Shown here: piece by piece, positions 1 through 41,317 of the stretch
Position numbering within the stretch: the stretch's first letter is position 1
Layout of the letters: each line of letters starts with the position of its first letter
Source of the DNA: Anaeroplasmataceae bacterium
GTDB lineage: Bacteria; Bacillota; Clostridia; Christensenellales; CAG-917
Reading direction: 5' to 3'
DNA length: 41,317 nucleotides
NCBI GenBank assembly: GCA_963659595.1
Contig: CAVKUX010000001.1
Coordinates: 1-41,317, forward strand
Position numbers and translations under genes: made by a program
The notes under the pieces: generated by a model
Databases searched by the model: none
Told to the model about the DNA's origin: nothing
Seen by the model: only the letters and a program-made list of their open reading frames with translations

Positions 1-12
1 ATTGTATCTCAT
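1..12 (-). CDS. First 4 codons (MRYN...) of a putative RelE/YafQ-type toxin gene, truncated by the window edge
   Basis: The ATG at 12..10 overlaps the TGA stop of the upstream antitoxin ORF (ATGA overlap), the usual antitoxin-toxin coupling. Only 12 nt are visible. Confidence 0.3.
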
Positions 13-281
13 GCTTCCAAAGCAGACCTAAGACTATCAATATCGTTATACCCTTTGCTTTTGCCCGAAAGTACTTTTTCGTCGCTTTCTTTTATTGCCG
101 CTCTCGTGGTGGTGTTGGGGGTGCAGCCTTTCAATTCAAAAGGCATACCGTTGACGCGAATCGCCTGTTTCAAAAAGACGTTGACAGCAGTCGACAATGA
201 CATACCCATGCTGTCAAAAAGCACTTCGGCGTCTTTTTTCACTTCTTCATCGGTTCTTATGCAAATAGATTTGTTCGCCAT
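9..281 (-). CDS. Type II antitoxin, RelB/DinJ family (ribbon-helix-helix)
   Basis: 90-aa ORF. The N-terminus MANKSICIRTDEEVKKDAEVLFDSMGMSLSTAVNVFLKQAIRVNGMPFEL matches the RelB/DinJ pattern (beta-strand, then ...A..LF..(M/L)G(M/L)..(S/T)(T/A)(A/I)(V/I)N.FL). An AGGAGG RBS lies upstream (rc of 284-296). Confidence 0.85.
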   Translation of the reverse strand: MANKSICIRTDEEVKKDAEVLFDSMGMSLSTAVNVFLKQAIRVNGMPFELKGCTPNTTTRAAIKESDEKVLSGKSKGYNDIDSLRSALEA

Positions 282-333
282 AAGCCTTCCTCCTTTTATA
301 TTCTACGCAAAATGTATCACATTATACACACAA

Positions 334-351
334 TGTCAATATTTTTTGACA
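334..351. promoter_or_regulatory. Inverted repeat TGTCAA-N6-TTGACA upstream of the antitoxin gene; candidate autoregulatory operator or promoter core
   Basis: Perfect 6-bp arms at 334-339 and 346-351, about 55 nt upstream of the RelB/DinJ start on the minus strand. A TATAAT on the minus strand lies just downstream of it. Confidence 0.35.
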
Positions 352-415
352 TTTTATGCGCATTTTTAATGCAAATGTAATACAAATGATATACAAGTTT
401 TTTAAATCTTTATTT

Positions 416-509
416 CCTCAGAATGACAAGAGGGCGGGAACGCCCGCACCCGATTTGCGTTTCGCACGCTGGATTCCCACGTCGCTTTGCTTCTCGGAAT
501 GACGGGCGC
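416..509. repeat. REP-like intergenic repeat, copy A (hairpin module + GGATTCCCACG module + partial hairpin module)
   Basis: cctcagaatgacaagagggcgggaacgcccgcacccga (416-453) and gctggattcccacg (468-481) both recur at 845-960. Confidence 0.6.
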
Positions 510-844
510 AAAAATCATCGTCGAGGCAACGGCAAAACGCAAGAGTGAGTATTGCCGAGAGCCTTGCTTGATTTTTGCGCTACTACCGCGCAGAGAATTT
601 GCGCTATTCGTTCAAGCACGGACAAAAATTAAGCCACAGTTTCGCCAAATTATCTGCTTGGTGAAGCGCACTTTGTGCGCATATGGAAAATTTTTTGAAA
701 AAATTTGCAAATCGTCCAATAAAACGATTGCGTGGATTGTATATATAATATAAAATATATAAATAATGCGTGCATACGCAAGGCATTAATGCAATGATAT
801 CGCCAGAGGCGACATCCTCGCCAAAAGGGAACATAAAAATATTC

Positions 845-960
845 CTTGTCATTCTGAGGGAACGGAGTGACCGTGAGAATCAAGCGGAGCGAAATGCGCC
901 TGCGGCTGGATTCCCACGCTACGCTCGGAATGACGAGAGGGTGGGGACACCCACACCCGA
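845..960. repeat. REP-like intergenic repeat, copy B
   Basis: 845-859 (cttgtcattctgagg) is the reverse complement of 416-430. gctggattcccacg at 905-918 is identical to 468-481. 923-960 matches 416-453 at 31 of 38 positions by hand alignment. Confidence 0.6.
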
Positions 961-1022
961 ATGGAAGATTAAAATATACCTAAACTGCGGCAGAGCCGCA
1001 ATATCACTGCTGGAGACACACA

Positions 1023-4000
1023 ATGAAAAACACAGGGACAACACAACAAACAAAACTGAAAAAGTGTATGAAGTGGACTGCGAGCGGATTGCTGCTTGCG
1101 GTGATGTTTGTCCTCGTCTTTGCCGGCACGCTCTCCGCGTCTTTCGGCATTGAAGAAAACCTCCAACAAAACGGCATAATCGAGAGCAATGTGGCAGATG
1201 CGGTTACTCCAAACGCAAGCACGCACACTTCAACAGTGTATTGGACGGATGCGAGAGATTCTGCCTCATTTGATATAACAAGACAAGCGCAGTATTGGAA
1301 TGTAACCACCACACCAACGAACACAACTGCGAGTACCGGAACAAATATAATAGGCTTTTCTACTACCGGTATGTCAAAGAGTTCATTACAGGTGGGACGA
1401 GCATATCATACCATCGAACTTGGAAATTTTTCAGCAACTTCAATAAAGATATCCTGTAAGGTGTATGTTCTGCTTAAATATGGTGGTGGAACGACGGCCG
1501 TTACCAAAGGTGCAAGCTTAAGGTATTCTACCAATGGAACAGACTACGATTGGATATCAACCGCAGCACATGGGTTTGATAGGGGACCAGGCAATGCCGG
1601 TTCTGATGGTTATGGTCATTATATGTTTAGAAAAGTCGCAGGTTCCGGGGAGTATTCAAAAGAATCGGAATCTGTAATGGAAAAAACAATAAATGGTAGT
1701 TTTACGCCCGGTTCGAAAATTTATCTTGAGTATGTTGACAGTTGGTATGCTAATAGCAGGGAAATAAAGAGTGGCAGTTATGGTCAATTGACATATTTGC
1801 AAGTCACGTTCGGTGGCGTTACTACAACAATCAATCTTGAATCAGGGGCAAATGGGGCAATTTCACCAAGCGGAACGCAAACATTTAATTCATCAACAGC
1901 AAGTGTAACAAGCACGGCGACACCAAATGAAGGTTATCATTTTGACGGTTGGTATGTCGGCTCAACCAAAGCGTTTTCAAATAATCCCCAAACCTTTACA
2001 GGCACAAATATTACTGCAAAGGAAACCTACACTGCAAATTTTGCACTCAACAAACTCAATGTCGTGTATTGGCGCAATCTTAATGACAGCGATAATACGC
2101 AACTGACAGACCCAAACGGAAATACGTTTACATACACACAAGCAAAAGCGTTTTACAACTTGAGTAAAACAGACGGCAAAACTTTTGTCGGGTGGGCAAC
2201 CGCAAGAAACGGTACTGTTTTGCATGGCTACGGAACGTCAACCGACGGCGGAACACAATCAATCGGCGGAGTGAGTTTCTTGCCGTCCGCTAACAATGAT
2301 GCGACGGTCAATTTGTATGCCATTTGGATTGACAGCGATTTCGGGATAGTTTCGGGCGGGAGCCGTGAAAACAATTGGGGTTCGCAAAGCAATCCTTTTG
2401 TCATTTCGACAGTGCAACATCTCAAAAACTTGTCGGAAATAGTAAACGGTTTCCGTGATCCTGTGGACAGCGTCACAGGCACATATTACGGCAACAGTAT
2501 AACAACAACAGCGACAAAGACAAACGGTGTTGTCACGTTTGCAAACTGCTATTTTGTCATTTCGGCGGATATCGGGTCGGCGAGTGCGCCGATGGAACTC
2601 ACGCCTATCGGTAGGAATGCAACCAATTATTTTGCAGGCACCATTTCGGGACAAAACAACTCGCAAAAGACGATATATTTGAATATCCAACAGAGCGGCG
2701 AGAGCAACGTCGGTCTTTTCGGCTATGTCAAGGGTGCGAGCATTTCGTACATAAAGACGGCAGGCACGGTGGTCGGCGGTACGGCAACGGGCGGCTTGGT
2801 CGGATACATGGAAAACGGGGAGATTTTCAATTGTTCAAACAGCGCAAATGTGAGCGGCACAGGCAAAACTGCCGGCATTGTCGCATACAATTTCGCTGAT
2901 GTAAGAGGAAGAATTTACGGAACAATCACCAACAGCGGAAATATCACGGGCAGCGGTTTTGTCGGCGGTATTGCAGGGCAGTATCACGGCTATTGGTGCG
3001 ATTCAAGTGCAAACTACGGCACATTTACCAACAGCGGTACGATAAACGGCGGCAGCGGCGCGTCGGTGGGCGGTGTTACGGGCTTTACGGACAGCGAGAT
3101 TAGAAACGCTGCAAACACAGGCAGCGTCACGGGCGGCTCGTCGGTTGGCGGTATCGCAGGAAGAACTCAAAACAAAATCTCAAACAGTTATAATACCGGC
3201 AATATAAGAGGTACGTCGGCGGTTTCGAACTCCGAAATCGCTGCAGGAAGTAAGACAGGCGTTTTTGCAGGAGGCATCACGGGATATACCACCGCAAACG
3301 CCACTATTTCACATTGCTACAACAAGGGTGATATTTCGGCGTTGTCAGCAAGCGGTGAGTATATATCCAGCGGTGACTTTTTGGGAGGCATCGTCGGATA
3401 TGCGCAAGCAACGGTAGAGTATTGTGCAAATATCGGCGGATTGATTGACGGCAACAATTATATCGGCGGTATAGTCGGCGATGCGTCAAGCACAACAAGT
3501 ATAAGTTATTGCTATGACGTAGAGGGGCAAAGAAATTATCGCTGGGATTACTGCAATCTCGGCGCAATCACAGGCTCGGGCGGTACGGTCACAAATTCGT
3601 GGGCAATAAAGGAAAAAGACGTGACTTGGAATGCTTCAATTTCCGGCGCCACTGTCAGCACGAGTGGCAGAAAACTCGTGACAAGTTTCACAGTCACTCC
3701 GCTTGTCATAAACGGCGGCGAAACGGAAGCGGTGTGGACGGATATTTTGTCTGCCGACATAAACGGTTTCAAGATTTCGACGAGCGTTTCAAGCGGCAAT
3801 TATCTCAAACTTTCAAATAACAACGGCAACGGTGTGCTTCCGTATAAGGTTGCAAACGGTTATACGGAGCAGAACAGCACGAGTTCAACCGCAATCACGC
3901 AAGGCAATATAAGTTGTGATATATATTACAATGCTACAACTTCAAGCGATATATACGCGCAAAGCGAAGCAATCGGCATAGACACCACAAGCAAAACATA

Positions 4001-7000
4001 TGACGCAACCGCAAAAGAGGTCGGCAGTTTCACAACACCGAGCAACTACACGCTCGCAACATTCTATTTCGATCGTGACAGTAGCGGCAATCCCACCGGC
4101 ACGCCGACAACAAGCAGAACGGATGCCGGCACATACGTTGTCATTTCGGACGTCAAGTTTACGGTTGACGGCACAACCTACGTTGTCGGTCGCAAACAGG
4201 CGGATTGGACAATCGACAAAAGAAAACTCTCGGTGGAGGGGTTGACGGACAATAAACTCGCAGTCAACTATGGCGTGAATGTCGAAAGCAAGATTGTGTG
4301 GGAAAACGTGGTGAGCGGACACAGCGTGGTGCCGGACACTTCCGCTTATAATTTTTATGAATCTAATAGTGGGTCTAATTCATATACCATTTCAAGCATC
4401 GTTGTGAAAAGCGGAAACGACGACGTTTCGAGCAACTATGAGATTACGTCATTTACGATAGTTGTTTCTGCAGGCGATTTCTACGTCCAAAACAGCGGCA
4501 TAGACGCAAACAATATCGCCGACAACAAATGGGGCAGCGTGAACAATCCGTACATAATCAGCACTCCTCAGCAACTTCAAAAGTTGACAAGTATTGTGCG
4601 CAACGACGGTGCGCTCAACAGCATACAGACGGGTGCTTATGTGTACGTCACCGCAACCGACAAAACGTATTCGGGCGCATATTTCAAACTTGCAGACAAT
4701 TTGTCGGTGGGCAATATCACGCCAATCGGCACAAATTCGGCAGCGTTTTCGGGCATATTCGACGGAAACGGCAAGACCGTTACCGTGGCTATCAATGTGG
4801 CGGGCAACTATGTCGGGTTGTTTGGATATACGAGCGGCGCGACTATCAAGAATCTCACCGTCAACGGCAGTGTGAAAGGCTCGAAGTACGTCGGCGGCGT
4901 TGTGGGCTATGCGCTCAACACCACAATCGACAACGTCACCAACAACGCATCCGTCACCGCACGATATTCCACAGACAACGATTTGCCCACATCAATTCTT
5001 CAATACGACGGCGGCAATGCTACTAATGAAGGGTTTGACAAAGTTTTTGACAACAACATTTCAACAAAGTTCTGCGGAAACGAAAACTCAAGCATGAGTT
5101 TTGTTGCGAATTTGAACAGTAATGTTGCTGTTTCGGGCTTTGCAATCACAAATGCGAACGATACGGCAACACAGACCAACAGGCGTCCGAAAACGATTCA
5201 AATTTGGGGTTCGGACACAAGAACAAGTCGCAGTAATTACAACAACAAGAGCAGCGGCGGCAACACACCGTCGGGTGCCGGCGAATCGGGTTGGACACTT
5301 GTGTATTCCGTCACAACGGACAATTTCCCGACGACAAACTATCAAAGAAACGAGTTTGCGTTTGCAAACAACAAGACTTACAACTATCAATATTACTGGG
5401 TTTATATCATAAGCGCAGGCGGACTGATTCAATTTGCAGAGTTCGACTTTTTGGCGGCAGGCGAGGACGCAGGCGGCATTGTCGGACATGCTTACACCGA
5501 CACTGCAAAGGCTATCACAAATGTCAAAAACACAGGCAATGTCGTGGGCGGCACTTACACGGGCGGTATCGCAGGATATGCGCAAGGATTGAGCAACGCA
5601 AGTTTGAATTTGAGCGGCGCTACAAGCGGCGCTACAAACAGCGGAAACATAACGGGTCATAACTATGTGGGCGGTGTTGCAGGACATGCGCAGGACTTGG
5701 CAATTTCGGGTTGTACAAACACAGGAACCGTCAGCGGCGTTGACACGGTCGGCGGCATTGCGGCGTATAGCTTTGGCGGCAACATCGTTTCAAGCGAAAA
5801 TACAGGCACAATCAGCGGCACCACCAAAGTGGGCGGCATCACAGGTCGGAAAAACTGGGGGTCAATCGGCACAAGCGGCAGCGTCACCGTCATCAACAAA
5901 GGCGCGGTTGTCGGCACAGGCTCGTATGTGGGCGGCGTTGCGGGCGTGGTTGATTCTACAACGTCATCTATAAAATACGTCGGCAACGAAGGCTCGGTCA
6001 CAGGTGCAAACTATGTGGGCGGCGTTGCAGGCAGTTCGGCAAAAGCAATAAGCAACAGTTACAACACAGGCACCGTCAGAGGCACAACCGCCGTTGATGA
6101 CGCTTTGGGCAAGGGCTTGTTTGTGGGCGGCATCGTCGGCGTGACATCGTCGGGCGTCACGGTTTCGCATTGCTACAACAAGGGATATATTACAGGCACG
6201 TCGACAAGCGGCAGCGCGGTTTCATACGCAAACTTTGTGGGCGGCATTGTCGGTTATGCGCAAGGCTCGATTGAATATTGCGCAAATATTTACGATTCGT
6301 CAATAAACAGTGACAGCAGCGCACGAATAGAAGGCAACGACAAAATTGGCGGCATTGCCGGTCAATCATCAAGCACAATCGATTTTTGCTACGACGTGCA
6401 GGGTCAGCGCAGTTTGAAACACGGCGGTGTGGTCGGTGCAGTTGTCGGCGAGGGCGGTACGGTCACAAATTCGTGGGCAATCAAAGAACGCAACTCTACA
6501 GGGAATACTCCCTCAACCATAAATACGCCAAACCATACGTTGACGACCGATTTTACGGTTGCGCCGAGAGTGGGTACGATAAGCAATAGTGTGTGGACGG
6601 ACGGCTCGGGCGATTGGGTGTGGGAGGATATCCTCACTCAAAATATCAACGGATTCAAGGTCAGCGGAAGCGTTGCAACCGACAACTATTTCCTCTCGTC
6701 AAAGGGGTCTGGCAATACGACGGAATATCTTGCGCCGAGCAAGGTTGAAAACAGCAATACCGCAAACGCTACGTCGAGGACAGATACGACGGCGTTTACA
6801 ATCACGGCGTGGTACGGCGCAAATACGCAAAGCAATATCTATTGCGCGACAGAGGGCATCGCAATTTCAAACGCAACAGAAATATACAACGGAAGCGAGC
6901 AAGGCTTTGACAAGGACGACGTCAATCCGCCTCTTGCAAGCGGCAAAGTGTACGGAGTTGTGTTTGACTACTACAATGCGAGCGTTACGCCGATTGAGGG

Positions 7001-10000
7001 GTTTATTTGCGCTTTCGACGCGGACGGCAACAAAATCTCGGGGGCGAATCCCTCTCAAGCGGGCGAATACAACACCACCGTTTTCATCAAGATAGGCGAC
7101 GTTGTCGTCGGCAAAAAGGTCGGCGTTACATACAAAATCGATCAAGAAACAATCAACGTTTCGTGGACTTGGACGGACGGATTGTGGCAAGACAAGTTCA
7201 ACCGTACACAAAATTCGGTATACACAAGTACAACCAACAACGTTTTCATCTACAACAGAGCGGGTCAAGGTTTGAGCGGGGTGACTTTTGCTTACGCCAA
7301 CAACACCTTTACGGACACCGCTTTGTCGAGGTTTACGTTGACAGGCAACGGAACATTCACAACAGAAAACGGCACGTTGACGGAAATAAATGCAAGCGGC
7401 AGTGCATATTCTCGCACATACACGCTTGGCGACACGAGAAACTTCAAGATTCATTCGACAAATACAAATGTGGATTTGTCGGGAACGTCGATTACGTTTG
7501 AGTGGATTATTCGCAAGAATAAGTTGTACATCACCAACTTGTGGACGAGCGCAGACGTGGGCAGTGAAGAGAATATCTACGTCTTTGAATACAACGCCGC
7601 GCATCAAGGCATTGCGGAAAGAGAAGGAGAAAACGAAGGCATTATTCTCGTGGTCGAACCCGACACCAAAAATATAACACACACAATTGACGGCAGCGCA
7701 TACACCATTGCTCCCTACGTTGGCACAATCAACGTCGGCACATACACGCGCACGCGCACATTTACAATCAACAATACAACCAACTATGAGATTGGCAATT
7801 GTTCTTCGAGAATAGTCAACACAACCACGTTGTTGAAAACGCAAAAAGGCGTGTCAAAGACAAGCACAAGCGTGACGTATTCGTGGAAGATTGTGCAGTA
7901 CAACATCGCAAACAACTTTGCAAACGGAAAGGTTTGGTTCGGCGGTATCGCAGGCAATGACGGGCTTATCGTCGGCAATCAGTCGGCTTCTACAATTTCG
8001 GGAACGACGAGGGGCGGCGACAGCGTAAGCGTTGACTACTATCCGTTGCAATCCGCTCAAAACGGCGTGCAACAAGTGCTTGTCTACGGTCAGACACGCT
8101 ATGCGCAGGACAAGTTTGTCATCTACGTTGAGTACAATGACGGCAGGATTGCGCAACTTTCAAACGCAACAGCCACCGAATACACGCTGTCCGACCTCGA
8201 CACACCAACAGCCGCAAATCCCACGCCAATAAACACGAGCGTGAAGGCAAGCGGCCTGGGCAACTTTGCGGGAGATCTCAGCAAATACTATACGGTTTTG
8301 TACAGCGATTTCGGCTGGAAGTCGGGCAAGAATCCGAGTTCGGCAAATTGGGGCACTGCGGACAATCCCTACGTCATCGACAGACCCGAATATCTGCTCC
8401 GCCTCAGCCAAATCGTCAACGGCGGCATGGCGTGGAACTCGATTGCAAACACGGCATACTGCTATGCGCCGCAAGCCACCGCAACCGCACAGAATCGGAC
8501 GTACAGCGGCACTTTCTTCCTCGTGAGCGCAAACATAGATATGACCGACTACGTCAGCACGGACGGATTGACAAACTTCCTGCCGATAGGCGACGGGGAG
8601 CATCCGTTCTCGGCGACGTTCGACGGCAGTAACAACGTCGGTAGTGAGCGTATCATTTATAGTATTACCTATATATATAATATCAATCTTTTCGTTAATA
8701 ATGCGAATTCGAGCGGCGGCGAAAGGCTCGATTACGTCGGTCTGTTCGGCTATATTGACGGCGCAACAATCCAAAACCTCACCGTCAAGAGCAAGAGCGT
8801 AACCGTAAATAATGCGTCGTATAAGGGCGTTTACGGCAGAGATTACGTCGGTGGCGTTGTCGGCAAGGCGGTGAATTCCACCATAGAAGAAGTGCAACTC
8901 GACTACGGCGGCTACGTCCAAGGCAACGATTATGTCGGCGGCATAGTCGGCTTTGCCCAAAACACGACAATCGCAAACTCTGCCAAGATTTTTAACGCAA
9001 ATGTTAAAGGCAGATTCTACGTCGGCGGAATCGCGGGCGAGTGGCAAGTCAACGACAAAAACCAACTCGGACTCGGCAGACACGACACACTTACGCCCAT
9101 CGACAGCAGTTATGTCGAAGGCGTGAAGTACGTCGGCGGTCTTGTGGGCTGGCTGGATTTGTCAAATTGCAGCGGAAGCGTATCCTTTACGCCGCAATAC
9201 AACAACACCGCAAACAAAACGCTCGAAGTGAAAGGCACGGAATACGTCGGCGCGCTGTTCGGCACGCTCATAGGCAACGGATATCGCCAAAGCGCAAACA
9301 GCACGGGCTTGACTTCAATCGTCATCGAATCGGGCAAGGTGGGCAACGTCACGCTCAAACCCGTGACGTATGCGGACGGAAATTCGACGTATTTGCCCAA
9401 AATTGTGGGCGGTCTTGTCGGATTTATCGAGAGTGCGGCACTCGTTTTCGGCACGAGTTGGAACACCAATAATATCACTTTCGACTTCAATAAAACTTCG
9501 ACGTCCTTCCTCGGCGGCGTGGTCGGCGTTATGGGCAAAAATTCGACTATCGAAATGTTTGTTCTCAACAAGGACGACGGCTCCACGCTCACATCCGTTG
9601 ACGGAGCAATCACGGCGAATACGCAGTTCGGCTCCTACGGAGTGTACAACGCAGGCAGTTTTGTGGGCGGTATTGTAGGCTACGTTTCCTCGCAAGCAGG
9701 CACTTTCTGGAATGACGGCACAACCATATTCGGCAACGCAGTTAAACTTGAAAACACCGCAAACATTTCTGCCACAGGCTTCGCAGGCGGCATTTTCGGC
9801 GCACTCGGAAACATCGCTCTTTCGAAGATAGAGCAGAGCGTCGGCGCTGTTTATAACGAAATATCCGTTGCGCAAAATCAAGATAACAGAACTAATATTC
9901 TTCAAAAAATCCTCGTAGGCGGCGTGAGAGAGGGCTTGTCAGGCTCAACGCTCGGCATTGCGCCCACCACCGACAGCGACTATGTTTCGGGCGCAAACGG

Positions 10001-13000
10001 CAAACTCCGCAACACTGCGAGCGTGTATGTGTCCAAAAAGGATAACGTCGGCGGCGAATACGTCGGCGGCATTTTGGGCTACTGCGGCGCAAACGTGCGC
10101 CTTGTGCTTAGAAATGCTCCGCAAACGGGCGATATCGATACAAGTGCGCTCAACGTGTACAGCGGCGGCACGAACGTGTCGTTTATGGGCAGTTATGCAG
10201 GCGGCGTCGCAGGCTTTTGCGACAACCTCGAACACGAATTGCAATACATCGTCGTTCAAGCCAAGTTTATTGACAAAAACGCCACGAGAGTGGGCGGTCT
10301 TATCGGCGAAATGACCAGCGGCGCGATTAACGGTTGCGTGGCCGTGAGCGCAATGGCGGCAGGCGAGAGCATATCCTTTGACACGGACAACTTCCAAGGC
10401 ACCGAATACGTCGGCGGTCTCGTGGGTAAAACCGAAAACGCGACCATAAAGGACAGTATCGCGACGGGATTCAACCTTCAAAGCACGTCTATCACCAAAG
10501 GCGGCGTGCTCGGCGGCGGTACGAACCCGACAATCGAGGCAAGTTGGACGTTCTACATCGCAAACGAGGGCGCGACTTACTCAACAATCAGCGCAAACGA
10601 ATACGGCAAATATATCCTCGTGGACAAGGACACCATAACGTCAAACGGCTCGTCTTATCCGTCGTTTGAAAAACTTTGCGCTTTTGCAGGCATTGCAAAC
10701 ACGTTGCAAAACGGCGTTGTAGGCGTACTCGAATTTGCCCTCAACGTTCCCACGCAAAGACAACTCGCCTTCTACGACGCAAGCGGAAGCGACAGCGAGA
10801 CGACCAACGGCGGTAGCGCAAGCGATTTTGAAAGCAACAACACAAACGGCGTTTTGACAATCAAACTCGATATGGAAACAGGCACAAGCATGCAAGTGTG
10901 CATCATTAAGGTGGAATTTGTCAACGTGCCTAAACACTATGCAAACGATGACGCAAGAATCACCGTTGTCGAAAACTGCTACAAAAAACCGTCCGCCTCA
11001 TCAAGATATTTTGTTGAAGTGCTTGAAGAAACAATATTCGACGTCGGGGACACAAACCAAATCAAACGCATTAAAGCGCGCGTTTATTTCGATTGGAACA
11101 ATGACGGGAAAGCAACGCTTATAGGCGAGAGCGACACCGCAAGTGAAAAAACGGGCGATTACGACCAAGAGTTCAATCCGGGCGACGAAGCATCGCCGTA
11201 CACAATCAGCACTCAAGCGGAATGGAACGACTTTGCGTATAGTATTTATTCGGGTGCCAACGACTATGACGGCAAGTTTGTCAAGTTGCTCACCGATGAT
11301 ATCGTCATTGACAATAGCACGCATTACGGCACGGCAAGCAGCACACAACCACTCAATTTCAACACGACTTGTACGCCCAACAATAACAGCGATGACAGCA
11401 AAAACGCCGCGTCGAATTTGGGCTACAACTTTGCAGGCAACATTACGCAAGGCGGTAGCACTGTTGAAAAAATATACTTTGGCGAAGGCAACACTACGTT
11501 GAGCAGCGTAACGCCGTCTTTCAAAGGTACATTTGACGGCAACGGGCACACAATCATAATTAACTATACAAGCGGCGGTACTCATCGCCTGAGTGTTTTC
11601 CCGAACGCCGCAAACGCAACATTCAAAAACCTGACAATAGACGGCACAATTACGGCAGGCACAAACACAAGCGACTCGGGTTACGACATTGCGGCATTTG
11701 TAGGCAAGCCGTTTGGCGCAATAACTTTTGAAAACTGCACGGCGGCGGTTGACATCCAAGGTTTGCGCATTATTGCAGGCTTTGCAGGATATAGTACAAA
11801 ATCTGCACCGCTCACCTTTACAGGTTGCGTCAATAAGGGTAACATTCACTCGTTTGAGTGGTCATCGTGGGAAAAAAGTGGAACTCAAGATATCGGCAAT
11901 CAGTACGACTATTCTTATGGAACAGGCGGATTTATTGCTTATGCAAGCACAGATATTGTGTTTGAAAGTTGCCTCAACACAGGCAATATTACAGGCGGCT
12001 CAAAGATAGGCGGTCTTGTCGGCAGAGTTACAAATGAAGATAAAGGAAAGACAATTCTCACAATAAACAACTGCGCAAACAAGGGCAGGATTTATTCGGA
12101 AGAGTATAATCCATATAATGAAAATGATACCAAACAAAAATCTGCTAATGTTTGGTCAAAGGCAGGCGGACTTGTCGGCGAAGTAGACTATTACACCGAA
12201 ATGACAATGTGCGCAAGTTACAACACCGGCGAAGTGCGTGCAATAGGTAACATTGCCGGCGGTTTGGTCGGTATTATCGGAACAATTCCAGGCGGTTCAT
12301 CCAACAATAAAGCCGGATATACGGAAACACAATATCAGTCGAAGATTAATTACTGCTACAACACCGGTGCGGTTACAGTCGGCAATGTCGCATGGGGCGG
12401 AATTCCAAGTTGGGGAAGTAGCGGTTACAACTTCAACGGAACAAACGCAGGCGGTATTGTCGGCGTAACAGGGTACGTCAGCATTGCTTATACATACAAT
12501 GCCGGTCATATAACAGGTTATGGTGGTGTTGGGTACTTTCTATCTTGGCAAACAAGAAACGGCGGAATTATCGGCGAACTTACCACGCACAGCAATAGTA
12601 ATGTCGGCAGTGTTGCAAATAAACATAGGGCAGATATAACAAATTGCTACAACGTCGGGATGATTGAACTTAAAGAAAGTAAAAGCAGTGAAGTAAGGTA
12701 TAGCGCAGATATAATCGGTTATATGGGCGATGGGACGGTAAGTAATTTATATACAATCACGAACAGTTATGGCATTGCAAATAACATAATAAATTATACC
12801 GACGGAAAAGGCAACCCGACATATTATTCCGGTGTGAATAGTGCAGGTTCTATCGATAGCACTTCATATGCAAAAGGAATCACACTCAATTCTCTTGCTG
12901 ACTTGACTGCGGTTATGCGTGCGGACGGAACGGTGAAACCGAAAGCGTATTCCGGCACATCCGAGCAAAATTTGTGGACTGCGAGCATTGCAACAATCGG

Positions 13001-16000
13001 TGCGCAAGAGACTGCCGCCTACAAAAACGGCACGCTCGCCGGATACGTTTACGTTTACGGTTGCTTGCCGCAACTTGCAGTTTTTTCCGTTGACACATAC
13101 AACGGCTTGAGCATGAATTCGACAAACTACGGCAAGGACGCAACCTACGGAGAGGAAGGCTCCTACGTGAAGCAAGCCGCAGGCGAAAAATTGAGTCCGT
13201 ACGTCATTCGTGACGGCATAGACCTCATGGGCGTGCAAACGCTTGTCGGTCTCGGCTATTCGTTTGACGGCAAATATATCGAGTTTGCAAACGGCAAAAA
13301 CAACATCACGCTCGACCAGAATTTGAGTTCGGACGTGGCGCAATCCATTGATTTGCCGACATCCAACAGCACAACCGCAAAACTCGACGCCACAAACGGC
13401 ACTGCGTACAAGGCAAAGGGAACATCGGGCGGATATACGCAAACGGGCAAGAGCTATCACTTGTTCGCAAAGAGCGCGGTATGCGCCGACGACAACGGCA
13501 CCACCGCAAACACGGCTTACGGTTATTGGCTCGGGCACAACCACTATTATAACGGAGCATACGGAAACAGAGACGGTGGCTATGTTGCTACTTGTACGTT
13601 CAAGATTCAAAACTTACTCACAATCGGCAGAAACGGCAAGACGTTTGAGGGGAGCATAAGCGGAAAGCAGGACAACGGCACAAACACCACCATCAACAAC
13701 TTGCGTGTGTCCACAGGCATGGCAACAGGCGGCGCATATGCAGGTCTGTTCGGTCACGCCCATGACGCATACATCGGCTACATCGAAATCACAGGCGACA
13801 GCAACATCTGGGCGTATTCTTCGGACGGCTCTCAAATTGCCGCAACGGGCGCAATCGCAGGCTACGCAACGGGGAATACCACAATCGAACACTGCGCCGT
13901 GAGCGGAACGACGGCAATAGGCGCATACGGCAAGACGGACACCACCAACCTTGCAACGGACAACATCACGTTTGCAGGCGGTATTGTGGGTTTGGTAGAT
14001 ACAAAGCAAGGCAGTGCGTATAGCGCAGGCACAACGCTCACAATCAAGGATTGCTCCGTCAATATCGCCACCACGACAGGCGACCGCAGTACATTTGCGG
14101 GCAAGATTGTCGCAACAAAGAATAACATCGGCGGCGTGCTGGGGTATGTAGACGGCGCAAGCGGAGCGAGCGGAAAAGGCAACAGCGTGCGTATTGAAAA
14201 CTGCAATGTGCAACAAGCAACGATTCAAGCCGCAAGCAGCGCAACCACATCAAGCCACATCGGCGGTATTGTCGGATTCGGTTCGCAATACGTTTCGGCA
14301 TTTGTCACAGGCTGCAAGGTCGGCGTGGACGGCAATGTCACGATAAGCGGCGAGCATAGTCTCGGCGGCATTGCGGGCGGTATGTCCAACGCACAGGGCG
14401 GTTATATCGATTCCTGCACGGTGGGCGCAAATGCAAGCATAACTCGTATAGATCAGGGCGGAGACGGCAACGTCGCAGAAAGCGCGGATCACGGCACCGC
14501 AATCGGCGGTCTTGTCGGATTTACGCAAAACTCGACGGACACGGTCAGCCCGCTCACAACAACGTTCAGCGGTACGTCCTCGTTCGGCGGCACTATTACG
14601 GTTGGCGTTGCGGCTACCAACCAATCGGCTGATTCCGACGCGGCTATAAGCCAAATCGGCGGTATCGTGGGCGATATGGGCAGCGGCGCAAACTTCGCTT
14701 CGGGCTCTGTCGTAACAGTCGGCGGCACGATTTCCGTTACGCCCAATGCGGCAAACGTCGGCGGCGTTGCGGGACGTACAAACACTGCTACGTTCATAGG
14801 CAAATTCGACGTACATCCGAATATGAGTACTGCCAATACCGAAAACGTCGGCGGCTTCATCGGCAAGAATATCGGCACGGTGTATATCCTTTCAGACAAC
14901 ACCGACAAACTCGCAGACGGCAAACTCAACGGCACGCAAATTTCAATCGGCGGCACTATCGTCGGCACGAGCGAGGTGGGCGGATTCATAGGCGTGAACA
15001 ACTCGCAAAGCGTCCTCCACATCGGCTCCAACGTCGCAAACGCAAAGCCGTACAAATCTGGCACGCTCAACATCACAATCACCGCAACCGTCACAGGCTC
15101 GGGCGAGAACGTCGGCGGTATCGTCGGCAAAAACGAGGGCGCAAGCGCAAACGGCGCAACCGACTACGCAACAATGGATATCGTCAAGGGCGTTATCACG
15201 CAAAACGGCGCAATCAGCGGCAAAAACTACGTCGGCGGCATCATCGGTCTCAACCAAGGCTTGCTCACAACAGGCGGCGGCGAGGCGGATACGTCAGTGG
15301 GCGGCGCAACCCTCACGACAGAGCAAATAAATTCAATCAAAAACCTTTCAATCACCAACAAAGGCAACGTCAAGGGCGGCGAGACGAATGACGGCACCTA
15401 TGTAAACGGCGACTATGTCGGCGGCGTTGTAGGCTTCCTCGATTCGCCCGACAAGCTCAAAGCCACGGACGAGGGCAAGGGCGCAATCGCGGGTACGTTC
15501 ACAAACGTCGGCACGGTCGAGGGCGGCAGATTCGTCGGCGGCTCGATCGGCTTTGTGGGCAAAAACGTCACTATCACCGCAAAAGATACGGACACGCTGT
15601 TTGACAACGACGGCGCGGTCACGGCGCACGGCTACTTCGCAGGCGGCTCAATCGGCGCGCTCGTCGGCACAATCGAGGGCACCACGCAATATTCGGTCAA
15701 TTTCGAGAACGAGGGCAACGTCAACGCGGCAGGCTTTGTTGGCGGCTCAATCGGCGTGCTTGCAGGTCATGTCAAATACGCGCAATTCGTCAACAAATCG
15801 AACGGCTTGACGGTGAGCGCGGTCAACTCGGTCGGCGGCTCGGTCGGCTATATCGGCATACCCACTCCGCTCGACACCGTGCTCGCAACGCTCGGCATCA
15901 CGCTTGATGACGAGCACATCAAGGTCGTCAACACGCACTTCGAGGCTGCAGGCAATCTCACCGCATCCGCGACATCGGATGTTATAACGGCGGCAAAGAA

Positions 16001-19000
16001 TGCCGCTTCGGACGCTTCCACAGGTTGGGGCGGCGTTGGCGGCGCAATCGGCGTCATCGGCTCGAAAGTCGCAGAGTGGGGTTTGAGCAACACATACTAC
16101 GCAAACGGCAATGTCGTGGCAAGCGGCATCAACAACGTCGGCGGCATCGTCGGACTTGTGCTTGCAAAGGATATCGTCATAAGCAATATGCTCGCCCACA
16201 AGACAACCGTCAAGGGCGGCGACAACGTCGGCGGTATCGTCGGCGCAACAAAGGGCACGGGCACCGTCATCAAGTCGGCATACGCCGTCGAGGGTACGTT
16301 CGAAGGCTCAGGCAACGTCGGCGGCATCATCGGTCTTGCGGCAAGCGACACCGACGCAAAAACTTCCTACTGGGTCAAAGGCTATTCCAACGCAATCCTC
16401 GCAGGTACGGACGTCAAAAACCTGCAAGAAGAACTCGGCAAGTATGAAGCCATCGTCGAAACCGTGGACGGTCAAGAGGTGGTGTTCACCGAAGAATTCT
16501 GCAAGTTGTACACGCCAAAGACCTATTACGCCGACTACACCGGCACGCATAAGTACGGCAACGCAACCGTGACTGCCGTCACCGATGAGAGCGTGACGTG
16601 GGCGCAGTATTTTGAAAATAGTCTCAACATCACGGGTGCGACAATCAACAACGGCGCATGGGTCAAGCCAACAGGCGCAACGACCTACACGACGGGCACG
16701 GCTAAGACAGGCTGGTATTTCGTCTACGCAAACGACAAGATTGCAAATCCGAGCGCAACGACCATTGGCACTATCAGCGCGGAGCATTCTCCCAACGCCA
16801 ACTTGTCCTATTGGAAACGCATTGCCGACGCGTACACCGCAAGCGAGCGCAAAGCGGGCGCAGACAAGTCGACTCTCACCGCTTCGCTTATCGTCTCGGG
16901 CGACGGTCAACCGCAAAAATCCACCCTCTACGCCACCGCGACTTCCGCAGGCGAAAACAGCGGATATTATCTGTATATGGCAACGTCGGGCAACTCTCGT
17001 CCGAGCGCAACGTATTCGGACGGCTTGTTCTTCATCAAGACCCTCACCGCAAACGAAGACGCGCTCGCTGAAAACGTCGCCGTGTACTATCGCACCATTT
17101 CGAGAGGCAAATCTCTCACTTACAACGGCTACGCGCGTTTCGCGCCCGTCGGAATCACCGCTTCGGAAGGCGTTTCCGTACCGTTTATCGCAACTCCGAC
17201 AACGGACACGACAAAGGCGGATTCCTATTGCTATTCCTCCGACACGTCGGCGGACGGCACGAAAACCGAACCAGGCACATTCAAGTCGAACGTCAAGATT
17301 TACTACTTCGACAGCGAAGGCACGCCTCACGTTGTCGGCGGCGTCGCAATCGACTGGGAAATCAAAAAGCGCGACCTCGAAGCAGAGTTGTCCGTTCCTT
17401 CCGGCAAGTTGACATACGGCGATCCCGACATCAACGCAGTTTTGACAATCGCTAATGTCGCGCCGATCGACGGCAACAATCAAGGTGCGTCGGGCAACAC
17501 CCAATTTGAAATATCGGTAAAAGACGAGAACGGCAACGAAATTGCGAAGTTCACTTGGAACGGCACCGGATTTAACGGTCAATCGGCAGACGGCAAAGTT
17601 GTTGTCAACAACGTTACAGTTTCAAACGGCGGCTTCGGAAACGGAGATGACCTCAGCGGCGACGATTTGCAGTTTAATGTCGACAATATCGACGGCCTCG
17701 ATTTGACAACGAGAACGTTCAGTTGCAACATTAACTTCTTGGACGCAAAGACGTACAAAGTCAGCGTTAGTACGCCGAATAAGGAAAGCAAATACAATCC
17801 ATCGCCGATACTCAAAGACCAGACGATAACCGTCAACCCCGCAGAACTTACGTTGACGAGAACTACGAGCGCTTCGCACTACTTTGATAATAGCAGTACG
17901 GGTAAAGGCGCACAGTGGACTGTTTCGGGCTTCAAATTTAGCGACGGCGCATTGCAATTTGCCGCATTCGAACCTGTGTTTGTGATGGAATTGGGCAAAC
18001 AAAACACCACCAAAGAAATCACCGAAACAGCGATGCACGCAAACGGCGAGTTGATAAATACGATCACAATCAACAATGTGATTCAAGTCGCCTATGGCGG
18101 CGCAACCGAAGGACAAGGCGGCAGGACGTTGAGTTTTAATTTGACAGGCGTGTCCAAAGTGGGCGATTACTATATCCAGACCAAGGGCGGAAAGGGATAT
18201 CGCGTCGGCAACTATACGCTGACATTTGACGGCGCAAGCGTGCCGACCTATTCGATAACCGAAAATAAGATTACGATCACCGAAAGCACGAATGAGTCAG
18301 ACGGAACTCATATCTACAACGGCAGTCAAAAGGGAACGATAACGTTGACGTTCACAACAGACGCAGGTAAGAGTATTGAAAATCTCGGTACATTCGTTGA
18401 ACAATTCTTTAAAGTAGCAACAAACGGCGTTACAGAAAAGACAAAGCCGTCCGCATCGTCGAGTAATACAACCGTAACATGGGTGTTCGAAACAGGAATA
18501 AATGCCAAGAAGTACAGCGTAACGCTAAACAAAGGCGATGGCTATGATGAAGCGTCAAAGAACTGTTCTCACACCCAGTCAGTACCGAAAACATACTATT
18601 ACGAGATTACGAAGCGACAGCTCACCGTCGAATTTACGCAAACGGGCAGCTCGCCGTATGTGTACAACACTTATCATCAAGGACTTTCCACCGTCAAGAT
18701 TTCAAATCTGTGCCAAGTCGGCAATGTGTGGGATTCTGTCAATATTACGTTAAACGTCGGCAACAACTCCATTAGCGTTTCGTCAAACGGCAACAATGCG
18801 GTTGATGTAAAAGATAGGGTGAACACAAGAAACGTCGGGACATACACCGCAACAATCAATTCAACGCTTGGCGGAACGAGCAGCGGCAACTATTACATCT
18901 CCAACACAGGCGTAAGCACGAGTTGGACAATCAACCAGTATACACTTCGACTCAGCGGATTGACCGGCGGCGAGAAAACCTATGACGGCACTGCCGTAAC

Positions 19001-22000
19001 GCCAAAACTTATAGTCGACGGCAGTGAAGTTTCAGACGGCAAGATTAGATTTGGTGCGGATACGATAACAATCAAATATTCCGCAACCGTTGGCGGCGTG
19101 TTGCACGACGGCGACATAGTGAATGCAGGAACGTATACGATTAGTATCGGCGGCAACGCAACCGACGCGATTGTCGCAATGCGCGATGGGGAAAACACAA
19201 CGCAAAACTATACGGTTGCAGGCACCGACGAGGCAACTTACACGATAGCACCAAGACAAATCAAACTCTCTTGGGATAGTGCGACGGCGTTTGTGTTCAA
19301 CAACGCGGAGCAAGGCTTGAAGATCACGGGCGTTGAAAGCGTCAGCGAGGGCGGAAACGGACAACTTGCGGTTTCGTCGTCCACTCTAACGGAGGCGAGA
19401 ATCAAAGGCTATGCAGGAAAAGACGTTATCGTAATCACCGTATCGGGTGCAATCACTCACGTTGCGGACGGCAAGAAGTCTATGACGGCATCCATAAGCA
19501 GCGTTACGGGCAAGAATGCCGACAATTCGACGGATTCGATAAAGGGTAACTATGCGATTTCCGTGGGAAGCACAAGCGGCGAGTTCGAGATAACTCCGTC
19601 CGTTGTGTCCATAAGCTTTAATGCACCGAACGCAACTCTCGAAAAAGTGTACGACGGCAATGCTACAGTCCCGACAAGTCAGATTCTCGGCAGTTACTTC
19701 ACGGTGAGCGCAACCGGACACGTTCCGAGCAATCCGTTTACAATCAGCGGAAGATATGACGACAAAAACGTGGTTTACGATTCAAACAACAACGTAACGG
19801 GCGGCAAAGCGGTCACGTTCTCGTATACGTTCACCGACCCGACAGGCGTTGGAGATTATATTGAGGGCAGCGTGGATACGGCGGCATACAACGTCGGCAA
19901 GATTACGCCCGCACACATCAAAGTGACGCTCGACAAACTGCGCTCCAACAAGGCGACGAGGACGTACACCGACGGCACGACCTACGGCGGCAACGGCGTA
20001 AGCGGCAACGGCACGAGCAGCACATATCGCGCAGGCGAAGGATTCAGAGTCAGCGGCGTTTTGTCGGGCGACAGCGTGACAATCAACGCAAATTATGCAG
20101 AAGCGTTGGATTCGCGCAACAGCAGTGCAAACAGCGGATTCGACTTTGCAAAATACGTCAACGACGTATATAAGGACTCGGACGGCACGTTCAAGAAAGC
20201 AACGTCGGGCACATACCTCAAGAAACTCGTGTTCGAGATGACGGGCACGTCGGCAGGCAACTATACCTTCAACGTGTACCATTCGAGCGACGGCGCATAC
20301 GGCAATTCGGACGGAAACCATGTGACGAAAGTCACCGTGTACGACAGCAGAGAAACCGACCAAAGCCGCAAAAATGCGAGCGGTTCGCCGAGCATCCAAA
20401 TCGAAATAACCGTCAAATCCGTCAAGGTGGAATACTCCAACACCGCTCAAAGTTACGCCAACGACGACAATACCTACAACACCGACTGGAAGCGTGTTAC
20501 AGGCACCAACAAGGAAACGGACAAAGCAGGCGCGGACATCATCGTCACAAACGGCTGGATGTATTCGGACGGCATAGACCGCGATGCGGATTCCACCGAC
20601 CAAAAGAGAGAATATCACGGCTATACGACCATTCAGGGCAGATCGGGCAATTCGCGGCTCGGCGCGTCGGTGACCACAAAAGACGGTATGAATCTCAACT
20701 ATCGCCTCAGCAATCAGCCCACGCTCACCATTGCGTACTTCGTGGCGGAGGGCGACGAGTACAAGATAAGTTCGCTTGCGCAATTGCTCATTGCGTCCTT
20801 CTACTACACGGCGCATCAGAATCCGCAAAACCTCGATATGATCAAGATCGTATCCTCGGGCTACGAGTGGGTTACGGTCGTAAAAGTGGATGAAAGCGGC
20901 GCATACATCGGCGATTATGAGAAGCCGAGCAATTCGCCGATTACAAACTCCAACGCAAACACGTGGGACGAGTACCTTGCCGAATTGCAAGCGGCGGATT
21001 ATGCGGTGTTCCTCGACACCGAAAAGAAAGAGTGGGGCTACTATCAATCCACGCAATCCACCACAACCGCAATCCCGACCAAGTTTGTGCAAATCAAGGA
21101 CATCACGGGTACGTTTACGACGGACGATATCGAAATTCTCAATGCGTTCTTCACAACATCGTCCGTGGGCGAGGACGGCACCGTCACCACTACGACATAC
21201 AACTGGAACGGATCGAGCAAGCAATTCCTCACCAACGTACTCAAGGCGAGAGCGGGCGCAAACGTGACGATAAACGGCAGTCTGTTCGAGTCAACGGCAA
21301 AAGCAGACGGAAGCAACGAGTTGACAGGCTTTGACGGCTCTTACGACGGCAACGGCTACGTCATCGAATATCTCAACATAATGGGCTACGGCAAGACGAA
21401 CGTCGGTTTGTTCGATATCATAGGCGCAAGCGGTATCGTCAAGAACGTGCATTTGAGAAACGTCACAATCAACGCGAGCGGCGGCAATGTCGGCGGCATA
21501 GCGGGCAGTGTGCTTGCCGCGGCAGAGGCTGCAAGCGAAACGAGCATTAAGAACGTGTCCGCACACGGCGCAATCAACGTGAGCGGCGGCACGGTTGGCG
21601 GTCTGTTCGGAACGAGTGCGAGAGATATCGAAAACGCAATCGTTCTCGGCACGATAATCTCTCAAAACGCAACCGTCGGCGGCGTTGTCGGCACGACGAG
21701 CGCAAGCGTAAAGAACGTCGTTTCCCTCGTGCAAATCACCGCAAACGGCGGCACGGTCAATCCGATCACGACTTCGAGCGCAACGATTGAAAATTCCTAC
21801 CATATGACAAACGCCGTGTGGCAAAAAGGAAGCATATTCGTCAACGTTTCGGGCAACTCAAAGACCTTCAACGAGTTGATGTCGGGTTCGGTTTCGGGTT
21901 ACGGCAATGAAAACAAGTATTATTACGCAGGCGAGAGCGCACCGACAAAAGGTACGTTCGACGTTCTCGACGACGTACAACTTACCGCACTGTCGGCAAT

Positions 22001-22427
22001 CGGCGCGCAAAACGCAGCAAACGAGAGGCAAAGTATGCGCCTCAAAGATATAGTTTCCGTATATCTAATGATGTATTCTTTGTCAAAGATGACGGGAACG
22101 CTCACAAGCGAAAGCAATACGTTCAATGTCAACGTATATGCGCTCGGTTCGAGTTGGCTCGTGGGCAATGCGGACGGCACGCAAAGCAATCCGATTGCCA
22201 TTGCAAACAAGCAAAACGTGTCGCTTTTAAGACAACTTCCGTTTGCGACGTTCACGCTCAAGAAAAATATCGCAATCGATATAACAAGCACGTTTGCAGG
22301 CGCTTTCTTCGGAACGGTCGAAAGCGCAACGGACAGCACAGGCACGTCGCTCGGATATAAGATAACTTGCAACAAGGATATGTTCGAAGCGTACGCCCCA
22401 AGCAGTTCGAGTTGGTTGACAACTTGA
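1023..22427 (+). CDS. Giant (7,134 aa) modular cell-surface protein with many GLUG-type repeats. It also carries Listeria-Bacteroides repeats, an F5/8-type-C-like domain and MBG/YDG-type Ig-like repeats; putative adhesin.
   Basis: Single open frame of 21,405 nt with GGAG 8 nt upstream of the ATG. An N-terminal hydrophobic anchor is present (LLLAVMFVLVFAG). Dozens of (Y)VGG(I/L/V)(V/A)G motifs with N/T/S/G-rich linkers. Recurrent NP(Y/F)xIxT..QL module heads. All long antisense ORFs inside it look like shadow frames. Confidence 0.9.
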   Translation: MKNTGTTQQTKLKKCMKWTASGLLLAVMFVLVFAGTLSASFGIEENLQQNGIIESNVADAVTPNASTHTSTVYWTDARDSASFDITRQAQYWNVTTTPTNTTASTGTNIIGFSTTGMSKSSLQVGRAYHTIELGNFSATSIKISCKVYVLLKYGGGTTAVTKGASLRYSTNGTDYDWISTAAHGFDRGPGNAGSDGYGHYMFRKVAGSGEYSKESESVMEKTINGSFTPGSKIYLEYVDSWYANSREIKSGSYGQLTYLQVTFGGVTTTINLESGANGAISPSGTQTFNSSTASVTSTATPNEGYHFDGWYVGSTKAFSNNPQTFTGTNITAKETYTANFALNKLNVVYWRNLNDSDNTQLTDPNGNTFTYTQAKAFYNLSKTDGKTFVGWATARNGTVLHGYGTSTDGGTQSIGGVSFLPSANNDATVNLYAIWIDSDFGIVSGGSRENNWGSQSNPFVISTVQHLKNLSEIVNGFRDPVDSVTGTYYGNSITTTATKTNGVVTFANCYFVISADIGSASAPMELTPIGRNATNYFAGTISGQNNSQKTIYLNIQQSGESNVGLFGYVKGASISYIKTAGTVVGGTATGGLVGYMENGEIFNCSNSANVSGTGKTAGIVAYNFADVRGRIYGTITNSGNITGSGFVGGIAGQYHGYWCDSSANYGTFTNSGTINGGSGASVGGVTGFTDSEIRNAANTGSVTGGSSVGGIAGRTQNKISNSYNTGNIRGTSAVSNSEIAAGSKTGVFAGGITGYTTANATISHCYNKGDISALSASGEYISSGDFLGGIVGYAQATVEYCANIGGLIDGNNYIGGIVGDASSTTSISYCYDVEGQRNYRWDYCNLGAITGSGGTVTNSWAIKEKDVTWNASISGATVSTSGRKLVTSFTVTPLVINGGETEAVWTDILSADINGFKISTSVSSGNYLKLSNNNGNGVLPYKVANGYTEQNSTSSTAITQGNISCDIYYNATTSSDIYAQSEAIGIDTTSKTYDATAKEVGSFTTPSNYTLATFYFDRDSSGNPTGTPTTSRTDAGTYVVISDVKFTVDGTTYVVGRKQADWTIDKRKLSVEGLTDNKLAVNYGVNVESKIVWENVVSGHSVVPDTSAYNFYESNSGSNSYTISSIVVKSGNDDVSSNYEITSFTIVVSAGDFYVQNSGIDANNIADNKWGSVNNPYIISTPQQLQKLTSIVRNDGALNSIQTGAYVYVTATDKTYSGAYFKLADNLSVGNITPIGTNSAAFSGIFDGNGKTVTVAINVAGNYVGLFGYTSGATIKNLTVNGSVKGSKYVGGVVGYALNTTIDNVTNNASVTARYSTDNDLPTSILQYDGGNATNEGFDKVFDNNISTKFCGNENSSMSFVANLNSNVAVSGFAITNANDTATQTNRRPKTIQIWGSDTRTSRSNYNNKSSGGNTPSGAGESGWTLVYSVTTDNFPTTNYQRNEFAFANNKTYNYQYYWVYIISAGGLIQFAEFDFLAAGEDAGGIVGHAYTDTAKAITNVKNTGNVVGGTYTGGIAGYAQGLSNASLNLSGATSGATNSGNITGHNYVGGVAGHAQDLAISGCTNTGTVSGVDTVGGIAAYSFGGNIVSSENTGTISGTTKVGGITGRKNWGSIGTSGSVTVINKGAVVGTGSYVGGVAGVVDSTTSSIKYVGNEGSVTGANYVGGVAGSSAKAISNSYNTGTVRGTTAVDDALGKGLFVGGIVGVTSSGVTVSHCYNKGYITGTSTSGSAVSYANFVGGIVGYAQGSIEYCANIYDSSINSDSSARIEGNDKIGGIAGQSSSTIDFCYDVQGQRSLKHGGVVGAVVGEGGTVTNSWAIKERNSTGNTPSTINTPNHTLTTDFTVAPRVGTISNSVWTDGSGDWVWEDILTQNINGFKVSGSVATDNYFLSSKGSGNTTEYLAPSKVENSNTANATSRTDTTAFTITAWYGANTQSNIYCATEGIAISNATEIYNGSEQGFDKDDVNPPLASGKVYGVVFDYYNASVTPIEGFICAFDADGNKISGANPSQAGEYNTTVFIKIGDVVVGKKVGVTYKIDQETINVSWTWTDGLWQDKFNRTQNSVYTSTTNNVFIYNRAGQGLSGVTFAYANNTFTDTALSRFTLTGNGTFTTENGTLTEINASGSAYSRTYTLGDTRNFKIHSTNTNVDLSGTSITFEWIIRKNKLYITNLWTSADVGSEENIYVFEYNAAHQGIAEREGENEGIILVVEPDTKNITHTIDGSAYTIAPYVGTINVGTYTRTRTFTINNTTNYEIGNCSSRIVNTTTLLKTQKGVSKTSTSVTYSWKIVQYNIANNFANGKVWFGGIAGNDGLIVGNQSASTISGTTRGGDSVSVDYYPLQSAQNGVQQVLVYGQTRYAQDKFVIYVEYNDGRIAQLSNATATEYTLSDLDTPTAANPTPINTSVKASGLGNFAGDLSKYYTVLYSDFGWKSGKNPSSANWGTADNPYVIDRPEYLLRLSQIVNGGMAWNSIANTAYCYAPQATATAQNRTYSGTFFLVSANIDMTDYVSTDGLTNFLPIGDGEHPFSATFDGSNNVGSERIIYSITYIYNINLFVNNANSSGGERLDYVGLFGYIDGATIQNLTVKSKSVTVNNASYKGVYGRDYVGGVVGKAVNSTIEEVQLDYGGYVQGNDYVGGIVGFAQNTTIANSAKIFNANVKGRFYVGGIAGEWQVNDKNQLGLGRHDTLTPIDSSYVEGVKYVGGLVGWLDLSNCSGSVSFTPQYNNTANKTLEVKGTEYVGALFGTLIGNGYRQSANSTGLTSIVIESGKVGNVTLKPVTYADGNSTYLPKIVGGLVGFIESAALVFGTSWNTNNITFDFNKTSTSFLGGVVGVMGKNSTIEMFVLNKDDGSTLTSVDGAITANTQFGSYGVYNAGSFVGGIVGYVSSQAGTFWNDGTTIFGNAVKLENTANISATGFAGGIFGALGNIALSKIEQSVGAVYNEISVAQNQDNRTNILQKILVGGVREGLSGSTLGIAPTTDSDYVSGANGKLRNTASVYVSKKDNVGGEYVGGILGYCGANVRLVLRNAPQTGDIDTSALNVYSGGTNVSFMGSYAGGVAGFCDNLEHELQYIVVQAKFIDKNATRVGGLIGEMTSGAINGCVAVSAMAAGESISFDTDNFQGTEYVGGLVGKTENATIKDSIATGFNLQSTSITKGGVLGGGTNPTIEASWTFYIANEGATYSTISANEYGKYILVDKDTITSNGSSYPSFEKLCAFAGIANTLQNGVVGVLEFALNVPTQRQLAFYDASGSDSETTNGGSASDFESNNTNGVLTIKLDMETGTSMQVCIIKVEFVNVPKHYANDDARITVVENCYKKPSASSRYFVEVLEETIFDVGDTNQIKRIKARVYFDWNNDGKATLIGESDTASEKTGDYDQEFNPGDEASPYTISTQAEWNDFAYSIYSGANDYDGKFVKLLTDDIVIDNSTHYGTASSTQPLNFNTTCTPNNNSDDSKNAASNLGYNFAGNITQGGSTVEKIYFGEGNTTLSSVTPSFKGTFDGNGHTIIINYTSGGTHRLSVFPNAANATFKNLTIDGTITAGTNTSDSGYDIAAFVGKPFGAITFENCTAAVDIQGLRIIAGFAGYSTKSAPLTFTGCVNKGNIHSFEWSSWEKSGTQDIGNQYDYSYGTGGFIAYASTDIVFESCLNTGNITGGSKIGGLVGRVTNEDKGKTILTINNCANKGRIYSEEYNPYNENDTKQKSANVWSKAGGLVGEVDYYTEMTMCASYNTGEVRAIGNIAGGLVGIIGTIPGGSSNNKAGYTETQYQSKINYCYNTGAVTVGNVAWGGIPSWGSSGYNFNGTNAGGIVGVTGYVSIAYTYNAGHITGYGGVGYFLSWQTRNGGIIGELTTHSNSNVGSVANKHRADITNCYNVGMIELKESKSSEVRYSADIIGYMGDGTVSNLYTITNSYGIANNIINYTDGKGNPTYYSGVNSAGSIDSTSYAKGITLNSLADLTAVMRADGTVKPKAYSGTSEQNLWTASIATIGAQETAAYKNGTLAGYVYVYGCLPQLAVFSVDTYNGLSMNSTNYGKDATYGEEGSYVKQAAGEKLSPYVIRDGIDLMGVQTLVGLGYSFDGKYIEFANGKNNITLDQNLSSDVAQSIDLPTSNSTTAKLDATNGTAYKAKGTSGGYTQTGKSYHLFAKSAVCADDNGTTANTAYGYWLGHNHYYNGAYGNRDGGYVATCTFKIQNLLTIGRNGKTFEGSISGKQDNGTNTTINNLRVSTGMATGGAYAGLFGHAHDAYIGYIEITGDSNIWAYSSDGSQIAATGAIAGYATGNTTIEHCAVSGTTAIGAYGKTDTTNLATDNITFAGGIVGLVDTKQGSAYSAGTTLTIKDCSVNIATTTGDRSTFAGKIVATKNNIGGVLGYVDGASGASGKGNSVRIENCNVQQATIQAASSATTSSHIGGIVGFGSQYVSAFVTGCKVGVDGNVTISGEHSLGGIAGGMSNAQGGYIDSCTVGANASITRIDQGGDGNVAESADHGTAIGGLVGFTQNSTDTVSPLTTTFSGTSSFGGTITVGVAATNQSADSDAAISQIGGIVGDMGSGANFASGSVVTVGGTISVTPNAANVGGVAGRTNTATFIGKFDVHPNMSTANTENVGGFIGKNIGTVYILSDNTDKLADGKLNGTQISIGGTIVGTSEVGGFIGVNNSQSVLHIGSNVANAKPYKSGTLNITITATVTGSGENVGGIVGKNEGASANGATDYATMDIVKGVITQNGAISGKNYVGGIIGLNQGLLTTGGGEADTSVGGATLTTEQINSIKNLSITNKGNVKGGETNDGTYVNGDYVGGVVGFLDSPDKLKATDEGKGAIAGTFTNVGTVEGGRFVGGSIGFVGKNVTITAKDTDTLFDNDGAVTAHGYFAGGSIGALVGTIEGTTQYSVNFENEGNVNAAGFVGGSIGVLAGHVKYAQFVNKSNGLTVSAVNSVGGSVGYIGIPTPLDTVLATLGITLDDEHIKVVNTHFEAAGNLTASATSDVITAAKNAASDASTGWGGVGGAIGVIGSKVAEWGLSNTYYANGNVVASGINNVGGIVGLVLAKDIVISNMLAHKTTVKGGDNVGGIVGATKGTGTVIKSAYAVEGTFEGSGNVGGIIGLAASDTDAKTSYWVKGYSNAILAGTDVKNLQEELGKYEAIVETVDGQEVVFTEEFCKLYTPKTYYADYTGTHKYGNATVTAVTDESVTWAQYFENSLNITGATINNGAWVKPTGATTYTTGTAKTGWYFVYANDKIANPSATTIGTISAEHSPNANLSYWKRIADAYTASERKAGADKSTLTASLIVSGDGQPQKSTLYATATSAGENSGYYLYMATSGNSRPSATYSDGLFFIKTLTANEDALAENVAVYYRTISRGKSLTYNGYARFAPVGITASEGVSVPFIATPTTDTTKADSYCYSSDTSADGTKTEPGTFKSNVKIYYFDSEGTPHVVGGVAIDWEIKKRDLEAELSVPSGKLTYGDPDINAVLTIANVAPIDGNNQGASGNTQFEISVKDENGNEIAKFTWNGTGFNGQSADGKVVVNNVTVSNGGFGNGDDLSGDDLQFNVDNIDGLDLTTRTFSCNINFLDAKTYKVSVSTPNKESKYNPSPILKDQTITVNPAELTLTRTTSASHYFDNSSTGKGAQWTVSGFKFSDGALQFAAFEPVFVMELGKQNTTKEITETAMHANGELINTITINNVIQVAYGGATEGQGGRTLSFNLTGVSKVGDYYIQTKGGKGYRVGNYTLTFDGASVPTYSITENKITITESTNESDGTHIYNGSQKGTITLTFTTDAGKSIENLGTFVEQFFKVATNGVTEKTKPSASSSNTTVTWVFETGINAKKYSVTLNKGDGYDEASKNCSHTQSVPKTYYYEITKRQLTVEFTQTGSSPYVYNTYHQGLSTVKISNLCQVGNVWDSVNITLNVGNNSISVSSNGNNAVDVKDRVNTRNVGTYTATINSTLGGTSSGNYYISNTGVSTSWTINQYTLRLSGLTGGEKTYDGTAVTPKLIVDGSEVSDGKIRFGADTITIKYSATVGGVLHDGDIVNAGTYTISIGGNATDAIVAMRDGENTTQNYTVAGTDEATYTIAPRQIKLSWDSATAFVFNNAEQGLKITGVESVSEGGNGQLAVSSSTLTEARIKGYAGKDVIVITVSGAITHVADGKKSMTASISSVTGKNADNSTDSIKGNYAISVGSTSGEFEITPSVVSISFNAPNATLEKVYDGNATVPTSQILGSYFTVSATGHVPSNPFTISGRYDDKNVVYDSNNNVTGGKAVTFSYTFTDPTGVGDYIEGSVDTAAYNVGKITPAHIKVTLDKLRSNKATRTYTDGTTYGGNGVSGNGTSSTYRAGEGFRVSGVLSGDSVTINANYAEALDSRNSSANSGFDFAKYVNDVYKDSDGTFKKATSGTYLKKLVFEMTGTSAGNYTFNVYHSSDGAYGNSDGNHVTKVTVYDSRETDQSRKNASGSPSIQIEITVKSVKVEYSNTAQSYANDDNTYNTDWKRVTGTNKETDKAGADIIVTNGWMYSDGIDRDADSTDQKREYHGYTTIQGRSGNSRLGASVTTKDGMNLNYRLSNQPTLTIAYFVAEGDEYKISSLAQLLIASFYYTAHQNPQNLDMIKIVSSGYEWVTVVKVDESGAYIGDYEKPSNSPITNSNANTWDEYLAELQAADYAVFLDTEKKEWGYYQSTQSTTTAIPTKFVQIKDITGTFTTDDIEILNAFFTTSSVGEDGTVTTTTYNWNGSSKQFLTNVLKARAGANVTINGSLFESTAKADGSNELTGFDGSYDGNGYVIEYLNIMGYGKTNVGLFDIIGASGIVKNVHLRNVTINASGGNVGGIAGSVLAAAEAASETSIKNVSAHGAINVSGGTVGGLFGTSARDIENAIVLGTIISQNATVGGVVGTTSASVKNVVSLVQITANGGTVNPITTSSATIENSYHMTNAVWQKGSIFVNVSGNSKTFNELMSGSVSGYGNENKYYYAGESAPTKGTFDVLDDVQLTALSAIGAQNAANERQSMRLKDIVSVYLMMYSLSKMTGTLTSESNTFNVNVYALGSSWLVGNADGTQSNPIAIANKQNVSLLRQLPFATFTLKKNIAIDITSTFAGAFFGTVESATDSTGTSLGYKITCNKDMFEAYAPSSSSWLTT
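1843..2327 (+). other. Listeria-Bacteroides repeat (Flg_new-type) region inside the giant ORF
   Basis: GYHFDGWY..., ...TYTANF, ...GKTFVGWATARNGT..., ...VNLYAIW are the hallmark strings of this repeat. Confidence 0.6.
4975..5455 (+). other. F5/8 type C (discoidin/CBM32-like) domain inserted among GLUG repeats of the giant ORF
   Basis: NEGFDKVFDNNISTKFCG ... VSGFAITNAND ... RPKTIQIWGS ... YYWVYIISAGGLIQFAEFDF resembles the discoidin-fold layout (A.DGN..T.W near the N-terminus, I.E(I/F) at the end). Confidence 0.5.
17340..20100 (+). other. Run of MBG/YDG-type Ig-like repeats inside the giant ORF
   Basis: Repeated strings KTYDGTAVTPKL, KVYDGNATVPTS, FVFNNAEQGLKI, YVYNTYHQGLS, IYNGSQKGT and NYxIS/NYTF endings. 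An isolated copy (KTYDATAKEV) lies near 3993. Confidence 0.5.
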
Positions 22428-22454
22428 TTTGGTTAGATAATCGATAAAATCGTT

Positions 22455-22480
22455 CTCGGACGGCGCAAAAGCCGTCCGAG
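22455..22480 (+). terminator. Stable hairpin 28 nt after the giant ORF stop (possible terminator or mRNA stabiliser; no U-tract)
   Basis: CTCGGACGGC-gcaaaa-GCCGTCCGAG, a perfect 10-bp stem. It is followed by cgcgag rather than a T run. Confidence 0.3.
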
Positions 22481-22693
22481 CGCGAGAAAAACGAGCGCAA
22501 ATATCGCAAATCGCTCGAAAAAGAAAATAATTGCGGAAATGCCGCAAAATCGTGATTCTAACCGCGCGTTTTCAAAACAATGAAATCTCGCGCGAAAAAA
22601 TCGACGAAAAATCAAATAAAACGCCGTGCTCGATTGTAGTTTATATATAAATATATAAAAATCCGCAAGGAAGAGCAAAAGAAAGGATAGACC

Positions 22694-23788
22694 ATGCAAG
22701 CAAGCAAAAGCAAAAACCTAAAAATCGTAATGTCGATTATGATTCCGCTTTTGATAATCGTGACCACCGTCGTTATGGTGGGCGCGTCTTTTGCGTGGTT
22801 CACCAACGCCGACAAGGTCACAATCACCGAAATCACGATGTCTACGGCGGATTCTTACAAAATCGACTTTACTCGTCAGCCGCCGTCCACCGACGGCAAA
22901 ACACTGTATGACAACATGCAGTACGTCGGACAGACCGCTTTTTGCGCAAGCGGCGCAAATGTCGGCAAACTTATGTCGGCAGCCGTTGCAGGCAACAACG
23001 ACGTCGACATAAGCAATCGCGCGTACTACTTCATCAACACCGTTGCGCTCGACACGCAGGGTAAAACCTTCGATATGAGTATGGCGTTTGACGGCGTGAA
23101 AATCATCAAATATAAACGCGACGCAGACGGCAAGATTGTCCAAGATGACAACGGTGCAAATATTGTCGAAAAAACAAACAAAATCTATGCCGCGCAAGGC
23201 GACAACGTTTCGCCGATGAGCGACATTCCTTATGCGTTCACTTGGTTTTTCAAAGCGCACGGCGAAACGGATGAAGACGGCGTGGTGAGGAACTATCAAA
23301 TCTACGACATCGACGAGCAAACGCAAGGGAAAAAACTCAAACAATTCCAGCCGCAAAAGAATGAAGTGTGGTACACACCTTACGGCAAACTCACTTTCGG
23401 CGACGACAATCTCGTTGCGCTCGTAAACGACGACAGTACAATCGATTCAACGAGCATAAGGGACGTTGACAAGCGCGTCATCGACAATTTCGGCACGCAG
23501 GGCGTAGGCGACTCCACGTCGCAACTGTTCGATTTCTACATCGTTTTTGCGCCCGAAAAACTGTTCTGGATGCAGTTTTTCTCGCAAGACAGAGACAAAT
23601 ACACCGCAACCGACATCTACACAACTACGGTTGACGGCGAAACGAAAAACGACGACACCAAAAAGATTTTTGAATCATTGTCCAATCAGATGTACTATTC
23701 GCATATGGATTATTCGGGTTCTACGTTTGAATTTTCGGCGGTGATCAACGTGACGACAATGCACGAGGAGGCGCAGAACAATGAATAA
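22694..23788 (+). CDS. Secreted or anchored protein with a SipW-dependent-type (TasA/camelysin-like) signal motif; function unknown
   Basis: 364-aa ORF with RBS AAAGGA. The N-terminus is KSKNLK + hydrophobic IVMSIMIPLLIIVTTVVMVG + ASFAWFTNADKV, resembling the GGT(L/F)A(Y/W)F(T/S)D motif of SipW-cognate signals. Confidence 0.8.
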   Translation: MQASKSKNLKIVMSIMIPLLIIVTTVVMVGASFAWFTNADKVTITEITMSTADSYKIDFTRQPPSTDGKTLYDNMQYVGQTAFCASGANVGKLMSAAVAGNNDVDISNRAYYFINTVALDTQGKTFDMSMAFDGVKIIKYKRDADGKIVQDDNGANIVEKTNKIYAAQGDNVSPMSDIPYAFTWFFKAHGETDEDGVVRNYQIYDIDEQTQGKKLKQFQPQKNEVWYTPYGKLTFGDDNLVALVNDDSTIDSTSIRDVDKRVIDNFGTQGVGDSTSQLFDFYIVFAPEKLFWMQFFSQDRDKYTATDIYTTTVDGETKNDDTKKIFESLSNQMYYSHMDYSGSTFEFSAVINVTTMHEEAQNNE

Positions 23789-24605
23789 GACAAAGCGCAC
23801 TCTCATCGTTTCATCCGTTGTTATGGCACTCATATTTGTCGTCACCGTCGTCAGCGTGACCGCCGCGTGGTTTACAAACGTGTCGGACAGCAACGAAGAC
23901 GGCTTCACAACCGACTCCGCACTGTTGTCGGAAAGTGCAAGCATAACCATCGACGAGAACGCCGCAAGCGACTATGGCACTGCGGTTTGGCCCGCCGTGG
24001 CAACGTCCGGCTACCTCTCAAAAGGCAATTTTGCGCCATATGGTACGGACTTGAAAAAAACGCAAAGCGGCACAATAGATATTGCGGCAAAATGCGCCGT
24101 GATTTACTTCCCGATTGCGTTTGTCGGCTCGTCCGATACGCAAACCGTAGACGGAAACCAAGTTTCTATTGACGGAAGAAAATCGCTTATGCTCAGCGTC
24201 AATTCGGCGTATCTCGACAGCGACACCGAAAAGGTCAACGATTATCTGTCCGCTTTCAACGTCGAAATGGAACTCGTCACCTTGAAAGATGACGGCGACT
24301 CCAAAACAAGCGAAAAGATAACGTCGGTTGCGCCGAGCGATTTTTCAAGCAATCCGAGTGCGATATACTACAATCAACCGTTTACAACCGACGCAAAATT
24401 GCCGAGTTACAAACTTTATATGCTCGTAATTCCCGGCGAAACTTACTACGTCAAAGCGACAATCTATTTCAACCAAATCGACGAGGAGTGCAACGAGAAA
24501 CTCATATACTTCGAAAGCACGCAAAAATCGATAGCGTTCCAATTTGAAATAAAATACAATGTCGGCGATGACGTGGATATAAGACAAGGAACTATGCCCG
24601 CATGA
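23781..24605 (+). CDS. Second protein with a SipW-type signal motif; function unknown
   Basis: 274-aa ORF that overlaps the previous stop by 8 nt, with RBS GAGGAGG. The N-terminus is KTKRTL + IVSSVVMALIFVVTVVSV + TAAWFTNVSDS. Confidence 0.8.
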   Translation: MNKTKRTLIVSSVVMALIFVVTVVSVTAAWFTNVSDSNEDGFTTDSALLSESASITIDENAASDYGTAVWPAVATSGYLSKGNFAPYGTDLKKTQSGTIDIAAKCAVIYFPIAFVGSSDTQTVDGNQVSIDGRKSLMLSVNSAYLDSDTEKVNDYLSAFNVEMELVTLKDDGDSKTSEKITSVAPSDFSSNPSAIYYNQPFTTDAKLPSYKLYMLVIPGETYYVKATIYFNQIDEECNEKLIYFESTQKSIAFQFEIKYNVGDDVDIRQGTMPA

Positions 24606-25291
24606 TGTCTCTTCGCAAAAACAAAATCGCGATGCTGGTCGCAATAATAGCGCTTTTTGCAGTCGCCGTTTCGGCGATGGGCGTTTCCTATGCGGTTTGG
24701 ATTTCTCACGACGGCACGAGTGGCGGCGGCTCGTCAAAAGCGTCTCCGTCCGTTACGCCCGACTCAAACAACGTCTGGGCAAAGTATTTCAATTATAAGG
24801 TAATAACCGTCGAGGGCAAGGATGGCAAGTACGTCGAAATATCCACATTCTACACCGACGGCGCAAACAGTCAGGGGCTCAATTTGTCCGACTTGTACAT
24901 TCCCGAAGTCATTTGGGTGGAAAATGGCACAAACAAAGTGCTTGCAACGCTGGACGGCGTAAGCGCAGGGGCGTATGAAACTTACAGCGTTTATCGCATT
25001 ACAAACAGCATTTTTGCCGATTCGACACTCAAAAGCTTGCCCGTAACGATTCATATCCCTGCAAGCGTATGCGAGATAGACGCTGCCGCTTTTGCAGGTC
25101 TGCCAAATCTTAAAGCCGTGTATTTTGAAAACAGAATGCCGTGCACGTTGGGCGAGTATGCGTTTGCAGGCTGCACCAATCTCGCATCCGTCTACAACGT
25201 CAACGGCGGCGGAGTAACGCCTACCGACACCTCTTTTGTCGGCACACAAATCACCGTCACAAACGGACAAATTCAGTTTGCACAAGGTTAA
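24602..25291 (+). CDS. N-terminally anchored BspA-type leucine-rich-repeat protein
   Basis: 229-aa ORF with an ATGA overlap onto the previous gene. N-terminal anchor IAMLVAIIALFAVAVSAMGVSYAVWISHDG (a divergent version of the AWFTN motif). C-terminal IPASVCEIDAAAFAGLPNLKAVYF...LGEYAFAGCTNLASVYNV is the BspA/LRR_5 pattern. Confidence 0.8.
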   Translation: MMSLRKNKIAMLVAIIALFAVAVSAMGVSYAVWISHDGTSGGGSSKASPSVTPDSNNVWAKYFNYKVITVEGKDGKYVEISTFYTDGANSQGLNLSDLYIPEVIWVENGTNKVLATLDGVSAGAYETYSVYRITNSIFADSTLKSLPVTIHIPASVCEIDAAAFAGLPNLKAVYFENRMPCTLGEYAFAGCTNLASVYNVNGGGVTPTDTSFVGTQITVTNGQIQFAQG

Positions 25292-25335
25292 ATCGCAAAA
25301 CGCCGCAAGTTTTTTAGTAAATTTAACGGCAATGT

Positions 25336-25364
25336 TTGACACAACCTCAAACTCTTGTTATACT
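25336..25364 (+). promoter_or_regulatory. Sigma-70-type promoter of the tRNA operon
   Basis: TTGACA (25336-25341), a 17-nt spacer ending in TGt (extended -10), then TATACT (25359-25364). Confidence 0.55.
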
Positions 25365-25399
25365 GAATAGGCTTGATGGCGAAAAGTAAAACTATTTGA

Positions 25400-25674
25400 G
25401 GAAAAACGGTTTTACAAAAGAAAGAAACGATTTGCTTTAGATTATATGGAAGCGTATCGAAGCGGTCATAGCAGGCGTGTCTTGCTTGGTAGCGAAGCGT
25501 CAAACCGTTTGGGCAGGAAACGGTTTTGAAAAAAAAGAAACGATTTGCTTTGATTTTATATGGAAGCGTATCGAAGCGGTCATAACGAGCGTGTCTTGCT
25601 TGGTAGCGAAGCGTCAAACCGTTTGGGCAGAAAACGGTTTTGCAAAAAAAGAAACGATTTGCTTTAGATTATAT
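25400..25674 (+). repeat. Tandem repeat (partial unit + 114-nt + 113-nt units). Each full unit starts with a copy of the first ~28 nt of tRNA-Ser.
   Basis: Units begin at 25448 and 25562 with GGAAGCGTATCGAAGCGGTCATA..., as does the true tRNA at 25675. Unit tails (aaacggttttgcaaaaaaagaaacgatttgctttagattatat) also recur at 25400-25447. Confidence 0.85.
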
Positions 25675-25763
25675 GGAAGCGTATCGAAGCGGTCATAACG
25701 AGGCGGTCTTGAAAACCGTTTGGGTGAAAGCCCACGGGGGTTCGAATCCCTCCGCTTCCGCCA
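25675..25763 (+). tRNA. tRNA-Ser (anticodon UGA), class II with long variable arm, CCA encoded
   Basis: Hand-folded cloverleaf: acceptor GGAAGCG/CGCTTCC, D-stem TCG/CGA, anticodon stem GCGGT/ACCGT with loop CTTGAAA, variable arm GGG-tgaaag-CCC, T-arm GGGGG-TTCGAAT-CCCTC, discriminator G + CCA. Confidence 0.9.
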
Positions 25764-25770
25764 AAAATAT

Positions 25771-25846
25771 GCTGATGTGGCTCAGGTGGTAGAGCACATC
25801 CTTGGTAAGGATGAGGTCACCAGTTCAAGTCTGGTCATCAGCTCCA
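25771..25846 (+). tRNA. tRNA-Thr (anticodon GGU), CCA encoded; integration target of the downstream element
   Basis: Acceptor GCTGATG/CATCAGC, D-arm GCTC-AGGTGGTA-GAGC, anticodon stem CATCC/GGATG with loop TTGGTAA, T-arm ACCAG-TTCAAGT-CTGGT, then T + CCA. Confidence 0.92.
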
Positions 25847-25848
25847 AA
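25802..25848 (+). repeat. attL core (47 bp, part of the intact tRNA-Thr)
   Basis: ttggtaaggatgaggtcaccagttcaagtctggtcatcagctccaaa is identical to 35200-35246. The flanking bases differ on both sides. Confidence 0.85.
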
Positions 25849-25892
25849 AACGCCATTTTTCGTGGTTTGTTCCGAAAATGGCGTTTTTCTTT
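25848..25892 (+). terminator. Rho-independent terminator directly after tRNA-Thr (supplied by the integrated element's left arm)
   Basis: AACGCCATTTT(T)CG ... CGAAAATGGCGTT followed by TTTTCTTT. The same sequence recurs at 35404-35448. Confidence 0.7.
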
Positions 25893-25968
25893 ACCTTTTT
25901 TACCCAAATTGACACTCGCAATGACCGCTTTTTGCACGTTTTTTGCAGAATCGTGTGTCAAAAGGGTG

Positions 25969-27201
25969 TCAAAATTCGGGATAAAAATCGCCGTAGATAT
26001 TCTTAATATCTATCGCCGAAATCGTCGGGTCTAAACTCGTGTAAAAGTCATTCGTCGTCTTTGTCGTAGTATGCCCCATATACGCCGCGCGCTCTTTGTC
26101 CGGGCATCCCAAATAGTATAGGTTAGTTGCGAACGTATGTCGCAACGTGTAAACCGTGACGTACGACTTAATCCCACAATACTGCTCTACGAATTTTTGC
26201 AGCCGCTGACGGAAGCGTTTGAGGTCGAAACGATAGAACTCGCTCGGCGCGTTTTCAAACAACGTCATTGCGCGCTCGGATAACCTAATCCAACGGTCCG
26301 CGTGCTTTGTTTTCGTGCCGACAAGATGAACGAATCCTTTTTTGATTTCCGTGACGGTTTTCATCTCTGCCGGGCGTGCGCCGGTGAGCAAATAAAACAT
26401 CACGCGCTTTCCGAAGTTTGTATCGAGGTCGAGATTCTGAACGAGTCGCTGTTGGTCCTCGATACTCAATGCGTCAAGCCGTTCGTCTTGCGTTTTACCT
26501 TTCTCGATTAAGTCACCGAGATGCTTTTTTATAAAATCCAAAGCATACGCCTTTTTGAGAATTTGCACGAGCAACGAAAACACTTTGCCCCGAAGCGACG
26601 TCATCGGAAGGGCATTGATTAACCCTTGCACTTCCTCGATACGCAATTTGCATAGCAGCGTGTTGCTGTTCAGATACTTTTTCACCGTCGAAAGATACTG
26701 TTTGTAGGTGCTTTCGACAACGTATTGCTTTTTGAAGTTCTCGACGTAGAATATCCCGAACTCGTACAACGTCATACATTCGTGAACGCCCGACGCAAAG
26801 TATTGTTGAGGGTTCTTTTTGAGTTCTTTTTCTAATTCGGCTCTTTTGTGGCGGCACTCGCGCTCCGTGTTACCGTAAACATAATGCCGCTTTCCGCCAT
26901 AAATGACATATAATTGATACCGACCGTCTTTTCGCAAGACGGGTTTTACTTTTTGCATATCGGCTCCTTTATCCGACACGCTTTCGCTCTCTGTTTTTTT
27001 CGCCTCCTTATTTATTTCGGCGCGCTTGCTGCGCGGCACGAATTGAATGACGTTGCCCTTGCGCGTTCGTTGCTCGGACGGCAACGTCTGATGCGGAATA
27101 GTCGGCGCGTCGCTTATGTGCGCGCTTGCGCGAATCCCGGATACATAGCCGGATAATATCCCGCTTATTTGTTCCAAAACTGAAAATAAAGCCTCATCCA
27201 T
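25969..27201 (-). CDS. Tyrosine recombinase / phage-type integrase
   Basis: The C-terminal catalytic region has TGARPAEM ... HTLRHTFATNLYYLG ... YMGHTTTKTTNDFYT (the R, H-x-x-R, H, Y signature). The gene sits next to the tRNA att site. An alternative start is at 26958 (MQKVKPVLRKDGRY, RBS GGAG); the 27201 start has an AGGGGG RBS. Confidence 0.9.
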   Translation of the reverse strand: MDEALFSVLEQISGILSGYVSGIRASAHISDAPTIPHQTLPSEQRTRKGNVIQFVPRSKRAEINKEAKKTESESVSDKGADMQKVKPVLRKDGRYQLYVIYGGKRHYVYGNTERECRHKRAELEKELKKNPQQYFASGVHECMTLYEFGIFYVENFKKQYVVESTYKQYLSTVKKYLNSNTLLCKLRIEEVQGLINALPMTSLRGKVFSLLVQILKKAYALDFIKKHLGDLIEKGKTQDERLDALSIEDQQRLVQNLDLDTNFGKRVMFYLLTGARPAEMKTVTEIKKGFVHLVGTKTKHADRWIRLSERAMTLFENAPSEFYRFDLKRFRQRLQKFVEQYCGIKSYVTVYTLRHTFATNLYYLGCPDKERAAYMGHTTTKTTNDFYTSLDPTISAIDIKNIYGDFYPEF

Positions 27202-27268
27202 AATGATGCCCCCTAAAAGATAGTAAACGCATCAATTATATCAAAGGCTTTATTCTGAAAGGACCGAA

Positions 27269-27625
27269 TTATGCCAGACGATTTTTGCGACTCTCGTAAG
27301 ACGCGCGAAGTTCTCGCCCGGATATAATACCGCGAGCATAATTGACGAGGTTGCTTTGTTCTTCCGGCGTCATACGTTCGTACAGTTGCAATATTTCCGG
27401 TTGCTCGATTCGTGCATTGTCAAAAATATCCGACGAGGACCTTCCGAGTAGTTCATCGACCGTAACGCCGAAAAAGTCGGCTAATGTATTAAGTGCAGAT
27501 AAAGACGGTTCTCTCTCATCTGCCTCATAACTGCCGTATGCTCTCGTAGACATTCCGCACGCTTGCGCGACATCTTTTTGCAATAAGCCTTTCGATTTTC
27601 TTAATTCAAACAACGTAGTTTTCAT
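27269..27625 (-). CDS. XRE-family helix-turn-helix transcriptional regulator (cI-like repressor candidate)
   Basis: MKTTLFELRKSKGLLQKDVAQACGMSTRAYGSYEADEREPSLSALNTLADFFGVTVDELLG is a canonical HTH_XRE. The start is taken at the ATG at 27625; the ORF track extends to a TTG at 27661. No SD precedes either start. Confidence 0.85.
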   Translation of the reverse strand: MKTTLFELRKSKGLLQKDVAQACGMSTRAYGSYEADEREPSLSALNTLADFFGVTVDELLGRSSSDIFDNARIEQPEILQLYERMTPEEQSNLVNYARGIISGRELRASYESRKNRLA

Positions 27626-27679
27626 AGTTATATAGTGCACGTTTTGTGCGATTTCAATCAATAAAAATACAAAAAGCCA

Positions 27680-27708
27680 TTGACAAACACCGAAACGTGC
27701 GCTATTTT
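27680..27708 (+). promoter_or_regulatory. Rightward promoter of the element (early-right type) embedded in palindromic operator-like sites
   Basis: TTGACA (27680-27685), a 17-nt spacer, then TATTTT (27703-27708). It is flanked by GCAC-N5-GTGC palindromes at 27637-27652 and 27721-27736. Confidence 0.45.
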
Positions 27709-27834
27709 ATAAATACAAACGCACATTTTGTGCGATGAGAGCCAAAATGACAACACTCGCGTTGTCAGTAAGGCAAATATCAATCACATAGCGCAAGCGT
27801 GCGCATATAGGCGCACACGCACGCACAAAGGGGA

Positions 27835-28041
27835 ATGGCACTTATGATTTTAGATTTGAAAGACATTGCAGTTTTGCTTACATCACTCAAAGCATATCAC
27901 GACGAACTCGTCAAAAACGCCGGGGATAATTTTGAACTCGGCGAAATTGTCGATTATGAAGATATCGATGCGAAAGTCAAAAGCATCGAGCAAACGATTG
28001 ACATCATTATGGATGACTTCAAATACCGGATGAACAACTGA
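27835..28041 (+). CDS. Small acidic hypothetical protein (68 aa)
   Basis: First ORF downstream of the rightward promoter, with AAAGGGG just upstream. The alternative ATG at 27844 has better spacing. No recognisable motif. Confidence 0.55.
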   Translation: MALMILDLKDIAVLLTSLKAYHDELVKNAGDNFELGEIVDYEDIDAKVKSIEQTIDIIMDDFKYRMNN

Positions 28042-28204
28042 CGGTCGATCATCTCTTGGGTGCCGTTCGCGTATCGTCCTCCGGATATTCGGACGGCACC
28101 CATTCTCCCTTGTCCACTCGCTCATCGACGTGGAGCCACCGGGCGCAAATACATCTTTCCAAATACGCCCGGTGTGCTATCCCCCTTATAGTGAGGTTGC
28201 ATAT

Positions 28205-28381
28205 ATGAAAATCACAACAATTTTTGGCAAAGTCCTATCCGGCATCGTAAGCGCGATTATTTCGCTTGCAATCCTATTCTTTGGCGGCATAGGCATTGTC
28301 GCGCTCGTAACAAAACAGGATTATGTAACCGTTATGAACACGGCTTTTGAATGGATCAAGAATCTCGCAGCATCAAAGTGA
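28205..28381 (+). CDS. 58-aa hydrophobic membrane protein (candidate coat-like protein)
   Basis: The start MKITTIFGKV is preceded by GAGG 8 nt upstream. It has a long hydrophobic core, VLSGIVSAIISLAILFFGGIGIVALV. The ORF-track start at 28130 lacks an RBS. Confidence 0.6.
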   Translation: MKITTIFGKVLSGIVSAIISLAILFFGGIGIVALVTKQDYVTVMNTAFEWIKNLAASK

Positions 28382-28389
28382 GGCGCACT

Positions 28390-28998
28390 ATGGCAAAAAA
28401 ACCTGCAAAAAAGATAAACTACGGAAAAGTCATCGGATTTGTGTCGTATGCGATCATTTTGCTTGCGCTGATCGGTGTTCTGGTGTTTTTCGGATATTTC
28501 ACAAACTGGTTTTCGTCTGACTTCAAAACGTTTTATTTAAAAGTGAACGGCGAAACCGTGATGAACGACAAGGACAGTTTGACGATCGTGCCGACGCAGC
28601 CTCTGAGCATCGAAGCAAAATATACTTTGGGGCTTTTGGATAAGAATCAAACAGGATATTCATTCGAGATAAAAGCAAATCCGAATGTCGATTTGAGTTT
28701 TTCGGTTGACGGTGAAACGGTTTCTTTCCAAAGCGGCGATATCGATTGGAGCAAGTGCTTTGACATCTCAGAAGAAGAAAACGGTTTTACTCTCACGCTG
28801 AAAGGCTGGGATATGCTCGAACTGTTGCAATGCGTATATCCGGATAGCGAAATTGTGTTGGATGCCGATGTGGACTATACCCAAAACTTGTTTAATCTCA
28901 CAGTATATTCACACGATAAAAAGGCGGCTGTCACGCTGGGAATTTGTATATCAACGATTCAAAGCATCGAACTTGATCAAACGAGGATGGTCTTTTGA
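28390..28998 (+). CDS. N-terminally membrane-anchored protein (202 aa), unknown function
   Basis: The start MAKKPAKKINYGK is preceded by GTGAGG. A TM segment (VIGFVSYAIILLALIGVLVFFGYF) is followed by a beta-rich ectodomain. Confidence 0.7.
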   Translation: MAKKPAKKINYGKVIGFVSYAIILLALIGVLVFFGYFTNWFSSDFKTFYLKVNGETVMNDKDSLTIVPTQPLSIEAKYTLGLLDKNQTGYSFEIKANPNVDLSFSVDGETVSFQSGDIDWSKCFDISEEENGFTLTLKGWDMLELLQCVYPDSEIVLDADVDYTQNLFNLTVYSHDKKAAVTLGICISTIQSIELDQTRMVF

Positions 28999-30488
28999 TG
29001 AAAAACATACTACATAAAAACAGAGTTTTGCTATATGCAGTTGTATTTGCGCTCATCTTTTGCACGGTATTTTTTGCCGTGCAAGATTTGGGGCGCGTTG
29101 CGCTTGCTGCCGACGTTGAATACTCCGATGTTTTGGATGATCTGAAAGTCGATTCGTCATTCTCGGCGGATAACTATCCGAGTAAAATCGACGATTATTC
29201 TATTTCACTAATAACAATCGCGGAAGGCAAAAACAACGACGTATATGCTTACGTTTATCAGCCGTCCGGAAAAGTGAAAGACTACAAAGCGAGCAGCATC
29301 AACGTTTCGACATCGATAAACGACGCTATTTCTTATTACAACTACAAGTTGGAATTTTGCAATAGTTATGGCGTTTTCTACAAATACAAAATCACAGATC
29401 TTACGGTAACACAAGACAATATCCGCTATTACAATATTACGTCGATATATCGTCCGTTTGACGAGCAAGTCGACGAGCAGGCAAGCGGCGGCAACACGAT
29501 AACGGAAGTGCCGTTTGCGGTAAACAGACAATATGCTTTCGGAACTGTTGACGGCAAGCCGTACGTTGAATGTATTGAGATTGAAACGATTGTTGTCACT
29601 GACAAATTTGTCGGTTTTGTCCGTTACGAAAACGGCTTTACGCTTTTACCGACTGCTTGCGACTCTCATTTTGTCGCTTTTAATACGGATAAACCGATGG
29701 ACAAATTGCTCGAAGCCGATGTGTATTATACATCGCGACATTGTGTTTTCACACAATATTCGATTATAGATACCGACAATATCTCTTTTGATGAAGGAAA
29801 AGATGAATATGCATATTTGAAATACACAGATTCGGTTGAACATTCAAAAGGTTGGTTCGCTAAAACTTATAAATGGGATAGGATTCAGACCGTCGATGAT
29901 TTTATCGCCGGTGAGAATAGAAAAACCATATATGAAGGCGCAATCATCGACGTTGGAACAGACTCGGCTATATCAGATGATGCGCTCAGCGAACTCAAAG
30001 GCAAAAAGTGGGTTTTGCGCTTTGCCGAAACAAGTTATTTATATAATCATCCGGCACCATTCACCAATTCGTACCAATTTACGATAGTCGCCGACGTTAC
30101 AATCTTGCGTTTGAAGTTTGAAACGGACGGAGTGGTCTACAATCTCGGCGTTATAGACAACAAGCAAAGCGGCAGCAATGATCCTATCAACGACACCGAC
30201 ATCGAAGTCGATGTCAATCCTGAAATAAAAGAAAGTTTGAAAAAGAATTTTAAGTGGTTGCTTATTTTGCTTTGCATTGTCATTGCAATCATTGCGCTTG
30301 CGCCGTTATTGCCATATCTGATAAAGGGCATCGTTTGGTTATTTACATATCCTCTCAAACGAGTTGGTGAATCGTTCGAAAACTATCACAAAAAGCAACG
30401 CGCAAAAAAAAGCACGACGCGGCGCAAATCAAAATCCAAAGAAACAAAACACAAAAATAAATCTGCGAAAAACGCAGGAAGGAGTTAA
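28995..30488 (+). CDS. 497-aa secreted protein with a C-terminal membrane anchor and a strongly basic tail (pIII-like topology)
   Basis: ATGA overlap with the previous gene. N-terminal signal-like segment ending VALAADV. C-terminal TM WLLILLCIVIAIIALAPLLPYLI, then HKKQRAKKSTTRRKSKSKETKHKNKSAKNAGRS. Confidence 0.75.
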   Translation: MMKNILHKNRVLLYAVVFALIFCTVFFAVQDLGRVALAADVEYSDVLDDLKVDSSFSADNYPSKIDDYSISLITIAEGKNNDVYAYVYQPSGKVKDYKASSINVSTSINDAISYYNYKLEFCNSYGVFYKYKITDLTVTQDNIRYYNITSIYRPFDEQVDEQASGGNTITEVPFAVNRQYAFGTVDGKPYVECIEIETIVVTDKFVGFVRYENGFTLLPTACDSHFVAFNTDKPMDKLLEADVYYTSRHCVFTQYSIIDTDNISFDEGKDEYAYLKYTDSVEHSKGWFAKTYKWDRIQTVDDFIAGENRKTIYEGAIIDVGTDSAISDDALSELKGKKWVLRFAETSYLYNHPAPFTNSYQFTIVADVTILRLKFETDGVVYNLGVIDNKQSGSNDPINDTDIEVDVNPEIKESLKKNFKWLLILLCIVIAIIALAPLLPYLIKGIVWLFTYPLKRVGESFENYHKKQRAKKSTTRRKSKSKETKHKNKSAKNAGRS

Positions 30489-30490
30489 AA

Positions 30491-31390
30491 ATGGCAACAA
30501 GAAAAGATTATCAAAATCGCAATAAAGCACTCGGCGCAATTGTCGCCGTGTTGCTTGCGCTTATAATGTGCGCGGCTGCTGTTCTCGGCGTTGGCTTCGG
30601 CGTGTACGGCAAGAATACTGACGATTGGTTCAAGCCCAAACAAGAGAATCAAGGTCAAGAGCAAGAGGAAAATGCAGAACAAGATCCGATTCCGATTGAG
30701 GTGATCCAAACAAACAACATTTCGCTTCTGTCAAGCGGAGCAACAGCGGCATCGGACGGCACAACGACAAAGACCTTGACGGCAACGGTTTCGCCTTCGG
30801 ATGCAAGCACTTTGGATTATGCTTGGACTGTTGAGTTTGTCAATTCTTCTTCCACTTGGGCGAAAGGAAAAACCGTTACGGACTATGTGACGGTTACCAA
30901 AGACAGTTCGAACCAACTAAAAGCGACCGTTACATACAAAAAGGCTTTCAGTGAACAAATCAAAGTCACCGTGTATTGCGTTTTGAAACCCGATATGAAG
31001 GCTTCGGCAACCGTAGATTGCTACAAAGACGTTACCGATTTGACAATTACTTTCACGGGCGCAACAACTGTTGTGTGCAAAGGCATCGGTCAGGATCAGG
31101 ACACGACAGTGACAGGATATTTTGTCGCGTCGAAATATACCGTGTCGATTGATGCTACATATAGCGACGGCACTATTGTGAGGGACCGCATTTATGGTAG
31201 CGTAACAAATAATGTGTCTTTCGATGAAGAGCGTGCAGATGAAATCGATTTGACATCTGCCGGTCTGACTTCGAACACATACTGTGATATAGCGATTGAT
31301 TATGGTCAGGATAGGATTGCCGAATACAGTGTGAAATTTTATCAATATCCAACCTCTATTTCGTTGGACAACACAGCAATAAAATTCTAA
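30491..31390 (+). CDS. N-terminally anchored protein (299 aa) with an Ig-like (Big_2-type) ectodomain
   Basis: Starts 2 nt after the previous stop, with a GGAGT RBS. TM LGAIVAVLLALIMCAAAVLGVGFGVY. KTLTATVSPSDASTLDYAWTV resembles bacterial Ig-like group 2 repeats. Confidence 0.7.
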   Translation: MATRKDYQNRNKALGAIVAVLLALIMCAAAVLGVGFGVYGKNTDDWFKPKQENQGQEQEENAEQDPIPIEVIQTNNISLLSSGATAASDGTTTKTLTATVSPSDASTLDYAWTVEFVNSSSTWAKGKTVTDYVTVTKDSSNQLKATVTYKKAFSEQIKVTVYCVLKPDMKASATVDCYKDVTDLTITFTGATTVVCKGIGQDQDTTVTGYFVASKYTVSIDATYSDGTIVRDRIYGSVTNNVSFDEERADEIDLTSAGLTSNTYCDIAIDYGQDRIAEYSVKFYQYPTSISLDNTAIKF

Positions 31391-31487
31391 GAGATTCTAA
31401 AAACTAACGATCATAATTTTCCCTCATTGGTGCGCGCACGTCTAAGTGCGTGCGCGCGCCACTCATCTAACTCTAAGGAGCAAAACA

Positions 31488-31970
31488 ATGGACGCAACCA
31501 TAATGGTTATACTGCGCGAGATCCAACTCGAATGTCATCGTCAAATCGGCATCGAGCGCAGAGGCGGTCGCGCAATAAAGGAAGAAGAGATCGAGCCATA
31601 TCCCGAACGCTGTGATTTTGACGGAGCGGTTTTGCCCGGGCAAACTCTCGCTCAACTTGTTGAATCAACCGAATCGGAATCACCCGATCCGCAAATGACG
31701 GTTGATGAGGCGATCAGCAACGCCGAAAAAGCATCTGTATCAGAAGAAGCCGCCCTCGAGCACAGCCCTCGAAGCAAACTCGGAGCGTGGTTCGAGGCTG
31801 TCAGAAATTGGCACTACGACCGCAAAGAAAAGGAATACAAATACGAGTGCGCAAAGCAGCGCGCAGAGGATAGGACATACGGATTCGAGTATATCTCGGA
31901 TTTTATAGACGACTATATCAAACGCCTTGAAAAAGACGAATCGAGCAACACAAACGGACAGGTCTTCTGA
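31488..31970 (+). CDS. Acidic hypothetical protein (160 aa)
   Basis: The start MDATIMVILREIQ is preceded by AAGGAG 7 nt upstream. Its stop overlaps the next gene's start (TGATG). Confidence 0.65.
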   Translation: MDATIMVILREIQLECHRQIGIERRGGRAIKEEEIEPYPERCDFDGAVLPGQTLAQLVESTESESPDPQMTVDEAISNAEKASVSEEAALEHSPRSKLGAWFEAVRNWHYDRKEKEYKYECAKQRAEDRTYGFEYISDFIDDYIKRLEKDESSNTNGQVF

Positions 31971-32950
31971 TGAGTATCAACGGCATAATCATAGCAGGCG
32001 TGTGTGGAATCGTTGCCGCAATAGCGAGTTACGCAATACTGCGCAAGCACTTTCGAGAAGTGCCAATCGAGCGCACCAACACAGTGACGGACGAATTCAT
32101 AGACAAACCCATTCCGCCGGGCGTGTATATCATCGTCGGACCTCAGGGCGTTGGCAAAACGTCGTTTCTGAATGCACTCATCTCGATTGATTCAAAGTAT
32201 CACGGCGCGCAGCGGCTGCAAATGGCGAAAGCCGAAATCGACAAACTCAACGACATAGGCTACAAACTCACGTTGCCGCCGTGTCCGTATCGCACACGCT
32301 CGAAACTGTTTCTGCCCAACGGCAAGCCGACGTATCATACGGACATCTCGCAATTCGGGCTGCCCGGGCGTCGCTCTGAGGTTCAATACTTTCCGCCGTT
32401 CACGGTCATCGGATGCGATGAGATAGACTCGTTTATGGACTGCCGCGAGTGGAACAAGAACGGTTCTATGAAAGCGGACATTATAGACGGTTTTAAGTAC
32501 ATCAGACATCACGACCTCGTGTTTCTCGGCGACGTTCAGAATTTCAGCAAGGTTGACGCTGCTGTTAGGAAACTCACGACAGATGTCATCTACATACTCG
32601 GCAAAAAAGACATATACGGCAAAAAACATCGTTTCAGCCGCAAAAAGACCTTGCTACGCACCGAATGGGAGTTTATTTGGGTAAAACACCAACAAGCCGA
32701 GAATGCTGCTTCTTTAAGCGAAATGGGCATCGAGATCCACGAGAAAAACGCTCGGAAGTGCAGACTCATATATGAGGGCAATATCTATTCGCAATATAAC
32801 TCGCAAAGCGGAAAGCCGTACTGGTATCGAGGCATAAAACAATTCACAATCGAAAAGCATCCGGAAAACGCATTGAGTCCGGAAGGCGTAGACAAATACT
32901 GCCGTCAGAACGCACTCAACTATGACGACACGGCACAAGAAAAGCAATGA
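31970..32950 (+). CDS. Membrane-anchored P-loop NTPase, Zot / filamentous-phage pI-like morphogenesis ATPase candidate
   Basis: N-terminal TM (GIIIAGVCGIVAAIASYAIL). Walker A VYIIVGPQGVGKTS (32138-32164). Walker B TVIGCDEID about 90 aa later. Then REWN...IIDGF.YIRHHDLVFLGDVQNFSKVDAAVRKLTTDVIY, which parallels my recollection of Ff gpI (DECGTWFNTRSWN...IIDWFLHARKLGWDIIFLVQDLSIVDKQARSALAEHVVY). Confidence 0.6.
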   Translation: MSINGIIIAGVCGIVAAIASYAILRKHFREVPIERTNTVTDEFIDKPIPPGVYIIVGPQGVGKTSFLNALISIDSKYHGAQRLQMAKAEIDKLNDIGYKLTLPPCPYRTRSKLFLPNGKPTYHTDISQFGLPGRRSEVQYFPPFTVIGCDEIDSFMDCREWNKNGSMKADIIDGFKYIRHHDLVFLGDVQNFSKVDAAVRKLTTDVIYILGKKDIYGKKHRFSRKKTLLRTEWEFIWVKHQQAENAASLSEMGIEIHEKNARKCRLIYEGNIYSQYNSQSGKPYWYRGIKQFTIEKHPENALSPEGVDKYCRQNALNYDDTAQEKQ

Positions 32951-33033
32951 AACGACGTCCGGTCCGAGTCGGGATGAATCCCACGACACGAGCGGCAGCG
33001 TATCCGTTTTGTTGAACATAAACGGCAAGCAAT

Positions 33034-33072
33034 AAAGCCGAAAAAGATGCGAGAGCAATTTTTTCGGCTTTT
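33034..33072 (+). terminator. Rho-independent terminator after the ATPase gene
   Basis: AAAGCCGAAAAA-gatgcgagagca-(A)TTTTTTCGGCTTTT. Confidence 0.65.
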
Positions 33073-33193
33073 GAGATAGGCGGTTCGGGAAAGAGAAAAC
33101 AAAAATCCGAATCCGCCGTATGTGAGGGAATTTTAATTCCCTACACAGTAAGCGAGGGAAACTTGTTTCACTCGCAAAAAATGGGATTGAAAA

Positions 33194-33478
33194 ATGGCAG
33201 ATTTGAGTTATTTCCAAACGCTGACCGCGCCGTTCAGAGCGGCGGACGTCGGCAAATACGTGACTTTCGCATCGGACGGCGTTGCATTCAGTTACAACTC
33301 GCCCGGGATTGCGTTCCATTTTGCCCAAACGTCGAAAAATCGATACATGATCCGAGCGATCTATCTCGGCAAGTTCGAGGAATATGCATATCAAAGTCAG
33401 CGCGATGCAATCGGATTTGCCGTGAAACTGCTCAATCTCGATTGTGCCGGAGCGTTTAGAGCCTCTAAATCGCTCTGA
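33194..33478 (+). CDS. Hypothetical protein (94 aa)
   Basis: ORF with coding-like composition after two palindromes. The RBS is weak and no motif was recognised. Confidence 0.5.
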   Translation: MADLSYFQTLTAPFRAADVGKYVTFASDGVAFSYNSPGIAFHFAQTSKNRYMIRAIYLGKFEEYAYQSQRDAIGFAVKLLNLDCAGAFRASKSL

Positions 33479-41174: not shown

Positions 41175-41317
41175 ATCAAATACCCCCTTCGATATTCGTT
41201 TACGTACATTTTATTTTATAAAAGGATAGATTTATATCAAATTTTATTACAAAATATCAAAAAACCGTTGTAAAATACAAAAAGTATGATATTATTTTTG
41301 TATGAGCAATGACGTCA

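Follow-up and report, generated by a model that had tools for sequence, protein, structure and literature searches.

A 21.4-kb gene for a putative fibrillar surface protein and its downstream cassette of three membrane-anchored proteins in uncultured human-gut Clostridia

The window, that is, the whole stretch of DNA that we analyzed, is a complete NCBI contig of 41,317 bp and contains no N. More than half of it is taken up by a single open frame on the forward strand (the giant gene), whose translation has only one stop, the terminal one, and which carries a GGAG sequence 9 nt 5' of its ATG. Directly downstream, we found three small genes encoding N-terminally membrane-anchored proteins (orfA, orfB, and orfC), which represent a new observation. 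The start of orfB overlaps the stop of orfA, and the start of orfC overlaps the stop of orfB. The giant gene and the cassette are separated by a segment with a hairpin, and the region from 22425 to 22560 folds with a free energy of -47 kcal/mol (z = -4.4). An Rfam scan of the window returned two tRNAs only, with no leader RNA upstream of the giant gene. The features are listed in Table 1.

Table 1. Features of the giant gene, its protein, and the downstream cassette (positions in the window)
Feature	Residues (aa)	Position	Strand	Remarks
Giant gene	1-7134	1023..22427	+	ATG start, 7,134 codons plus stop; 747 kDa, pI 5.0
Leader	1-40	1023..1142	+	K-rich N-region and hydrophobic segment; near-invariant in all relatives
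Post-leader peptide (FGIEENLQQNGIIESNVADA)	41-60	1143..1202	+	Invariant; retained in relatives with as little as 27-36% identity
Hypervariable head	61-268	1203..1826	+	Beta-rich, no family assigned; diverges right after aa 60
Flg_new_2/Listeria-Bacteroides-type repeats	269-435	1827..2327	+	One significant unit, one sequence-like
GLUG beta-helix module 1	438-870	2334..3632	+	Pfam GLUG, AF2, Foldseek
Beta-rich (Ig-like) spacer	871-1157	3633..4493	+	Paralogous to aa 1830-1960
GLUG beta-helix module 2	1158-1830	4494..6512	+	Pfam GLUG 54 bits
Discoidin/galactose-binding-like domain (likely)	~1320-1478	4980..5456	+	Insert looping from module 2
Beta-rich spacer	1831-2427	6513..8303	+	No Pfam match; YNG motif at aa 1953
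GLUG module 3	2428-3180	8304..10562	+	Module-head HMM 222 bits
GLUG-like module 4	3390-3930	11190..12812	+	SPYTIS head motif at aa 3391, GG[IV]xG density
GLUG-like module 5	4050-5110	13170..16352	+	Longest module, lowest dN/dS; internal similarity, motif density
Ig-like MBG/YDG-type repeat run	~5441-6290	17343..19892	+	Two units backed by orthology
Most conserved region	6291-7134	19893..22424	+	Dense invariant columns in alignment
Hairpin		22455..22480	+	GC-rich, 10-bp stem; 28 nt past stop codon; no U-tract
orfA	364 (length)	22694..23788	+	N-terminal TM helix ending in invariant SFAWF, orphan ectodomain
orfB	274 (length)	23781..24605	+	N-terminal TM helix ending in AAWF[TS]N, all-beta ectodomain
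orfC	229 (length)	24602..25291	+	N-terminal TM helix and BspA-type leucine-rich repeats

An earlier note, made from the window's sequence, had described an uninterrupted 21.4-kb gene for a protein of 7,134 aa. This held in full, with one frame, a single terminal stop, and collinear orthologues in independent assemblies. Given the length of the frame and the GC content of the region (43 to 58%), a chance origin is impossible. A chimeric or repeat-collapsed contig could have produced a falsely long frame: the protein has a modular, repetitive build, its gene comes from a draft or metagenomic contig, and the sequences of two relatives (L024 and L025) are broken at N10 scaffold gaps. However, self-BLAST with 200-aa windows of the protein gave at most 51% amino acid identity between modules, and at the DNA level the largest intragenic repeats are 30 to 77 nt long with 60 to 85% identity (74% for the 77-nt repeat). 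The only tandem repeat in the gene is a trivial one of 25 nt. Independent assemblies are collinear with the giant protein for thousands of residues: one orthologue (L006) aligns in a single HSP over aa 436 to 5298 with 83% identity, others over aa 1 to 4711 (L009, 62%), aa 2235 to 7132 (L024, 64 to 76%), and aa 4130 to 7133 (L026 and L028, about 50%), and one collinear orthologue sits on a 1.38-Mb scaffold. Gene callers predicted single-gene orthologues of 7,062, 6,604, 6,036, and 6,104 aa, and in 13 of the 18 species representatives the frame is open up to the end of the fetched DNA. Since the internal repeats are diverged and the orthologues from independent assemblies are collinear, and with dN/dS even along the whole gene, we regard an assembly artifact as extremely improbable. 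A two-gene layout in L024 and L025 was likewise rejected, because the split corresponds to the N10 gaps.

An open frame may also belong to a decaying or unexpressed relic that is no longer used, and several relatives are indeed disrupted, at differing sites: by a T9 frameshift (L002/L003), by a TAA stop (L004), and by frameshifts (L005 and the long-read L010). These real disruptions, in three or four relatives, indicate that the giant gene can be lost. However, dN/dS is about 0.26 overall and 0.10 to 0.31 across all 600-codon windows, at orthologue dS values of 0.23 to 0.79, with the lowest values (0.10 to 0.19) at aa 3486 to 4686. Moreover, the 21-kb frame is kept in lineages down to 50% identity, and the operon partners are conserved. 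A relic is thus very unlikely, and the giant ORF is a genuine gene maintained by selection. The T9 frameshift also prompted us to consider phase variation via homopolymer slippage, which was rejected for the window copy because its giant gene lacks single-base runs of 7 or longer.

The domain architecture of the protein consists of GLUG modules alternating with beta-sandwich spacers of Ig-like and MBG/YDG type. Pfam GLUG (PF07581) scored 48.4 bits for aa 1 to 2500 and 54.2 bits for aa 694 to 1593, against a cutoff of 20.5 bits. Blocks 3 to 6 are at or below this threshold, with module 3 close to it (17.6 to 19.2 bits), and blocks 4 to 6 were named GLUG-like from internal similarity, a module-head HMM, and motif density. 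Modules 1 and 2 share 41 to 51% identity, and module 4 is similar to both in the self-comparison, which also aligned aa 801 to 998 with aa 1753 to 1960. The first spacer (aa 871 to 1157) is all-beta in the AF2 model, at low confidence. The most conserved region, at the C terminus, is made up of a conserved domain, GLUG-like module 6 (aa 6570 to 6930), and a truncated module head (aa ~7045 to 7134). The presence of GLUG repeats, as proposed in the earlier note, was therefore borne out by 48 to 54 bits in blocks 1 and 2, but the count is six blocks plus the partial C-terminal head rather than at least seven.

The other domain assignments of that note stood in part. For the Listeria-Bacteroides repeats, placed at about aa 275 to 435, Flg_new_2 (PF18998), an InlB B-repeat family, matched aa 269 to 343 (E value of 8e-9, 34 to 36 bits versus a cutoff of 23.6), while aa 344 to 435 are sequence-like without being Pfam significant; matches to PF09479 (Flg_new) and TIGR02543 are weak and below threshold. 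The discoidin/CBM32-like domain could be placed at the superfamily level, with its exact family not fixed. When scanned alone, the insert gave 23.0 bits for Sad1_UNC (cutoff, 22) and 19.5 bits for F5_F8_type_C_2 (cutoff, 27.8; E value of 0.0015). F5_F8_type_C_2 was matched in 5 of its 11 orthologues and F5_F8_type_C in 2 of the 11 (best E value of 1e-6), and a PDB profile search with the insert gave no sequence match. The insert is thus likely a member of the galactose-binding-like superfamily, an assignment meant at that level only. The run of MBG/YDG repeats, claimed for about aa 5440 to 6360, is backed by orthology for two units (aa 5972 to 6077 and 6197 to 6283), onto which the YDG/MBG matches in 7 of 16 orthologues map (best, 36.8 bits versus 25). 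Both units bear the K-x-Y-D-G-T/N signature, as in known MBG/YDG repeat proteins (PF17883 and PF18657), whose threshold the relatives pass; unlike in those proteins, the window sequence itself is below the Pfam threshold and the units account for little of the giant. Pfam and NCBIfam gave nothing for aa ~3700 to 7134 of the window protein, and, the two YDG units excepted, aa 3200 to 7134, about half of the protein, have no family match. PDB sequence searches with GLUG block 1 and the C terminus gave no meaningful match.

We modeled the first part of the protein with AF2. In this 1,160-aa model, the mean pLDDT is 46.7 and one beta-helix block is reliable, with pLDDT values of 70 to 91 for aa 450 to 780. 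The top five Foldseek hits of this block, 7uvk, 6xja, 6xjb, 7uvl, and 7jgj (probability of 0.99 to 1.0 over 305 to 422 columns), are all M26 IgA1 protease structures, so that the GLUG block, as modeled, resembles the beta-helix N-terminal domain of these proteases. Beta-helices scaffold many polysaccharide-degrading enzymes, and the protein could be a secreted enzyme, with catalysis by the beta-helices (as in an M26-like protease, or in a glycanase of the pectate-lyase or depolymerase type) and substrate targeting by the Ig and discoidin domains. Besides the structural neighbors, a weak Peptidase_M26_N match in one relative and the GH3 and GDPD genes in the neighborhood would fit such a function. 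However, the matched part of the IgA1 protease, a compact right-handed beta-helix, is non-catalytic, the catalytic residues being in the middle and C-terminal domains (PMC7695701). Neither HExxH nor HxxEH occurs anywhere in the 7,134 aa, no Peptidase_M26_C, catalytic, glycoside hydrolase, or lyase Pfam domain was matched, and the structural match to polygalacturonase has an E value of only 0.75. The lack of HExxH led us to reject a protease function, and we consider an enzyme of any of these kinds improbable. Like the M26 enzymes (S. pneumoniae IgA1P/ZmpA and G. haemolysans IgA1P; 6XJA, 6XJB, 7UVK, 7UVL, and 7JGJ), the giant has GLUG repeats and a beta-helix, at aa 450 to 780; unlike them, it has no middle or C-terminal catalytic domain, HExxH, G5 domain, or LPXTG, and instead of one module it has six, the longest of about 1,060 aa and one with the discoidin-type insert.

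Among relatives, conservation is high in the leader, the 20-aa post-leader peptide, and the final ~850 aa, and the N-terminal head is hypervariable, with other domains of 390 to 1,370 aa substituted for it in relatives. A PDB sequence search with the head (aa 61 to 268) gave no match. Hydropathy analysis identified aa 15 to 44 as the only strongly hydrophobic segment, in agreement with the N-terminal anchor noted before. The final residues of the leader are S-A-S (S-G-A in relatives) and could be a signal-peptidase site; they are followed by the invariant columns F41, G42, E44, L47, Q49, N50, G51, I53, N56, V57, A58, and A60 in the post-leader peptide. At the other end (...APSSSSWLTT), LPxTG-like motifs are absent past aa 6638 and there is no hydrophobic segment, and SLH or CW_binding repeats were not found with Pfam or NCBIfam at an E value of ≤5. 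Hydropathy, motif, and family scans thus all agree with the earlier statement that a C-terminal LPXTG, SLH or choline-binding repeats, and a C-terminal TM segment are absent.

The cassette lies directly 3' of the giant gene in all six independent loci examined (L024 to L029). Homologues of orfA amount to 76 cluster representatives among 1.84e9 proteins. orfB has 300 unnamed homologues and an AF2 core at aa 105 to 258, and Foldseek with its model gave no significant PDB fold match. In orfC, LRR_5 was matched at aa 129 to 198 (E value of 3e-7, 30.6 bits versus 27.7), and its orthologues are recorded in the same family; an exact-sequence look-up with orfC returned a sole match, on a 913-bp contig. 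Judged by its synteny, the cassette may be involved in retaining the giant on the cell and offers a concrete lead on this question.

One way in which this could work would be that orfA and orfB are SipW-type substrates able to polymerize or take up a donor strand and that aa 41 to 60 of the giant plug into them, tethering it to a fiber or anchor. The TM helices of orfA, orfB, and orfC end in [S/T]xA followed by [WV][FW][TSI][NS], a motif which we take to resemble the TasA/CalY cleavage region. The N-terminal region is what orfA and orfB share (hhalign E value of 3e-4), the orfB ectodomain is all-beta, and the post-leader peptide of the giant is invariant; in TasA, the donor strand consists of the 11 residues right after the signal peptide (PMC9674648), which also counts in favor of this idea. 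However, SipW-cognate, TasA, and camelysin (Peptidase_M73) models in NCBIfam and Pfam were unmatched even at an E value of ≤10, a search in which the HMMER filters may drop very weak matches. TasA is missing from the structural neighbors of the orfB model, none of which is significant, the orfA and orfB profiles match no PDB sequence, and neither the window nor the fetched loci encode a SipW-like peptidase. The leader of the giant resembles that of orfA in hydrophobicity only; for this reason, with hhalign finding similarity to the orfA and orfB leaders at the TM level only, we rejected the assignment of the giant leader to their class. Curated HMMs, structure modeling with Foldseek, and PDB profile searches thus do not support the three proteins as TasA/SipW type, and donor-strand tethering of this kind appears unlikely. 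The system is like Bacillus TasA/TapA/SipW in its co-encoded small secreted beta-rich proteins, in the aromatic motif closing the signal/TM segment, and in the conserved post-leader peptide, but TasA and camelysin were matched neither in sequence nor in fold, the neighborhood lacks a SipW gene, and the likeness serves as a lead only.

Taken together, we consider it probable that the real gene described here encodes an exported, non-enzymatic, fibrillar surface protein. It would be exported by Sec and, going by generic beta-helix and Ig-domain dimensions, could form a very long, semi-rigid fibril on the order of 0.1 to 0.2 micrometers. Such a fibril would hold the lineage-specific, putatively binding head and the candidate glycan-binding insert away from the cell. 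Displayed in this manner, they suggest a role as a non-enzymatic adhesin or spacer, with mucus glycans, particles, or other cells as possible targets. The Flg_new_2 repeat and the YDG/MBG units, which we read as candidate binding modules like the discoidin-type insert, would fit such a role. The giant would be held on the cell without sortase. Its retention via orfA, orfB, and orfC is a tentative proposal drawn from gene order, in which the conserved C-terminal region would most likely dock onto a membrane-anchored complex of the three proteins; alternatively, the conserved leader might stay uncleaved as a signal anchor beside them. More speculative still, and rather doubtful, is that the giant and the three small membrane proteins are an undescribed sortase-independent system for assembling and anchoring a surface fiber of ~750 kDa, in which docking would occur via the post-leader peptide (FGIEENLQQNGIIESNVA) or the C-terminal ~850 aa and SFAWF/AAWF would be a processing or donor-strand-like site as in TasA/TapA.

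Giant fibrillar adhesins are known from Gram-positive bacteria, such as Ebh of S. aureus with ~10,000 aa. Our protein is like adhesins of the Ebh type in its size of several thousand residues, its export signal at the N terminus, its stalk of folded-domain repeats, and its variable distal region for binding, if the head indeed has this role. Unlike those proteins, with their FIVAR-GA, Ig, or Rib repeats, it is built from GLUG beta-helices and MBG/YDG units, and it has a conserved leader and a three-gene cassette but lacks LPXTG, SLH or choline-binding repeats, and a TM anchor at the C terminus. Flg_new and GLUG domains co-occur in membrane-associated proteins of gut microbes, which have been proposed to be adhesin-like adaptations (PMC9723798). 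The adhesin-like proteins of Methanimicrococcus blatticola share with the giant the combination of Flg_new and GLUG and a gut organism as the source, but they are ordinary sized, archaeal, and uncharacterized, and the function of GLUG is stated to be unknown there (PMC9723798).

We investigated the distribution of the family with aa 1 to 1160 and aa 5950 to 7134 as queries. The family is restricted to uncultured human-gut Clostridia, including Christensenella sp. UBA..., Firmicutes bacterium CAG:238 or CAG:475, and HGM, UMGS, and Hadza MAGs, and identity to orthologues in other species is 50 to 83%. An exact-sequence look-up did not find the intact giant in a collection of 15 billion proteins, where fragments are present and unnamed. 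The family is nearly hidden in existing databases. Purifying selection keeps the gene in at least 18 species-level lineages of these common gut bacteria. The giant is a tractable case for how monoderm cells that use no sortase, SLH, or choline-binding anchor for a protein of this size retain it, with the cassette as the candidate partner set. The genomes of relatives are about 1.4 to 1.65 Mb in size (a closed MAG of 1,647,214 bp and the 1.38-Mb scaffold), so that the giant gene takes up about 1.3% of a chromosome of this size, a cost which suggests that its product is important at the cell surface, probably for attachment in the gut.

The gene at 1023..22427 (+) is a single ORF, as the earlier note had claimed, with an ATG start, 7,134 codons, and one stop at the end; GGAG lies 9 nt 5' of the ATG. 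Its product, here called the giant, is predicted at 747 kDa and pI 5.0, with G, T, S, and N as abundant residues. An entire NCBI contig of 41,317 bp, free of N, makes up the window. When 200-aa windows were compared with the whole protein by BLAST, inter-module identity was at most 51% (top pair, aa 701-895 versus 1658-1850). The longest DNA repeats inside the gene measure 30 to 77 nt at 60 to 85% identity; in essence they are GGCGGC codons that encode the GLUG motif. One array of 25 nt was reported by Tandem Repeats Finder in the gene, which contains no homopolymers of 7 or more bases. There is nothing for assemblers to collapse or mis-join, and the gene is no assembly artifact.

A scan of species-representative genomes returned 18 loci with a homologue of the giant gene. 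The homologous frame is open for 3,500 to 5,700 aa, as far as the fetched DNA reaches, in 13 of the 18, and single-gene orthologue calls in further loci gave 7,062, 6,604, 6,036, and 6,104 aa. Loci in other assemblies (designated by L numbers) are collinear with the giant: L006 at 83% identity (aa 436-5298, one HSP), L009 at 62% (aa 1-4711), L024 at 64 to 76% (aa 2235-7132), and L026 and L028 at ~50% (aa 4130-7133). Independent assemblies thus agree on the gene seen in the window. By the Nei-Gojobori method, dN/dS was 0.265 against L006 (4,812 codons) and 0.262 against L024 (1,700 codons). It stayed between 0.10 and 0.31 in all 600-codon windows, which shows that the whole frame is under purifying selection.

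Some relatives carry breaks. In one relative (L002/L003), a T9 run (CCGCTTTTTTTTTGACGG; L002 ~6780-6810, L003 ~2690-2710) bears a +1 frameshift; this break is seen in both an ENA and a Logan assembly, possibly of common sample origin, and could be phase variation or sequencing error. The window's giant gene has no such run. The frame is interrupted in L004 by one in-frame TAA, in L005 by a frameshift at an A-rich run, and in L010, a long-read MAG, by one frame change. Homology runs on past each of these breaks. The ancestral form is therefore a single giant ORF, and the breaks reflect either sporadic loss of function or errors in sequencing. Apparent gene splits in L024 and L025 were rejected, as their positions match N10 scaffold gaps.

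The relatives come from MAGs titled Christensenella sp. UBA6880, UBA7571, UBA7588, and UBA767; Firmicutes bacterium CAG:238 and CAG:475; Clostridia bacterium HGM11462; UMGS1042 and UMGS1043; and Hadza. By MAG naming conventions, these titles denote uncultured Clostridia of the human gut; three other titles (Phascolarctobacterium, Butyrivibrio, and Bacteroides) are probably mislabeled bins. The lineage carrying the giant is common in the human gut but uncultured. Among the relatives, one is on a closed long-read MAG of 1,647,214 bp and another on a 1.38-Mb scaffold; in a genome of that size the gene would take up ~1.3%.

Features of the giant protein (aa) and of the DNA downstream of its gene (nt)
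Feature	Position	Size	Remarks
Leader	aa 1-40		K-rich N-region, then hydrophobic stretch
Post-leader peptide	aa 41-60		FGIEENLQQNGIIESNVADA
Flg_new_2	aa 269-343		E 8e-9; second unit below threshold, region aa 269-435
GLUG module 1	aa 438-870		Pfam GLUG strongly significant
GLUG module 2	aa 1158-1830		Pfam GLUG strongly significant
Discoidin/galactose-binding-like domain	aa ~1320-1478	~160 aa	between coils of GLUG module 2
GLUG module 3	aa 2428-3180		Pfam GLUG near threshold
GLUG module 4	aa 3390-3930		internal similarity
GLUG module 5	aa 4050-5110		internal similarity
YDG/MBG-type units	aa 5972-6077 and 6197-6283		within aa 5441-6290; orthology
C-terminal region	aa 6291-7134		family's most conserved part
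GLUG module 6	aa 6570-6930		internal similarity
Truncated seventh GLUG head	aa ~7045-7134
GC-rich hairpin	22455-22480		28 nt 3' of giant stop; 10-bp stem, no U-tract
orfA	22694-23788	364 aa	directly 3' of giant gene
orfB	23781-24605	274 aa	start overlaps orfA stop
orfC	24602-25291	229 aa	start overlaps orfB stop; BspA-type LRRs

By Kyte-Doolittle analysis, the N-terminal hydrophobic segment noticed earlier spans aa 15-44 and is the sole strongly hydrophobic one in the giant. The leader ends in S-A-S (S-G-A in relatives), plausibly a signal peptidase I site. Leader and post-leader peptide are near-invariant in all relatives, even at 27 to 36% overall identity, and complete sequence divergence begins directly after aa 60. 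The head upstream of the first beta-helix module varies from 390 to 1,370 aa across lineages and is mostly without family assignment. The giant belongs to the GLUG-motif class. A head such as WGSxxNP[YF]xIxTxxQLxxLSxIVN starts each GLUG module, and beta-rich spacers set the modules apart; Pfam GLUG gave no match on modules 4 to 6. The earlier note's count of at least seven blocks comes down to six modules, the seventh being a truncated head only, and its discoidin-like domain, supported at superfamily level, lies inside module 2. Its Listeria-Bacteroides repeats hold for one unit, the second being subthreshold. Two units of its MBG/YDG run are orthologous to segments that exceed the Pfam YDG/MBG thresholds in relatives, but the window copy is subthreshold, possibly because its second unit has an insertion of 8 residues.

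We modeled aa 1-1160 with AlphaFold2 from a 7-sequence alignment. The model was poor overall (mean pLDDT, 46.7), but aa ~450-780 were modeled confidently (pLDDT, 70 to 91), and DSSP assigned them periodic triplets of short strands, as in a solenoid. The top five Foldseek matches in the PDB are M26 IgA1 proteases (7uvk, 6xja, 6xjb, 7uvl, and 7jgj; E 3.5e-4 to 1.2e-2, probability 0.99 to 1.0, 305 to 422 columns aligned). In Streptococcus pneumoniae IgA1P, the matched region is the beta-helix of the N-terminal domain (NTD), residues ~781-1070; this domain is a noncatalytic lid, and the HExxH residues belong to the middle domain and the C-terminal domain (PMC7695701). The confidently modeled block of the giant resembles this NTD beta-helix, and the giant has six such modules, but unlike the proteases it contains neither HExxH nor HxxEH in its 7,134 aa, which argues that the scaffold is used and not the enzyme.

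The cassette of orfA, orfB, and orfC, which is new relative to the earlier note, also lies 3' of the giant gene in L024, L025, L026, L027, L028, and L029. Each protein has a short basic N-terminus and a single TM helix with a conserved motif at its end (orfA, GASFAWFTN; orfB, VTAAWFTN; orfC, VSYAVWIS); SFAWF is (near-)invariant in the orfA family despite 26 to 49% overall identity. orfA has 76 cluster representatives among 1.84 billion proteins, and orfB has ~300 relatives, all unnamed. Similarity between the two is confined to the N-terminal ~60 columns (hhalign E 3e-4). The 136 nt around the hairpin that precedes orfA have a folding z of -4.4; the hairpin might be a message stabilizer or a partial terminator.

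In the best-supported reading, the giant would be a nonenzymatic fibril of great length, exported by Sec and acting as an adhesin or a spacer. Its shaft would consist of the beta-helix rods and the Ig-like spacers; ligands or glycans would be bound by the hypervariable head and the discoidin insert. The invariant elements, namely the leader with its peptide and the last ~850 aa, would function in export and retention. As the earlier note had stated, the C-terminal region has no TM helix, LPXTG, SLH, or CW_binding repeats. Gram-positive adhesins usually have the N-terminus distal and the C-terminus proximal; a variable N-terminal head and a conserved C-terminus fit this polarity, so C-terminal docking is preferred. 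From conservation and synteny, we favor docking of the C-terminal region on a membrane-anchored orfA/B/C complex, in which the LRR protein orfC would be a natural protein-protein adaptor. Alternatively, the conserved leader may be an uncleaved signal-anchor in association with the three TM proteins, which would agree with the same conservation and synteny and equally account for the invariance of the leader.

A further idea of low probability, ALTERNATIVES, would place orfA, orfB, and orfC in the SipW-cleaved TasA/CalY type. Their TM-end motif is reminiscent of the signals that SipW cleaves in TasA and CalY. The donor strand of TasA is formed by the residues right after the cleavage site (PMC9674648). 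However, NCBIfam and Pfam gave no match even at E<=10, the orfB model (pTM 0.62), whose core at aa 105-258 is all beta, had no significant PDB neighbor, and the orfA and orfB family profiles matched nothing among PDB sequences. Moreover, the leader of the giant is like that of orfA in hydrophobicity only, and no SipW-like gene is nearby. Tests by HMM, fold, profile, and neighborhood thus gave no support to this membership.

Proteins of >5,000 aa are documented but rare, and bacterial ones are mostly NRPS/PKS or cell-periphery proteins (PMC11573180). GLUG is a motif of unknown function, possibly adhesive, which co-occurs with Flg_new in gut-adapted microbes (PMC9723798). Our literature search found no paper on the giant's family, and among homologues only a 961-aa fragment has a source name, "GLUG domain protein [Firmicutes bacterium CAG:475]." We count the giant among giant repetitive surface proteins. 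It differs from them in that it has six beta-helix modules like the M26 NTD, carries a leader peptide specific to its family, lacks any known anchor, and comes with its own cassette of three genes. Assignment as an M26 protease, sortase substrate, SLH protein, or choline-binding protein was rejected, as the features are absent. A specialist would not be surprised by the size as such; what merits testing is the conserved cassette and how the protein is retained.

Other elements were observed in the window. An integrated element of ~9.35 kb (25849-35199) sits at tRNA-Thr, flanked by exact 47-nt direct repeats (25802-25848 and 35200-35246) that correspond to the tRNA-Thr 3' end. Among its genes are those for a tyrosine integrase (25969-27201, -) and an HTH repressor (27269-27661, -), alongside ORFs without annotation (28351-34017). 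L026 and L028 are without it: GDPD follows the tRNAs after ~650 to 700 bp, and native sequence resumes at window position 35200. A second exact repeat of 165 nt (25834-25998 and 35390-35554) combines the final 15 nt of tRNA-Thr with 150 nt from the left end of the element and recurs past attR; a RelB/ParE toxin-antitoxin pair (35654-36245), missing from L026, follows the second copy. This region resembles what a further integration, or a tandem one, would leave behind. At 25404-25744 there are three tandem units of 113 to 114 nt, 83% and 68% identical to the first, which start upstream of tRNA-Ser(TGA) (25675-25763) and extend into it. The two upstream units each copy the tRNA-Ser 5' part (GGAAGCGTATCGAAGCGGTCATA...) and are not called as tRNAs; L026 has a single copy of the segment.

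A short GC-rich element occurs twice in the 740-nt intergenic region 5' of the giant gene (~421-503 and ~905-962; GCTGGATTCCCACG...CTCGGAATGACG and GAATGAC[AG]AGAGGG[CT]GGG[AG]AC.CCC.CACCCGA); it matched no Rfam family. At the very start of the contig is a RelB-family antitoxin gene (9-281, -), whose toxin partner is expected past the contig end. In relatives, a CsoR-type repressor and a copper P-type ATPase take the place of this antitoxin gene 5' of the giant.

Follow-up and report, generated by a model that had tools for sequence, protein, structure and literature searches.

Genes and Features of the Element

The window analyzed here, the whole of a 41,317-nt stretch of DNA, contains a 9.4-kb temperate element that is integrated in a tRNA-Thr gene and that carries, on the forward strand, a gene for a putative morphogenesis ATPase of the Zot/pI superfamily (31970–32950; 326 aa, open reading frame confirmed). 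The target gene, tRNA-Thr(GGU), lies at 25771–25846, and the element is bounded by an exact 47-nt direct repeat consisting of attL (25802–25848), formed by the 3' 47 nt of tRNA-Thr(GGU), and attR (35200–35246), a copy of the tRNA-Thr 3' end with 100% identity at a spacing of 9398 nt. Encoded on the reverse strand are a tyrosine integrase (25969–27201), which matches PF00589 with 31.8 bits (cutoff 27.1) and the phrog_1 integrase family with E = 2.4e-31, and an XRE/Cro-type HTH repressor (27269–27661), which matches PF01381 (E = 1.3e-13) and PHROG transcriptional regulators.

The forward strand begins with genes for membrane proteins. The first encodes a 58-aa, largely hydrophobic basic protein (28205–28381; TM segments, pI 9.7), a candidate for the major coat protein or a small protein of the virion that is kept in three related loci (L001, L002, and L005) and whose size and TM match the coat criterion of Roux et al. 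(PMC6813254). It is followed by o215 (28351–28998), an N-terminally anchored membrane protein (TM residues 30–46) with weak orthologues in L001, L002, L006, and L007, and by o497 (28995–30488), a pIII-like protein that has an N-terminal signal/TM segment, a large ectodomain, a C-terminal TM at residues 422–438, and a basic tail. The size and topology of o497 are those of Orf6 from Propionibacterium phage B5 (485 aa; TM 15–31 and 446–462), and an orthologue with 34% identity across 424 aa is present in L007. The next gene, o299 (30491–31390), codes for another N-terminally anchored membrane protein (TM residues 16–32) and has orthologues in six related loci. The gene immediately before that of the ATPase is o174 (31446–31970), which encodes a conserved acidic non-membrane protein for which no family match was found and whose orthologues are encoded directly 5' of the ATPase in L001, L002, L005, L006, and L018. 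The two genes are translationally coupled: the ATG of the ATPase gene overlaps the TGA of o174 (tgATG), and the start is well defined; an overlap of stop and start codons is seen again in relatives.

Downstream of the ATPase gene, o94 (33194–33478, forward strand) encodes a conserved partner with BLAST-detected orthologues in L001, L002, L005, L006, and L018 and additional homologs from L019 and L020 in the alignment; its AF2 model (pLDDT 90.7) shows helices together with five beta strands and a single long helix. A gpV-like OB fold was considered for o94 and rejected, as the confident model has no significant structural neighbor, the best being a Pur-alpha repeat in PDB with E = 0.13. The order of coat-like, pIII-like, membrane-protein, and ATPase genes parallels that of the Gram-positive inovirus B5. 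None of the open reading frames of the element encodes a secretin-like protein, and the host belongs to the Clostridia, a monoderm-type lineage; the first-pass annotation had found the architecture plausible for a host with no outer membrane and no secretin partner.

A non-coding, hairpin-rich region at 34553–35199 is a candidate origin or packaging region, an analogue of the intergenic region. Folded as ssDNA, it gives z = −4.29 for the plus strand and −4.67 for the minus strand, and none of 20 shuffled sequences was as stable; a coding control gives z = −0.09. A search of the element against Rfam returned only the two tRNAs and no Rfam family in this region. Neither a rolling-circle Rep nor a replication initiator of another kind could be recognized with Pfam and PHROGs in any of the unassigned open reading frames of the element and its closest relatives, L018, L019, and L020; a Rep is seen only near distant relatives of the ATPase, as a bona fide RCR Rep in L017 and possibly as an SF3 helicase in L021. 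When contigs of 8–14 kb were tested for circularity, a terminal overlap was detected in L021 only, with a length of 29 nt.

Domain Architecture of the ATPase

The ATPase starts with a transmembrane anchor at residues 6–24 (31985–32041, forward strand) that is seen in hydrophobicity, conservation, and the AF2 model and that is oriented N-out/C-in according to the positive-inside rule. The 19-residue Kyte–Doolittle mean of this helix is 2.52, the AF2 model places the N-terminal helix at residues 3–28, and the segment is hydrophobic in 21 of 23 homologs despite fast sequence divergence. Summed over 21 sequences, no K or R precedes the helix and 75 are found within 15 residues after it. The N-terminal helix is thus real and above chance, and its orientation places the ATPase domain in the cytoplasm. 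Because a first hydrophobicity cutoff (19-residue window, 1.6) overlooked the known TM of M13 pI, we relaxed the window to 17 residues; the TM calls for the ATPase family were the same under both. Beyond residue 24 no second hydrophobic segment was detected at strict or relaxed thresholds, and the hallmark of classical pI proteins, a TM after the ATPase domain together with a periplasmic C-terminal extension, is absent.

The motifs of the core lie where the first-pass annotation, which had put the TM helix at residues ~5–24, located them. Walker A, claimed at residues 57–65, is GPQGVGKTS at exactly these positions (32138–32164), with K63 equivalent to K14 of M13 gp1; the family alignment has little or no variation at G57, Q59, G60, G62, K63, and S65, and K63 itself is invariant. 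Walker B, expected around residues 146–153, is TVIGCDEID at 145–153 (32402–32428), in which T145, E151, and D153 are invariant in the family alignment and D150/E151 are the equivalents of M13 gp1 D88/E89. The described pI-like stretch running from W-N to Y maps to residues 161–208 (32450–32593) as WN…IID.F…R…D(L)VFL.(D)VQN.SKVD…R…V(I)Y, comprising W161-N162, I171-I172-D173, R179, D182-L-V-F-L, Q190, V195-D196, R200, and V206-I207-Y208, and this is the region matched by Pfam Zot and PHROG 1675.

The remainder of the protein (32594–32947) is a family-specific C-terminal region without a TM that, according to the alignment and the AF2 model, has a beta-rich subdomain followed by the conserved motif GNIYxQYNSxSGKPYWY and ends in a disordered tail. 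The model has strands at residues 205–269 and pLDDT below 50 at 281–302 and 307–326, the tail being polar and predicted to be disordered; G270, I272, Y276, S278, and W285 are invariant columns in the family alignment, and distant relatives can be aligned to about position 320 of the family profile. The protein had been described as ending some 120 residues past the core with no further hydrophobic segment, and indeed 118 residues follow Y208 and none of them form such a segment. Strong purifying selection acts on the gene (dN/dS 0.03–0.06).

Relationship to the Zot/pI Family

Sequence and structure comparisons support the assignment of the ATPase to the Zot/pI family at the superfamily level, the level at which the original family call holds given profile matches, HH comparisons, a BLASTP alignment to M13 pI, and the 2R2A fold. 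The HMMER comparison with PF05707 that had been proposed as a check gave a divided answer. The ATPase itself is below threshold, scoring 16.2 bits (E = 0.0074, residues 149–226) against a gathering cutoff of 20.3 bits, but its close relative P0030, which is 48% identical, scores 21.7 bits, P0084 scores 28.4 bits, and 14 of the 23 close family members match the Zot model. An exhaustive profile search yielded 185 representatives; among ten sampled distant relatives, eight score above the Zot cutoff, and Zot is the only or top family in 8 of the 10. Since relatives pass the cutoff and even Orf8 of phage B5, an accepted pI of a Gram-positive inovirus, reaches a comparably marginal 25.0 bits, the ATPase lies just past the reach of the profile yet inside the superfamily. 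Consistent with this marginal score, a six-frame PF05707 search of its own genome at E ≤ 1 does not list the ATPase gene.

The similarity is not confined to nucleotide-binding motifs. PHROG 1675 (M13 protein I), PHROG 197, PHROG 20922, and Pfam Zot all match the ATPase within residues 140–226, outside the P-loop. In HH comparisons the ATPase family matches the distant family with 100% probability, and the distant family in turn matches the pI proteins of M13, fs1, and B5 with 96%, 96%, and 93%; the direct comparison of the ATPase family with B5 Orf8 gives 76.6% (E = 2e-5, 142 columns). BLASTP aligns the ATPase with M13 pI over 165 aa at 27% identity, from the P-loop through the sensor motif, pairing K63 with K14 and D150/E151 with D88/E89, and both the HMM and BLAST alignments to M13 pI include the W-N…Y region after Walker B. 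A Foldseek search of PDB with the AF2 model returned the N-domain of Neisseria meningitidis Zot (2R2A) as top match (E = 4.7e-6; target-normalized TM-score 0.54–0.60, 13–14% identity); 2R2A covers only the core of the ATPase, and the anchor and C-terminal region lie outside it. The top viral fold matches include Inoviridae Zot proteins. Searches of PDB sequences, whether run with the ATPase alone or with its family profile, found only P-loop-level matches, and an NCBIfam search with the ATPase found only P-loop noise. For annotation purposes, a gene that Pfam leaves unnamed can be called a pI/Zot-type morphogenesis ATPase, and it serves as a marker of a 9.4-kb prophage in a gut lineage of uncultured Clostridia.

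Comparison with Classical and Atypical pI Proteins

The ATPase has in common with M13 gp1 and CTXphi Zot (PF05707) the Walker A lysine, the Walker B Asp-Glu pair, and the WN…IID…FL.Q(D/N)…VD…VY signature. M13 gp1 has a membrane-embedded role in assembly for which K14 and D88/E89 are essential (PMC5408679). Classical pI proteins start at the P-loop and have their TM after the ATPase domain (residues 254–270 in M13), whereas here the anchor is N-terminal. The classical periplasmic C-terminal domain contacts the gp4 secretin, and an internal gp11 product is made (PMC5408679); here neither a periplasmic domain nor a secretin gene nor any sign of a gp11 equivalent is present. The first-pass annotation had called this an inverted topology, a term that goes too far: the ATPase domain is predicted to be cytoplasmic, just as it is in M13 gp1, and the differences are confined to the new position of the anchor and the loss of the periplasmic tail that contacts the secretin.

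The same annotation had proposed a distinct architectural variant. The architecture with its N-terminal anchor is atypical, but it has already been defined: the Supplementary Notes of Roux et al. 2019 (PMC6813254), who place pI in the FtsK-HerA superfamily, describe an "atypical" pI architecture, iPF_00013, that is tied to Gram-positive or wall-less hosts, has Zot as its closest domain, lacks a C-terminal extension, and usually has an N-terminal TMD, a position described there as typical of inoviruses of monoderm hosts. The N-terminal-anchor architecture is not new and has been published as the norm among filamentous phages whose hosts have no outer membrane. The ATPase agrees with this description on each point: Zot is the closest family, there is no C-terminal extension, the TMD is N-terminal, and the host is of the monoderm type. 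Roux et al. additionally accepted pI clusters as genuine when at least half of their loci carried other inovirus genes, for example, one for a replication initiation protein. The clade does not reach this mark: the element has short coat candidates with a TM and a pIII-like protein, and no Rep was recognized in it or in L018, L019, and L020.

Orf8 of phage B5, a member of iPF_00013, likewise has a Zot-type core without a C-terminal extension or periplasmic domain, and its gene follows a block of coat, pIII-like, and small-protein genes as in the element described here. Unlike the ATPase, B5 Orf8 has no hydrophobic helix by the measure we used. B5 also encodes a Rep directly after pI, which has no recognizable counterpart in this clade, and lacks the conserved C-terminal region of ~120 residues (GNIYxQYNSxSGKPYWY) and the flanking partners o174 and o94 that distinguish the clade.

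Proposed Function and Alternatives

The ATPase is probably the assembly or extrusion ATPase of a temperate inovirus-like element that resides in the tRNA-Thr gene of a Christensenellales-type Clostridia host. The single N-terminal helix would hold the protein in the cytoplasmic membrane so that some five residues protrude from the cell and the entire Zot-type P-loop domain (K63, D150/E151, and the Q190 motif) faces the cytoplasm. By analogy with M13 gp1, the ATPase may oligomerize at the membrane with the 58-aa protein, o215, o497, and o299 of the element, and ATP hydrolysis would power the loading of coat protein onto the genome and the extrusion of the particle. The C-terminal TM, periplasmic domain, and gp11 product of classical systems, all absent here, would be dispensable because the host is expected to have neither an outer membrane nor a secretin. 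The data establish the architecture, its conservation, the orientation signal, membership of the superfamily, the setting in an integrated element, and purifying selection; ATPase activity, the role in assembly, and a filamentous ssDNA virion are inferred. The clade has no recognizable replication initiator, and ORF3 of Acholeplasma virus L2 shares the fold and layout of the ATPase and matches the fold equally well, so that the fold alone is no proof of a filament. These two findings advise caution against taking a Zot-like ATPase by itself as proof of filamentous morphology.

The L2 match raises a different, rather improbable reading, in which the element is a plasmavirus-like (L2-type) provirus or another provirus of a pleomorphic, enveloped, budding dsDNA virus and the ATPase drives condensation of the genome or budding at the membrane in place of filament extrusion. 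L2 ORF3 (P42538, 37.2 kDa, Plasmaviridae) is the fourth-best viral fold match of the ATPase model (E = 2.5e-8) and has an equivalent layout: the N-terminal segments are hydrophobic, the P-loop follows near residue 100, and a C-terminal TM is missing. L2 is temperate with a genome of ~12 kb, encodes an integrase and no viral Rep, and has related proviruses integrated in tRNA genes; the element, at ~10 kb, resembles it in its integrase, its tRNA-gene site, its large signal-peptide or anchor proteins, and its lack of a recognizable Rep. The sequences tell against this likeness, however. No homology between L2 ORF3 and the ATPase was detected by sequence or profile: L2 ORF3 has no Pfam Zot match, reaches HH probabilities of only 12–24%, and scores 0.2 bits with the ATPase-family profile and 5.3 bits with the distant-family profile, and the ATPase family is closer to the pI proteins of B5, M13, and fs1. 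BLAST of the element against L2 found no proteins in common except a generic HTH protein. L2 moreover has enveloped virions with dsDNA, infects a wall-less host, and replicates from origins with DnaA boxes, whereas no DnaA boxes of this type occur in the element and its host is walled, which would make the budding of enveloped particles harder.

It is less probable still, indeed quite unlikely, that the ATPase is an FtsK/TraB/TcpA-like DNA translocase that pumps the DNA of a non-viral integrative (conjugative or mobilizable) element into a recipient. A cytoplasmic ASCE ATPase placed after an N-terminal TM would suit such a protein, as would the assignment of pI to the FtsK-HerA superfamily, the RecA-like and hexameric motor folds among the lower-ranked structural matches, and an element with an integrase, att sites, surface proteins, and no Rep. 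Yet no protein of the element matches an FtsK, TraB, TcpA, VirD4, or relaxase profile, the similarity outside the P-loop is specific to Zot/pI, and the neighboring genes follow the order of an inovirus structural module; with 326 aa and a single TM, the ATPase is also far smaller than FtsK-type translocases. The view that it is an unrelated P-loop NTPase whose Zot likeness stems from generic Walker motifs, prompted by the predominance of P-loop-only matches in Pfam, NCBIfam, and PDB sequence searches with e values like that of the Zot match, is largely refuted and retains hardly any probability, because the Zot and PHROG pI matches lie outside the P-loop (residues 147–226), Zot leads among the distant relatives, the HH links reach 93–100%, 2R2A is the top PDB fold match, and the genomic context also points to Zot/pI.

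Distribution and Origin of the Anchored ATPases

With the interpretation as an inovirus-like assembly ATPase, the published N-terminal-TMD pI proteins of hosts without an outer membrane gain a clade that is well sampled and strongly conserved. Its distribution is patchy, with the family present in 9 of 61 related genomes. A tblastn search with the ATPase against 50,697 GenBank phage records gave no match, and a scan of IMG/VR with the family alignment found no relative. One may speculate, although we regard it as unlikely, that the clade as a whole constitutes a lineage, so far uncatalogued, of small temperate elements found in Christensenellales and other Clostridia, outside GenBank phages and IMG/VR and characterized by an N-anchored Zot-type ATPase, o174/o94, and no recognizable Rep. 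Its members would then be filamentous phages that replicate in a new way, or else they would link Tubulavirales evolutionarily to Plasmaviridae, whose ORF3 has fold and layout in common with the ATPase.

In the sample analyzed here, Zot-like ATPases that otherwise lack a TM acquired the N-terminal anchor on at least two occasions. An origin of the helix by fusion with a small upstream membrane protein was rejected, as the 87-aa protein encoded upstream of the TM-less ATPase relative in L017 carries no TM itself. The distant ATPase relative at this locus, which is encoded beside the RCR Rep, matches GenBank inoviruses.

Architecture and Membrane Anchor of the ATPase

The ATPase is encoded by a plus-strand ORF at 31970..32950 (326 aa), exactly where the first-pass annotation had placed it, and its ATG start codon is beyond doubt because it shares bases with the TGA stop codon of the gene upstream (tgATG), a kind of overlap that recurs in the related loci L018, L019, and L020. 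The layout read from the sequence in that annotation is confirmed: a TM helix (about residues 5–24) was said to precede the core, and residues 6–24 are hydrophobic (Kyte-Doolittle 19-residue mean 2.52); Walker A is GPQGVGKTS at residues 57–65, as claimed; Walker B, expected around 146–153, is TVIGCDEID at 145–153; and the pI-like W-N…IID…VD…VY stretch is present from W161 to Y208 (W161-N…I171-I-D…R179…D182-L-V-F-L-G-D-V-Q190-N-F-S-K-V-D196…R200…V206-I-Y208). A second hydrophobic segment, reported as absent C-terminal of the core, is found nowhere in the protein at either strict or relaxed hydrophobicity thresholds. In an AlphaFold2 model built from 23 homologues (pLDDT 79.6, pTM 0.74), residues 3–28 form a helix, the alpha/beta core is confident, and the tail beyond residue 281 is disordered.

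In this set of 23 homologues (46–93% identity), the matching position is occupied by a hydrophobic helix in all but two, a total of 21; the exceptions are P0029 and P0032, whose N-termini differ and are not hydrophobic. Relative to the homologous locus L005, dN is 0.605 for residues 1–35 and 0.060 for the remainder of the ATPase, and the hydrophobicity of the helix is kept despite this fast divergence. Such a combination is characteristic of membrane anchoring and not of a specific interaction surface. The gene as a whole is under strong purifying selection: at dS 0.6–0.7, dN/dS is 0.034 in the comparison with L001 and 0.063 in that with L002. Because Lys/Arg totals over the 21 sequences are 0 ahead of the helix and 75 within 15 residues after it, the positive-inside rule predicts that the short N-terminus is extracellular and the ATPase domain cytoplasmic.

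Membership in the Zot/pI Superfamily

Scored alone against the Pfam Zot model (PF05707), the protein reaches 16.2 bits (E = 0.0074) with a cutoff of 20.3, which makes the match marginal. This match lies outside the P-loop (residues 149–226, profile positions 87–161), all competing Pfam families are confined to the P-loop, and the Zot-matching stretch is also matched by PHROG 1675 (protein I of M13), PHROG 197 (Zot-like), and PHROG 20922. NCBIfam and PDB sequence searches returned P-loop noise only. The Pfam model is centred on Gram-negative sequences: M13 pI scores 180.6 bits and Orf8 of Propionibacterium phage B5, an accepted Gram-positive inovirus pI, only 25.0 bits, which puts the marginal 16.2 bits in context. 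Zot is matched by 14 of the 23 close homologues (best E = 6.6e-5), and P0030, which is 48% identical and has an N-terminal TM helix, lies above the cutoff with 21.7 bits. An exhaustive profile search over 1.84 billion representatives (E ≤ 1e-3) yielded 185 proteins; eight of ten sampled distant relatives exceed the Pfam cutoff, with Zot as their sole or top-scoring family.

Profile–profile comparison linked the family of the window protein to the distant family with a probability of 100%, and the distant family to M13 pI (96.4%), Vibrio fs1 pI (95.8%), and B5 Orf8 (92.8%); the window family alone matched B5 Orf8 with 76.6% over 142 columns. In BLASTP, 165 residues of the ATPase aligned with M13 pI (27% identity; pairwise E = 4e-4), pairing K63 with K14 and D150/E151 with D88/E89; in M13, these residues were shown to be essential for phage assembly (Loh et al.; PMC5408679). 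In Foldseek searches the N-domain of Neisseria Zot (2R2A) was the top PDB match (E = 4.7e-6), with RecA, phi8 P4, and FlaH lower, and Inoviridae "Zot" proteins were among the top matches to viral models. We conclude that the ATPase is a member of the Zot/pI superfamily; the family call of the first-pass annotation thus stands at this level, although the individual sequence falls below the formal Pfam threshold.

Phylogenetic Distribution of N-Terminally Anchored Variants

A maximum-likelihood tree was constructed from 147 ATPase cores, 144 of which were assigned a TM class; the classical C-terminal-TM proteins of M13 and fs1 fall in the outgroup, as does the TM-less B5 Orf8. The window protein maps to a clade of 22 sequences (SH-aLRT 97), 18 of which have an N-terminal TM helix, and a second, distinct clade of such proteins (SH-aLRT 98) comprises P0084, P0087, P0112, P0116, and P0127. 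Both are nested among TM-less proteins. The N-terminal-TM label changes at least six times on the tree, yet its clustering far exceeds that obtained after shuffling. No hydrophobic helix is present anywhere in most relatives (105 of the 144 classified; P0037–P0181 set) or in B5 Orf8 (L013:3274-4200), so not every ATPase in this part of the superfamily is anchored through a TM helix of its own. The relatives that lack a TM helix are true inovirus proteins, since one of them, P0088, adjoins a 379-aa Rep (Pfam REP_ORF2-G2P, 29.8 bits, cutoff 27.8) and matches GenBank inovirus genomes with Zot annotation.

The N-anchored architecture has already been published by Roux et al. (2019; PMC6813254), whose Supplementary Notes separate two pI types, the atypical one having mostly Gram-positive hosts and including isolates from Propionibacterium, Thermus, and Spiroplasma. 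The description of the protein as a distinct architectural variant suited to its host was correctly reasoned, but the class is known. Similarly, "inverted topology" captures the different position of the anchor but is slightly misleading, as the ATPase is cytoplasmic in both classes: in M13 pI a TM segment at 254–270 is followed by a periplasmic tail contacting gp4 (PMC5408679), whereas here the anchor lies elsewhere and the periplasmic domain is lost. Our data support an N-anchored pI/Zot ATPase of this known class, lacking the C-terminal extension, in an inovirus-like prophage of a monoderm host.

Genome Context and Nature of the Element

The 3' 47 nt of tRNA-Thr(GGU) (25802-25848) are exactly repeated at 35200-35246 and bound a 9.4-kb element. 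Starting from the left repeat and moving inwards, the minus strand encodes a tyrosine integrase and then an XRE-type repressor; the plus strand encodes, in order, a 68-aa protein, a 58-aa hydrophobic basic protein, N-anchored o215 (215 aa), o497 (497 aa; signal/TM, C-terminal TM, and basic tail), N-anchored o299 (299 aa), acidic o174 (174 aa; 31446-31970) directly upstream of the ATPase and translationally coupled to it, the ATPase, o94 (94 aa; 33194-33478), o157 (157 aa; 33544-34017), and a 131-aa protein, and about 650 nt of non-coding DNA (34553-35199) form the right end. Cross-locus BLAST delimits a conserved core of the HTH, 58-aa, o215, o497, o299, o174, ATPase, and o94 proteins, with o174 and o94 directly adjoining the ATPase in relatives where they are found. 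This order mirrors that of phage B5 (Orf5 coat, 57 aa; Orf6, 485 aa; Orf7; Orf8, pI) in having a small TM protein, a signal-plus-anchor protein of about 490 aa, further proteins, and the ATPase, and B5 Orf6 and o497 have a common TM pattern. Folded as ssDNA, the 34553-35199 region is far more stable than shuffled sequence, with z = -4.3 and -4.7 for the two strands (coding control, z = -0.09), and has no Rfam match; it is compatible with, but not proof of, an inovirus intergenic region.

No replication initiator is recognizable in the element or its closest relatives, and one criterion of Roux et al. for a genuine pI cluster is therefore lacking. We regard the element as probably a filamentous phage. 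The alternative, a plasmavirus-like element, draws on ORF3 of the enveloped Acholeplasma virus L2, whose fold matches the ATPase as well as inovirus Zot models do (Foldseek E = 2.5e-8) and whose layout is alike, with hydrophobic N-terminal segments, then the P-loop, and no C-terminal TM; a viral Rep is absent from L2 too, and L2-related proviruses integrate in tRNA genes. However, sequence profiles do not connect the ATPase with L2 ORF3, the proteins common to the element and L2 are limited to a generic HTH, no DnaA boxes were found, and the host is walled, making this alternative improbable. In L2 ORF3 (L011:2278-3216, 312 aa) the P-loop reads ALPGGGKS and lies near residue 100; Pfam gives this protein no Zot match. 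Judged from the models, a structural link between plasmavirus ORF3 and the morphogenesis ATPase of inoviruses may have received too little attention, because the ICTV profile lists only the integrase of plasmaviruses as homologous to proteins of other viruses. This fold-level tie and the Rep-less clade are the main sources of interest.

The ATPase family is patchily distributed (9 of 61 related genomes), with Christensenella sp., Clostridia, and Candidatus Scatosoma MAGs as named hosts; because searches of GenBank phage records and IMG/VR did not find it, the window's clade appears uncatalogued. In the second N-anchored clade, the 14.1-kb contig L021:1-14097 is probably a circular genome because it has a 29-nt terminal overlap. 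Besides its Zot-like ATPase, it encodes an integrase, an HTH regulator, a sigma-70 region-2 protein, a BspA-type LRR protein, and an SF3-type helicase (PF00910, 27.2 bits, cutoff 21.5), to which nothing comparable was found in the window's clade.

Additional Features of the Element and the Window

The o94 model is confident (pLDDT 90.7) and combines helices with five strands and one long helix. A PDB fold search with it gave no significant neighbour, the closest shapes being the ββββα folds of a Pur-alpha repeat (best, E = 0.13) and Whirly-like MRP1/2, and single-stranded nucleic acid binding is only a lead from this model. Protein o157 is very basic (pI 10.0) with a Lys/Arg-rich tail, occurs only in the window and L002 among the compared loci, has no family match, and may serve to condense DNA or have an accessory role.

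Half of the window is taken up by one 7,134-aa ORF (1023-22427) for a giant surface or adhesin-like protein, followed by three ORFs of 229–364 aa (22694-25291). An 82-nt direct repeat (25517-25598 and 25630-25711; 74% identity), just upstream of and overlapping the tRNA-Ser start, suggests that the leader of the tRNA operon contains duplicated 5' fragments of tRNA-Ser. Beyond the element, a RelB-type antitoxin and ParE/RelE-like toxin pair (35654-36245) follows an exact 165-nt copy of the element's left arm (25834-25998 and 35390-35554). This copy lies 143 nt past attR, contains the final integrase codons, and looks like what is left of a previous or tandem insertion at the tRNA-Thr site that the element occupies.
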